Of a DNA stretch of 64,000 nt, positions 1 through 64,000 are shown one piece after another. The position numbers were made by a program, and so were the translations under genes. The notes under the pieces are model-generated. The model saw nothing but the letters and a program-made list of their open reading frames with translations, did not search any database and had not been told where the DNA came from. This DNA comes from Octopus vulgaris. Lineage: Eukaryota. Position 1 is the first letter of the stretch, and every line of letters starts with the position of its first letter. The stretch lies in NCBI GenBank assembly GCA_951406725.2, contig OX597831.1:7874001-7938000 (forward strand), written 5' to 3'.

Positions 1-138
1 ATTTCATTTACTCTAATGTAATATTATATCATTTATCAGAATGGTTTGCTTCCATTATATTTCTCATCTAATGTTTCTATACAATTCTCTGCTGTTGTAG
101 CACAGTATTTATATTATTGATATTGGTGTTGGAGGAAC

Positions 139-320
139 AGGCGTGGCTGTGTGGTAAGAAGCTTGCTTCTCAACCGCATGGTTCCAGGTTCAGTTCCACT
201 GTGCTGTCTTCTACTATTGCTCCAGGTCGACTTGTGAATGGATTTGGTTGAAGGAAACTCTTATATGTGTGTGTGTGGTCATTTAAGAATCTGTTATGTG
301 TGTGTGTGGTCATTTAAAAT
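139..320 (+). mobile_element. tRNA-derived CORE-type SINE (family C), partial
   Basis: Head gcgtggctgtgtggtaagaagcttgct...ggttccaggttcagttcc matches the full copy at 32173. Confidence 0.7.
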
Positions 321-364
321 TCTATAAGTCAGGAAATCGGTGCTTTTATATATTAGAGAATAGA

Positions 365-890
365 ATGTGTATATTAATCAATGTATGCAGTATTATAGAT
401 CCATTACCACCAGTCATACCAATCAGTTTCACACTGGGGATTAAAACCAGATTTTAAGGCAACAGCATGGTTAAGTAATACTGCATGCTCTTCAGAAATG
501 GCAGGTATGGATAGACTTTTATGATGATATTGTAGGATATCTGTGAGAGGCTGGAGCTGGCCAATTCCAACATATAAACAGGTAAAATATTTTTGGCCAG
601 CTATGGCTGGTCTAAATGCTAATGGGTTAAAGGTGATAGAAACAATATCATTGCAAAAATCATTTATTAGCACTTACTGTACATGAAATAGACAAAGTTA
701 ACATGGAAAAAGGATGAAAAAGAAGAAAAAACAACAAAAACCAATGATATTTACTATCTCTGAAGAGCATGTGGTGTTTCTTAACCATACTGTCAGCTAA
801 CATCCAGTTTTATTACCCAGTGCAAAACTGATTGAGATGATCGTCTGTAATGGATCTATAATACTGTATACTTTGAATGATATATGAATG
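365..890. mobile_element. Inverted pair of hammerhead-bearing PLE-like terminal repeats (arms ~365-505 and ~750-890)
   Basis: The arms are diverged reverse complements; each carries CTGAAGA-GCA...TG(C/T)-(G/A)AAAC. Confidence 0.65.
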
Positions 891-2934
891 TGTGAATGTC
901 TATAGGTTTGTGTCTCCTTGTTTTGGCATTGCATCGTTAATGTTAATGAATGTCATTCATTTTCCTTGAAAGTATGAAATTTTCCTCGGAAACATGTCTT
1001 GCCAAGTGGGTGAGAGGAAATTACCTTATTTGGAAACAGGTATGGGTTGGCTACGAGCAGAACATCAAGCTGTAGAAAATCTGCCTCAACAAATTTCATT
1101 TGACCTTTGCAAGCATGGAAAAGTGGAATTTAAAACGATGATGATGATGATGTTAGTGGTTGTGGTGGTGGGGCAGTGGTGTTTGTACTGTTGGCTTTAA
1201 ATTCCTCGTTGAACAAAACCTTTTTACAAGGAAGTGAAGATAAGCCATCAAAGGAGCCTCTGTATTGTCATTTGACCTTCTAAAAATAGCAGACAGATCA
1301 CCCTCAAATTGCACCTTATATTGGATGTAGTCCTTGATAAAAAAAAAGATGGGAAGGCCATGGCTGGATGGTCTTGGTCATATGTTTACTCAGTCAGGGT
1401 TGATCTAGGGATAAATAAACAAACTCCTGATATATGAAACAACAAAGATTGGTAGTTTGTTGTTGTGTGGTCAGATGACAAGGGGCTGTGATAAGAGGGG
1501 AGACATTGTCCGGGACAGATTCCTCCAACCCATCACCATGATGACGATGTCTACTTTTTGATGCTCGCAAGGTTCACAGGGAATTCATTGAGGTAGATTT
1601 TCTGCAGCTGGATGCCTTTCCTGTTGCCAACTCTAATCTCTTTCCAAGCAAAATGATGTTTCCCTATGGCCAGACATGTTTTTCATGGAAGACTGGAAAC
1701 AAACCACATTGCTTGTATGAAGGTGATGCTTGTTTACAATCAGTACTTGATGTCACGACAAACAAACAAGCAAACATACACGTATGCATAAATATAAACA
1801 TGGATGATGGGATTCTTTTAGTTTCCATCTACCAAATCCACTCTCAAAGCATAGTTGCCATAGAGTAGGATCGAACCCTGAGCCATGTGGTTGGGAGGCA
1901 GCACCTTATAGCCTCACCTGTATATAGCATTTATGATATGTTTACAAATGTGGAACAGCACTAATGGCAATATTTTGTTTGAGAGAAACTTCTCAAAGAG
2001 ATTTGATTGAGAAAGACTTCAGTGCATCTGTAGAAACTGTTATGAAAACAGCCAAGAAGATCCGAAATGTGTAAAGGGGGAGATTTGAGGCCCTGGTTTT
2101 GACAAAATATATGCAACCTGATATTTCTAAATTACCAAATCTCATCAAACACAGTCATTAGTTATTTTTCAAATAATTAAACTTTGTTTTTGGCAATTTA
2201 ATGATTTGTTGAATATTTTGAATTGTTTTACATTTTCAAATTTTATTTTAAAGGGAGCCAAATTCTGATATATGTGTTTTATTTGTTAATTCTCATAATT
2301 AAACTAAAATTATTTTATTTAAAATTTGAATTACAATGTTGCTTTTTGTTCTAAATTTTTTCCAGTTATTTGCACAAATAATATAAATCAAAATATATTT
2401 TCATTGTAAAATTCTTCACTGTTTTTTGTAGAAGTTTCCATAAAAATTTAATATAGTCAGCAATAATCCATACAAATTTCTTTATAAAAGGTAAAACAAA
2501 AAGCCATCTGCTGGATTAGATACTATAAGACAATATGACTAATAAATGACTCAGCAAAATTTGGTTCTACTTGATGAAAATAATCTGATGTCCTTTGGGA
2601 CATATTGTTCTTCAGAATATGGGCAAGAGTAGGGTTGTGTAATGCTATTTGGTAAAAAGGGTGGAGTACAACAAAAGGTTGAGGAATCCCTAGTGTGGAG
2701 GCTACTTCATTGGATCATAAGTATGTTGATACTTTTAGCATTTAATCGTAGATCATCTCTGACTGAGCAGACACTGGATCAAAAGGATATCCTGGCCCTG
2801 ATTACCACTCCCTTGTGTTATTCAATTAGTGTATCCAGGACAACACTTCCTAATGTGTCCTTCCATTTTAGGGAGATTTGGCCACCATTTCTAGCAGGAT
2901 GTCTGATCACATAGGGGTTCTCTCATTGACTTGT

Positions 2935-3010
2935 ACCTTCAGACATTGACCTTCAGACAACAAGATCTCTGTGAAATTGTATGACAAATCTGACGCTATA
3001 AATTTTACAT
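2935..3010 (+). pseudogene. Possible Penelope-like reverse transcriptase remnant (DNKISVKLYDKSDAINF)
   Basis: Resembles the KLYDKRDDFNF motif of PLE RTs; short and frameshifted. Confidence 0.4.
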
Positions 3011-3819
3011 ACAGTTTATTCAACAGGCTTCCATTCAGTCTCCCTGTATTCAGTAGGCTTGAGTTGACCCAACTTTAGTGAGAGCAATGTACACCTCATT
3101 ATTTGAAAACATTGCAGGGATCTTCAGATGTTGCGCCTCACAAAGGGGATGACCAGGAATCGAGATTCCTGGCAGTTTTCTGTGCTTGAGAAGACAAATC
3201 AAGCTAAGTAAAATCGTGGTTGTCTTTCCATATCGCCCTGTCCCCTGCATCCTTCACCAGCTGGCCATTCCTAATCTTGCGGGTTTGTGGGGGCTGGTGC
3301 CCCACATAAATAGCATCTGTACCAGTGCTGTGTAAAATCACCCATGCCAGTGGTGCGTAAAGGCAGCCAGCACATTCTCTGTAAAGTGGTTGGTGTCAGG
3401 AAGGGCATCCAGCCATAGAAACCATGTCAAAATGGACATGGGGCTTGGTCAGCTCTGGTCAAACCCATACCAGCATGGAAAATGGACATTAAATGATGAT
3501 GATGATGATGACGACGATGACTATAGTAAGGAGATAAAGGCCACATTTGGGAAGCTTTGCTCTGCAGATCAGATAGGAAAGGGATGCCACCTTAGAAGGA
3601 ATGGAAGATCTGTATTGGATGGTTGCTGGTTGATATGGGAAATCGAAAGAAATGTCCAGTGATTTTTACCTGTTTTATGAAAGTGACGGAAGCAGATTGC
3701 TTTAAAATGACCATAACAAATGAATGGGTCGACTGTCTTTCTGAAATGATGAAAGGGAAGGAACTGGGGTGGCCAAATGGCACCGGACAGTCTGGAAGAT
3801 TTGTGTGGTGGGTGGGGGG

Positions 3820-4110
3820 AGGGGGGACAAAGAGGGAAAGGAAGAAGACAAGAAAGAAAACGTGAGAAAAAGTAAGAGAGAAAGACAGACAGAAAAAGAG
3901 AAAAATGTAAGAAAAAGTGAGAGAGAGAAAGTGAAAGTGAAAGAGATAGAAAAGAGAGAAGGATAGAAGGAAAGGGAAATTGAGAGAGGAAGAGAGAAGT
4001 AAGAAAGACTAAAGAAGCAAAGGAGAGAAGGAAGGAAAAGAGAGAGAAAGAGAGTATGAAGATATAAAAAGAAGGAAAGGTTGACATAGAGAGTGAGAGA
4101 GAGAGAGAGT
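3820..4110. repeat. GA-rich low-complexity tract
   Basis: Purine-rich (GA)n/GAAA-type sequence; source of spurious ORFs. Confidence 0.9.
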
Positions 4111-4466
4111 TCTGGAGGCAGATGAGTGGCTGGCAGAGATTGATTGATGAGATTTCCTCTCTTTTTTTTTTGAATGAAGTAAATCATGGAAGGTAAAAAA
4201 AAAAAAAAATGGAAAAACCTGATATATTTTTGTAAGTTTTCTGAACAGGTATTTATGAATCTGAATTCATTTTCCTTCTTTCTTTTTGTTGTAAGTTACT
4301 TTTTTTTTTTTTAATAGGAAATTTCTTCGTTTCAACAATGGTAGCTTAATAAGTTAACTAAAATGTTTTTAACGAAGGTTTTGGGAAATGAAAACGGGGA
4401 GATAGGAGAGACATGGAGACACAGAAAATACTGTTGTGGTATTTGCACATGTGTATATGAGTGTGT

Positions 4467-4507
<41 letters not shown>

Positions 4508-4632
4508 CACATGCACACAAAGAGAGAGAGAGTGAGAAGCAGAGAGAGAGGAAATGAGAAATGGATGTTATGAGCCAAAGCAAAAGTTGTGTACAGCAGA
4601 TTTCAAAGTCCTTGTTATAAGAAAGGTTCAAG

Positions 4633-4855
4633 GTCGCAAGTTGGCAGACTTGTTTGCATGTTGGGAAAAACTGCTTGGCAGCATTTCTTTCAAGAAAATG
4701 TTCTGAGTTCAAATTCTACCAAAGTCAATGACTTTGCCTTTAGTCCTTTTGGGGGTTGATAAACTTAGTTCCAGTCAAGTACTGGGGGGGGGGTCGATGT
4801 AATCAACTTACCTCCTCCCCTGAAATTGCTGGCCTTGTGCCAAAATTTGAAACCT
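4633..4855 (+). mobile_element. SINE family B, diverged
   Basis: ttctgagttcaaatt...actttgcctt...gggtcgatgtaatcaactta matches the copy at 46946. Confidence 0.75.
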
Positions 4856-5087
4856 TTATTATCTGAAAGTCTTACACCCATAAATAAACATTTTCTTATA
4901 TTATGTATATACATATGAGCCAACCAATAAATTCCGAGTGTAGATGAAAACTGCAGGAAGCCTGTCATTATATGTATGTTTGTTTGTTTGCCTGTCCTGT
5001 TCATAAAGTCAAATGCATAATGTGTGTACCTATAAATGTGTGTGTGTATATATACATATATATATATAAATATTTGTTTAAATTAAA

Positions 5088-5623
5088 GTGAGAGATGGAA
5101 TGTAGAAAACAAGAGAATCTTTATTGGTCATTACAATTGTTTGGACTCATCTAGCATCGATCCCTTGTGGATGGGATTCTGAACATCTGGTTTAGGTGTA
5201 TCCCTCAGTGTAGATGTGTCTCCTCAGGTTATTTGAATACGTATCTCCTTAAAATTTCTGTTTCACATGATTTCTTCTTGCCCTTCATACATACAAATGG
5301 CAAATTAATATCTAATACGTTTTTTCACTTTGTTGTGTATTTGTTTCTTTTTGTATCTGCTCTTTGTTATTGATCTTCTATAAGAATGAAGCAGTATCCC
5401 TTAATTTGCCATTTCTAACTTTGAAGACAAAGAAAAAAACATTCAGTAACAAGTTGTATGAAACCGAGTTTATTTTAATGAGAATACCTCTTGAAATACC
5501 TGTGGAGAAACATCTACACCTAAACCAGTTGTGCAGAAACCCAACCATTGAGGGATGCTAAGATGGGTTGAAACAGTTGTAGTGATCAATGAAGATTCTT
5601 GTATTTTGCATATTCCATCTCAC
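5088..5623. mobile_element. Inverted-repeat element (~150-bp arms 5088-5240 and 5488-5623) with decayed hammerhead 3' halves
   Basis: The arms are reverse complements; GAAAC-AGTT-GTA-GTG at 5570-5584 and its mirror at 5129-5144. Confidence 0.65.
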
Positions 5624-5999
5624 ATTAATCAAATACTCAATGAACACTGGCACAGTGTATGTGATTTACTGGCAAACTATCAGATCTATACCATGTGATT
5701 TGTTAGCTAATAATATAAGCGTATATATGATCAAGCAGATTCCAATTTCTGTGTGTATGCGTGTCTATGGATATAATTTTGAAATGTCTACAGAAAAATG
5801 ATCTTACATAACTATTCAAAATGTGTGTATTAAATGCATTCAAAATATCATCTTTTGGTTTTGTGATTCTTGTTTGTGTGTGTGTGTGTGTGTGTGTGTT
5901 GATAAAATTAAATGTTATATTGTCACAAGGTGGTGCATGTTGACACATGAAAGATTTAATTTTATCAAGATATTCTTGGCCAGAAGAGTAGTCAGTGGT

Positions 6000-6300
6000 A
6001 TCATCATCATCATTTAACGTCCGTTTCCCATGCTAGCATGGGTTGGACGGTTCAACTGGGGTCTGGGAAGCCAGGAGGCTGCACCAGGCCCAGTCTGATC
6101 TGGCAGTGTTTCTACGGCTGGATGCCCTTCCTAACGCCAACCACTCTGAGAGTGTAGTGGGTGCTTTTTATGTGCCACCTGCACAGGTGCCAGACGAGGT
6201 TGGCAAACGGCCACGATCGGCAAACGGCCACGATCGGCAAACGGCCACGATCGGCAAACGGCCACGATCGGCAAACGGCCACGATCGGCAAACGGCCACA
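6000..6300 (-). mobile_element. SINE family A (RTE-type 3' tail ending in (ATG)n), 5'-truncated
   Basis: Reverse complement of gtggttggcgttaggaagggcatccag...ccaacccatgctagcatgg...gttaaatgatgatg. Confidence 0.85.
6202..6299. repeat. Perfect 17-bp tandem repeat GGCAAACGGCCACGATC, 5 full copies plus 13 bp
   Basis: Direct reading. Confidence 0.95.
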
Positions 6301-6731
6301 AAATGCATATATATATATATACACACATACGCACACAGAGTGCGCTAATTGTATTGAATACAATTATAATTAAGGGCATGGAAGCTACCATGCCTATATG
6401 CTAGAAGTAGATGCCAAATACATCCAGCCACTCTAAGTTTCACTTCAATATACATAGATTGAAAGCAGGAAAAGTGGACCAACCCAAAATTCATAAAATA
6501 ATTCAGATAGTTCTGGATTGATCAATTACTGAATTAGTTTAATAACTGTTCCTTCATCAGCAGAACATAATGGGCGAAATAAATGAAAATGTTTATACAT
6601 ACTCACAGAAAAGCATATGCAAAATGCGAGTTCATACAAATATTCACAAATATATATATACATCGAATTTCACAGGCCATATATATATATATGTATGTGT
6701 GTGTATATGTATGTATGTATGTATGTGTGTG

Positions 6732-6811
<80 letters not shown>

Positions 6812-6936
6812 GAGGGTACTACTATTCGTAGATACCATGAATATTTTCAAAGAGGAAGAATTTACGGATTTTTTCTCTTACGAGGTTTTTCACGCTGACT
6901 ACTGATAATTTCTTTTAAAGATTTTATCCTCAATTG

Positions 6937-6991
<55 letters not shown>

Positions 6992-7194
6992 TGTTTGTCT
7001 ACTCATTAGGCAAAGTTTGCATAATACACCTTAGAACCATCATAGCATCTGATGTGGCTTTTTAAACCAGACAACATTTTGAAAAGGTACCCACATAGAT
7101 TGCATATCCAATTTCAACCAAGAGCTACAGATAAGTTCTGATCTTTGTGAATCTTAAAATGTCTTTTGAGGTCTCCATTAGATTTGCAAACCTT

Positions 7195-7490
7195 CTGGCA
7201 TACACTGCATTCAAAGTCACTTAGGAAAAGATCTGTGGCCCTAAATATGGACATTTTGTGCCGTCCTCCTTATTCTCCTGACCTTTCTTTGTTTGACCAT
7301 CAATCTATTGAGATCATTGCAACATTATTTAGAGGAGAAAATATTTATTAATTGTGAAAAGGTTAAAAATCATGCTGAATGTTTCTTTGCTTTGAAATCT
7401 GAAGAATTTTATGCCTGAGGGATCAACAATTTTCCAGATATACTAGGATTATGTTATCAATAATTAGAGGAAATATTACCTTGATTAAAT
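7195..7490 (+). pseudogene. Mariner (DD34D-type) transposase C-terminal remnant
   Basis: DILCRPPYSPDLS.FD..., LRSLQHYL, FFALKSEEFY.GI; contains stops and frameshifts. Confidence 0.85.
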
Positions 7491-8359
7491 ATATCAATTA
7501 AGACCAAAGAAGCATTTGTTTTGTTTCCCATCTTGAAATATAAGATTTGCGTTCCAATTTAACACACACACACACATACATGCTCACACATATGTATGTA
7601 TATATTTATTTACATATTTATATACATTATATATACACAAACACACAAATGCATACAAGCATGTACATATACACCAAGTGAAATGCATGCACAAAGAGAT
7701 AAGAAACATGTTAACAAAAACCTAACAGAGGCCTTGAAGCTGGCTGAGATGAATGAAAATCTTTGCTAATGATCATTTTGTAAAGGTAATAAATCGAAAA
7801 AACCTCCTCATACTCTGGTGATTACTTTGGTGAACTTGGGCAAGTTTTCAAATCAAATTATGTGTTGCTTAATGTTAAAACATTTTTGAAAAACAAATAT
7901 TGGAAGCAGACGAGTGAATTAGATTTTTTGACAGCTTAATTCTGTGTAATCAATACTGGCTACTTAATTTCATTTACCTTGGCTACTCTTATTGTGGAAT
8001 TCAATTTGTGTATCTAACGTTCGCCTCTTCTCTTTATCTGATTCTGTTGTTTCTCAAGAAAACATCACTTGATGCATTTTATTTTGAAATGCTTTCTCTT
8101 CGCTCCCCCTCCTCTCCAATTCTGACTTTTATTTGACTTTCTGTCATTTGTCTTTTACAAAAATCAGCAAATTACAAATTTCAAATAATGAGAGAAAAAA
8201 ATGTGTCACTTTCTGTAATTTTGGAATTTTTTTCTCTAATATTTTTAATGAGTAAGAAACTTGATAATCTAAGTGAAAAACTTGTTTCTTACCTTCAGAA
8301 TTTGAATGGAAACATTGTATGTTAAGAATATTAATAAGGAACTTATATTTTCTCTTCAG

Positions 8360-8501
8360 AAGCAGCTGTAAGGCGTCGCCTGGGATTACTTAAACTTCAC
8401 AGCATGAGCCATGTCTTTAAAGAACTCAAGAGATCAGCTGAAGATACTTATAAACCTATAAAAGATTGGATAGGGTCTCGATTTCTGACACAAATAAAAA
8501 G
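8360..8501 (+). CDS. SPEF2: SPEF2 exon: (E)AAVRRRLGLLKLHSMSHVFKELKRSAEDTYKPIKDWIGSRFLTQIK
   Basis: ttctcttcag acceptor, AG|gtaagc donor; resembles SPEF2 FRLELIK...WLGERYL segment. Confidence 0.88.
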
Positions 8502-11500
8502 GTAAGCCGTTTCATTTGTTCAAAAATATTTTCCTGATTTTCTATTCTTATGTTCTCATTTTGTGATTTTCTGTTTAAAATGTTACCCCCATATGAGATG
8601 CAGTTAAAAAAAATAATTGACTGAGAGCTAATTATTACTAAATTTTTAAAAAAATACTTTATTCTAGTATTGACCAAATGGCAGGATTGATGAAGAATGC
8701 AATTGAAAATGGTGATAAACTTGAGAAAGAACTTATACTCGATAATGGAGACTTTTATATCGATGAAGTAAGTTAAATTGTTATTATATTCATCAACCTC
8801 AACATTTAATGTCCATTTTCCATGCTGACATGGGTTGAATGGTTTGACATGGAACCGGTCGGCTGAGAGCTACCTGGGTCCCAGTTTTCTGTTTTGGCAA
8901 GGTTTCTATGACTGGATGCTTTTCATAATGTTAACCACTCTACAGAAGGTAATAAGTGCTTTTAAGCAGCACCAGCAAGTGGGGGTGCAATGGTCCAGTG
9001 GTTAGGGCAGTGGACTTGCGGTCGGAAGATCGCGATTTAAATTCCCAGACCGGGCGTTGTGTGTGTTTATTAAGCGAAAGCACCTAAAGCTCCACGAGGC
9101 TCCGGCAGGGGTGGTGGCGGCCCCTATTGTACTCTTTCGCTCCAACTCTCTCTCACTCTTTCTTCCTGTTTCTTGTCCCCGACTTCCTACGCAACCGCTG
9201 AGCCTGGATGTGCATTCATCCATCTGTCGATGCTCTCGGTCTCGGGGGTTTACCTGCTTTCTCTTCTGCGGGTCTTACGAATAGCAAAGGACGACGTTTC
9301 GGACTTCTCCCATCTTGCGAGCTCTGGGACGAAGACCGTTCACTCAACAGCAACAGCAGCACATGTGCTTTTATGTGGTACCAGCGCCTATGGGCCCACA
9401 AAATTGGGATCAGACAGCTAAAGAGGGATCCAGGAGACATGCTTGTATGCAAGGACAACCACCATTTTACTCAGCTCGATGTGTCTTCTCAAGAAGTCAC
9501 CAGAAGTCTTGGTTCCTTGTCATCTCTTCGGTGAGGCCCAACATTTGAAGATCCTTTCTCACCACTTTGTCCCACGTCCTTCTGGGTCTACTCCTTCAAC
9601 ACATTGCCTCCACCATTAGAGACTGGCATTTCTAGTCTTCTTTGAAGAATATGCCTGGCCTTGGAGAAATATTCCCTTGCTTGCAAACAGGTGAGGGTTG
9701 GGGCCAGGAAAAGCATTCAGTCATAGAAAGTCTACCTGACATTCTCAAGCATGGAAAAGTGGACATTAAATAATAATGATGATGATGATGATGATGATGA
9801 CAACGACCATCATCATCATCATCACTATATTGTATTTTCTTCAATGTCCAAGGAATCTATATAATAATCTACTTGTTTGTTCACTCATTATATATTAGTT
9901 AGTTAGAGAGGTGGAGGTGGAAGGCAGGGGGAGCTGGCAGAAACGTTAGCACGCCGGGCAAAATGCTTAGTGATATTTCATCTGTCTTTGGGTTCTGAGT
10001 CCAAATTCCACCAAGGTCGACTTTGCCTTTCTTCATTTTGGCGGGGTTGATAAATTAAATACCAGTTGTGTACTAGGGTTGATCTAATTGACTGGTCCCC
10101 TCCCCCAAAATTTTTGGGCCTTGTATCTAGAGTAGAAAAGAGAGAGAGAGAGAGGACGAGTGAAGAAAGAAGAGAGGAAGAAGTAGAGAAAGGTGATAAA
10201 TATTAAAACACTTGGACCAAATGGCCACATGACCAGCTGAAGGTGGAGGTGAAGAAGAAGAGAAAAAGAGGAGAGAGAAGTGTTAAGGAGATGCAGTGGG
10301 GTGGGGGGAAGCAGTACTTATTAACATGGTTAAAAAGTTAGCTGAAGGGAAAGATAGAGAGAGAGAGAGGGACAAGGGAGGCAGTGGTATTGAGAGAGAG
10401 AGAGAGGCAGGTAGCGGTGGTGGTTGTGGTGGTGTGTTGATAGTGAAAAGTTTTTTTTTTTTTATAGTGACCATCACTATAAAAATGCAATTATTTATTT
10501 TCTGCTCATTAAAAAAAATTGATATTTGTTTATAAAGGTTAATTTAGCTTAAACTCGGGATTCACGAGAAACCCAATTGCAAGCTGCCCGAGGAAGGATG
10601 TGCAGATATAGAGCAGGGATCAGAGAGGAACAGCAAGAAGATATAATAAAAAGAGGGAAAAAACAACACTGAGGAATTACAACCGTGTTTCGTGGTCTGC
10701 TACCACAACAGCTCCTTTATAGGATCCAGTTAGCTCAAGACATCATCAGGAGGAACCACGTCCGGTTTTGGCCCCTACTCCTCTACCGTTTTGACGTGGC
10801 GGGGCCCCCCTTTCGGAGGTGTCTTCAGCTCTGGTGTTAGGTGCATGTCTTCTTTCTTCTCTTCCCTGGCCTCTTCGATGTATCGTCAGCGAGTGTCAGC
10901 CGGTGACTGACTGACTTGTCAAATTTTTCCCTTTAAATACCTGCCACTAGGCTCCAGCAGGCAGCCCCAGCAAGTTGTCACGTGACACTGTCTCACCTTA
11001 ACTGACTAGTGAAGGCGCGTAGTTTTAGCCCGCACTTTTTCTAAACGACCGTCACCTGTCAGTCAGTGAAGCTGATTCAGTCAGCTAGTCTCACCTAATG
11101 ATGTTATTTCCCGTCAGCGTGTTTATGACTTTCAAGCCATTTTCAGTCTTCCCGCTTCAGCCATATATAGAAGCTGGCTTTTTCGACCGCCTCCTGTACT
11201 CTCCTTATTAGTTTACGCAGCTCGGGGCTAGAAAAAACAAATCTTCTTTTGAATAGCATTGTCATTTTCTTTTCAATGAAGCCTCTAGCCCCCACTGCCA
11301 GGAGACGGGAGGAAATGAATGTAGACAAACGTGGAGAATATTTAATAAAAGGCTAAACTATGAAGGCTATGGAAATGCAAATCATCTTTTCTTTCTCAAA
11401 CAGGTCCTGTTAATTTTTTTGCATTCCATAGAATTTCCATGAGTCCTGCTAGTATTATATAACTTCCTTATAGGTTTCTCTATTGTGAAATAATAAATGA

Positions 11501-11738
11501 TAATTGGATCATTATTGATTATTGCCAGGAATATCTGACACTGAAGCAGACCACTCCAGCGCCAACCCCAGAATTTACAGAATACCATAACAATCAAATG
11601 ACGTGTGTTCAATTATCAGCATTCTTGACACAGGTGAGTCCAGGTGGAGTGTTTGTCTCATGTCTCGAGACGAATTTTCCTTTTTCTTTTTAATTATATC
11701 TTTAGATTTTTCATGAGAACGGTTTACAGGATGAGGGG

Positions 11739-11778
<40 letters not shown>

Positions 11779-14700
11779 GAATTGTAGAGAGTGGTGTGCA
11801 TTGAGTCAGTGATGGATTTTGTGAAGAGAAATGGGATGAAATTGTTGAGCTGTGCCCTAAGGAAGGATGAAGGTGAGTGGTTGAGGGGAAAGGAATGGGG
11901 AAGACTAAGAAGGATAACAGAAGAGGAAAGAAGGGTCAGGTGCTTGATGAAGGGATATAGGGAGGATGGGGGGAAATAGAGGAGGCTGTCATAGCATGTG
12001 TAGGACAGGCTATCACAGTTAAAGTCATTACTTATTTGGAGTAATTACTTATTTGCTGTCCTTGATAAGTCAGAGAATCTCATGTCTGACCTGCACACTC
12101 CAGTGTTTGACAGGGTTTCTTCAACTGGGCATATTTTAGGGAATAAATTATTGAGAGATGTTACCAGCACGAAAAGCAGTAGTTAACTCAGTGTTAGCAT
12201 AATTAATGCAACAAGCAATGAAACAGCAACGAGAAATAAATTATTCTGTGAGGAGAAGTCAATCTTAGTCAAGGACTAATGTTAATTTAATCCTTTTGGC
12301 AAACATGGGAGACAACTGTAGACCTGTTTCAGTCTTTTTAAATACAACCAGTGATCACTCACAAGCAGGGACCATGTTCCATGCTTTTGCTAAGTGCTTT
12401 AGGTGCCTGTGTAATCTCGAGAGGTTATAGGGCACTCTCTCAGTACCCCTCTGCATCCTTGAGGCGGGGTAGGGTGCCAAGGATGAGACGAGTTGAGGAG
12501 GAGAAAGAGCTGCACCAACATCATCCAGATGGTAGCCATTTATTACTGAGTCATGTGAAATGAAGTGTCTTGCTCAAGGACCAGTCCAGGAATTGAGCAT
12601 ACAACTTCATTCTCATGAGCCAGACACCTGAAGCAATCAGCTACATGATGACTTCTTATTAGACTCCGTTAAGAAAGCATAAGCTTCACTGTCTTTGCTG
12701 AAATAATCACTCAGGAAATTTAAAATATTTCATACTGATGGCTTTGTTGAATAATTATTTTGAGTAATTTATTCTCTAGATGCTACCAATATATCAAGTA
12801 TATGAGTCCATGCTGACTCTTATACAATATTGTACATTTACTTAACAATTTTCACATCATTACTCTGGTGAAATCTGTTTCACTGAAAAGACCTAATAAG
12901 ACTGAAACACAACTAGAATTGTCTACCTTACTTGGAATTATTAAAATAATATTAATCATTGACTAATATTATCGTTTTCTCATTCAGTAATTATTTCTGA
13001 ATCATCTTTTAATGTTCGTTATCATTGAATTAATTTATTTGTTTTTTATGGAGAAAGCTTCTCAGAATAATTTCTCCTTTAAAGCATGAATCTTTTTTTC
13101 CATAACCATACATCTCTAACACCAACCAGTTCTCATATTTCCCATCAAAAATCATTATCAGCTGGGAAAAAAATTCTTTCTTTTTTATTAGCATCTCTTT
13201 CATCTTCAACAAAGCACCATTTCCTTCTCCACTGAGTCAGCACCTAATACCATTTCTGACCCCCTCCTGCTCTTTGACCTTACTTCTTTACCAAACCCCA
13301 GATCACTGCCATTCAAACTCCACCTCTTAATCTCTTCAGTTGTCAAGTTCATTACAATATTCATTCTGATAAATTCAAAAACCCAGATGGCACTGCAGTT
13401 AATTGCTCTAAACAATATTTTCCAAAAATATCTTTTTATCTTAACCCTCACTTCACTGATTAAATTTTTACTGATGATCTAATATGCAAATCAGTTCTTG
13501 TGACTTCTTTCTATTGGCCAGTAAAGATAAAATATGCGTACTGCATCATAGGAAATGTGGAAAATTCTAGAAGGTATCTTGTTACCAAAAATGAGTTAAC
13601 TTGGTCCCTGCATCTCAAATGCACAGATCCAAGTGCCTTGGTTGTTGTGCAGTAAGGGTTAGGTATGAAAGTATGCATAAACATTCACCTGGGTCTCATT
13701 AACAGGTGGTCTTCAAACAGATCCTTTTAATTAGTGTTCTGTCATCCTTAATGTTAGTTTTTCCAAAGTGATTAGAAACAGTCGTTAAAAATCCTGTGTA
13801 ATTAGTGATCAAAAGAAGTCCTTTGTTACTGATGAGTAATGGCCTTCCTCTTCATCTATAAAAACAGAAGAAAAAGAAGTTTTAAAATGAACATTGATAT
13901 ATTCATGGAGTGTAAAAGATTATTTGTTTGGTGCAGGTGTTGCTGTGTAGGGACTGCAGCTTCTGCAGTAGAGCTTGCCTTTATTGCAGGAGGTGCATGG
14001 TGCAGTGGGTTCGGATATTTGGCTTACAATTGCAAGGTCATGAGTTCAATTCCTGGCAATGCTTTGTGGCCTTGGTTTCATGTTGTTCCAGTCCACTCAG
14101 CTGACAGAAATGAGTTGTACCAGTAATTCAAAGTGGCCAGCCTTGTCACATTCTGTGTCACACTAAAGAACCACATTGAGGATACATGTGACTGTGGAGC
14201 ACTCAGCCACTTGCAGATTAATTTTTTGACTAGGCTGTTCTGTTGATTGGCACAAAACTGGAATACTTGTCATCCAAAAGAGTGCCAAAAACTTTGTCTG
14301 TGGAAGCTTGAGATATTTTAGTCTTTAAAAGCCAAACGACTTTCTTACTTTTTCTCATGTCTTTGGCTTTGAGACATGGCTCAGTGTAGAAACTCTTTTT
14401 CCCATTCTGTGTGGTGTCATTTAACTATTGTTGAAGTTGAATAACTTGTTTTGCTTCCAGTTCCAGCTTGTGGCTCCGTTGGGTTTCATAAGCACGAAAT
14501 CCTTCCAAGAAACGTTAGAAGACTTGGTGTCAACTTCTCATGGTATCTCAGCCTTACCTGAACTTTGGATGCAGCCAAACTTTGCTCGAGTAAGATGTCT
14601 TAAAACTTTTACGCTTTTGATCTTTATCTTCTTTTCCTTGTTTCAGTCATTGAAATGTGGTCATGCTGGGGCACCACCTTGAAGAAGTTTTAGTCAAAGA

Positions 14701-17700
14701 AAGCAATTCCACTATGTTTTTTTTAAAGTCTGATACCTTTTGCCAAACTGCTGAGTCACTGGTACTTAAAAAAGCCAGCATCAATTGTCAAGTGAGGGCA
14801 AACACATACACGCACACACACATACACGCACACACACATACACGCACACACACACATATACAAGCACGTGCGCACACACACACGCATACACAGTCTATGG
14901 TTATAGCAGAAGATATTTGGCCAAGGTGCCTTCCAGTAAGACTGAACCGGAAACTCTGTGGTTTATAGTTTCTCGTGAGTTAACCAATTCTGGCAAAGAG
15001 ACAAAAGAATAGCTTTCTTTTTAATTTCTTTCCATTAATTTTCCCATCGTTGCCAGAACGGGTCAGCATTGAATTTCGTGAATCACAAACATATCTGTAT
15101 TGGTGTTTGCTGTGGTGTTTTGGAATTTCCAGTCTAAGACGAGTTTCTGAAGAGATGCAATATACTCATCCACTGGCTCCCAACTCAATCATTCACGAGT
15201 GATCAGCTGGGGGAGGCCACGCTACAATTACATTAGTAAACTGAATGAAAGGAGTCTTTTTAAACGTTAAAAAAAAACCCCATTAAATTGCCATTGTAAT
15301 TTGTTCAGAAATAATTTCAAAATTTTGAAGAAAGACTGAGTTTTCTTGGAGCCTGAGAATAAAATCATTAGTTCTGTTGAATGTATCTTTAGGTTCTATT
15401 TTTGAATCTGATGAATCTGTTGACTCGGTTAGCAAACCAATAATTTTGGAGTGACTTTCTATTACAAAAGCAATGGCACTGAAAGGACCCGACCACCTAT
15501 GCTCCAAAAGACATGGCAATTTCAATCCTTTGCAGAAATTTGTTATCCTTGGCCGTTTAATAAAATTATGGGCTATCTGGCCTCCGTTGCCAGTGGCACG
15601 TAAAAGACACCATTCGAGCATGATCGTTACCAGCATCGCCTTACTGGCCCCTGTGCCGGTGACATGTGTAACAGATTCGAGCGAGGTCGTTACCAGTACC
15701 GCCTGACTGGCCCCGTGCCAGTGGCATGTAAAAGCACCCACTACACTCTCGGAGTGGTTGGCTTTGGGAAGGGCATCAAGCTGTAGAAATTCTGCCAGAT
15801 CAAGATTGGAGCCTGGTGCAGCCATCAGGTTCACCAGCCTTCAGTCATTCGTCCAACCCATGCTAGCATGGAAAGCGGACGTTAAACGATGACGATGATG
15901 ATAAAGGAAGAATTTTGAAAAGTACATAAAGTGTCTGTAGCTGCCAGGATCACATCAACCGTTTTCCATATCACTGATTACAATTTTAGTGAATGAAATG
16001 GAATCCTCCAAGATAGAAGTTCATTTACATCAAACTTTAATCTAAAGTTGAAATCAGACTTCAATTTACTAAAAGTTCACTGACCTCTATCAACAGATTG
16101 AAAAGATGTTAGCTTATAAGAGTCGCCATAACAGTTGCAGTCGTAGGCTGTAATTGTTGCAGCTTTTAAAGATTCAACCATTTCTATTGTTGCAATATCA
16201 ATAACATTTACATCAATTATCATAATGTTAAGGGAGATGAATACTAGCCACCAGTTCAGGTGACTAACTTATCTTTATATATAAAAGAGAGGTTGTGTGT
16301 CTGTCTCCTACGATTTAGATTCCTAACTACTCCCACATTTTGCAGTGCAGTTTAACCAAAACTGGGTATCTTATAGTCGTGATTCATATCGAGCCCTTCT
16401 GGGTATTAGCGCGCGTCTACAATGAGTCAACGATTTAAAAAAAAATTTACCATAATTTTTTCCCATTTTTTAATGCATTTTTTTGCTATTATATAAGGGA
16501 AGTAACTCTCTAAAAATGTATTATTAAATCTCAGAACGTAAAAAGCTACAGTAACACCCGCCTTTGTGGTTAGCCATATTGAGATGGCTATTATACTTTA
16601 CATTTCTAAAAATGCTTATATAGTTATTTCCCTTACAAACCCAAGCAACGCTGGGCGATACTGCTAGTTCTTAATATTTTAGGTTTTGTACCCATATTAA
16701 ACTTACAAATATGAGGGGAGTCCTTGATTCCTTGCCACCATTTTGGCTTTTGTCAGGAATCCTTGACCCTAAATATTTTATTCTTTACTTGGTTTATGAG
16801 TTATAAATTGTGATTGAAATAAATGAATTGAAACTGAATTTAATAAGCGGATTCCAGGAGGGAGTACAGCACAACAAGGTATGTACATTGGTGTTAACTG
16901 AATAAATATTTCTCGTTAACTCATTGAGTTAATGACACTCATTTATTCATTAGCCATTACCAATATCTGTTGCGAAATTATTGCTAAACACTAATGTTAT
17001 AATAATATTAATAATAATAGTAATAGTAATAGTAATAGTAATAGTAATAATAATAATAATAACAACAGTAATAATGATGGTGATAATACTTTGAAATGAT
17101 TAATGTGTTAATTTCTATTGATTAATGTTTCATTTCAGGTTCAACAGAATATTCAGATTTTGGCAAAAAAGATTTCTTCAAACACAGATTTTATTGATTG
17201 GCGCCGTTTTATATTGTGGGCTTCGTATCCATTCCCGTTGCTTTCCATTAAAAATTTAGTGGATCTTTATGTTTCATATTACCAACTAGACGTAAACAAA
17301 ACTGGTTTCATTGACTATGAAATGTTCAACTCTGTAAGTAATATGTTCCAAATTATATTTATACCAATTAAAGGAACACTAATTAGCAATGATTAAAATG
17401 TAGCCATGTACATTTATATTTAATATGTTCCTGTACACTAAAACGCTGAACGACCTTCAGCTGCAGTGAACCATTTTGGAAGAGAAATTCTCTTTATCAA
17501 CAATGAAATGTTCTGTGTGTCTTCACACACATTTTCTATAAAGAGAAATTCTCTTTCAAGACATTTTCCCCTTTTAAGATCTTTCCCTATTTAAGGGTAT
17601 TAAATGAATGTATTAAATATAAATGCACACACCATTATTCTTTTAACCCTTTATTCCTTTAACCCTTTAGCATTCACATTGTTCTATCCAATGTGATGCT

Positions 17701-19943
17701 TTTCTATTCACACTATTTGGAATTAATCCTGCATTAACTCTCGTAGCTTTGAGATTTCAATGATGTTATTGTTTATTTCTAAAATGACATTGTCAGGTAG
17801 GTGTGAGTGACCTGATCTGGCCAGTTTGTACATAAAACAGCTAAAATATTTCACTGGTTTAAATGCTAAAGAGTTAAGCTCTTTATTTTTCACACTCAGT
17901 AGGTCCTTCTTAAAAATTTCTGCTTCGACAAACAAGACCGTCCCTCAAATAGAAAATCCTTCACTCTTCAGCTCAGGCATGTCTGTCTTACTAAAAAGTT
18001 TGCTTTGAAACCATAGGGTCTTAAGTTCAATCTCTGTGTGAAGTACTTTTGGAAAAGGGCCTCCTGCCATAGTATTATATTGAACAATACTTTGTGAATG
18101 GAATTGGTTAATGGAAACTGTGCAGAAGCACCGAGCTGGTAGAATCGTTGGCATGCTAGGCGAAATGCTTAGCGGTATTTTGTCTGCCGCTACGTTCTGA
18201 GTTCAAATTCCGCTGAGGTCGACTTTGCCTTTCATCCTTTCGGGCTCGATTAAATTAAGTACCAGTTATGTGCTGGGGTCGATATAATCGACTTAATCCG
18301 TTTGTCCTCTCTGTGTTTAGCCCCTTGCGGGTAGTAAAGAAATAAATAGGAAACTGTGCAGAAGCCTTATGTATATCATTATCATTATCATTTTAATATC
18401 CAGTTTTCCATGTTTGCATGGCATTGATGTAGTTCACTGAGGCAGAATTTTCTCAGTTGGATGCTCTTCGTGCCAATAACCTCACCTGTTTTCAAAGAAG
18501 GTAGAATTTCCCCCTTGGCCATAAAAGATTGGAAATGAACTACACTGCTAGTATGGCAGTGAAAGTCGTTTACAACTAGCATGCAATGTCAAGACAAGGA
18601 CACACACGTGCGGTTCTGAAGCAAACTTCTCATGTTCCCAATTATGTCTGCCCCTTTTGTATTTCTAAAACCTAAATTTTTTTTTTTCTTCTCTATGATG
18701 AAAACCAAGTTTTCTGCTTGGGAATTCCTTCCTTCAGAAGTTTAAACCCAATTTCTTGTCTCTTTCAACAGGTTCCTCTCTGGCCTGAGGAAGATATCAA
18801 AAAGCATAATGAAAGCTACAATTTTGACAGATCCTCGAAACTGAAAGAAATTTTCTTTGACCTTTTCACAGAATTTAATACACAACCTCCCTCACTGAAT
18901 TATGAGAAAATGGTGCGAAAAACTGTCTTTTCAATTTTTGTTACATTTTTGTTTTCCTTTGAATACATTTCTGTCAGGTGATGACAGAGAATCGTCATTG
19001 GCATTGCTTTCATCATTGTCGTCGTCGTCATTGTCATCATTATTATCATCACCACCAGTGCCATCACCATCATTTCTGTGTCCTCCTTTCGTGCTGCATG
19101 TGATGGGTCAGTCAGTTTGTTATGGACTGAGCCAGCTCTTACTCAATGTTTCTGACCATCCAAAGAGGTCAAGGTTGAAGACCACATCTCTCACTCATGG
19201 AATCTATTTTTGGCATGTTTCCTGCAACAGGATACTCATTCTAATGCCAACAACTTTACAAATTGTTCTAGGCATGTTTCATTGTGGCACCCATACCAGA
19301 GAGGTTACCTTGTTCCCAGCAAGTCTATATAAAGGAGCTCTAGGCCTTAAGATATAAAGTCTGTATCTGTTCACCAATTGTTTGACAGAGTATAGAATTG
19401 AAACATGCCTCAGTTAATTCCATTTCCATGTCTTTTTAAGTCAACTGTGTGGGGTCCGGCATTTCAACGAATAGACCCAGCAGTTCCTTTGCATGCTGTA
19501 AAAGGTGACTAAAAGAGGTTGAGGTAGGATTTGCACTTGTAAAACCTTGTAAAACCCTCAATAGCAATGACTACACAGACATAGCCATGGGTTAGAGGGT
19601 TGTCGTCAAAGTGGTGCAAAGGCATCATCCACCAGGTGTAACAGGTAATCGCCAATACATGTTGGATGCAGCAACACACTGTTATAGCACATGCTTTCAC
19701 ACTGCTACTACTACCACTACCACCACTACTACTACTACTACAACTACTACCACCACTGCCACTACTACTACCACCACTACTACTACTACTACTACCACCA
19801 CTGCCACTACTACTACCACCACTACTACTACTACCACAACTACTGCCACTACTACCACTACTACTACCACTACTGCCACTCCCACCACTGCCACTACTAC
19901 TACTACCACTACTACCACCACCACTACTACTACTACCACTACT

Positions 19944-19975
<32 letters not shown>

Positions 19976-19977
19976 CA

Positions 19978-20017
<40 letters not shown>

Positions 20018-21842
20018 TACCACTACTACTACTACTTCAAACTTAAGTTCACAACCAAAAAAGCAGGTCGACTTCAACACGAGGGTGACTTTGGAGAACC
20101 AAAAATTCCAAGTGAAACGCAGCAGGATTTGGAAAGATAGTGACCATGTTTGAATGTTTTCCACTGTGCTGGCTTGTTTACTGGAAACCACGGTAACTGT
20201 ATTGATCCGATATCACCAACAACATTGGTTCTGATATCATTGATCTCATTGATTTTCTGTCATTGATCTTTTTGCTCTGATTGACCACGTTAGTCAATCA
20301 CTGACCACATTGGTCTGATATCATTGATCATGTGGATTTGATGTCATTAACCCTAACCCATAAATTTAATCCATTTAATACTTCTAGAAAAGTCTTCAAT
20401 TACAAACACCAGAGCCAATATCCCTGACAAAATTTTATTGTCTTTTAATCTTTTGATTCCTTGTCCTATAAGAATGGTAATATTTGTCTGTATTCAACAC
20501 CATTACTTAACTTTGGCAGGATTTGATCTCTTAATCTAAATGCTGTTATCAAAGTGAAATTCGATGACGGGCACGAACACCATACGAGCGTGATTGTTGA
20601 CAGAGTGGCTAACTGGCTTCTGTGCTGGTGGCATGTAAGAGGCACCATTGTGCGTGATCGTTACCACCATCGTCTTACTGGTACCTATGCCATTGGCATG
20701 TGTAAAAAATAAAAATTCAAGCGAGGTCATTGCCAGTACCGCCTGACTGGCCCCCCCCCCATGCCGGTGGCACGTAAAAGCACCCACTACACTCTTGGAG
20801 TGGTTGGTGTTAGGAAGGGCATCCAGCTGTAGAAACTCTGCCAGATCAAGATTGGAGCCTGGTGCAGCCATCTGGTTCACCAGCCCACAGTCACACATCC
20901 AACCTATGCTAGCATGGAAAGCAGACGTTAAACGATGATGATGATGATGATGATGAGTACCATTATAAGGTCTCTCTTTTATACTCCGCCTGTTCAATCA
21001 ATCCACTGCCTCCATTTGAACAGTTTTATTGATCTGAATGATTCTTTGTTGGATGGCTTTTCTAACGATCCATTCCTCCTGCAATGAAAACCATTTGTAA
21101 AGGTATCTTTTACTTGTTTCAGTCCATGGTTTGAGGCCATGCTGGGGCACCACCTTGAAGGGTTTAGTCAGACAAACCAACCCCAGCACGTATTTCCTTT
21201 TTTTCAGTTTGCTACTAATTCTATTGGTCACTTGCTGAACCACTTGTCAAATGTCGATGGGGGTACAAACACAAACACATATATACACATCATCATCATC
21301 ATCAAATGATGATGATGCGTATGTATTTGTGCCTTTGTGTTTTGTATATATATTCTTTTATTCTTTTATTTGCTTCAGTTATTTGACTGTGGCCATGCTG
21401 GAGCACTGCCTTTACTTGAACAAATCGACCCCAGGACTTATTCTTTGTAAGCCTAGTATTTATTTTATTGGTCTCTTTTGCCGAGCTGCTGTGTTACGGG
21501 GATGTAAACACACCAACATCGGTTGTCAAGTAATGGTGGGCAGGACAGACACAGACACACAAATACATACATATACATATATATATAATTTAAACATTAC
21601 TTTATATAATTAGGGTTCATCAAAAAAATTGCTTTACCACACACCGAACTTTTAGAAATAGCAGCCAAAGAATTTAGCTATTTCCTCTACTATAAGAAGA
21701 GTATATATATATATATATATATATATGACAGGCTTCTTTCAGTTTCCATCGGGTCGACCAAATCCACTTACAAGGCTTTGGTCTACCCATGGCTACAGTA
21801 GAAAACACTTGCCCAAGGTGCCATGCAAATATGTATATTATA

Positions 21843-21887
<45 letters not shown>

Positions 21888-22407
21888 CAATTAGGGTAGT
21901 AATAATTAGTTACAAGGTGCCCAATTTAGATAAGACAAAATATTAATCAGATGAATATGGTACTTAACACAAAAGTTAAATCGAGATACCAGAAATTTGT
22001 ATGGTATTATCCATATAAATCAAATGGAGTGATTATAATCAAAAGACGCAAAACTTACACGGCAATAGGGCATGCCGGGAAAATTTATATTCTTAATATG
22101 CGAATATGAGTCTCACATCGCTGCAGACCTCGATTCAATTGTTTCCATGCTACTTCATTTTATTAAACACACTCTCGATAAGTTCATCTCCCTTTGTGTT
22201 CCCAACTAAATTGAAATTGTATATATATATATTTATATATATAAGCAGCAAAATTTAGATTCAGAAATATGGTACTTAAGTCAAAGGCACCAGAATTTTG
22301 TACTATTATCTATAAATTAAATGGGGTGATTATAATCAAAATACAACAAGGATATCAAGGTATAGTACTTGTTTCATGCTACTTCAATTTATTAAACACT
22401 TGTTGCT

Positions 22408-22439
<32 letters not shown>

Positions 22440-23379
22440 CACACACACTCACACACACACACACGCACATATATGTATGTGTATATATATATGACGTGCT
22501 TCCACACAGTTTCTGTCTACCAGATTCCCTTAGAAGATGCTGGCCAGCCTGGGGCTATGGTAGTGGACACTTGCCCATGGTGTTGCCCAATGGAACTGAA
22601 CCTGAACACACTTTCTTACCAAGGGAACTCCTTCCCCACACAGTTGTGCTTTCTCCCCCTCCCCCCTCACCATCCTAATCACTTGAAATAGAATACAAAT
22701 CAATACATCTCAATTCATATCGATTTCATTGAAAGTAATCTTTAATGTTTTACTGTTTCTCTGTTGAAGCTGCTCTATTTCTGCTCCAAGCCGTCCATGT
22801 TTGAGGGCTTCACTCGTGCACTCAGCCTCTCTTGTATTGCAAACTCAATCAGAGACAAAGGCCTCTCCGCCATCTCTGCTTCACAATTCCCAATTGAAGT
22901 GTAAGTACTTTTCTGTCTCACAACACTTTATTCACGTCTTCCATGCTTTCCATTTCTCTTTGTTTTGTTGCTGCATTTTTTTTTTTTGCTAATCTCGTCT
23001 TTTGTTTTTGAGTTTTTGTTTCTTGTCCTTTGTCTCTCATCTATTTGGGCCAACACATTTTATAATTATATTCATGGCTTTTTCTTCTCTCCCTCCTTCC
23101 TCCATCCTCTCTCTCTCTCTTTTTGTGTGTATATATATATATATATATAAGTAGTTGAATGAATTATCCTAGTATGGATAATTATCACTATGGACTCCGT
23201 GTGGGCAGTCATCTAAAAGTTTTTGTTCATCATGATGCTGACATAAGTTCCTTGTCTTTCCTGATGAGAAGGCGGCATAATGCACCCCTAATTCCTTCGA
23301 AATTAGGAATATGCAGTCTTCGAAACATATGTCAAGAATAAAGGAATTTTGTTAAATCGTCGTTCAACTCCATTCTTTC

Positions 23380-23442
<63 letters not shown>

Positions 23443-24755
23443 CCAGTGGTTAGGGCAGCGGACTTGCGGTCGGAGGATCGCGGTTTCGATTCCCAGACCG
23501 GGCGTTGTGTGTGTTTATTGAGCGAAAACACCTAAAAGCTCCACGAGGCTCCGGCAGGGGATGGTGGTGATCCCTGCTGTACTCTTTCACCACTCTAAAG
23601 GCGGTGCCCCAGCATGGCCGCAGTCAAATGACTGAAACAAGTACAAAAAAAAAAAAAAAATATATATTTCTTCTTTCTTATACAAGAAGTGACTTTGAAG
23701 TTTCAGCCAGTTAAACCTTCACCGGTCTGCCAATGATGGCTTAACTGGCTGAAAACTTCAAATTTATTACAACTGAACATATAAACAAACATTAACACAC
23801 ACACACAGAGGTAGATGGCCCTGCTAGATGTCCTTGCTCAATCCGTAGGAAAGTCATAGGACACAAGAGATGCAATGATATCAGAGGAAGGTTAACAGAG
23901 AAACAAGCTTTTGTGTGTCAAAGGTGCACAAGTACGATTAAAAGTGTACAGAAAATAGAATCCATTAAATGCCAGGGTTGGGGGGAACTAGAAGTAGTTC
24001 ATAGCTTCCGTCACCTAGGTGACCAAGTCAATAGCAGGGGGTGGATGCTCAGAGAGCGTAGCTGCTAGAATAAGAATAGGCTGGGCAAAGGTCAGAGAGT
24101 TCCTACCTCTGTAGGAGGTAACAAAAGGTTTCTCCCTCAGAGTGAAAGGCAGATTGTATGATGCCTGTGTGCGAACAGCCATGCTACATGGCAAGGAAAC
24201 ATGGGCTGTGACCGCTGAGGACATGCGCAGGCTTGAAAGAAATGAAGCCAACATGCTTCGTTGGATGTGCAATGTCAGTGGGCATGTGCGACAGAATGTT
24301 AGCATCTTGAGAGGAAAATTGGGCATAAGATGTGATGGGCAAAAGAGATGACTGTGCTGGTATGGTCATGTGATGCATATGGATGTGGACAGCTGTGTGA
24401 AGCAGTGCTGATCTCTACCAGTGGAAGGAAGCTGTGGAAGAGAGAGACCCAGGAAGACATGCGAAAAAGTGTTGAAGCATGCTCTTCAAACATTAGGCCT
24501 CGTGGAGGCAATGACTAATGACTGAGACCTTTGGCAATATACTGTGCTTGAGAAGACCCATCAGGCCAGTTGATATCATTGCTGTGGCCATTGTTGGCTT
24601 CTTGCACCCATGCCAGTGGCTCGTATAATGCACTTTTCGAACATTGGACCTCACACACGCAATGACAAATGACCAAGATCTTTGGAAATATGCTGTGCTT
24701 GAGAAGGAAGAGTCCATCAAGCCAAGTGAAACTGTAGTTGTGGCAGATACTGGTG

Positions 24756-24795
<40 letters not shown>

Positions 24796-27700
24796 ATACA
24801 GGTGAAAGGAATGGATAATCTGGATTATTCACGTGTTTCAGTAGCAAAACGGTAATTATTGTTATTTCCACATTGCCTCACACAACTTGGCATGCAATAA
24901 CATGGAAGATTCTAGAAGATTGTTCGAAAATGTGTTTACATAACAATGCCACTTCATCAGGTCATACTTCTTTAGGGGTTTATTAGGCAATAAACATTAT
25001 AATGGGATTATAATTACATGAAGTTTTCACGTGAAGAGTAATTAAATATACAATTTTATTCGTTTAGGGTTGATGGGGTCTATATAGAATCAGAATGATT
25101 AACTTAGCTAAACAGATTCATTATGCTGAAAAGAAAGGACAAAATCAAAATAGGAGGAGGGTACATTAAGCCAGTGACCAATCAAATTCGTTAATTATGC
25201 AAACTAGACAGATTTATCAGCCTCCCCTGGCTTCCGTGCCAGTGGCACATAAAAGGCACCAACCGATCGTGGCCGTTGCCAGCCTCGCCTGGCACATAAA
25301 AAGCACCCACTACACTCATGGGGTGGTTGGTGTTAGGAAGGGCATCCAACTGTAGAAACACTGCCAGATCAGATTGGCACCTGGTGCAGCCTCCTGGCTT
25401 CCCAGACCCCGGTTGAACTGTCCAACCCATGCTAGCATGGAAAACAGACGTTAAACGATGATGATGATGTCTGCCAATGAAGATTGGTTTTAATCCAGCC
25501 TCTTTTATTCAAAGTGAATGAAGGAGAGAAGGATATAAGTAAATGATAAAAGATATCAGCTCATATTTTTGTTCCTTGCTGTGGAAATCTTTGTGTTGCC
25601 CTTTTTAGAGTCCTATTAGGGCCTCTGGTTTTTGCAGGAAGGAAACTTCTTCATGTGCAAAAACAGCCCCTTGGAAACGCTTGACAAGTCGAAGCTTGCA
25701 TCAGCAAATTGGTTAAACAAATTAATGAAGGTTAGTGTTGCAATAATTAGGTCTGAACTTCCAGAAAATAATTATTTATAAAATAATTATTTATAAAAAT
25801 AAGTTTAAAATGAAAACAGAAACAATTGTTCCCTTCCCCCCTCTCTCTTACCTCTCTCTCTCTCTTTCTCTCTCTCCTACTCTCCACCCCCTACAAGAAC
25901 CAAACCATCCCGAATGTATTGAAGTTTCAGATTATTGTCTTAATTAACTAGTTAACATTTCATTTCTCTGCTAAACCGAGACACGATGGCTTAGAGAAAC
26001 CTATTCAGAGAAACCAAAACCAGCTAAAGATTATGCTGCAGATTATTAGAGAGATGATTTAGTTCAGATATCAGTGATTAGTAATTAATGTTTTGTTTTT
26101 GTTTTTTGCCTCTCTCTATAATTAAAAACTTCACATACGTTTTTTTTTTTTGTTCTTTTTATATCTTCACATTTTAGCTTGGCCTCCTCTTATATATGAT
26201 GCGTCTGAGACATGGCTGAGGGGCAGTCTTTATCATTAGCCATTAAAGAAATTTAAAAAAAAAGGGATTATAAGAGAAACCGTGGGTGGTTGCAGTGATG
26301 TTAATGTCAGCACGATAATGGATGGGAATGGCATAGCATCCTCAGCGAATGTTCATGATGTTTGGTGCCATTCTTTTCTACTCTAGGCACAAGGCCCAAA
26401 ACTTTCGTGAGAGGGGGCCAGTCGATGAGATCAACCCCAGTACGCAACAGAAACGTTCTTGGAGGTTTCTAAAGACAGAAATTCAAATGTCCCATCGTGA
26501 AACATTTGTGGTTGATTAAATGAAGTGATGTGGTCAATTGGTTGAGGTGTTTGGCTGATGATCCCAGGATCATAGATCTGATTCCTACATCAGGTAACAT
26601 GTTGTCTCCTTCATTTCATGTTGCACCATCTTCTCTGTTGAGAGGGAATCCCAACCTAGCACCCGAGCAGCTGTCAGGTCCTCAAATAATCTCCCGAATC
26701 AAGGGGTCAGATGGGTGAGAAAGGGCCTCTGCCTGCTTCTGAATACAGAGAGACTTAAACCAATTAACAAATCCATGCCACATGCTACCAGATCATCATA
26801 TTCATCGATGAGTAACACCTAGATTTTTAAATTTTTTTGTGGGTTTTTTTTTTACTGTAGATGGTTTAAAGTAATTATTCAGTTGGCTGTGATTGTTAAG
26901 GCTTAAAGTATGTTTTCCCAAAACTTATGACCTTAAGAATTTTATTAAGGGAAACTCAAGTTGCTGCCATAATAGAACAGAATTCCCAGTGTGTGTGTGT
27001 GTTTGTACTACTACTACTACTACTTCGGTCCTTAGTTCTGATCTTGTGTGTGTATATACTAACCACCACCACCACCACCACCACTACTACTACTGTTGCT
27101 GCTGCTGCTTGTTTGTTTGTTTGTTTGTTGAGCATTTGGGAGAAGTCCGAAACGTGGTCCTTTGCTATTCGTAAGACCCGCAGAAGAGAAAGCAGGTTAA
27201 CCCCCGACACTGAGAGCATCGACGGATGGATGAATGCGCATCCAGGCTCAGCGGTTGCGTAGGAAGTCGGGGAGGACAAGAAACAGGAAGAAAGAGTCAG
27301 AGAAAGTTGGAGCAAAAGAGTACAACAGGGGCTGCCACCACCCTCTGCCGGACCTCATGGAGCTTTAGGTGTTTTCGCTCAATAAACACACACAACGCCT
27401 GGTCTGGGAATCGAAACTGCGATCCTCCGACCGTGAGTCCACTGCCCTAACCATTGGGTGCTGCTGCTGCTACCCATCCAAGCACCCCAATTTGTGACAC
27501 TATGAGGTTACAAAGCTTCATATGCAAATGTAGCATCATCATCATCATCATCATCATTTTGAAATGTCCATTTTTTTCGTGTTTGTCTGGTTCAGATGGA
27601 ATTTGTTGAGAAAGATTTTCTTTGGCCGGATACCCTTCCTGCCACCAACCTTCATTTGTTGCCAAGCGGGGTTAATTCTGCACCACGGAAGACAGGAAAC

Positions 27701-27841
27701 AAACAACATTTCTTTTATGCTCATTTACAAACATCATGTGATGTCAAGACAAGGGCACACACACACACACACACACACACTTCTACATATTCAATGAATT
27801 TCTTTCAGTTTCTGTTTCCTTAATCCATTCATCTATTTATC

Positions 27842-27888
<47 letters not shown>

Positions 27889-28662
27889 ACCTCGTGAGCA
27901 CCGCCAGCAATTTTTTTTCCTCTGTCTTCCCTTCTCGGGATCTTTCCTTCTCCTTTGTTTCCGACGAAGAGCTCCGCTCGAAACGTTAAACCCTCCTTCT
28001 TCCCTTCTTTCCTGAGCGTCCAATAATACTTTATTTGTTCCACGTCCTCGCGTTGCTGTGTTTTTTTGTGTTTTCTTGTTTGGATTAACTTTATATATAT
28101 ATATTCATACGTGTGTGTGTGTGTGTATGTGTAACAATGATTCAATCACAGATACCAGTGATTAACTTTGACAAATCAGTAAACTAAATCAAGTGTAATC
28201 TTCATTGTCAGGAAAAGTTTCATTGCAATCATCCATGTTTTGTATTGAAAGTGTGTAATCCAGAAATTATTTGTAGCTTCGTTTTTTTTTCTTCTCTAAT
28301 TTCCTTCTCTTTTCTCTGGTAAAGTCTCACTGAAATAGGGTCGTAGTCATGGTTCAAATGTCAGCCACAGAGAATAAAAATAGACGACTTAAATTCAGTC
28401 GCTAAGTAGTTTTAGATTGTCTCTGTCGGCAAAGAGGATTAGGGTAAAAAGATTACAAATATTTAGGAATAACAACATTTTCTGTTTGGTTCCTGTAAAT
28501 ATTCTTGGAAATCTGCAACGTACACTCTCTTTTACCAACACAGGATGATGAAAACAGAGAGAGAGAGAGAGAGGAACGAAAGAAAAAAAGCAAAAAAAAA
28601 GAAAGAAAACCATTCTCATTACTTCTTTGTTTTATATATTTGTATGTATATGAATGTGTGAA

Positions 28663-28714
<52 letters not shown>

Positions 28715-29545
28715 CATACATACATGACTTGCAATTTTCTTTTCTAGCCTAAATGAGATTTCTTGTGACTTGTCTGCAAACGATTAAATTTAATATCAAC
28801 TTGAAAACCAACGAAGCATAGATTCGGACAAATATGTATTTGTGGTGTTTTATTCTTTTTTACTTTTATTGGTTTCAACCCTAAGGCTGTGGCCATGCTG
28901 GGGCACCACCATTAGCATTAATGCTTGTTCATTTTAGACTCATTTCCTGGCTTTGTCTCTGGAATCACTCCTGGTGAAATAGTGAGATGGACAAAGCCAC
29001 CTTTCATCTGGTATACCCAAATAAAAATTTGTTTAGTTGTTCATTGAAGAGATCCACACCTATTCCTTGTAGATCCCTAGGGCCTTTTTGGCAAGGTATT
29101 GAAAAATTGTGGGTGTTTGAACCCTAAGGTGTTTCAAAATTGTAAATTAATGAACAATCACTGTTATTGTTTCTTTCCCTATATTAAGAGCTGATATTCC
29201 AAAGATTGTGATGGAAGCCCCTAAAGAAGAAGTCACTGAAGCAGAGGCTTCTCAGGCTGAAGCACCCGAAGTGCCTGAAGTGGATAAAATAGAATCTGAG
29301 GTTGGAGCAGATGCAGAAAAGAAACCTGAAGCCGGAGTCGCAGACAGTGAAGCTCCCAAAAAATATACTCTGAATCAATTGATACCAATTGGTGCCATTT
29401 TAAAGGTGGGTGTATATATGAATTTGTGATCTTTGTGTGTGTGTGTTTATATACACAGACATACCTGCATGCATACATACATACATACATAAATACATAC
29501 ATACATACATACATACATACATACATACATACGTACGTACGTACG

Positions 29546-29576
<31 letters not shown>

Positions 29577-30458
29577 GTATGTACGTACATACATACATAC
29601 ATGATTACACACACACACACACACACATGCATACATATATTAAAATTTACAAAACAAAAAGATGCAATGAACAGGTTTTACTCGCAAATCACAACAATTG
29701 TTTCTGAGCAATGTTGCTGAGTTTTCTGTATTATTCTATTATGTAAATATTATGTAAATGAATATGGTCCAGCAGCAGCTGTGTACCTGCACATCATCAG
29801 GTGAGTAATCCTGCTGTATGATGGCATATGATAGCCAATAACTGTATAGGAACTTTGAAATGCACACTGTGAGGTTATTACCCAGATGATATTAAATATG
29901 TACATATATATATTTAAATAGAGAAAGGAAGCTAGTATGCTTCACTGGATGTCCAATGTCAGTGTGTATGTACAACAGAAGATAAATGTGTTGAGAGAAG
30001 ATCTGGGCATAAGAGGCATCAGCTGTGTGAGAGACAAATATGCTGGTATGGTCATGTGATGCATATGGATGAGGACAGCTGTATAAAGAAGTGTTGATCT
30101 CTAAGTACAGAGGGAACCTGTGGAAGAGGTAGGCTCAGAAAGACATGGGACAAGGTGGTGAAGCATGATCTTCGACGAATGTTGGGCCTCACGGAGGTGA
30201 GGACAATTGACCAAGACCTTTGGTGATATACTGTGCTTGAGAAGACTCATCAAGCCAAGTGAAACCATAGTTCTGGCCATTGCCAGTGTCCTGTAAATGG
30301 CACCTGTGCCGGTGATACATGGCATTAGGAAGGGCATCTAGTTGTACAAACCATGCCAAATCAGACTGGAACTTGGTGCAGTTCTCCAGCTTATCAGTTC
30401 CTGTCAAACCATCTAACCCTTACCAGCATGGAAGGTGGACGTTAAATGATGATGATGA

Positions 30459-30490
<32 letters not shown>

Positions 30491-30630
30491 CGGAGTAAAC
30501 ACATAAATGTGAAACAAGGTGGAAAAAAAGAGTACTCAAATACCAGTGGTAGAGTAATATGCTTTATTTAAAGCAGCAGAAAATTCAACAAAACCTAGGT
30601 TCTGTTGAATTTTCTGCTGCTTTAAATAAA

Positions 30631-30676
<46 letters not shown>

Positions 30677-30900
30677 TTAAATACATGTGTGCACACAAAC
30701 ATACAGACACATATGGGAATAAAAAAATACACATGCCTAATGAGGAATATGATGAAGTAAGGGGGAGACTGACAAGTAAATCAAATGGTTGAAAAAAGCA
30801 TAAGTATATGAAATGAAACAATAACAATTTAGGGTCTGTCTGTCTTATCTTCAACATCCTTATGAAATTGTCCATGCATTCTTTTGTCATCATCATCATC

Positions 30901-30932
<32 letters not shown>

Positions 30933-31176
30933 ATCATCATCATCATCATCGTCATCATTATCATTGTTACATCCGAAATGCAACAAGCTAGCAGAACCAT
31001 TAGCATGCCAGTGACATTTCTTCTGGTTTTGTGTCCTGAGTTCAAGTTCTACTATGGGGAGTTCTGCCTTTCACTCTTTTTGGGCCATTGAAATTAATAC
31101 CAGATGAGCCCCTCAGGTTGATGTCAACATCTAACCCTCTCTCTAGCCCCCCTCTCTCTTTATTTCTTTTCCTATT

Positions 31177-31241
<65 letters not shown>

Positions 31242-33799
31242 AGCTAGCTATCTCTCAGAATTTCAGGTCTTCTGACTATAGTAGAAAGAATCATTATTCT
31301 ACACCAAATAACCAGAATTACTCTTCAGTTTGTCACAGCTAATCTCAACAGAAGTGCTTAAACACCACACCAAACCATTCCTGTTTAGCAAGCACCAGAG
31401 TCAGTTCTATGAAGCACCAGTCTTTTTATACAAATTCAAGTCTAAATTCTCATTTCTTCATCTCGTTTTTGTCCAACTTCAGGCAATTGCTGTGTTTTGT
31501 TAATGATATTATTCATTAAAATTTTCTAAAGATGCCTACAGGAACACAAATAACTTGGATTTACCATCTTAAGATTAAATGAAGCCACGGAAATATCGAA
31601 GAGCGTCCAGGAAATAATTTAGCAGTAATGTGTTAATTTGATTAGCATTTATTGATAGTTATTAATATTCTAATCTAAAGGATATGTGATATATTCTTTA
31701 GATATAAAAGAAGTGAATGCAGGATTACACCTCTAAAAGAATGTGTTTGCATGTAATATAATATAATATGATATAATATAATATACTATAATGTGATATA
31801 ATATGATATGATATAATATTTATGTCATTCTGTCTATCAATCGGTATATATCTATCTAATTGTCTATGTGCTCATTGATGCGTATATAATATATATATAA
31901 TACAATATAATGTAACACAGCATTATATCTGTTTATTTGTCAATGTCTGTGTATATCGACGCTTATATAATCTTTAGTATATGTGTGAGCATGTCTGTGT
32001 GTGTGTGTGTCTGTGTAGCTAATAATTCATACAGGTATTACTCAGAGTTTCGTTGGAACATGAGCACAGCCCCAGTTGAAGAAATGTCTGTAATCAATGA
32101 AGTCTTGGTTGCATTCAGCTTGAATCAAGGTTTCTTAATGGTTGCTGGTATTTCAAGTTTCCGTTTGATGTAGGCGTAGGAGTGGCCGTGTGGTAAGTAG
32201 CTTGCTTACCAACCACATGGTTCCGGGTTCAGTCCCACTGCGTGGCAACATGGGCAGGTATCTTCTTATATAGCCTCGAGCCAACCAAAGTCTTGTGAGT
32301 GGATTTGGTAGACGGAAACTGAAAGAAGCCCGTCGTGTATATGTATATATATGTATGTTTGTGTGTCTGTGTTTGTCTCCCCCAACATCGCTTGATAAAC
32401 TGATGGTGGTGTGTTTACGTCCACGTAACTTAGCGGTTCGGCAAAAGAGACCGATAGAATAAGTACTAAGCTTACAAAGAATAAGTCCTGGGGTCGATTT
32501 CCTCGACTAAAGGTGGTGCTCCAGCATGGCCGCAGTCAAATGACTGAAACAAGTATAAGAGTAAAAAGAGTAAGAGATAATGTTATTAAAATCACGAAGG
32601 TCTGCTGCATAAGTCACTGTTAGATGATGTTAGAGTGTGAAGATGCAAAGGAAGCAACTTCCATCAGTGTTCTGACCCCATCTTAAAAACTGTGAGCAAC
32701 TACAGGGCACTCTTTATGCAGTCCCTTGGTATGCATACTCTGGCAGACAAAACAAAGAACATATATATAAACAAGGAGTTTGGTTTAAATATATCCCTAC
32801 TAATCTAACAATAGCTAATTTCCTACTCCACTTTATGTTTTAAAAAAGATAAATATAATTCCTATATGAAACCAAATGAGGAAACAGATCTGTAAGAATT
32901 CTCATCACCCAACGCACAGCTATAACTAGGAACCTTTTAGCAAGCATAAGTAGGTAGTTGGGTGTCTTATTTATCTTCTGATAGGGAAATTTCTAATAGG
33001 ATAAGTACCCCAGTCTAAATGAAGCTCTAGTTGAAGTGATGTCTATGAAAAGTTAGACTATATGGATAATCTCCTAAATTCTTGGAACCTGATGAGATCT
33101 AAGAAGTGGAGATTAATCTGGTTTAATCCATCTGCTAATCTACACCTCACTATAAATATTGCTAGGAATTTTCTCTCTCTTAGAAGGTATCACTTTCCAA
33201 CTACACATAAAAACCACAAACTTTGCAGGTCCACTATGCCAGCATAGTGAAACTAACACACACACATGTACATGCACCCATGTGCACACACACATACACA
33301 CAAGTGTGTGTGCATCATCTGTCATAAATTTGACAGTCTTTTTTTTTATAGGGAAAATAAAAAAGAACAGTTATGATAAATAGACCTCTGTTATATGAAC
33401 ATATATCTGTCTGTCAGTAGCTTTTTAGCTTTTATTTCTAGCTATGTAGGTGTCCTAACATTCCAGTCATATCTAGTCACATCTATAGCAAAAACATATG
33501 CATGAATAGAGAAGCAAGTCCAGAAAAAGCTGAATGAAGCGGTTCCTACTAATGAAGCTACGGAATTAGCCGAAACTGACCGATCAGTATAAGGAATTCT
33601 TGACCGGTGCTTTCAGAAGATTACGGTCCCTGTCACTACATATGTATACAATTACGCACTTTAACAACAGCATTAGGTCTTCTTAGCTCTTATTTCTAGC
33701 AGTGTAGGTGTTCTCACATCCTAGTCATATTTAGTAACAGTTATAGTTTTCCTTTTTGGTAAAACATTGCACACTACTGTCCATATTAAATTTTATATG

Positions 33800-33869
<70 letters not shown>

Positions 33870-33929
33870 TACATATATATATGTATGTATGTATGTATAT
33901 ATGATTAATATGAAGCATTTATTATTATC

Positions 33930-33961
<32 letters not shown>

Positions 33962-33962
33962 C

Positions 33963-34020
<58 letters not shown>

Positions 34021-37000
34021 GTCTTTGTTGTTCTATTCCCCCTGCTCCCTCCATCGTCACCTTTTGTACCGAGAACTCTTTATGCTTATGGAGATTAATG
34101 ATTCACAACATCAGATGCAACAGCTTACATAATGTAATTTATACACTCTTGTAGGATTCTATATTTTTCATTTCAAAGACTGTCATTGGACAGATAATGA
34201 CAAGTTATAGCTTAATTAAATATCAAAATGTCTGAGATGAATTATTGTTAATACAATTATAATTTTTCAAATGATTAACCTCATCTCAAGAGATGAATTG
34301 TGTTTTAATATTTCTGTCTGCATAGTGTTTCCATTGACATCCGCTGTTTTATTCCTGGCCATCTACAAAGGACCAGATGCAATGTGAACTTGGAACTTGG
34401 AACTTTAAACTAAGCCTAACAATGTTCTTATCCACTTGACCAAAGTTACCAAACTTATGTTTTTTCAGAACCTTTTTCAGATTTTTCAGAAAATTCATGG
34501 AACCGATACATGTTACAAACAATCCCCCACCCCCTAAGTTTGATAAAAATAATTAAATGAAATTAAAAATTATATTTGGAAGAGGGTTTATTGCCATGAA
34601 AAATATATTTTGCCATTTACTTGTTTCAGTTGTTGGACTGTGCCCATGCTGGGGCACTGCTTTGGAGGGTTTTAGTCAAAGAACTCAATCCCAGAACTTA
34701 ATTTTAAGTCTGGTATAGTTTTCTACAACTGGATTCCCCTTCTTAACACCAACCACTCCTAGAGTGTAGTGGGTGCATTTTACATGCCATAGGCGCAAGT
34801 GCCAGTTATGAAACACTGGCATTGGCCATGGCTGCAATCTCACTTGGCTTGACCAATCAAGAGTTCAGTAAATCTCTCTATAAATGGTAAAGACTCTCTA
34901 CAGTAATGAATGACCATGGGGCTGCCCCTAGAAAGTTCCCCTCCAAGGCACAAGTTATAGAATACCAACAGCCCTCCCTCTCCACGCCACTGATGTTGTC
35001 CAAGGGAAAGGCAAAAGGGCCAATTGAGATGTCACAACTCATTTCCATAGCTGAGTGAACTGAAACAACGTGAAATAAGGTGTCTTGCTCAAGAACACAA
35101 CACTCAGCCTGGTCTAGGAATTGAACTCACTATATCATGATTCTGGGCCCAACACTCTAACCACTGAGCTATGCACCTATATCATTAATTAACAAAGAAG
35201 ATACAAAATGACTCAATTGCTAATTGGTGAGGCTGATGTAATTCCCTGATAATACATTCTGCTAACAAAACTCTGTAAAAATGCGGCAATCTCCAAAACT
35301 GACTTAGCTCCAGTGAAAGTAACCATTGAATAGAGATCGATAAAATAAGGAGCAGACTGTTGTGTGGCTGGCATAATCCAATAAGACCTTTGAAAACAGT
35401 GCTCCAGCATGGCAGCTGGACAATAACTGGAACCAGTAAAAGACAAAATGTTGGCTCAAAATTGTTTAGAAACATGTCTCTATGTATGTGTATATATGTA
35501 TGTGTATGTGTATGTGTGTATAAATATATATCTCCCCCACACACACACATTATAGATAGATAGATACATGTATGCACACACAGTAATATATTTTTATTAT
35601 TTTTCTACACATGTACACACTAGTACACACACACACAAGCACACACACATAAGCACACACACACACAAGCACAAACACACACACACACATAAGCACACTC
35701 ATGCATCAATAAAGACCATTTTAATGTTCATTTTTCCATGCTTCATGGGCTGGACAGGATTTACTGAAGCAGATTTTCTATGGCCAGATGCTTTCCTTTT
35801 TTGCCAACCAGTTTCCAATACAATGCCTCCCCATGGCCAGGCCTTGTTGCAGAATATTTGAGATGAATGACAAAGCTTGCTATGGCAATGGCAATCTTTT
35901 TACATGTATCACACGAGGAGGTCAAAACGGGGAAACACTCAGGCTTCTTTCAGTTTCTGTCTACTAAATCCATTCACAAGGCTATAATAGAAAACACTTT
36001 CCCAACATTCCACACGGTGGGACTGAACCCAGAACCATGTAGTTTGCATGTGTGTGTGTGTGTGTTTAAATCCAAATTGATTAAAATATTGAATGAGGCA
36101 TGCAGTGGTAAATGACTCTGATCTTTATATTATGCCACACATACCTACATCCTTGCATATACATACATGTATTTTATACTATTATGTGTGTATGTGTATA
36201 TACACATATAATATCAGAATATTAGTATATTTTCTAATTATATACCATTTATCTTACAATTAGTATCTTCAAATAACTTTATATGTTGTTTGATTTTTAA
36301 AAAAATTTACGAACACATTAAGTTTATCTCAACATTTTTACTGTTTGTATATTAAACATTAAGTTTATATATATCTACTTTTGGAGTTGAACAGAAAATT
36401 TTATTCACCAATTATACTTGGAATTTAGACATGAAAATGAAGAAAACTGCCTGTGATAACAACAAATTATAACTTTCTCTTTTCCTATCAAAATGTAAAA
36501 TCATTCTTACTTTGTAACTTATTTTTAGACTTTATTTATTAATAAGTTTATAATTTCTTTCTTGCGTCTCGTGTTTCATTTTGTTCTTTGCAAGATAAAT
36601 CGGAACGTATTTTTTTATTATCATTTGTGTATGTCTTACTATCTTAATTTTGTTTGTTTGGTTTTTTAAATGTCTAAATGTGACTTACATACAAAATATT
36701 TATACAACAGAAACCTGTGCTGGCGCCACGACAAAAGCACTCATGCTAATGCTGTATAAAAAGCGCCAAGTACACTTTGTAAGGTGGTTGGCGTCAGGAA
36801 GGGCATCAAGCGATAGAAACCATACCAAAACAGACAATCGGAGTCTGGTGCAATTCTCTGGCTTGCGAACTCCTGTCAAAGTGTTCAACCCATGCCAGCA
36901 TGGAAAACGGATGTGAAATGACGATGAGGATGCCACTGCCAACGCAGTGTTATGGTTAATAACAATGTTGCATAACGAGATTGGTTGCATGGTGACAGAG

Positions 37001-38119
37001 CTCTTATATACTTAATGTAATTTAACCAAAAGATTTTTTAGTCAATTAAAATTCTACCTGTAATGAAGAGAAATGTCATTAGCATTAACCCTTTCATTAG
37101 CATATATCTGTTGAGAAACAGTACTGTTGTTTTAATTAATTTTGTAAATAATGGAAAATTTAGTCAAATAAATGCCATCCTAAGCTGCCGTTTGGAACAA
37201 AAATTAGCATGGAATCTTGATGAAACATTTTAATTAAGATCAATTTAAAAGGGGAAGTTTGTATCACAGAGCCAGGGGGGAAGTGTTAGATAGTTAGGTA
37301 TCAAAAAGGTTCTAATGAAAATTCTTTGTGAAAAAGACATGGCTAGGTGTCAGCATGTCTGTGAGGGTAAGAAGTTTGCTTCACAGCAATATGGCTTTGA
37401 GATCAATCCCACTGGGTGGCACCTTGGGTAAGTGTCTTGGAACTGACCAATGCCTTATGAGTGAATTTAGGAGATGGAAACTGAATGAAGCCGGTCATGT
37501 ATTTATGTCCCCTACCACTGCTTTGCAACTGCTTTTAATGTGTTTACATCCCTATAACTTAGTAGATTGTCAAAAGAGATCAATAGAATAAGTAACAGGC
37601 TTTAAAAAAAAGCCTGGGGGTTGATTCATTCAACTAATAATTTCTCACTACCCTGAGATACATTTGCGATGCATGAGTAAACTCAGGATAATCCATTAAG
37701 GGATTAAAAATCCTAATAGCTCCATTTATATATTCATAATGTCTCTCACCGGCTCCCTTTGTCTTTGCATAACTTTGTCCATCACATCCTGTACATTTTA
37801 CTTTATAAAGAACCCAAGTGAATGTTTTGTATTTATCTTTTCAAACCCTTGTGGCTAATAAAGAAAAGATGATCATCATAATCATTGCCATCATCATCAT
37901 CATCATCATCATCGTCATCATCATCTTCATTGTCATCATCAGTACTATTTTAAATCTATATATCAAATCCTTCATATAAATGCTCTAAATTTTGTTCTGA
38001 AGTGGTCTTAACTAATTCTTTTATACTTTGAATAAAAATGTTTAAATCACTTACTCTTATATATACTATATATATAAATAAATATATATACATATATACA
38101 TGCAATATATATATACATG

Positions 38120-38206
<87 letters not shown>

Positions 38207-41200
38207 TAGAGAGAGAGAGAAGCCTTTCAGCTGCTCAGGGGTTTGGTGGATGGAAGTGTATTTGTGGATGTGTGTGCATATAAATTTATGTGCTTTCATC
38301 CATACATGCATTATATACTTAACTTCACATAAAAACACATACACACCCTTACTTATACACAGCCTCCTCCACATGCATGCATGCACTTTCGATATATATA
38401 GTATTTGTTAATTTTTTCTTTACTTTTAATTATATTTTATTACATTTATTTATCGTAATTAAAAGCAATCAATTCTCACTCTAAACTCCAAAAGGCCTTC
38501 TATTTCAGTTATAATAACATTTATCTTTGCCAAGAAGGATTAAATTGTTTTGCTAATTATAATATATATTATTGCAATTAATTTAATGTACCATCCAAAT
38601 TTATATGCTATGGAAGAATTAATTTTCCTCAAATAGGCATTCATTTATATGATGTTTGCTTGTCTGAACTCTCCTCTTTAAATGTATCTCTTATATTTTG
38701 TGATTTCATTACGATTGGGAGACTGGGTGTTGTAGGGTAGGGAGCTGAATGAGCATAAATCCATGAGGCACAATAATTATTACTAATTATAAAATATTGT
38801 TAACAAGCCAAATTACCACAAAATGTTTACTCAAACTAACAAAAAATTGTTTACAGTACGCTGGATGTTATGTGGGGAAGTCACATCATCTCGTTATATC
38901 CTTCTTACCCAGCATACATAATCCACACCTGATATATATCTTTCATTATTTAATGACTGGTTTTTGCCTTTAAGAAATATTTCTTTAATTATCTTAATGA
39001 AAAATTTCCTTAGAAAGATGAAAGGAATGTTAACAAAGTCCCATGTGCTTGTCAGCTAATTGCAGTGGGTGGATGACAACAAAGTCATAGCAGTGGTGAT
39101 GTGCCACCCCTGATGGCCAATAATAGCTACACAAAACATCACAGCCAAAAATAAGAGTTTTACATCTTGTATGGCAATACTCTTGACCAAAACATAAACA
39201 ACCATACAGTTGAACTGAAAAAAGACAAAGTTGAAATACGGTGCTCCTATAACGTAGTTTATTTCTGATAAATTCAGGGTTTCATACTTTATTCTAGTAT
39301 ATTGTCACATTTTACTTACATTCACAGAATCACACATTTTTTCTGAAAAACCAGTTTAAAATATCTTTCATCATCACCGTCGTTTAACGTCCGTTTTCCG
39401 CGCTAGCACAGGTTGGACGGTTTGACCGGGGTCAGGGAAGCCAGGGGCTGCACCAGGTTCCAGTCTGATCTGGCAGAGTTTCTACAGCTGGATGCCCTTC
39501 CTAACGCCAACCACTCCGTGAGTGTAGTGGGTGCTTTCTACGTGCCACCTGCACAGGTGCCAGGGGGGTCCGGCATCGGCCGAGGGGTCCGGCATCATAA
39601 AACTTACTAAATTTGTTTTTTCCACAAAATATACTTGTTAAATATGGATATGTCTTAAGCAAAGATACATCATACAGCTTGACAAAATATGGTACATTCG
39701 TACATCCATACATAGTCATATATAAATGCAAATATCTTCATGCATATACATGCACATGTATATGCATTCAAAGTTACACATGCACATACATCTGCTCTTT
39801 TGTACATTCATTCAAACACTCAAGACCCAAGTGTTGTTATGGAAGATTTCTTAAATTGACTGAATCGTTATTTGAGCAAAATGTTAAAGAAAAGAACTAA
39901 AAAAAAAATACAAATGAAATTATTTAATACATTAAAAAACAATAAGAGGTTCATTTCAAAACAATTAGTGTTTTTCACAAATAATAGAAATATGAAATCA
40001 CAAAATGCACATTGATAGAATAATCTTGTAAGAAGAGGAACACATGTGGACATACAGAAATGTTAAATAATGGGGGAGAAAAAAGGAAAAGAAAGAACAA
40101 ATTAGTCTGAGCTGTTAAACACGAAATGAATTGTTTGTAATTTTGAATAAGCTTGTAAATTGCAGGAAAACACAAGTCTTGGGGTTTTGAATGAAATTCC
40201 TCTTCACAAACAGATAATTTTCAAAATAATTTTCAAAATGAAACTGTGTACATTTATACTTATCATATTTTCTCAATTCCACATATAAAGCATCCATGTT
40301 GATGCTATGTAAGAAGCACTCAATACACTTTGTAAAGTGGTTGGAATTAAGGAAATGGCATCAGGCTGTAGGAACCATTTCAAAGCAGACAATAGGAGCC
40401 TGGTGCATCTCTCTGGTGTGCCAGCCCCTCTCAAACTGTCCAACCCAGACAGCATGGAAAATGGACGTTAAATGACATCGGTGACCACATTCGTGTGCAC
40501 TCAAACGAGCTGAAAAGGTTGAAGCACCAAATTTTCTTGTTGGAACGACCACTGGCAAAACGCCCGTTAGCATATCATGTTCATGTGTTGATAACCATTT
40601 TTACTTTTGCTAATGTGTATTACTGCATCAATATGTGCATTATTGTATCAATTTGTATGCCTGTTTATGTGACACATTGTTGCATCAACCAACAATGAAT
40701 CTTTGAAACAGCTGTAAAGACCTGTCGAGGGCAACATTTTTATTTTTACCAAATATGTTTATATTTCGTTTTTGGATTTGGTTTGCAAGATTCTTTATAT
40801 GAGTTTGTGTGTTGAAGCATATTCTATTGTGTTTGGGGAGAGTCATTTTCTTTTTGTACCTTATTATGTAACACACTCACTGGTAAAATTTCCACTTTTT
40901 TTTTTTCTTATTTTTATTGTCCTAAAATTTTCGTTGCGTCTTGCAACCTTTCCAATAGTTTTGACTCTTGAACTATTGAAAAGGTTGCAAGACGCAGCGG
41001 AAATTTTAGGAAAATAAAAATAAGAAAAAAAAGTGGAAATTTTACCAGTGAGTGTGTTACATAATAAGGCACAAAAAGAAAATGACTCTCCCCAGACACA
41101 ATAGAATATGTTTATGTTTGTATAGCAACTTTTATAAACGAATTAATGCCATATAAAAGTTCTTGTCTGCCGTTTCTCTTTTTATATATGTATCTGTGTG

Positions 41201-44189
41201 TGTGTGTGAACATTATGATGATGATGATTTTTATCCACTACACTAACAATTCACTCCCCCCCCCTGTTCTGCTTGTCAGCAATACACCACAGCAAAGAGG
41301 TTGAGTTCTTTGATTTGTTGAGAAGTAAATGGAACCATCAAATATTGCGATAAGTTGAGTAGGGAAATCAATAAGAGTTAGTGTGGCTGCTAGAAGTCAG
41401 GATAATGATTCCATTATCACAATGAAGAATTACTTCTGGTTTGTGTCGAACTGTTTGAAGTAGCAAGCAGTAAAATCTTTCAAATGTGTATAATTCTTGG
41501 AGATAAACATGAATTTTGTGGGATAAATTGAGTTTGAGCAAACGTAAAGACAATTACGGTAATTCCTTAATCAGGAAAGTGCATAGAACCAGGACTGTAG
41601 CTTAACTTTGGTTTGAGTGAATGAAGAAGAAATGAATATATTCTTTGCAATTCTTCCCGTTATTAGCATTATTCAAGGATAATTGACATTTGCAATTATT
41701 ACTAACAGGAGGTTGGTGCCACTAGAAAAGAAAAATTAAAGCAGATTCTGTTAGTTTTTGGCAAATGTGTAGCAGTAGCCAGTTGTGTGTGTGTGTGTGT
41801 GTCTGTCTCCGCCCGTCTGTCCTTTGTCATTGCATTTCAGTGAAAGATGTCAATACTGGCAGGTGTGATATTTGTTCTGCCCAAATTACACAGGTGCTTC
41901 CTTATCATTCCCCACCATCCAAAACAAGTGTTTACTTCATTGAGAACCTGTAAACGATGGCAATTTTGTTCAAATATCAAAATGTTGTAGAAAAAATGAT
42001 AAATAAAAAGTTTGTTACCAGCAAAAAGCAGGAGTGAAGAGGAGAGTCATAGCTTGCTGTGTCTTGGTTTCCCCAATCAGAGAAAAGGTAAGGCCCTTAA
42101 GGACTCCTCTCTGTAGGTACAACAAGCGTAGCTGTGTGGTTAAGAAGCTCACTTTGTAACTGTGTGATTTGGGTTCAGTCCTACCACATGGCACTTTGAC
42201 CAATTGCCTTCTACTCTTACCTTGGCCTGACCAATGCTTTGTGAGTAAATTTGAATGATGGAAACTGTGGAAGCCCATATGTGTATGTGTGTCTTTGTGT
42301 TTGTCTCACCCCACCACCACCATCAGCACCACTTGACAACTGGTGTTGGTTTGTTTAAATCTCTGCAATTTAGCAGTTCAGCAAAAGACACTGATAGAAT
42401 AAAAGTCAGACTTAATTACATAAACCATAAGTACTGGGGTTGATTTCTTCCACTAGACATATTAAGGTGGTGCCCCAGCATGGCCAAACCCTAATGACTG
42501 AAACAAGTAAAAGCTAAAACGGCCATTGCATATGTGGAATGAAAGTGTACTTTGCATCTGCTTTTGAGGAACCAAAACTGAGTTCTTGGTTGATTCCACA
42601 CTGAAGAAAGAATTGGCAACGAAAACTGGAGCATTCCAAGAATGAAGCACCAGGCTAAAAGACATTCATTTCATCTCAGTTCCCTCAGAGTTTGAATATT
42701 ATCTAGCGAGGTCGTCGCCAGTGCTGCTGGACTGGCTCCTGTGCAGGTGGCACGTAAAGAGCACCATTTGGGTGTGGCCGTTGCCAATACCACCAAACTG
42801 GCCCTCGTGCCGGTGGCACATAAAAGCACCCACTACACACTCGGACTGGTTGGCGTTAGGAAGGACATCCAGCTGTAGAAACTCTGCCAGATCAGATTGA
42901 AGCCTGGTGCAGCCATCTGGTTCACCAGACCTCAGTCAAATCGTCCAACCCATGCTAGCATGGAAAGCAGATGTTAAATGATGATGATGAGGTTTCCTCA
43001 TTGAGGGATTGATAAAAGAAGGGCTGTTAATTTGCTGACATTGGCTCAGTTGGCCCTCACAGTGGTTGGCTTTGTTCACAAGTAAATATTAAAACAAAAA
43101 AAAATCAACATTGTATTGAATTTGTCAGATGGAAACTATTTGGAAGCCCATCATATACCTGTATGTGAATGTGTGTGTGTGTGTGTTTGTGTTTCTCCTC
43201 CCACCACTTAATGGCCAGTGTTGGTTTGTTTACATTCATGTAACATAATGGTTCGGCAAAAGACTCATTTTGTAGCAGTGCTCCAGCATGGAGGGCTACT
43301 GCAGTCCAATGACAGAAACAAGTAAAAGATAAAAGATAATATTTTAAATGAAGTCACTGTGGTTTGTGTAAGAGGCTCAAAGTAAATAAGAAAGAAAAAA
43401 AATATTTGAAGACAAAACAAATGAAGGGAGACAGGTAAATCAATCATTTTAAAAATAAATAAAATAAGACAAGACAAAAGTGTGAATCTCGTTATTTGTT
43501 GATGATTAGAGAGGAAAAGATTATGAATGCTTGTGAAATTCAAATGTCTATTTTCTATTTTTCTAGGTTCTCAATCATGGTGAACCACCTGGCAATAGTT
43601 TCATTGAGAAAATTGATTCTTTTGAAGCAGTTTCCATGGTAAGAGACTTGTTGCAGTGCTTTCCCTGTTATATTTAAGAGTTATCGCTCTATTCATGCTA
43701 TCGTATCATTTTTCACTCTTCTTCCATGGTATCAGGCTTTGCTATCCCACAAGGTTTCAGATTGGATAGTTTTGGCAGAAATGTTGCAAAAAAGCTGCTG
43801 CAAGGCACCACTAATTGTCTGCGATTCCTGTGAAAAGTGCTGAGTCTCAAGAGAGATAATTTTCCTTGTCTTGAAAGCCATGCAGAAATTTACTGATGTG
43901 CTTGGTGGCAGAGATAATGGCAGCGGCGGCAGTGGTGGTGGGGGTGGAGGAGAAGGCAGTGGCGATGGTGGTGGAGGAGGAGGTGGTGGTGATTGGTGTT
44001 TAGATCAAGAAGTAGATCCAGGTTCTTCCTCCCATGACCATCCTGTCTTTTTTGTATATCGGGGACTATATTGTCCAGTAGCATGTCACTATATTGTCAC
44101 AGTAGCATGTGATTTATGGAAATTTAGCTGCTATTTCTACTGGGTCAAGCAAATATATAGATGTTCTTTAATTGGCTCAGCAGCTTTAG

Positions 44190-44237
<48 letters not shown>

Positions 44238-44717
44238 GACAGAGAGAACGAGAGGTGTTTCAATTTTGAAGAATCTCCAGGTAAAAAGAGTTCTGATAAT
44301 TTGTCCATTTTCTGATTGCAGAATGAAATATTAGGTGTTTATCAAGATGTTGGATCTGTGAATGCTGAACCAATTCCATTTGAAACTCTAATTGCACATC
44401 CTTTCATACAAGATATCATTGCAAAAGGCAACCAATTCTTGATGCTGGTAAGATCTCTCTCTTTCTCTATCTCCCTTTCATTCTCTCTTTCTATCTCCTC
44501 TTTCTCTTTCATTCTCTCTCCTCTCCTCTCTTATTCTCTCTTTCTCTCCCTTTCATTCTCTCTCTCTCCTCTTCTCTCTTATTCTCTCGCTTTCTCTTTC
44601 TCTCTCTCCCCCTCTTTAAAACTCTACATACACTTTAATTCTTTTTTTTTCTGCTTCATTTAGCCATCCTTCTTCCTTTATTTTTTACCTCCTCCTCATC
44701 TCTTCATCTCTCTATGC

Positions 44718-44748
<31 letters not shown>

Positions 44749-45168
44749 GCCTCTCTTTCTCTCTGTCTCCATCTTCCCATTGTCCTCTTTCTTACATTTT
44801 GCTTTTATCTTTCTATGTTTCCTTCTCCCTGTGATTCCTCCTCCCCTTCCGTCCCCTCCTCCCTGTATCCTTCGTTCTCTCTCTCTTTCGCCACAGACTT
44901 CATTCAGATCTACTCTTGCAACAGAATTGCTTCTTCACGTCTTCACTATTCATTTCAAATTCAAACTCTCATTCCCACCAAATATTCTCAAGAAATTATT
45001 ATCTCCCTTGTATTAACCAACCACTAGGTGACACCACATGATGTAAATTGTTTGACGATATAAATGGGAGTTGATAACTCTGTGATGTGCTGCACTGACC
45101 ATTGGTGGCTAGGATGGGTATGTGGCTTGGAAGAAGGTTTCCTTGCAAACTACAAGGCAAAACCCCAT

Positions 45169-45207
<39 letters not shown>

Positions 45208-45706
45208 TGCTCCACTCTAGCTGACAGCTATATACCATTTTGACAAAGATAGAAGAGCCTTAGTTCAAGACATTCCATTCCATTATATTTCTTTTCTGAG
45301 GAAACGGTTTTGGTTTTTTTATGTCACTGTCTCCAAGAAGTGTCCGTTTGATATTTATTGCATTTTAAACTGAAAATTATTAGACAAAAAGAGGACATGT
45401 GGAAATGGATCAAAATATGTTTACCTGGCAGAGTTTCACTATGAACGCATGTGTCTCTTTGGAGAGACTTCAATGTAATGGCTTCTTCTTCTTCTTCTTC
45501 TTCTTCTTCTTCTTTTGTCTGTGTGTCCTCGATTCCCATTCCCCCCATCCCATACCCTTTCATCATATTATTGATTTATCATAAATAGCTGTCTTATAAT
45601 GTTTATCCAAACAAATCTTATCGCTTATCTATTTCAGGACATCAAAAATATTTTGTACAACTCTCCAGAAACTTCTGACCTCAATGCAAGCTGCAAATTG
45701 AAATAA
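8360..45706 (+). CDS. SPEF2: Sperm flagellar protein 2 (SPEF2/KPL2), 3' portion; 11 coding exons joined 8360-8501, 8668-8767, 11529-11633, 14461-14589, 17139-17333, 18772-18912, 22770-22900, 29189-29405, 43567-43638, 44322-44447, 45638-45706
   Basis: All introns are GT...AG with consistent phases (1427 nt, one open frame ending TAA). The translation aligns collinearly with the SPEF2 C-terminus as I recall it: WIGSRFL~WLGERYL, APLGFISTKSF~APKGIIGNKAF, NTDFIDWRRF~NSEFVDWRKF, PPSLNYEKMLLYFC~PPQLDYTQMLLYFA, EGFTRALS~EGVYRALS, HPFIQDII~HPFIQDLI, DIKNIL~DIKIIL. Confidence 0.93.
8668..8767 (+). CDS. SPEF2: SPEF2 exon: (S)IDQMAGLMKNAIENGDKLEKELILDNGDFYIDE
   Basis: ttattctag acceptor, gtaagt donor, phase 2 matches the previous exon; resembles IQNELYLSQEDFFI. 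Confidence 0.9.
8981..9310 (+). mobile_element. tRNA-derived SINE family D, near full length
   Basis: A-box-like tggtccagtggttagg and B-box-like ...attcccag; copies at 23438 and 27137 (-). Confidence 0.85.
9335..9620 (-). mobile_element. RTE-clade LINE 3' remnant
   Basis: Reverse complement resembles the RTE 3' segments at 24400-24760 and 30100-30270. Confidence 0.55.
9928..10140 (+). mobile_element. SINE family B
   Basis: gagctggcagaaacgttagcacgccgggc...aggtcgactttgccttt. Confidence 0.85.
10540..11330 (-). mobile_element. 5'-truncated non-LTR retrotransposon with restriction-like endonuclease (HERO-like): ORF end plus 3' UTR
   Basis: ORF 11143-11328 LAVGARGF...KLIRRVQEAVEKASFYIWLKR resembles the C-terminal VG(A/C)RGF...E.AS.W.W.KR signature of RLE-type elements; GC-richer UTR follows. 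Confidence 0.7.
11529..11633 (+). CDS. SPEF2: SPEF2 exon: EYLTLKQTTPAPTPEFTEYHNNQMTCVQLSAFLTQ
   Basis: attgccag acceptor, CAG|gtgagt donor, 105 nt phase 0/0; Pro-rich stretch then T.xQL as in SPEF2. Confidence 0.82.
13060..13480 (+). pseudogene. Degenerate APE-type LINE (CR1/Jockey-group) internal fragment
   Basis: C/T-rich coding-like sequence with an NPDGTAV motif; highly decayed. Confidence 0.35.
13990..14290 (+). mobile_element. tRNA-derived SINE family E
   Basis: ggtgcatggtgcagtgg...gagttcaattcct...tgttccagtccactcagctg..aaatgagt; copies at 34900-35178 (-), 26525 and 48955. Confidence 0.7.
14461..14589 (+). CDS. SPEF2: SPEF2 exon: FQLVAPLGFISTKSFQETLEDLVSTSHGISALPELWMQPNFAR
   Basis: ttgcttccag acceptor, gtaaga donor; APxG...DLV...PxxWM motif. 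Confidence 0.92.
15063..15179 (-). pseudogene. Possible Ty3/gypsy gag remnant (EPVDEYIASLQKLVLDWKFQ)
   Basis: Resembles the E.V..Y...L..LA..C.F motif of retrotransposon gag. Confidence 0.4.
15575..15903 (+). mobile_element. SINE family A with internal ~60-bp tandem units
   Basis: Three gtgcc.gtg.ca.gt units, then the aagggcatc...(GAT)n tail. Confidence 0.88.
16272..16667 (+). mobile_element. Non-autonomous Helitron
   Basis: A|TC 5' end, subterminal hairpin ccc(a)agc-aac-gctggg, CTAG|T 3' end, no TSD; second copy at 62507-62903. Confidence 0.88.
17139..17333 (+). CDS. SPEF2: SPEF2 exon: VQQNIQILAKKISSNTDFIDWRRF...DVNKTGFIDYEMFNS (EF-hand-like)
   Basis: catttcag acceptor (alternative in-frame CAGs end at 17147 and 17156), gtaagt donor; DWRxF motif. 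Confidence 0.9.
17663..17873 (+). mobile_element. piggyBac-like MITE
   Basis: TTAA|CCCTTTAGCATT...AATGCTAAAGAG|TTAA; a 3' fragment of the same family lies at ~520-626. Confidence 0.8.
18130..18348 (+). mobile_element. SINE family B inserted into a family C SINE, with 17-bp TSD
   Basis: GGAAACTGTGCAGAAGC duplicated at 18113-18129 and 18349-18365. Confidence 0.9.
18772..18912 (+). CDS. SPEF2: SPEF2 exon: VPLWPEEDIKKHNESYNFDRSSKLKEIFFDLFTEFNTQPPSLNYEKM
   Basis: tctttcaacag acceptor, ATG|gtgcga donor; FxR..L.E.FF.LF...PP.L.Y..M motif. Confidence 0.9.
19700..20035. repeat. (ACT/ACC)n trinucleotide microsatellite
   Basis: Direct reading; the poly-Thr, Val, Tyr/His ORFs are artefacts. Confidence 0.97.
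20560..20956 (+). mobile_element. SINE family A
   Basis: Tandem units plus aggaagggcatccagctgtagaaac...(GAT)n tail. Confidence 0.88.
21885..22410 (-). mobile_element. Two tandem related PLE-pLTR-like fragments between (TA)n tracts
   Basis: aatatggtacttaa...gtgattataatcaaaa...catgctacttca.ttattaaacac occurs twice (~21955-22170 and ~22267-22400). Confidence 0.45.
22770..22900 (+). CDS. SPEF2: SPEF2 exon: LLYFCSKPSMFEGFTRALSLSCIANSIRDKGLSAISASQFPIE
   Basis: Pyrimidine tract plus AAG acceptor, gtaagt donor (phase 2); LLYF...EG..RALS motif. Confidence 0.9.
23255..23337 (+). ncRNA. Minimal type-I hammerhead ribozyme with intact core, in a PLE-like pLTR (23150-23387)
   Basis: CTGATGA 23261-67; helix II GAAGGC/GTCTTC with nested gcata/tatgc and cctaatt/aattagg; GAAAC-ATAT-GTC; tctt/aaga helix I; AATAAA at 23337. 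Confidence 0.8.
23438..23660 (+). mobile_element. Chimeric SINE: family D head plus family C tail and poly(A)
   Basis: 23438-23594 matches the 8981 copy; ctaaaggcggtgccccagcatggccgcagtcaaatgactgaaacaag matches the end of the 32173 copy. Confidence 0.8.
23815..24760 (+). pseudogene. RTE-clade LINE reverse transcriptase C-terminal remnant
   Basis: LEVVHSFRHLGD, ARIRIGWAK, KGRLYDACVRTAMLHGKETWAVT...ERNEANMLRWMC; frameshifted. Confidence 0.9.
24828..24966 (-). ncRNA. Degenerate hammerhead motif
   Basis: Minus strand CTGATGA-AGTGGC...GCTACT-GAAAC-ACGT; the cleavage triplet and helix I are not intact. Confidence 0.45.
25215..25469 (+). mobile_element. SINE family A
   Basis: Same tail and (GAT)n end. 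Confidence 0.85.
27137..27462 (-). mobile_element. SINE family D
   Basis: Reverse complement of 8981-9310. Confidence 0.88.
27957..27991 (+). ncRNA. Minimal hammerhead variant in a (TA)n-flanked PLE-like fragment (27886-28091)
   Basis: gttt-CCGACGA-A-GAGC-tcc-GCTC-GAAAC-GTT-aaac. Confidence 0.65.
29189..29405 (+). CDS. SPEF2: SPEF2 exon, acidic E/A/P-rich linker: ADIPKIVMEAPKEEVTEAEASQAEAPEVPEVDK...LIPIGAILK
   Basis: Pyrimidine tract plus taag acceptor giving phase 2, AAG|gtgggt donor; occupies the position of the acidic low-complexity region of SPEF2. Confidence 0.82.
29689..29804 (-). ncRNA. Minimal type-I hammerhead ribozyme with intact core and long helix II insert
   Basis: Minus strand tcac-CTGATGA-tgtgca...tgctca-GAAAC-AATT-GTT-gtga. 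Confidence 0.75.
29925..30458 (+). mobile_element. RTE LINE 3' end running into the family A tail
   Basis: tggatgtccaatgtcagtg...tggtatggtcatgtgatgc shared with 24260-24560, then aggaagggcatc...gttaaatgatgatg. Confidence 0.8.
30490..30631. mobile_element. (TA)n-embedded repeat ending in a 70-bp fold-back palindrome (30562-30631)
   Basis: Arms are reverse complements with one mismatch and no loop; a related fragment lies inverted at 46215-46280. Confidence 0.85.
32173..32577 (+). mobile_element. Full-length tRNA-derived CORE-type SINE (family C)
   Basis: A-box-like gtggccgtgtggtaag, B-box-like ggttcagtcc, core tgggcaggtatctt, tail ...tgactgaaacaagt; many partial copies elsewhere. Confidence 0.9.
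33543..33596 (+). ncRNA. Type-I hammerhead with full helix III and a G5A core change
   Basis: ttccta-CTAATGA-AGCTA-cggaat-TAGCC-GAAAC-TGA-ccga-TCA-GTA-taaggaa, between ~65-bp direct repeats. Confidence 0.65.
34900..35178 (-). mobile_element. SINE family E
   Basis: Minus strand ggtgcatagctcagtggttagag...gagttcaattcct...ttgagcaagacac. Confidence 0.75.
37089..37309 (+). mobile_element. piggyBac-like MITE, second family
   Basis: TTAA|CCCTTT start; related pieces at ~50056-50190 and ~52600-52768. Confidence 0.6.
39195..39693. mobile_element. DNA-transposon-like repeat interrupted by a family A SINE (39368-39596, minus)
   Basis: Flanks match the inverted uninterrupted copy at 56880-57155. Confidence 0.7.
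40818..41110. repeat. 293-bp near-perfect palindrome (arms ~143/140 bp, 10-nt spacer 40961-40970)
   Basis: Arm-by-arm reverse complement comparison. Confidence 0.95.
42705..42990 (+). mobile_element. SINE family A
   Basis: Tandem units plus tail. Confidence 0.85.
43567..43638 (+). CDS. SPEF2: SPEF2 exon: VLNHGEPPGNSFIEKIDSFEAVSM
   Basis: ttttctag acceptor, ATG|gtaaga donor, phase 0/0, fits between flanking exons. Confidence 0.75.
44322..44447 (+). CDS. SPEF2: SPEF2 exon: NEILGVYQDVGSVNAEPIPFETLIAHPFIQDIIAKGNQFLML
   Basis: tgattgcag acceptor, CTG|gtaaga donor; QD.G..N.EPI...L..HPFIQD motif. Confidence 0.93.
45638..45706 (+). CDS. SPEF2: SPEF2 terminal coding exon: DIKNILYNSPETSDLNASCKLK*
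   Basis: ctatttcag acceptor, DIK.IL motif, TAA at 45704-45706. Confidence 0.88.
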   Translation, partial: DIKNILYNSPETSDLNASCKLK

Positions 45707-45849
45707 CTTCTCCAAACCAGATTTCAGTTTTTTTTTTGTTGTTTTTGGTTTTTTTTTTTGTAGATTTTGGATTTTGCCTTCTATCTTTTATTTATTTTCT
45801 TTTTTTGTTGTTTTTGTTTCTTTGTTGAATGGAATAGATAGAATGGTTG

Positions 45850-45855
45850 AATAAA
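45850..45855 (+). terminator. Probable SPEF2 polyadenylation signal AATAAA
   Basis: First AATAAA about 145 nt after the stop codon, followed by GT/T-rich sequence. Confidence 0.55.
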
Positions 45856-45939
45856 ATTTGAACTGTGGTTTTGTGTTGGAACCTTCTGGAATCTTTCTTT
45901 GTGTCTATTGCTTTATATGGTACTGTTACACATGATAAG

Positions 45940-46470
<531 letters not shown>

Positions 46471-46945
46471 TTCTAAAAGCCAAGATGATTTGAAATGATC
46501 ATGCTCTTTGGGATGTTTAATATCAGTTCACATGAATGATGTAAATACAAATGAACTGAAGGTGGGGGGAGCTGGATGTGGGAGGAATCAGATGTAAAGT
46601 GCAGGGGGGGGGAGACTGTTTTGGTAGAAGTGGTGGATGTGGGTGAAGGATTACAGCTGCATAAAGAAGCATTGAGTATGGGAAGTGGATGGCACCTGTG
46701 GAGGAGGGAATCCAAGGAAGACAGGAGCATATAGTAAAGTCTAATCTCAAGGAACTGAACGTCATGAAGGAGATAATGAAGAATCACAACCAATTCTGAC
46801 AACTTGAGCTGGAGAAGATTTGCTTAACTCTGTTAAAATGGTTGTTAAAATAATAATGGTGATAAAGTTGGGGTGTATAATATATAACTACATTTGGTTG
46901 TCTTGCTCATTGCATTCTTGTTATATTCTCGTTTGTTTCAAGAAA

Positions 46946-47177
46946 GGCGGCGAGCTGGCAGAAACGTTAGCACGCCGGGCGAAATGCTTTGTAGTATTTC
47001 GTCTGCCGTTACGTTCTAAGTTCAAATTCCGCTGAGGTCGACTTTGCCTTTCATCCTTTCGGGGTCGATAAATTAAGTACCAGTTACACACTGGGGGTCG
47101 ATGTAATCGACTTAATTCGTTTGTCTGTCCTTGTTTGTCCCCTCTATGTTTAGCCCCTTGTGGGTAATAAAGAAACA
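46946..47177 (+). mobile_element. Full-length SINE family B
   Basis: ggcggcgagctggcagaaacgttagc...agttcaaattcc...ccccttgtgggtaataaagaaa; decayed ~20-bp TSD tatattc..gtttgt.tcaa. Confidence 0.9.
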
Positions 47178-48649
47178 TATATTCGTGTTTGTATTCAATC
47201 CCCCTCTCTATTCATCATCCATTATTCCCCTACCTATATCACTCCTCGTTAACATCTCTCTCTCTCTTTTATTCTCATCCATCTCCGTTGCTTTTCATCA
47301 CTCTCTCTCCAAACTATATATAACCCTATCTTCTTGCCACCATATTTTGCTCGCTGCTCCCTTTCAGACTCCCAGTTTTTATGGCTCTATACACTGTACT
47401 GTTCTAGCACAATGCCATCTTCCACTTTGTTGGTATTCTGCTCTAACCACAGATTTGATCTCCACCTTGAACCATATTGTCTCATAGAAACTCACAAACT
47501 GTTTCCTATCTTACAAGTCCATATCTCTTTAAAAAAAAAAGAAGTCTCTCTCATAGAAGTAGGATTTGTCTCAAGTGGGTTTTGGTATCAAGAGAATTAG
47601 TATTGGAAAAGTTGCTTCTTTTACTAAGTTTTTTTTATTTTCAGATTTAATTGAAACACAAGCAGTGGTAGTTTTTATTAGAAATATCTGTTAAGTATTA
47701 ATTTGATTTCATGTTAAGTTACAGTTAAAAATCATTATAATAACTGGTTCGCCAGTCCTCAGTCAAATCGTCCAACCCATGCTAGCATGGAAATCGGACG
47801 TTAAACGATGATGATGATGATACCAGTGGTCAGAGCTGAAATAATTGTTGTGCAATAGATGTAGAGATCACCACACGAATAATTTTTTTTAGATTAGATT
47901 CTTAATGAAGTAGGAATAGGGCTATCCATTTTCTGTGGTTCATTGAATAAAATCTGTTTTTGGAAGTTACATATTCTATAGTTTATTAATGAGATTGCAT
48001 TTATAATTTCTTTTTGCAATTTCTATCCGTTATGTTAATTCCTCACCAATATTGAAAGTGATCTGACATTCAGCTTTATCACCTGCCTGCTTACTTTTAA
48101 CCTTATGTTGTTGAAGATAAAAATTTGTTTTTAGTATTACAGGTAAAATACCTGAAGACTGCTGTTTGAAGATTTGATTGTTTAAAGCAACATTTCTGAA
48201 ATTGTGAAGTAGAGAGACGGAGATGCTGGGTGGGGTGGAGGGTGGTGGTGGCGGAAGAAATGTAGAGTTGAGCTAAAGTTGGTGAGTGATTAAATTAGAT
48301 TCATAGGAGACCAATAAAAAAAGAAAATGAGGAAAAAAAATCCAAACAAAATAGAAGTTGAAAGTAGCAAGATAACTTACAATAAATATTATATTTCTGT
48401 TTTATCAAATTATATGGAAACCAAGAAGTCTTCTGAAAATTTATTTTGTACATATTAAAATTAATGTTTTTGAAATATTGGCTTCTAATGTTGAGAGAAG
48501 GCGAGGAGTTTGGGAACAGTAATTATGTCAATGAAATTGATGTCCCAGAATTTAACTGGTACAAGATGTTGAACTTTGATCAAGTGCTTTGTATAGATTG
48601 CTTATTCTTAATTATATATTCATATAAATTGTTTAATTAACACTTTTAG

Positions 48650-48960
48650 TTTCTCTAAGTGGCTTTGGAGAAAGGAGCTGTGTCCATGGCCAAGTCCACC
48701 TTGACCAATGACAACGTTCTTTTCGAACCTTTGTAAGTCAACATCTGAGGGAAAGACATGAATAGAAAGAAGGGCCAACAGTGTGAGAAATGAGGTGGAC
48801 TGGGGTGTGGTAATTACTGTAGGGTCTGAGAAATTAGACATAGCAAGGTTGATGAGGTGAGGATGGATGAACGAGTCAGGAACACCTGAATGGTGAAGAT
48901 GGGTATAAGCTCAACCAGTTCTGTGGAGCAGAGGCCATTATGGTAGTGGTAGAAAAGGTG
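48650..48960 (-). pseudogene. APE-type LINE (CR1/Jockey-group) ORF2 3' remnant
   Basis: LFYHYHNGLCSTEL...TRSS...VFPSDVDLQRFEKNV. Confidence 0.65.
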
Positions 48961-51586
48961 CATGGCCTCCTGGTTAAGGTGTTGCACTCCTGATTGCATG
49001 GCTTATGCTTTGGATTCCCAGAAGAGGCAGTGTGTTGTGTTCTTGAGGAAAACCACTTCATAGGTATGATAAATATGATCATATTTGATCAAGGATGACC
49101 TGGGGCTAAACAACATCTACAAATAAAGAAGTATCTAAAGCACTCCAAGACAAGAAAAGCTTTGAGCCTCTGGGACTTTCACTGATATTTTGGTTTTAAA
49201 ATTCCTTTGCAATACCTTAAAAGGGAACAACTATATGCAAATACTAGAAATAGCAACCAAATTGTGCTCAAATTATATCCTCTTGAATAATGAAGAACAC
49301 ATTGGATGATGTAGTCTTAGATGTACTTATTTCTGACTAAAATAGACATGGTCAAAAGCATCTTTCTATGATCACCAACCTGGTTGATCATTGCCTGCCC
49401 AGGGTTAAACAGCAACTGAATCTGCCACAGCTTTTCTAGCCCTGTACAAAGCATTGTTTTATTTTCGCTGAAGTGTACTTTGCCTTTCATCTGTTTGAGA
49501 TTGATAAAATAAAGTACAACTCAAGTACCAGTCCCTCTCCACCCACCCCCCACTCCACAGATATGGTGCAGGCATGGCTGTGTGATTAAGAAGTTTTCTT
49601 CCCAACCAATTGATCCTAGGTTCAAGTGTACAACACTGCATCTTGGTAAACCCAGGGCTTTTAGCATAGCCTCAGGTGGATCCATGCACTTTGAAGGAAA
49701 TTCGGAAGATGGAAACTGTACAGAATCATGTCTTGTGTGTGTGTGTGTGTGAAAGATGTCCACATCAGTAATAAAGTGTCAGGGAATCGGTGCATGGAAC
49801 CAAATTTCCATCCACATATCCAAGACACTCCCTGTTGCTCTCTGGCTTCAATGCAATGAACCAGTGATTGGTTCAACCTCTTACCAATTATGATGCCATT
49901 GTTCAGGCAATAACCATTCATTTATTTATGTTATTGAATCTGTAATCCAAAACTCTCATCTTTTGTCAGATCAGTCACTAATTTATAAATAATGAACTAC
50001 CCAGATGGTAACCACATTCTAATAATGTGTGCTTAAGCAAACAGAGTGAAGTATTTAAACCATTTTGTTACCATATATCTGTCAGAATACACTGACTGTT
50101 TCAAATAATTTTGAGAATAATGATATATTTAGTAAAATAACTTTGCCTTTATTAAACTGATGTTTGGAAAATAAAATAAAATAAAATAAATGAGAATAAG
50201 TTGATAGGCTCTGAGAGTATATTTCAGGACAGACATCTCAACAAAAGAACTTTTGATTTTACTGGTTCTGTAAAACAAATCAAACAACTTTTGTATTGTT
50301 TTGTAATATTTTTTGAAGAAGTCTTCATTTTTTTCATCTTTTTTCTTCAGTTCTGGCTGAATCAAATTTTCATTTTTCTCAAGATATTATAACATCAGTG
50401 AATAAATTTGTCTACAGACAATTGGTTTAGAAACGTCTCATGAATTAAAGTAATTTCTTTTAAACACACATCTACTATGTGAAACAGGCTTGGCTGTGTG
50501 TTTAAGAAGCTTGTTGGGGGAAACTACAGGGTTTTGGATTCTGTCCCACTGCATGATATCATGGGCAAGTGTCTTCTACTACAGCCCCAAGCCTACCAAT
50601 CCCTTGTGAGTGAATTTGCTTGATGGAAACTGTGTGGAAGCCCATAGTGTGTGAGTATCTGTCTTTGTGTTTGTCACACCACCTCTTGACTACTAGTGTA
50701 AGTTTGTTTCCATCCCTGTGACTTAACAGATCAACAAAAGCAACTGATAAATTATATACCAGACTTTTAAAAAAATATAAGTCCTGGGGTTGATTTATTC
50801 AAGTAAAATCCTTCAAGGCAGTGCCCCAGCAAGGCCACATTCCACTGACTGAAGCAAAAGTTAGCCCAAATCTGGTACAAAATTACCATTTTCTTCAGTT
50901 TCCATTGTAAGCTGCGATTACCATGTTTGTGGAACTTTTCACAACAATTGCAGCCACAGAAGAAATTTTCACTGAAATCAAAAATAAGGTCTCATGTTTT
51001 CAACCCTTTCATCTTTTTTTTTCTTATCTCTGTTGCAACCTGATAAACTCACCATGATTTTATTGAAGAAATTGATTGATTCTTGGTGGTGCTTTGATAC
51101 AACACAGATATCTCTGTGAATGTCTGATTGTTGTAGTTGTTCTATTTTCTATCCATCAAGTTCAACTGAACTGCTTCTGCTTCTGCTATCAGATTAAACA
51201 CTTTATAATTGTCACACAAATACGACTTTGACAGGAAACCTCATATGAAATGTGTAGCTTATCAAGAATTGACTGAGATTCGGATTAATGGTTGAAATGC
51301 CAAATGTGTTTTTGGTTCCTATTATACGAACATAGCTTCTTAATTCAAAGAGTCAACAAGCCCATCGAAGAATTTCTAATGATGCTAAGATAAAATATTT
51401 GTTTTTCCTTGTCATATTTAAACTTGTGAACTCAAAGTCTGGTTCACTTGGCATTCTAAATGTAATCACTTTTATCTCTACAGATTTTCTATAGAATTTA
51501 AAGCTAACACTGAAAGTTACAATGTTATGTATACAAATACGTCTCTGTAAATAATGCAACCGAAAGTAGAAAAGTAGGTAATGGGT

Positions 51587-51627
51587 GTATATGCATATTT
51601 CAGGGGACATTGCCCTTTCGTCAGTGC
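51587..51627 (-). ncRNA. Minimal hammerhead motif
   Basis: Minus strand gca-CTGACGA-AAGGG-caatgt-CCCCT-GAAAT-ATGC-ATA-tac. Confidence 0.6.
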
Positions 51628-52959
51628 TACATCCAACCCGTCAGCTATAATAATATAATATCTTTATCTTCAAAATAAAGAACAAGTACAGAGAAATGCA
51701 GTTGATGAATAAAAGCTGGTGCTGTAAATACCACCGCTTCATGTCCACATGATGTTTTGGTTGAACCAGATTCTATTAGAGATGGTTTTGGAATAGATTA
51801 ATTTTGGAGAAGCATTTAGTTGACAAAAGTAAAAAGTGAAAAAAAGACAATGGTTATTGTCAGAGAGGATTTTTTCGTTGTTGGTCTTCATCTAAATATT
51901 GTGATGTCATCATCAGATTTTATTCTGGAATTAGATGAAAAAAAGAGCATGACAGGATAAGTTCCATTGGCACTACCATCTATCAGGATATTTAGAATGG
52001 AAGACTGATCTGCTGTTGGTGCAGAAGCAGGAAAATGAAAGAAATTCAGATCAGAAAAAATGGTTTATGGATCTTTGTCTCTTTTACTTGTTTCAGTCAT
52101 TGGACTGTGGCCATGCTGGGGCATTGTCTAGAAGGATTTTGTCAGAAATAAAATTGAACCCATTTTGCCAAACTTCTGTTACAGGGATGTAACCAAACCA
52201 ATACTGGTTGTCAAGTAGTGGGGGTTAGGAAGGACAAAACATGACAGACTTCTACACAGTTTCTGTCTGTGAAGTCCACACACAAGGCACCGGTTGGCCC
52301 AAGGCTATGATAGAAGACACCTGCACAGTGGAACTGAACTCCAAACCACATAGCTGTGAAGCTTCCAACCCTCTCAGCCATGTTTGAATCTCTGAAATTC
52401 AAAACAAGAACGGTTTGTCTGGTGGTGAGATAGAAAAAGTTTATTGAAAAACACAAAGAGGTTAGTTTAATGATATATTTAAAGAGTGGTGGTCATGATG
52501 GGGGGGGGGTCACCATTTATGTTACTGAATTTGTTATCCAAAACTTTCATCATTTGTCAGATCAACCACTGAACTATCCAGACAATAACCACATTCTAAT
52601 AATGAAAAATTTACTAAAATAACTTTGCCTTTATTAAACTGATGTTTGGAAAATGAATAAACATGAAATTTTGATGAAAAGGTTAGAAATTAAATTCGTT
52701 TTAAAAGACAAAGTTTGTATTTATAGAACCAAGAACAGTCTCTGGTGGGTTGGAACCAAAATGGTTAAATCCAAATTCTGATGAACACAAGAAAGTCCTG
52801 GTGTGTGGCAGCTTAGGCAAGTGTCTTCTACTTATGCTCTGGGATGACCAGTGCCATGTGAGTGGATTTGGTAGAAGGAAACTGAAAGAAGCCTGTTTTA
52901 TCTTTTTTTAGTCTTGAAACAAACAACATCTTGGATTAACATCTTTAAGATGACCTGCA

Positions 52960-53345
52960 CCTTTAATTAGTGCCTTTTATTGTATGACAAATACCTTGGG
53001 ATTCATGTCTTTTGTTGTCCTCTTGTAATGACCGATGTCTTAGTTTAGTATATTTTATTGTAGCCATGGAAAACTAATTCCTTTGATTACTGTCTTGTTT
53101 AACCTTCAAGAAACCAATTCCTTTGATTAATGCCCAATACTGTAGTCTCGGATTAGTGCCATGTTTTAGAGTTAGTTATTGTAGCCTTGGGATTATAAAT
53201 ATTTCGGATTAGTGTTTATTATTGTAGCCTTGTGATGACCAACACCATTGGCTTGAGGCTTTTCTTTCTTTTAATGTTGGTACAACCAAGAGCTTATATA
53301 AGTGTTTTATTTTAGCCTTTGGATGATGAAAACCTTGGATTAGTT
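52960..53345 (+). repeat. Degenerate ~40-bp minisatellite
   Basis: Recurring ttattgtagccttggga...ttggattagtg unit, about 8-9 copies. Confidence 0.65.
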
Positions 53346-54399
53346 TTCTCCTAAGCGAAGATTTAGAAATTAGCAGAATTATGGCTTTTGATTACATTAA
53401 TTATTTAAGTAAATTATGTGCAAAATTTACTCTGCAACCCATTCAGAATTGGTGGAACAATCTTTGATTGTGAAAATTGGGGAGATTTTTACGAGGTAAA
53501 AATATGAAAAAGGTGTGTGTGTGTGTATTTAATGATTTAAACAATGATTACATATGTATACATATGACCATGTCTGTATTTTTGCACCTGGTTTTGTACC
53601 TGTACATATTTTTTCACTTGTTCCTTATGTATTTTTTCATCACCACATGTGTATATAACGTGTGTGTGTGTGTGCATGTGGTATTCAACAATTGACATTT
53701 TACTAGAAAAAAGCACCCTGTCCTTTTGCCATGTTGGCATTGGAATGGATAGATTTTTCTGAGACAGTGTTTTTTTCTGGCTGGCTGCCTTTCCTGTCAA
53801 CAATCCCTTTTTCATGTTACCCCCCCAATGATTTAATCTAAAACTGAGGTGCACACCCAATCTTATTAAAAGAAAGAAATATAAAGTGAATATTTCTGAA
53901 GTAAATTTCACTGAAAACATAAAAGATTGTTGAAAGCAGTTAAAAAAATATCCTTGTCCAATGAGAAATGTTTATTTTCCTGAATTACTTCTTAATTTTC
54001 TGAGGAACACAAGAATAAAAACCAAAAATAAGATAACAGAAATACAGCAGAAAATGGTGTGAAATACAAAAATGAAAATGTGAATGGAATATAATCAGGA
54101 TTGCAGAAATTGGTAAGTTCTAACCAGCAAAACATGTCCTTGACCAGAGAAAAATTATTTGCATTCCTGAATTCCTGATTAATTTTCTAAATAATACAAA
54201 AAGTGAAACCAAATTGAAAGAAAATAAACAAAGTAGAAAAGGGTGTAAAATGCTAAAATGAAATTGTGAACAGAATAAAATAGGAATTGCTTTTAGCCAT
54301 AAACGAACTTCTGTAATGTATATTGTAATGGTGAAACATTGAAAACGTTTGTTAGTTGCTGCCATGACTATTGATGTACATGATGCCAATACATTTTTA

Positions 54400-54610
54400 A
54401 ATATTGAAAGAATTCTTTACAATTCAGCGTTTGCCAGAAACCATAGTCAACGACAATGATATACAATTTGCCCAGAAACTGCTGTCAGGAACAATGATTT
54501 CAACTTTACCAGAAACCATAGTCAGTGACACATCAGAAGAAATTTCCAATTTGTACAAGAGAATTTCAATAACACATTTTGTGTTCTTTACCTAGCATCC
54601 ATTGGTAAAC
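54400..54610 (+). pseudogene. Ty3/gypsy integrase core remnant
   Basis: LKEFF...LPETIVNDNDIQF and LPETIVSD.TSEEI..L.KR.SITH resemble GLPETIVSDNGTQFTS..F. Confidence 0.75.
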
Positions 54611-55639
54611 CAGAATACGTAAACTAAAGGATGTTACATCGAGCAATTTAGTGAAAAGGATGCGGTAACTTGATTTAACTCGTTTCTGAATATCTACAAC
54701 TACACCAAGAGTTTTTGGTGAACAAAGGTTTGTTACAACACTTGCTTGTTTCGAAACTGGAAAAAGATTAATAAGAGAATTTGAACAAAGGCAGTGCTCC
54801 AGCATGGCTTCAGCAACTGGCTGAAACCAGTGATAAAAGATAAAAAATATATAATCTCTTCTTCTTGTTCTACTTCTTTTATGGCTGCAAGCGATGTTGA
54901 ATGGTTCAGATGTTTGCTTTGAAGTGTATTCTGTTATAGCCATGGCTTGACCAATGCTCTGTCAATGAAATTTGGAAGACGGAAACTGAACAGAAGCCCA
55001 TCATCATTGTCCTTCTCCTCCTCCTCCTCCTCTTCACTGCCACCACCACCACCACCACCAAATTCTGTGCCTAGAAGAATAAGTACTAGGCTTACAGAGA
55101 ATAAGTCCTGGGGTCGATTTGTTCGAATAAAGGCGGTGCTCCAGCATGGCCACAGTCAAATGGCTGAAACAAGTAAAAGAGAGTATATATAACAGGAGTG
55201 AGAAGGATGAAAGGGAACAAGGGAAAATAAGGAGTCACATGTTGCTTTGTGTAGGAAAAGGTTTGACTATATACATTTTTGAGTTTTGCAGCTAAAACGG
55301 GTTTTTTGTAGATTAGGAAAAACATCATATTTAACTGACCTGGATCCGATTTCATTGATTTGGGTTTTTAAAAGTTTTATGTAATTTTTCCATATTTTTC
55401 TTCATTTAAAACCATGTGCGGTTTAATGTAATGATGATGGTGATGATATGCATAAATATAGAACAGTTTCTATTTACCAAATTTTCTCAAATATATAAGT
55501 CAATCTGGGCTACAAGAGAAGATACATGTGTGAGATACTTGTCAACCTGAAGCATCAGTAAAAAGAAAATACTTGCTCAAGGCGTTTTGATCAATAAGGA
55601 TTGTGCTATGAACGTCATTGTTGCAGAGCAAACTTGCTA

Positions 55640-56018
55640 ACCACAAGTGCCAGCGGCACATAAAAGGCACCGTTCGAGTGTGATCGTTACCAGCGTCGCC
55701 TTACTGGTACTTGTGCCCGTGCTAGTAGGGTGCCAAGAGCACCATCCGAGCATGATTGTTGCCAGAGCAGCCAGCTGGCTTCCGTGCCAGTGGCACGTAA
55801 AAGGGCACCGTTCGAGCATGATTGTTACCAAACTAGCCTTACTGGCCCCCATCCCGGTGGCACGTAAAAAGCACCCACTACACTCTCGGAGTGGTTGGCA
55901 TTAGGAAGGGATTGGAGCCTGGTGCAGCCATTTGGTTCGCCAGCCCTCAGTCAAAATCGTCCAACCCATGCTAGCATGGAAAGCGGACGTTAAACGATGA
56001 TGATAATGATGATGATGA
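55640..56018 (+). mobile_element. SINE family A with four internal units and an internal deletion
   Basis: aggaaggg joins directly to attggagcctgg; (GAT)n tail. Confidence 0.85.
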
Positions 56019-56879
56019 CAACTATATTACTAATAAAATAGTTTCATTTATTTTTAATTTTATCAATTTTTGTTTGTGTTTTTCTCTTTCATTTCCTAAT
56101 TAAAATGTTTCAAATTAGTATAATTTTTATATTTTATTTTACTTTTATTTATTGTTTTTTTTTTTCCCTTTTTAACTTCTTTTAGTTCACATTGGTGTAT
56201 ATTTAAAATTTTTTTCCAACATGAGAGATTTCATCTGTAATATAACCCTTCAAGCATTAACGGAGATCTTTCTAAAATCATTAAGAAACCCAGATTCATG
56301 GTGGGAGCAGGGATTGCAAAACGAAAATGGTTTTCTTTGTTTCTTTTTTATTTCAGGTGTAACTTAGTTAAGCTTTTTTTTCTATTAATCTGGGTAATAC
56401 TGAGTACTTGCTGTTAGTATAAAGTCTGCTCTAAGCAATGAAACATTACTCTGGAATATTATTATAATTCCAGATTGTAATTATTTCATCCAGATCTTAT
56501 ATATGTACACACACATGTATATGTGTATATATGTATGTATATGTGCAAATGTGTATATATGCATAAATATATATATGCATATATTTATATGCATACACAC
56601 ACACACACACACACACACATGTGCATACACTCAGTCACATAGCTGTAGCCATTGTATTAGTAAAAATAACATTTTCAATTAAAGTTTTTAAAATCATTTA
56701 AAATTTCTTTTGGTGAATTTTTTTTTATCATAAAATATCAACTTACAACTTTTTGTTGCACTGAATTCAAATGATTTAATCAAAGTTTTTTTGTTTTTTT
56801 TTTCTGTGAAAAAATGTTCAGACTATGTTGGGAAATTATTTTGATATTTTAAAAATTTTAAATCTGTTAAAGAAAACTT

Positions 56880-57155
56880 TCTGTATTTACCAGAATCTAA
56901 GACATGCTCTTGCATGAGATGCACCCCTATCTTCCAAGAATATTTTGTGGAAAAAACAAATTTAGTATGTTTTATAATACACACTTATTGAAAGATATTT
57001 TAAATTGGTTTTTCAGAGAAAATGTGTGATTCTATGATTGTAAGTAAAATGTTGTGACAATATACTGGAATAAGTATGAAACAGTAAATTTATCAGAAAT
57101 AAAACTACATTATAGGAGCACCATATTTCAACTTTGTCTTTTCTTAGTTCACATG
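56880..57155. mobile_element. Uninterrupted inverted copy of the 39195-39693 repeat
   Basis: Reverse complement match. Confidence 0.7.
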
Positions 57156-58309
57156 GACTCACTGGGTAACTTGTTTTTGTATTTGTGTTGTCTAATTGAC
57201 TAATAATAAGAAAAGAAGTGAAACAGAACCAGTGTGTGTACATGTGTATTACTGTCATAATGACCCACCTGAGAAGCAACAATATCAATGTATCATTTGT
57301 ATAGATTTTACTGAAATAGAATTTGATGTGTTTGCTGACCAATAAGAATTTAATCATGAAAATTAAATTCACTGAGAACAAAACTATGGATTTCTTTAGT
57401 TTTAGGTCAAATTCTGAAGAATTCTAGCCAAATATTTGCTTGACTGACTTTAGAGCAAGTTATTGTTATATTAGAGATAGATATTTTAGCGTAAAGCAAG
57501 AAAGATAGCAAATGAAAGTCTTAGTGAATATTCCATATTAATATCTCCGTTGTAACCAGCTTAAAACTAATGCTTCAAGCTAATTTAATAAACATTTTCT
57601 TCAGCATTTATTTCTGTCCTGGTCTCCAGTTAGTTTCTGTCTTCCACTTGTTTTAATCTCAGAATGTAATCCACAATATACTGCCGTAGGCTTTTTAAGT
57701 TGTGCCTAGAAGAGTGCCGACTATGCTGAAGCATTTTGGTAACGTTACAATGTTATAATTGAATATATTCCACTAGAATTCTTTTGGAAATTATATTTCA
57801 TTCGATTGCTCTTGAAAAGGAATTATAACTGGTCGAGTTGAATGACATCTCAGACTTCCCAACCAGCTGAAGAGAATTATGGTTTTTGCTTCCTTACTGC
57901 TGCTGTGGCTCAGTGTTTATGGCCAATATTTTGGCTGTTTTGCCCAAGACTAGCTCTGATTGAGTCACCCAAGGATGAAAGACATTCCAAACATAACCAT
58001 CTTGCCTTTTCCCCCTGGTAGTGTGTATTCAGGATTACATTATCAACTGCATCTTTACCCTTCTAAGAGAGTAGGGTGCAACATGAGAGATATATATAGC
58101 TGTCGTTTCTGGCACATCAATGCTCTCAATGGTACAGTTCACTCAGCTGGTGATGTTTAAAGTATGAAACTGGCGTGAAAATAATTGATTCTCTTCAATT
58201 CAAACTCTGATGCTTATTTCAAAATAAAATTGTATTACAACGAACTTTATAAAATAATGCTATTTTGAAGTGAAGATTCATTGTTAATTAAATTTATGTT
58301 TTCAAATTT

Positions 58310-58610
58310 AAAGATGAAAAAAAAAAGTGAATTCAAGTGATTATGGAGCATGAGTTCAAAAGCTATGGAAACAGGTCACAACATTAAGCAAGCATTTGCC
58401 CAACGGTGTATTTTTCAACTCAACATCGGTTCTAAAACTTTTGCAGTTGAGACAAGAACCTTGAAAATAAGGAAACTAAACTTGTGGATGATTTTCTTCA
58501 ATTAGCAACCAGTTTAAGGTTCATTATTGGAGTAGATCCATACAAAACAACACAAGAAGTGGTTGAAGAATTAAATGTAAGATAGTCAACTGCTGTTCAA
58601 CATTTGCATC
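58310..58610 (+). pseudogene. Mariner transposase N-terminal (HTH) remnant
   Basis: MEHEFK, AMETGHNIKQAF, DKNLENKE, DPYKTTQEVVEELNV; stops and frameshifts. Confidence 0.75.
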
Positions 58611-58734
58611 CCAACAGATAAATGGTTGCATCCCAACAGATAATTGGTTTGTCAGCATAAGCTGGAAAGAACCAATGTTGACAAAATCTACTCTATATGT
58701 CTTGTGGGCAATAAAAATGGTCAAACGGTCTTAC

Positions 58735-59195
58735 CAGAACCAAGAAACAAAACAAAAATAGTGTAATAGCCATGGCCTTTAAACTATAGTGTTTGACCCG
58801 AACACAAAAGCAAAAGAAAAATAGATTAATAGGTGTAAAACAACTTGCTCTAAACGAATATGAAAAAAAAAATGCGCTCGTGAAAGAGGTGGTGGGGGAG
58901 AGGACTCGGAAAATTCACATCGTTGGTCCATGGTCAACCCCTTTCGCGAGTGCGCATTTTTTTGTTGTCATATTCTTATAGAGCAAGTAGTTTTACACCT
59001 ATTACACCATTTCTCTTTTGTTTCTTGGCTCTGGTGGGATGGCTCGGAACATTCACGATGTGAATTTTCCGACTCCTCTCCCCCACCCCCTTTCGCGACC
59101 GCGCATTTATTTTTTTTCATATTCGTTTAGAGCAAGTTGTTTTACACCTATTACACTATTTTTCTTTTGTTTTTGTGCTCAGGTCAAATGCTTCA
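58735..59195. mobile_element. MITE-like inverted-repeat cluster
   Basis: 58790-58925 is the reverse complement of 59057-59190; a third partial copy lies at 58935-59025. Confidence 0.8.
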
Positions 59196-59819
59196 GTTTA
59201 ACCATAAAAACGATCCATTTATGAAAATAGATTTTTATTATGTTTGACAACTGTGCAGTGTCTAGATCCGTGATTCCCAACGTGGGGCAGGGCAATATTT
59301 TGGTGAGGCATACGTAAGGTTATGTACCTTTTGTACACAATGTTTTTAGTAAACCAATTGAGAAAGGGGTCAATTCGAGAATGGGTTATAAAAAAAAATA
59401 AGAAAAGATTCTTTACATCCCTTCTGAGGACAATTTTATCAAATTTTGGACACTTCAGAGACGTTTTTATAATATTCATAAGGTCTGATGTCACTAAAGA
59501 GGGAATAGATTATTTCCTTCGATTTAGTGGTGTGTGAAAACATGTAGGTAATTACGAACGTGTATGTGTGCTTGTGTGTGCGTACGTGTATGTAGTATAG
59601 AAAGTACGGAAAGCGATGACATCTTAATTCCCTCTGCAGGAATAAACTGGAGACAGACTTAGTTGTACGGGTGTGTCTAAGACTCTTTTATCTCTAGGTA
59701 CACAAGAAAAATGTGGTACTGTATAGCAATAAATGGTGATCGGGAGCGAGAGATGAAAGAATTGAATGGTGCGAAATGGGTTGAAATGGAGTGGAAGTAA
59801 GAGGTAGTGTCAGTGAAGG

Positions 59820-59865
59820 AAGAGAAAGGGGCTGAAAGAGAGAGGGGGAGAGGAGACAGACAGAC

Positions 59866-59896
<31 letters not shown>

Positions 59897-60160
59897 AGGA
59901 GATAGACAGATAGATATAAAGAGAGAGAGAGGTGAGAAGGAGACAGACAGATAGAAGGAGACAGACAGATAGATAGATACATATAAAGAGAGAGAGATAG
60001 ATAGAGAGAGAAGGAGACAGACAGATAGATAGATAGAGAGGAGAGAATGAGACAGACAGAGAGAGAGAGAGAAGGAGGCAGACAGATAAATAGATAGATA
60101 CATACATAAAGAGAGAGAAGGAGACAGATAGATATATATATATAGAGAGAGAGAAAAGCA
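59820..60160. repeat. (GA)n/(GATA)n/(GACA)n compound repeat
   Basis: Direct reading. Confidence 0.92.
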
Positions 60161-61109
60161 GACGATTGATTTATGGCGCTGGTAACGCACGATACACACG
60201 TATATATATATATATGAAGAGAGATGAAAATTAAAAGGTCATTTTATTTCCACCGGTCAGTTTGTGAATTCAACCAAAAGGTAAGAAAAAACCTTCCATC
60301 TTGGATACAAAGACTTTTTCAGCTGAGAAGATTCACGGAATATTTTCCGTTTCTTTTTGAGCAGATTTTCCGAAAGGTTTCACTGAAATCTTTTCCAAGA
60401 AATTGTTGCCAAAATTTGCTTCAACCGAAATTTCTTCGTGGTTTGATTCAAAGGCATAACTACAGATTTCTGCTCCACTCATGACTTTGGACGATAACTT
60501 TCAGAAAAATGGATATCTTTTAATGAAATTGTCTACGAATATGTGTTATATAATGTAGATTCCGAATATACAAAAATTTTGGGGGGAAAGTGTTTCAGGA
60601 GGCGTTAGGGTGGGGAATATCGGAAAATTCACCGGAGTCCACTTCAATTCGTCTTAACTTTCAAGAAAATGGATAAATTTTGTAATAAAATGCTCTAGAA
60701 GTATACCTCAGACTATGTAGATTCCGAGGACATAGGAATTTTGGGGGAAGGGACCATTGGGGCTATTTTAGAGAACTGTTCCCCGCCCGCGGGTGTTTCT
60801 GAACAAGTCGTCCATATTTGCTTCGTCTTCTCCGTTTGTGCATCTAAAGATTTCTACTGAAGCAACAAAAAAGCAATGAAGGCAAACGAAACCCCCACCA
60901 GAAAACTCGTTATGCTTTAAAAAAACAAAAAGCTAAAGGTCTGATACACGGAAATATGTTATTGAGACGAATTATCTGTTGCATACGATTTTTATTCTCT
61001 TTAAGTAAATTCCCAGGTAAACGTTTCTAATTGAAAGGCAGAAGACACCAGAAGCAAAAATTGGGAATATACACGCACAGTTAAATATAGAAGTATAAAG
61101 CATAATTTG

Positions 61110-61397
61110 TGGATCTATTCGATTTGACGTACAGATTTTTTAATTAATTTTTTTAAAAACTAAATACTTTGAAACTTTGGATACTGGTAGAATGTGTCAC
61201 ATAGAACAGGATTTGCTCTTAACGTTTTTGACAAAATTTTGTATTTTAGAAGTTATTTCGTGTTAAAGTTGTCGTATTTTGGGTAATTTTAACCAATCAA
61301 TTACGTGTATTCAGCTGAAGAAAATTACTATCCGAAGTTTCAAAGTATTTAGTTAAAATTAATTAAAAAATTTGGCCGTCAAATGGAATAAATCTTA
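61110..61397. mobile_element. MITE with ~70-bp terminal inverted repeats
   Basis: atctattcgatttgacg...aaatactttgaaactttggata versus tatccgaagtttcaaagtattt...cgtcaaatggaataaat. Confidence 0.75.
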
Positions 61398-62104
61398 ATT
61401 TGTTACATAATCTCTATAATAAACATAATATTGAATGGAACAATTCCCTGTTTGAGCTTCTTAATTCCATATGTGTGTGTGTGTGTGGTAGAAATCTATG
61501 GATAAACAATTTCATTAAGAATATCCATTTTTCTCAAAGTTATGATCATCCAAAGTCAGAAGCGCAGAAATCTGAAGTTATGCTGATTCAAAAATACATA
61601 AAATGAGTCGTGCAAGTAAAAAAAGGTTCATCAATATTCAGAGGAATATTTAAAATTTGGATTTACACCCGCTGTCCACGATGAACTGTCACCAAGTTAT
61701 GGGTTTTCCTACAAATTCCGGTTAATGTTTACATCTTGACTCGAGAATGAAAATCCCAAATGGGTATAAAACAATGTGTAGGAAACGAAAAAATGCGCGC
61801 AAAGCAATGGCAGGATGAGGAGAGGACCTCGTAACTTTTATGAAAATGGGTTTTTTTTTCAATGAAATTTGGATGATCATAACTTTCAGAAAAATGGATA
61901 CTCATAATGAAATTGTCTATCTGTAAATTTCTACCACACACACACATACATACATACATACATGTAATTAAAAAATATCATTTCGTAATGTATGCATTTC
62001 AAACGGCATACATTATGATTCTAAAGAAATTTGTGGGGAAAATCTTTTCCAAAGGGGTGGCAAGAGGACTTCGGAAAATTCCCAAGATCCAAGTTTTTCC
62101 CTCA

Positions 62105-62140
<36 letters not shown>

Positions 62141-62506
62141 GTGTGTGTGTGTGTGTGTGTATGTGTGTGTATGTATATATAATATATGTATCTATCTATA
62201 TATATAGATGGAGAAAGTAATAATGAGTCAATGAGAATAACAACAAAAGGTTTAAAAAAACGTTAAAATAATTGAAAATGAAACAAGATTGAAGCCAAAA
62301 CACTAAAAAAAATTATTGAAAGTGGGTAGAAATAAACACTACGTGTTTCTGTAGAAAGTTGAATGTGATTTCGGAATATAACGAGGAAAAATTCAGATCT
62401 TGAGAATTTTCCGAAAGTCCTCTCCTCACCCCCTTGGAAAAAATTTTCCCCACAAATTTCTTTATAATCGTAATGCATGTCATTTCAAAGGTATTTATAT
62501 AAAAAA

Positions 62507-62903
62507 CTAGCAGTATCGCCCGGCGTTGCTCGGGTTTGTAAGGGAAATAGCTATATAAGCATTTTTAGAGAGTTATAGCCAAAAAATAGCAAAGAAATGC
62601 ATTAAAAATGGAAAAAAAATTATGGTAAATTTTTTTTTAAATCGTTGACTCATCATAGACATTTTTAGAGAGTTACTTCCCTTATATAATAGCGAAAAAA
62701 TGCATTAAAATGGAAAAAAATGATGTTAATTTTTTTTTAAATCGTAGACTCATCGTAGACGCGCGCTAATACCTAGAAGGGCTTGATATGAATCACGACT
62801 ATAAGATACCCGCTTTTGGTTACACTGCACCGCAAAATGTGGGAGTAGTTAAGAATCTAAATCGTAGGAGACAGACACACAACTTCACTTTTATATATAA
62901 AGA
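62507..62903 (-). mobile_element. Non-autonomous Helitron, second copy
   Basis: Minus strand A|TC...cccgagcaacgccgggcgatactgCTAG|T. Confidence 0.88.
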
Positions 62904-64000
62904 TTTCATTGAAAAAAAAAAAACTCCATTTTCCTAAAAGTTATGAGGGAAACCAAAGTACTAGTTCTAACAACATTTAGGACAACCAGAAAACCATCCA
63001 GAGGGCTGTCTTTCTGCTAGTAAATTTCACTAATAAACTTTTTCAGAGATACATTTCCAGGAAGGGATGATCTGGAACCTCACCAAAAGAGGTTTTGGTT
63101 TTAAATTCTATCAAAATAATTGTAAACTACATTATTGAAAACATTTCTGCAATATTTCAGAAAAAACAAATTACATTTTAAAGAAAGTTACAAGGAAATA
63201 AATTCAGGACGATGGCACCAAACTACAGCCATGTTGTTGCTTGGCGCATTTCAAATATAAAATTATGTAAAATCCAAACTGAAGATAAAATATATTTATC
63301 TCAACTACATTCTCACAGAAACATATCCAAAGAAAGAAAAAACACCATTGAGCTTGTGTTTCTCATTGATAACCTTTATTGTATAAAGAAGAAGTGCTTG
63401 ATGATTTCTAGGGCTAAAATTATGGCGGAGTTTCAGAATAATTACTACTTCATGGAGAAGGATATAGCAAAGAATTGGATGTATTGTTTCTCCGTTTTTA
63501 TTTTTTAGATTCCCTCATTTCTTTCTATGTGAATTACAAATCTAAAAGAAATTTTTGGAAAAAAGCTTCATTTTATTTTTTCGTATTTAATCCACTCCAC
63601 CTCCTTTATTTCATGTCTGTTTTCTTTCCCCAAGAGTTTGTGAGTTATTGAGCAACAAAATTATTTATGTTTATAGACTAAACTGCATAAAAATTTCTTC
63701 TTACATACATTTTTTACTTTATGGGTGAAGTGTTATCTAAATATTTTTATTTGTTATAAAATATGTCACCAGTAAAAAGTAGCAGTATCTTTGACCGAGC
63801 AATGTCTGATTTAACACGAAGAAACTTTCTTTGTCTTGAGAAAATTCTACCATTTGTAAAATCTGTTTACATTGAAAATACATCATTTTTTTTCTTCTTT
63901 CTTTTATTTTTAATTCAATTTCTGCTCACAGAACTTATCTGGCTGCACAAAAACAATTGATAAAGCTTAATTGAGCAATTATTATAGCACTTAACTTTCT

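Follow-up and report, generated by a model that had tools for sequence, protein, structure and literature searches.

The hammerhead-like motifs scattered through a 64,000-nucleotide stretch of Octopus vulgaris DNA (the window) are very probably decayed copies of ten dispersed hammerhead families, three of which were shown to form the 3' ends of Hydra-type Penelope-like elements (PLEs), an origin that the rest likely share. The copies are predicted to leave the RNA of SPEF2, the gene in which most of them lie, uncut. Family membership, PLE endonuclease or reverse transcriptase (RT) genes upstream on the same strand (three families), TA-repeat flanks (two young families), inverted pairs, damage to individual copies and a similar density elsewhere were observed directly.

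Hammerhead families in and around SPEF2

Exon mapping of protein P0010 placed the last ten coding exons of SPEF2 on the plus strand at 8359..45706 (8359-8499, 8666-8767, exons beginning at 11529, 14449 and 17136, 18760-18978, one beginning at 29190, 43567-43638, one beginning at 44322, and 45626-45706). Because the start of the gene is no less than 142 kb upstream of the window, positions 1-8358 are intronic too. An earlier note on this DNA had placed the motifs mostly inside SPEF2 introns, and eight of the nine hammerhead cores do lie there; the ninth, at 51587, is beyond the stop codon (~45706). The motif coordinates given in that note were also correct.

Twelve of the 13 motifs belong to the ten repeat families, other copies of which carry the hammerhead letters. 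They had been described as unrelated, which does not hold for two inverted pairs. One pair consists of a Hydra-type PLE 3' end remnant at 366..516 (minus strand, antisense to SPEF2; core 495-417), with complete core letters, a broken first helix I pair and a helix II span of ~57 nt, and a 78% alike copy at 745..886 (plus strand, sense, SPEF2 intron; core 760-836), which is predicted dead owing to G12A and the loss of U16.1; at position 12 of this family, A is commonest and G occurs in some copies. The other pair (73% alike), previously taken for halves, comprises two complete copies, one at 5080..5295 (minus; hammerhead 5227-5132, helix II span 77 nt, predicted dead owing to G12C) and one at 5442..5642 (plus, sense; core 5500-5581, with A6U and an altered loop).

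A young Hydra-type PLE 3' end between TA repeats (23150..23386, plus, sense in a SPEF2 intron; core 23261-23333) has complete core letters, a helix II span of 54 nt and a palindromic AUAU loop, together with a C-A mismatch at the first helix I pair, beside the cut site, where 98 of 100 listed family copies carry G. At 23671..23771, two hammerhead-bearing ends are joined back to back as a palindrome; the minus arm (core 23725-23691) carries U4C and A6G, and the plus arm (23730-23762) is degenerate too. The cleavage triplet is deleted in an old Hydra-type PLE end at 24793..24996 (minus, antisense; core 24960-24828), whose family has a helix II span of ~106 nt. A very young short element between TA repeats (27885..28095, plus, sense) contains a truly minimal hammerhead at 27961-27987, with a CCGA (U4C) core, an additional A following A9, helices I and II of 4 bp each, an ACGU palindrome and a GUU triplet. 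The copy at 29655..29815 (minus, antisense to SPEF2; core 29800-29693) has a complete core, an intact helix I and a helix II span of 89 nt (104 in the family), and is the sole window copy with a canonical core to pass a relaxed hammerhead descriptor. A copy with a 68-bp internal direct repeat at 33421..33793 (plus, sense; core 33549-33589) is predicted dead owing to G5A and G10.1A, and its family has a full intramolecular helix III. At 51511..51711 (minus, outside the SPEF2 coding span; core 51624-51588), complete core letters and the palindrome UAUGCAUA are accompanied by a broken first helix I pair.

Two further motifs had been termed halves. The old repeat at 40633..40770 (plus, sense) does keep the 3' half alone (GAAAC-AGCU-GUA at 40705-40716), a block present in all seven aligned copies (six identical, one with a single change); a downstream CUGNNGA-like word, considered as evidence of a scrambled-order hammerhead, is private to the window copy, and that reading was rejected. 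The 62335 motif (62270..62420, minus) belongs to a dispersed repeat that is not a hammerhead, its GAAAC-AC-GUA having been created by a deletion and being absent from the repeat's seven other aligned copies.

The type-I order (CUGANGA, GAAA, NUH, helices I-III) was found in nine families, in complete-core copies or majority letters. Full core letters are kept by 4 of the 12 window copies (415, 23255, 29689 and 51587), three of them with the first helix I pair broken. Family-level palindromes spanning 15.2-16.2 and loop 3 are AUAU, AAUU, ACGU, AGCU, AUGCAU and UUCGAA, with a normal helix III instead in the 33543 family; all those named earlier were found (AUAU at 23255, AAUU at 29689 and 5129, ACGU at 27957 and 24828, AGCU at 40705 and UAUGCAUA at 51587). 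The term minimal suits the short helix II (12-16 nt span) of 27957, 23690, 33543 and 51587, though not the full helix III of 33543; the 23255, 755, 5129, 29689 and 24828 families have helix II spans of 54-106 nt and are therefore not minimal hammerheads.

These long helix II inserts take on a rod-like fold (z -2.6 to -5.8, from the majority-letter strings of four families). Consensus folds of the old families were weak in RNAalifold (-0.4 to -5.5 kcal/mol), as expected of decayed copies. Comparison of the 23255 family with a sister family revealed compensatory changes in helices I and II, with two pairs altered on both sides and 93% of cells paired against ~40% for slid partners; the double-change count was matched by 133 of 500 shuffles and, as it derives from two related sister copies, represents about one event per pair.

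Abundance in the window and across the genome

Considered alone, the window showed no excess over shuffled sequence at the strict descriptor setting (0 matches against 0 in 30 shuffles) or the loosest, the relaxed settings giving 1, 1 and 3 matches against shuffle means of 0.07, 0.2 and 2.3; an initial descriptor lacking the extra nucleotide after A9 gave 0-1 matches across four settings. Single window copies fold like shuffles (z -1.7 to +0.5), the Rfam hammerhead family, proposed earlier as a check, is absent among the 150 of 158 window matches listed at E<=10, and 62335 is indeed spurious, all of which would suit chance matches in AT-rich, repeat-rich DNA. Against this, family copies keep the full core, and in six families the core letters are conserved at least as well as their neighbours (0.88-0.94 against 0.80-0.90; equal in the 5129 family). 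Exact family patterns recur by the thousand, against zero matches for reversed controls, and genome-wide pattern matches numbered 30,410 against 2,479 with the reversed pattern, a 12-fold excess. A chance origin is refuted for 12 of the 13 motifs, and as a general explanation its probability is negligible.

In 600 kb of blind-chosen DNA, 14 strictly intact hammerheads were found against 0, 0, 0, 1 and 0 in five shuffles (mean 0.2), and ~65,000 strict hammerheads (CI 36,000-110,000) were estimated genome-wide. The excess over chance absent from the window is thus present at genome scale, and the family copies and counts uphold the earlier view of a very large, diverse population of type-I hammerheads from the ends of many PLE families. 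The same 600 kb yielded 31 matches from the ten window families and 28 from 20 others, a combined background of ~6 per 64 kb, counting these 30 families alone. Hammerhead density in the window is similar to that in the rest of the genome; the field is not special, contrary to what had been claimed.

Standard annotation misses hammerheads, though tens of thousands are present in the octopus genome: Rfam RF00163 matched only 6 of 73 genome-wide candidates examined, and the main text of a recent O. vulgaris repeat paper is silent on ribozymes (PMC13282606). By title, none of the papers listed on octopus hammerhead ribozymes concerns such elements.

Relationship to Penelope-like elements

In the 23255 family, an RT with a C-terminal GIY-YIG lies upstream of the hammerhead on the same strand, the layout being the GIY-YIG C-terminus, ~500-600 nt of UTR and then the hammerhead; loci L141 and L142 are almost complete, retaining RT and endonuclease and carrying an end in inverted orientation upstream. 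The PLE proteins were not recognised by Pfam, and were identified by motifs, tblastn and comparison with elements described by Craig et al. (2021, PMC8557442). The translations contain a DKT motif and CxxC and CxH in the endonuclease, without CCHH, and insertions lie in (TA)n, with a truncated inverted arm. All of these features, including the hammerhead near the 3' end, are shared with the Hydra clade of C-terminal EN+ PLEs as described in PMC8557442, among them Hydra-1_Obim of Octopus bimaculoides. One difference concerns the CxCX5C linker of Hydra elements, which is present in database relatives P0001-P0009, whereas loci L138, L140 and L144 have an Asn-rich stretch where it is expected before the endonuclease; the family thus appears to be Hydra-like with the linker lost. 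Hydra-type endonuclease remnants were likewise found upstream on the same strand in the 755 (loci L048 and L057) and 24828 (locus L060) families. The earlier proposal that flanks could be linked to PLE ORFs therefore held for 23255, 415/755 and 24828, and for 27957 by relatedness, whilst Hydra- and Neptune-type queries found no such link for 5129, 23690, 29689, 33543, 40705 or 51587.

The 27957 family (13,286 exact relatives genome-wide) occupies 215-250 bp between TA repeats in its ten best copies, with clustered 5' ends, and no ORF was found in a few dozen copies examined out of over 13,000. It aligns with the end of a Neptune family (70-73% over 85-141 nt) in which tandem hammerheads 4.5 kb apart enclose a long ORF. 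In common with Neptune PLEs, this relative has DKG and YIDD in its RT, GIY-YIG preceded by a Cys-rich linker, an endonuclease of CCHH type and a hammerhead without a loop in its tandem pLTRs; it has U at position 6, whereas the 27957 family has the CCGA core in two-thirds of exact copies. The tie to Neptune would thus be one of relatedness, not of a long ORF-bearing copy, and a Neptune ORF 3 kb upstream of one copy (locus L234) proved to be a separate insertion.

Within the 27957 family, 8,880 copies have the U4C core. The family's U4 copies are not mere CpG decay of C4, as 26 U4 against 3 G5A were seen among 100 listed copies and the U4 copies resemble the window copy less closely. Separately, A6U was observed in ~7,000 copies of an autonomous Neptune family (A6 in 158), and altered cores (U4C, A6U) are found in lineages that are young and very abundant. 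Literature searches for A6U hammerheads and for hammerheads with 'extended stem II' found nothing, and 'long helix II' with retrotransposons returned only an RNA-virus study. Lunse et al. are said to have reported PLE hammerhead variants, which may already include ones like U4C and A6U.

We infer that the PLE protein would nick AT-rich DNA and reverse-transcribe from near the RNA 3' end, so that most insertions would retain just 150-300 bp around the ribozyme, would often gain a mirror-image second arm and would then accumulate mutations without constraint. The ribozyme of a source element would act as a dimer, through the palindromic helix III, to trim tandem transcripts, probably with protein assistance; isolated intronic copies would be partnerless and mostly without an intact core.

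It is rather unlikely that most families, instead of being truncated coding-PLE ends, are independent non-coding retrozymes or SINE-like units copied via small (circular) RNAs with borrowed PLE enzymes. Such units would account for the short copies of 27957 with clustered 5' ends, ORF-less among those examined, the full helix III of 33543 and the 68-bp units directly repeated 258 nt apart in its window copy, and the six families lacking an ORF link, and animal retrozymes have been described as PLE derivatives (10.64898/2026.07.22.740005). They would not account for the endonuclease genes joined to three families, the variable 5' reach of older-family copies or the absence of a hammerhead-bearing tandem array among the 85 TRF rows of the window; family loci hold mostly single or inverted copies. 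The two explanations are compatible for some families, most likely 27957 and possibly 33543, and certain ORF-unlinked families may be retrozymes without coding capacity that are mobilised in trans. The earlier characterisation as short non-coding retroelements accordingly fits 27957, but not 23255, 415/755 and 24828, which are ends of protein-coding Hydra-type PLEs that have been 5'-truncated.

The octopus motifs share with the minimal hammerheads described by Cervera and De la Pena (2014, PMC4209133) from metazoan PLE pLTRs the type I layout, a 4-5 bp helix I, a loop 3 that is palindromic or missing, an additional nucleotide following A9 (27957), numerous divergent families within a single genome, and mostly single copies from truncated PLEs, with opposite-strand pairs 100-700 bp apart. 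Helix II differs, being given as 7-8 bp in that study against spans of 46-106 nt in five window families and many others; in File S2 of PMC8557442 it has 7 bp and an 8-nt loop in Hydra-1_oBim and 4 bp and a 4-nt loop in Penelope-1_NV, against 54-106 nt in octopus families. The ~65,000 strict hammerheads exceed the 2,000-9,000 quoted in PMC4209133, where the descriptor differs, and are of the same order as the axolotl's 126,247 (PMC7229834). Animal non-LTR retrozymes (PMC7229834; 10.64898/2026.07.22.740005) are also non-coding and PLE-related with a type-I hammerhead, and their solo monomers are reported as dispersed, introns included (~43% of the Xenopus copies); their defining trait, tandem units each bearing a hammerhead, is absent from the window. 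Amniote intronic hammerheads, such as that of RECK (PMC6155905), share the type-I fold and intronic position but are described as canonical and highly conserved, whereas the octopus copies are multicopy, variable and mostly damaged, so that those in the window do not qualify as domesticated intronic ribozymes.

Predicted effect on SPEF2 and wider meaning

The sense copies had been proposed to cut the SPEF2 pre-mRNA or pair in trans; that they cleave it, alone or with same-family transcripts, and tune SPEF2 output is highly improbable. Seven sense motifs or arms do lie in SPEF2 introns, 23255 has all core letters, its family has 2,054 exact copies of the 3' half, the 13,286 exact relatives of 27957 are possible trans partners, and U4C reportedly keeps some activity (PMC9608096, PMC3088659). 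Five of the seven, however, lack invariant core letters or are halves (755, G12A and no U16.1; 5500, A6U; 33543, G5A; the 23730 arm; the 40705 half), 23255 is mismatched next to the cut site, and no SPEF2-sense copy combines a canonical core with an intact helix I. No second family copy of 23255 or 27957 was found in the 188-kb SPEF2 coding span, what would join a trans dimer is ~4 bp in helix I and a palindrome of 4-8 nt, and the copies appear neutrally decayed. Single minimal hammerheads are reported as inactive and dimers as weak (PMC4209133), and an Anolis PLE hammerhead cuts only with protein and is dispensable for insertion in vitro (PMC11167929). Given that 23255 and 27957 have no cis partner and PLE hammerheads reportedly depend on dimers or on help from a protein, cutting of SPEF2 is not supported.

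Strictly intact copies numbered zero in the 188-kb coding span against 4.4 expected, and one in 314 kb of the wider region against 14 in 600 kb (P about 0.02), a rarity that could reflect selection against cutters. RNA contigs from four runs over 22800-24200 cover the 23255 family, with strand, ends and locus not resolvable from contigs. Judged from their letters, cutting of the SPEF2 pre-mRNA by the window hammerheads is unlikely; the 23255 and 27957 sense copies, each one change off the canonical form, might cut slowly. As the motifs are mostly worn-out element ends with a similar density genome-wide, they are probably without effect on SPEF2.

Hammerheads at PLE ends, in families that are large, varied and mostly solitary, have already been described for many animals, and Hydra elements are known in Octopus, so the finding matters little as framed. 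A more speculative and, in our estimate, doubtful reading is that the octopus genome amounts to a natural mutational scan of Penelope hammerheads, one that favours weak ribozymes. Because an efficient self-cutter severs host pre-mRNAs, introns would be purged of such copies, and elements with a slowed ribozyme, or with helix II as a long protein-binding arm, would therefore spread best; this reading draws on U4C and A6U in the youngest, most amplified lineages and on the intact copies missing from the 188-kb SPEF2 span. Whether PLEs need ribozyme cutting has been raised as a question (PMC8557442, PMC11167929), and the abundant U4C or A6U lineages offer an in-vivo test of it.

Hammerhead motifs and their dispersed families

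The hammerhead motifs of the window, G000:C18:7874001-7938000, designated here by their positions, were found to be correctly placed on re-inspection of the sequence, though on their own they are weak. No hammerhead family was present among the 150 of 158 Rfam matches listed for the window. A descriptor requiring an exact core, with an optional extra base after A9, a helix II of at most 130 nt and a helix III that is short or paired, returned in its strict form no matches in the window and none in 30 local dinucleotide shuffles. Looser settings gave 1, 1 and 3 matches versus 0.07, 0.2 and 2.3 in shuffles. Predicted folding of five window copies did not surpass that of shuffled sequence.

The case for the motifs is made by their relatives. 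Genome searches with each one brought up a dispersed family: 886 candidates for 27957 (98-100% identity in the 40 scored), 2,130 for 23255 (identity mostly 97-99%), 319 for 33543, 603 for 51587, 485 for 755, 16 for 24828, 259 for 29689, 109 for 23690, 1,330 for 5129 and 182 for 40705, many of the last matching an adjacent repeat only. When the 5-12 best loci of each family were aligned, other copies showed the hammerhead letters and helices, and in six families the majority letter was held at all ten core positions in 5-12 of 13-17 rows. Motifs 415 and 755, previously considered unrelated, proved to be one family in inverted orientation, and 5129 and 5570, previously considered halves, are whole ribozymes of another inverted family; 23690 comprises two ends fused back to back. 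After merging, ten families were counted. The supposed half at 62335 was rejected, as 7/7 other repeat copies differ there and the window GAAAC is a deletion junction. A further remnant, the 3' half of a hammerhead family absent from the original list, lies at 22331-22398 on the minus strand and is 79% like the family at loci L188 and L191.

Links to Penelope-like elements and helix architecture

At three genomic loci of the 23255 family (L015, L017 and L022), the end of a GIY-YIG frame is followed by a UTR and the ribozyme on the same strand. A search with this coding piece yielded 989 candidates, with the ribozyme downstream in most of the 25 loci retrieved, and at loci L141 and L142 the greater part of an RT-endonuclease gene is present, with a copy of the 23255 end upstream in inverted orientation. 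The protein shares DKT, CxxC, CxH and the absence of CCHH with the Hydra clade of Penelope-like elements (PLEs), but has an Asn-rich stretch in place of the CxCX5C linker. Between 23255 and a sister family, one helix I pair and one helix II pair had changed on both sides, and 93% of cells were paired versus about 40% for slid partners, only two related sequences carrying such both-sided changes. Hydra-type endonuclease remnants were also located upstream, on the same strand, of 755 (L048, L057) and 24828 (L060). A Hydra element, Hydra-1_Obim, is already listed for Octopus (PMC8557442).

The 27957 unit of 215-250 bp is flanked by TA repeats and can be aligned at 70-73% to the terminus of an abundant Neptune-clade family, in which a related ribozyme lies 280-910 nt downstream in 26 of 30 endonuclease loci. 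At locus L279 (G000:C6:67239001-67249000), two such ribozymes separated by 4.5 kb enclose an open frame of 1,092 codons. L279, L281 and L282 exemplify this abundant young Neptune element, whose copies there combine long open frames with ends in tandem. Among the 27957 copies retrieved, none bore an ORF, and 27957 is probably a non-autonomous derivative. The PLE affiliation envisaged earlier holds for 23255, 755 and 24828 and extends to 27957 only via Neptune relatedness; for six families, searches with Hydra- and Neptune-type queries found no ORF link.

The analysis thus showed a link to PLEs in three families, TA repeats as targets, inverted arms and decay. The PLE endonuclease is described as nicking AT-rich DNA, with reverse transcription starting near the RNA end and usually stopping early, such that a ribozyme-bearing tip is left (PMC8557442, PMC11167929); the unlinked families probably arose through the same nick and early-stopping reverse transcription.

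Not all of the ribozymes fit the minimal form proposed earlier. Helix II spans 54 nt in 23255, 57 in 755, 77 in 5129/5570, 104 in 29689 and 106 in 24828, and 33543 has a normal helix III of 5 bp. Majority-letter helix II inserts of 755, 5129, 29689 and 24828 fold as long rods (z -2.6 to -5.8), and spans of at least 46 nt occurred in over half of 35 descriptor-hit clusters, a few of which are chance matches, in 1.5 Mb of retrieved loci. A direct repeat of 68 bp (82%; 33421-33488 and 33679-33746, 258 nt apart) surrounds the 33543 hammerhead, and permuted 33543 pieces, present at L026 and L032, may reflect a template that was circular.

Other observations were made at the retrieved loci. In L141, a single-exon frame of 335 aa (2418-3422, plus strand), about 1.3 kb from a Hydra-type insertion, resembles an amine G-protein-coupled receptor in its motifs. 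The top Rfam Hammerhead_1 match of the genome search (L107, G000:C5:6546758-6546804; 45.5 bits) is canonical-looking and adjoins fragments of a non-LTR retrotransposon frame.

Density relative to the genome background

The window had been regarded as a dense field; against the background it is not special. Sixty stretches of 10 kb (600 kb in all), picked blind at round coordinates, contained 14 strict descriptor matches versus 0, 0, 0, 1 and 0 in five shuffles. For the whole 2.8 Gb genome this extrapolates to an estimate of about 65,000 hammerheads with intact cores and helices, the 95% interval being 36,000-110,000. A short-helix-II sequence pattern, with pairing unchecked and some overlaps counted twice, gave 30,410 matches genome-wide versus 2,479 for the reversed pattern. 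In the same 600 kb, profiles of the ten window families gave 31 matches and those of 20 other families a further 28, so that a library of just 30 families yields about 6 remnants per 64 kb; the window holds 10 insertions, its families having been picked from the window itself, and its density is near that of blind-chosen DNA. Strictly intact hammerheads numbered zero in the window, zero in the 188-kb SPEF2 coding span (4.4 expected) and one in the 314 kb of G000:C18:7624001-7938000, versus 7.3 expected from the blind sample (P about 0.02, a single post-hoc comparison); this deficit may be regional.

One family (G000:C1, L173, L206), which combines the core CUGAWGA and GAAACAGUW with a 13-nt, AU-rich helix II region, is very common: it made up about one in three of the first 100 short-helix-II matches listed and frequently forms inverted pairs separated by 30-60 bp. 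Its helix II pairing looks weak. Three copies of a very abundant SINE-like repeat, 90-91% alike, are present at 8995-9312, 23438-23588 and 27137-27457, one of which adjoins the TA run ending the 23255 element.

Sense copies in SPEF2 and altered cores

The exon at 29187 matched a single protein, P0010 of Octopus vulgaris (SPEF2 per its source label). Residues 1206-1623 of P0010 mapped to ten plus-strand exons from 8359 to 45706 and 25 more exon matches reach 142 kb upstream, placing the listed motifs in SPEF2 introns as first described, except for 51587 and 62335. At 29190-29426 (plus strand) the exon frame continues beyond the P0010 exon end with similar Ala/Glu/Pro-rich sequence, a possible alternative 5' splice site. 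Downstream of SPEF2, a Lys/Glu-rich, stop-free stretch at 50132-50386 (minus strand) may be an exon of a minus-strand gene.

The suggestion that sense copies cut the SPEF2 pre-mRNA, or pair in trans, fared poorly. Among these, 755 has G12A and lacks U16.1, 5500 has A6U, the 23730 arm is degenerate, 33543 has G5A and G10.1A, and 40705 is half only. The 23255 copy retains its core, but A replaces the G of 98 of 100 listed family copies, breaking the first helix I pair; 27957 has the core CCGA, a change reported to lower activity without abolishing it (PMC9608096, PMC3088659). No second same-family copy of 23255 or 27957 was found within SPEF2, and 29689, the canonical copy in the best condition, lies antisense to the gene. 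In the experiments described in PMC4209133, a single minimal PLE hammerhead did not cleave and dimers cleaved little, and an Anolis PLE ribozyme is described as cutting only with the element's protein, its mutants still permitting insertion in vitro (PMC11167929). Regulation of SPEF2 by these motifs is therefore unlikely.

Altered cores also characterize abundant lineages. Exact matches to the 27957 family numbered 8,880 for the U4C core versus 4,406 for the canonical core, and in a tree of 98 copies U4C marks the youngest clade and also occurs on other branches. For the Neptune relative there were 7,216 exact matches, and of the 100 listed 98 had U6 and none had A6; a form with A6 and a laxer flank gave 158, and U6 copies form a shallow clade nested among A6 copies. 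As changes at A6 are reported to leave low activity (PMC3088659), the abundance of these U4C and A6U lineages hints that strong cutting is unnecessary for spread. The motifs of the window are real, ordinary for this genome, and derive from a known kind of element.

Follow-up and report, generated by a model that had tools for sequence, protein, structure and literature searches.

The window, by which we mean the whole 64-kb stretch of DNA analysed, carries SPEF2 on its plus strand. The Pfam domain SPEF2_C extends over four successive exons (model positions 8-60, 54-119, 115-170 and 170-193), and one SPEF2 exon frame was 99% identical to an Octopus vulgaris SPEF2 model, the sole match among 58 candidates. 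The exon at 22770-22900 is supported by Pfam continuity and by the fit of its 3' phase to the next exon, whose acceptor lies at 29187-88; no further exon was found within the intron between them (22901-29188). The GT donor at 22901 lies 360 nt upstream of a hammerhead core, in agreement with an earlier note on this DNA that had placed a hammerhead in sense orientation within SPEF2, about 360 nt past an exon. The public O. vulgaris SPEF2 model (P0001) omits exon 22770-22900 and reads through the preceding donor region (18913-18978); the donor after 18912 is GTGCGA, a weak-looking site. The features of the locus are as follows, with the evidence for each in brackets.

22770..22900, plus strand: SPEF2 coding exon, 131 nt, 3' end in phase 2 (SPEF2_C positions 170-193; AG acceptor, GT donor)
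22901..29188, plus strand: SPEF2 intron with the insertion, about 6.3 kb (exon borders and phase)
23130..23149, no strand: (TA)10 tract, left side of the putative target site (sequence)
23150..23183, no strand: second high-copy segment, 34 nt, fused at 23181-83 and elsewhere running into different sequence (contig loose ends)
23181..23384, plus strand: hammerhead repeat fragment, 5'-truncated and pseudo-LTR-like, of a putative parent element (contig counts, depth gradient)
23232..23253, plus strand: distal stem, 5' arm, extending helix I (fold prediction)
23256..23260, plus strand: helix I, proximal, 5' strand, with position 2.1 at C23260 (fold prediction, Rfam alignment)
23261..23267, plus strand: core box CUGAUGA, C3 to A9 (sequence)
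23268..23321, plus strand: nested helix II, 6 + 5 pairs and an inner hairpin (fold prediction)
23322..23333, plus strand: GAAA box, palindromic helix III and GUC triplet (sequence, duplex prediction, Rfam alignment)
23334, plus strand: position 1.1, A here and G in the repeat family (contig variant tables)
23337..23342, plus strand: AATAAA in the AU-rich 3' flank of the repeat, candidate poly(A) signal (sequence, contigs)
23341..23360, plus strand: distal stem, 3' arm (fold prediction)
23387..23439, no strand: (TA)n tract, right side of the putative target site, followed by the unrelated 5' part of a SINE at 23438-23588 (sequence)

The hammerhead motif in the SPEF2 intron is real. Read from the sequence, the CUGAUGA box on the plus strand is followed by GAAAC (23322-23326), AUAU (23327-23330) and GUC (23331-23333), so that 23261-23333 reads as the type I series CUGANGA ... 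GAAA ... NUH. The complete core claimed in the earlier note (CUGAUGA, GAAA, GUC) was thus found at 23261-67, 23322-26 and 23331-33, and the hammerhead rule places the predicted scissile bond 3' of 23333, the cut site named there. The long nested helix II that had been described was likewise recovered: its base has six pairs (23268-73/23316-21, one of them G-U), followed by a G-A mismatch, five further pairs (23275-79/23310-14) and an inner hairpin. The first six pairs, including G10.1-C11.1, were predicted at probabilities of 0.99-1.0 in four sequence contexts. Helix III (AC-AUAU-GU), described as palindromic, is a perfect 8-nt palindrome at 23325-23332, and AATAAA lies just downstream, also as claimed.

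A strict hammerhead descriptor matched once in the 64-kb window and in 0 of 300 dinucleotide shuffles, a result that is generous given that the descriptor was composed after the motif had been seen. CTGATGA alone occurred at chance frequency in the window (13 observed, 12.3 expected), and the fold of 99 nt around the motif had a z-score of -1.93, with 8 of 200 shuffles equally stable. At gathering level, Rfam gave no match in the whole window, and an E-value scan of 801 nt returned 16 matches, mostly to TA tracts, with no hammerhead among them. In a 176-nt scan, Hammerhead_1 (RF00163) aligned to 23255-23339 at 13.7 bits (gathering threshold 34, E 1.5). All 45 model positions align and the full core is present; the octopus copy departs from the model by a 50-nt insert in helix II and by non-standard innermost and outermost helix I pairs, the innermost being flagged in the alignment.

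The predicted folds of this copy depart from the catalytic form at helices I and III. In register, helix I starts with a C23260-A23334 mismatch, where the type I arrangement calls for closure at 2.1-1.1, and the in-register helix has a probability of at most 0.01. Helix III has a probability of 0.0 in the monomer; the palindrome gives a predicted trans duplex of -7.0 kcal/mol, and in the homodimer ensemble trans helix III appears at only about 0.1. The active-like fold, when imposed, has an energy some 6.9 kcal/mol higher than the minimum. A distal stem is predicted to close the motif (about 23232-53 with 23341-60), its first six pairs at probabilities of 0.84-1.0; the earlier note does not mention it. 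We rejected as catalytic form a 4-bp helix I of 23255-58 with 23334-37, which implies a 2-nt insertion before the core (probability 0.3-0.4), since the family pairs in register.

We sampled the family through assembled contigs of public sequencing runs, placed at 80% identity or more on the 235-nt stretch 23150-23384. Among the runs listed, 20 of 24, under four organism labels, contain part of this stretch, and none holds more than 0.67 of the sampled words. Four runs with three organism labels yielded 1588 (X1), 914 (X5), 78 (X12) and 75 (X15) placed contigs; X1 and X5 are DNA runs, X12 and X15 are guessed to be RNA runs, and the contigs carry no RNA ends, circles, strand or level. Summed depth in X1 was 0.09-1.26 million, a sum that is no copy number, and the eight long pieces listed had depths of 24-61. 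The hammerhead belongs to a very high-copy family, probably with thousands of copies. The window itself contains no second copy of the repeat by blastn or nhmmer over its 64 kb. The description of this motif as the best preserved therefore stands within the window, and does not extend to its repeat family.

Along the stretch, X1 summed depth climbs 3'-ward from about 0.09-0.27 million (23182-23229) to about 1.2 million (23318-23365), a rise that may partly reflect subfamilies sharing only the 3' part (loose ends at 23316 and 23340). In each of the four runs, contigs have loose ends on both sides of the junction, behind 23183 and before 23181 (24 contigs each in X1), and in other copies the family sequence extends upstream of 23181. 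The 3' loose ends enter AT/TA-rich sequence (X5, X12, X15). One X12 loose end before 23184 reads by eye as the 5' arm in reverse complement and so represents an inverted neighbour. The 34-nt segment 23150-23183 is possibly an inverted end piece or a Penelope-type tail, which would be expected to measure 30-40 nt. No head-to-tail joint was found within the 235 nt in the four runs, where units longer than 235 nt would escape; the sole joint was a 34-nt skip. Loose ends at 23297, 23316 and 23340 also pointed to subfamilies, at least one with a different helix II interior, and another with a different helix III/triplet region and a longer spacer before the distal 3' arm.

The family differs from the SPEF2-intron copy at the nucleotide next to the predicted cut. 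At 23334 the family letter is G in 99.6, 99.8, 97.2 and 100% of depth (X1, X5, X12, X15), and the window letter, A, accounts for at most 0.4% in X1 and X5. With G at 1.1, helix I of the family closes in register at 2.1-1.1 (C-G) and has 4-5 pairs. The helix I called imperfect in the earlier note does contain an in-register mismatch, which we explain as damage to this copy, since the family G at 23334 pairs. The variant rows listed include none for 23260 or for the CUGAUGA box; at G12 and C17 variation stays at or below 1% in X1 and X5, but reaches 10% and 17% in X12, from two contigs in each case. The variants at 23272 (G/A) and 23317 (C/U), tallied per site, are compatible with a G-C to A-U exchange in helix II. 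A second change, at 23290, is near-private to the SPEF2-intron copy, the family carrying another letter in 88.6-100% of depth.

The A at 23334 is probably a CpG transition. A G-to-A change at CpG is the commonest natural change. Although the SPEF2-intron copy retains all catalytic core letters, the C-A pair beside the cut likely leaves it weak or inactive as a ribozyme, although slow cleavage may still occur. According to a review, cleavage suffers most from a mismatch in the innermost pairs of stem I or stem III (PMC8495972), and in Fig. S3 of PMC4209133 all 56 of 56 rows have a Watson-Crick 2.1-1.1 pair, a count made by eye and partly forced by the descriptor. Rescue by a dimer is doubtful: the dimer model builds helix I from one strand of each partner, and the C2.1 of a family partner would still oppose A1.1 of this copy. 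Being damaged at the most sensitive pair, the single copy matters little.

We compared the repeat with published hammerheads of Penelope-like elements (PLEs). These combine a long helix II, a short helix I, a palindromic helix III and U-rich 5' and AU-rich 3' flanks, and most of those reported are truncated copies standing alone (Cervera and de la Pena, 2014, PMC4209133). The octopus repeat has the same type I topology and a long helix II with G10.1-C11.1, and its family agrees in having a helix I of 4-5 bp, a helix III of 2 bp around a palindromic 4-nt loop, flanks rich in U on the 5' side and in AU on the 3' side, and very many solitary copies. It differs in a much longer nested helix II (54 nt) and a closing distal stem of about 20 nt, both exceeding those of the published motifs compared; the SPEF2-intron copy differs further in its 2.1-1.1 mismatch and in having no linked PLE ORF. 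The min-HHR consensus has an additional nucleotide between A9 and G10.1; here G23268 follows A9 directly, and two rows of Fig. S3, one of them PLE-linked, lack that nucleotide as well (PMC4209133). Small palindromic helix III hammerheads are shown for D. virilis, Aedes aegypti and shrimp, and in the same figure for Saccoglossus family 2 (PMC4209133), the nearest of the published rows compared, which also has no extra base after A9, a 2-bp helix III and a palindromic 4-nt loop.

Taken with these likenesses, the insertion structure suggests a fairly probable reading: a type I hammerhead in one copy of a mass octopus repeat, likely the 5'-truncated end of a Penelope-like pseudo-LTR in a (TA)n target, and likely weak or inactive. 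The architecture matches published Penelope-like pseudo-LTR hammerheads, and by this analogy the repeat is probably a member. High copy number, dispersal and 5' truncation, all expected of such a pseudo-LTR, are found in the contig counts, the gradient and the loose ends. A microsatellite or AT-rich target is also expected, and (TA)n lies on both sides, a weak point given that TA tracts are common in the genome. The depth gradient and flanks fit the end of a retroelement that was truncated on its 5' side and carries a short additional piece, by analogy with PLE insertions, for which microsatellite bias in some clades and short extra pieces (bioRxiv 2021.04.23.441226), as well as inverted neighbours (also PMC11167929), have been described. 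Penelope-like elements cover 6.83% of O. vulgaris (PMC13282606); the supplement to that study makes no mention of hammerheads. Full-length Penelope-like members would have an ORF for reverse transcriptase plus GIY-YIG next to the repeat; Pfam detected no match to either in the 140 of 293 filtered window frames covered (9.0-37.6 kb). The anole element has an ORF that begins within the hammerhead core. We rejected an equivalent here, since reading by eye from the core ATG meets a stop after about 25 codons, and the frame overlapping this one had no Pfam match.

Under a Penelope-like origin, intact copies would close a 4-5 bp helix I in register, and two family RNAs would pair through the palindromic helix III. 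The precursor RNA of the element would then be cut, probably with the aid of a protein of that element, for which anole Poseidon is the precedent. The copy in the SPEF2 intron would have arisen when reverse transcription, starting at the 3' end of the element, placed a truncated copy in a (TA)n tract, and a CpG transition at 1.1 would later have degraded it. It would now be transcribed solely as a passenger of the pre-mRNA and spliced out without effect. In published tests, cleavage was absent for a lone S. mansoni motif and weak for dimers (PMC4209133), and the anole Poseidon ribozyme required the element's protein, with no RNA-seq reads ending at the site (PMC11167929).

The main rival to a Penelope-like origin is that the repeat comes from a non-LTR retrozyme of the non-autonomous type, or from a SINE-like hammerhead element, itself mobilised by Penelope proteins, and is present as a solo monomer degenerate at 1.1, which we regard as unlikely though worth keeping in mind. 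Retrozymes are tandem repeats of 170-400 nt, each with a hammerhead, that give abundant linear and circular monomer RNAs; mussel and coral retrozymes are on record, as are solo monomers (PMC7229834; bioRxiv 2026.07.22.740005), and the latter are often intronic, in Xenopus for about 43% of copies (PMC7229834; bioRxiv 10.64898/2026.07.22.740005). The octopus repeat resembles them as a short, AT-rich, ORF-less repeat with a type I hammerhead, its very high copy number without a linked ORF would be accommodated, family members occur in the two runs guessed to be RNA (X12, X15), and a compact and perhaps circular RNA would be in keeping with the long distal stem. It is unlike them in lacking the canonical loop 1-loop 2 geometry and contacts and the 4-bp helix II. 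No tandem arrangement was seen either, neither as a second copy in the window nor as a joint inside the 235 nt (longer units aside), and the 3' loose ends lead into AT/TA-rich sequence and not into a next unit.

The earlier note had proposed a potentially active ribozyme, probably working as a dimer, together with a cryptic poly(A) signal. The octopus motif does belong to the type I hammerheads that act as dimers, yet the SPEF2-intron copy is a weak candidate for activity because of its mismatch to the family at 1.1, the lack of a cis dimer and the trans helix III probability of about 0.1. That this copy acts as an active ribozyme in a dimer, or as a used intronic poly(A) site, and so trims or truncates the SPEF2 pre-mRNA, is accordingly improbable in our assessment. 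Activity is favoured by the intact core, by a position in sense 360 nt past the donor, and by the palindrome of helix III, which could pair with abundant family RNAs. Against it stand the C-A at 2.1-1.1, where the family has C-G and a dimer partner would bring the same C2.1, the absence of a cis partner in 64 kb, and the rarity of trans helix III in the predicted homodimer. Intronic hammerheads are known in amniotes (PMC3088659, PMC6765202), and the octopus motif shares with those of RECK and C10orf118 its placement within a protein-coding gene's intron. The amniote motifs show conservation between species and tertiary contacts that stabilise them, C10 being active and pseudoknot-stabilised (PMC3088659), whereas the octopus motif is a mutated member of a mass repeat. 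The anole PLE gave no RNA-seq reads ending at its cut site (PMC11167929). The suggested role in SPEF2 is thus unsupported, the motif being part of a very high-copy repeat, departing from its family at A1.1 and having no cis partner in the window.

The AATAAA belongs to the repeat: its sole listed variant, at 23338, leaves about 75% of X1/X5 (DNA) depth with the window letter, and the published Penelope-like hammerhead consensus likewise has an AU-rich 3' flank (PMC4209133). Its use as a poly(A) signal in uncut RNA is possible on sequence grounds, and a U-rich stretch follows it. Against such use, AATAAA is present at background density, with five occurrences in the SPEF2 intron (22901-29188) and 67 on the plus strand of the window (1.05 per kb). 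A cut at 23333, if it occurs, would place the signal on the 3' product.

A further possibility is that the A at 23334 is an assembly error or a single allele and that the true locus has an intact, family-type motif. No contig among those listed spans the locus, and the scarcity of A in X1/X5 depth and the ceiling of 0.67 of sampled words in the listed runs would be compatible with such an error. Nevertheless, an allele at a single copy among very many is expected to contribute only a tiny share of depth, a CpG G-to-A change is commonplace, and the near-private change at 23290 also indicates an aged copy, so that we consider an error or allele very improbable. Chance resemblance to the hammerhead consensus is negligible and largely refuted by the repeat-family contigs: despite the Rfam score far under the gathering threshold and the chance frequency of CTGATGA alone, the descriptor was matched by none of the shuffles, and the family has the 1.1 pair and keeps G12 and C17.

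The octopus family would add to the known, very widespread Penelope-type hammerheads. In the literature searched, which excluded most subscription papers, Repbase and some supplements, we found no description of an octopus hammerhead family; for giant squid, 235 Rfam hammerhead_1 loci are on record (PMC6962438). Folds of nascent prefixes may point to a further property of the family. In prefixes ending at 23334-23346, segment 23239-45 is predicted to pair with the helix III/triplet strand (23328-23334) at a probability of 0.9-1.0; this blocking pairing falls to 0.05 at prefix end 23352, being displaced once the 3' arm (23341-52) has been made. Blocking by the 5' arm could therefore time folding in the family, as modelled from the SPEF2-intron copy.

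Combining these points, we offer as a long shot that octopus has a mass family of Penelope-type hammerheads in which a 54-nt nested helix II and a closing stem act as a co-transcriptional timer, and in which sense-intronic copies are selected to lose only the substrate side (1.1). If this were true, loss at 1.1 would spare the host pre-mRNA, and the enzyme half would still cut family RNAs in trans via the shared palindrome. The family could be useful in its own right: with very many copies in a genome of long introns, one can ask directly whether selection removes hammerheads able to cleave from intronic sense strands.

Other elements in the window deserve brief mention. A SINE family, tRNA-type by eye, has copies at 8990-9345 (plus strand), 27137-27457 (minus strand) and 23438-23588 (plus strand, 5' part only); ARAGORN predicted no tRNA genes. 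The SINE ends with an antisense hammerhead-like half (9285-9345, minus strand; 27137-27165, plus strand), in which a helix II-like hairpin precedes GAAAC and a GUC triplet, while the CUGAUGA box has either decayed or been truncated away. These halves had no Rfam hammerhead match, and the SINE may have a Penelope-derived tail. A pattern scan had also suggested three metagenome loci as relatives of the motif (L001:1961-2021, L002:3488-3548 and L003:1068-1128), which were rejected as such, only about 30 nt around the helix III word being common with the window; they are near-identical contigs with CUGAUGA and the same helix III word, and the L002 locus sits between frames that by eye resemble LINE reverse-transcriptase fragments. 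Shortly after the SINE in the SPEF2 intron, 23796-24365 appears by eye to be a decayed RTE-type LINE-like fragment, with a weak PHD-finger match (E 0.063).
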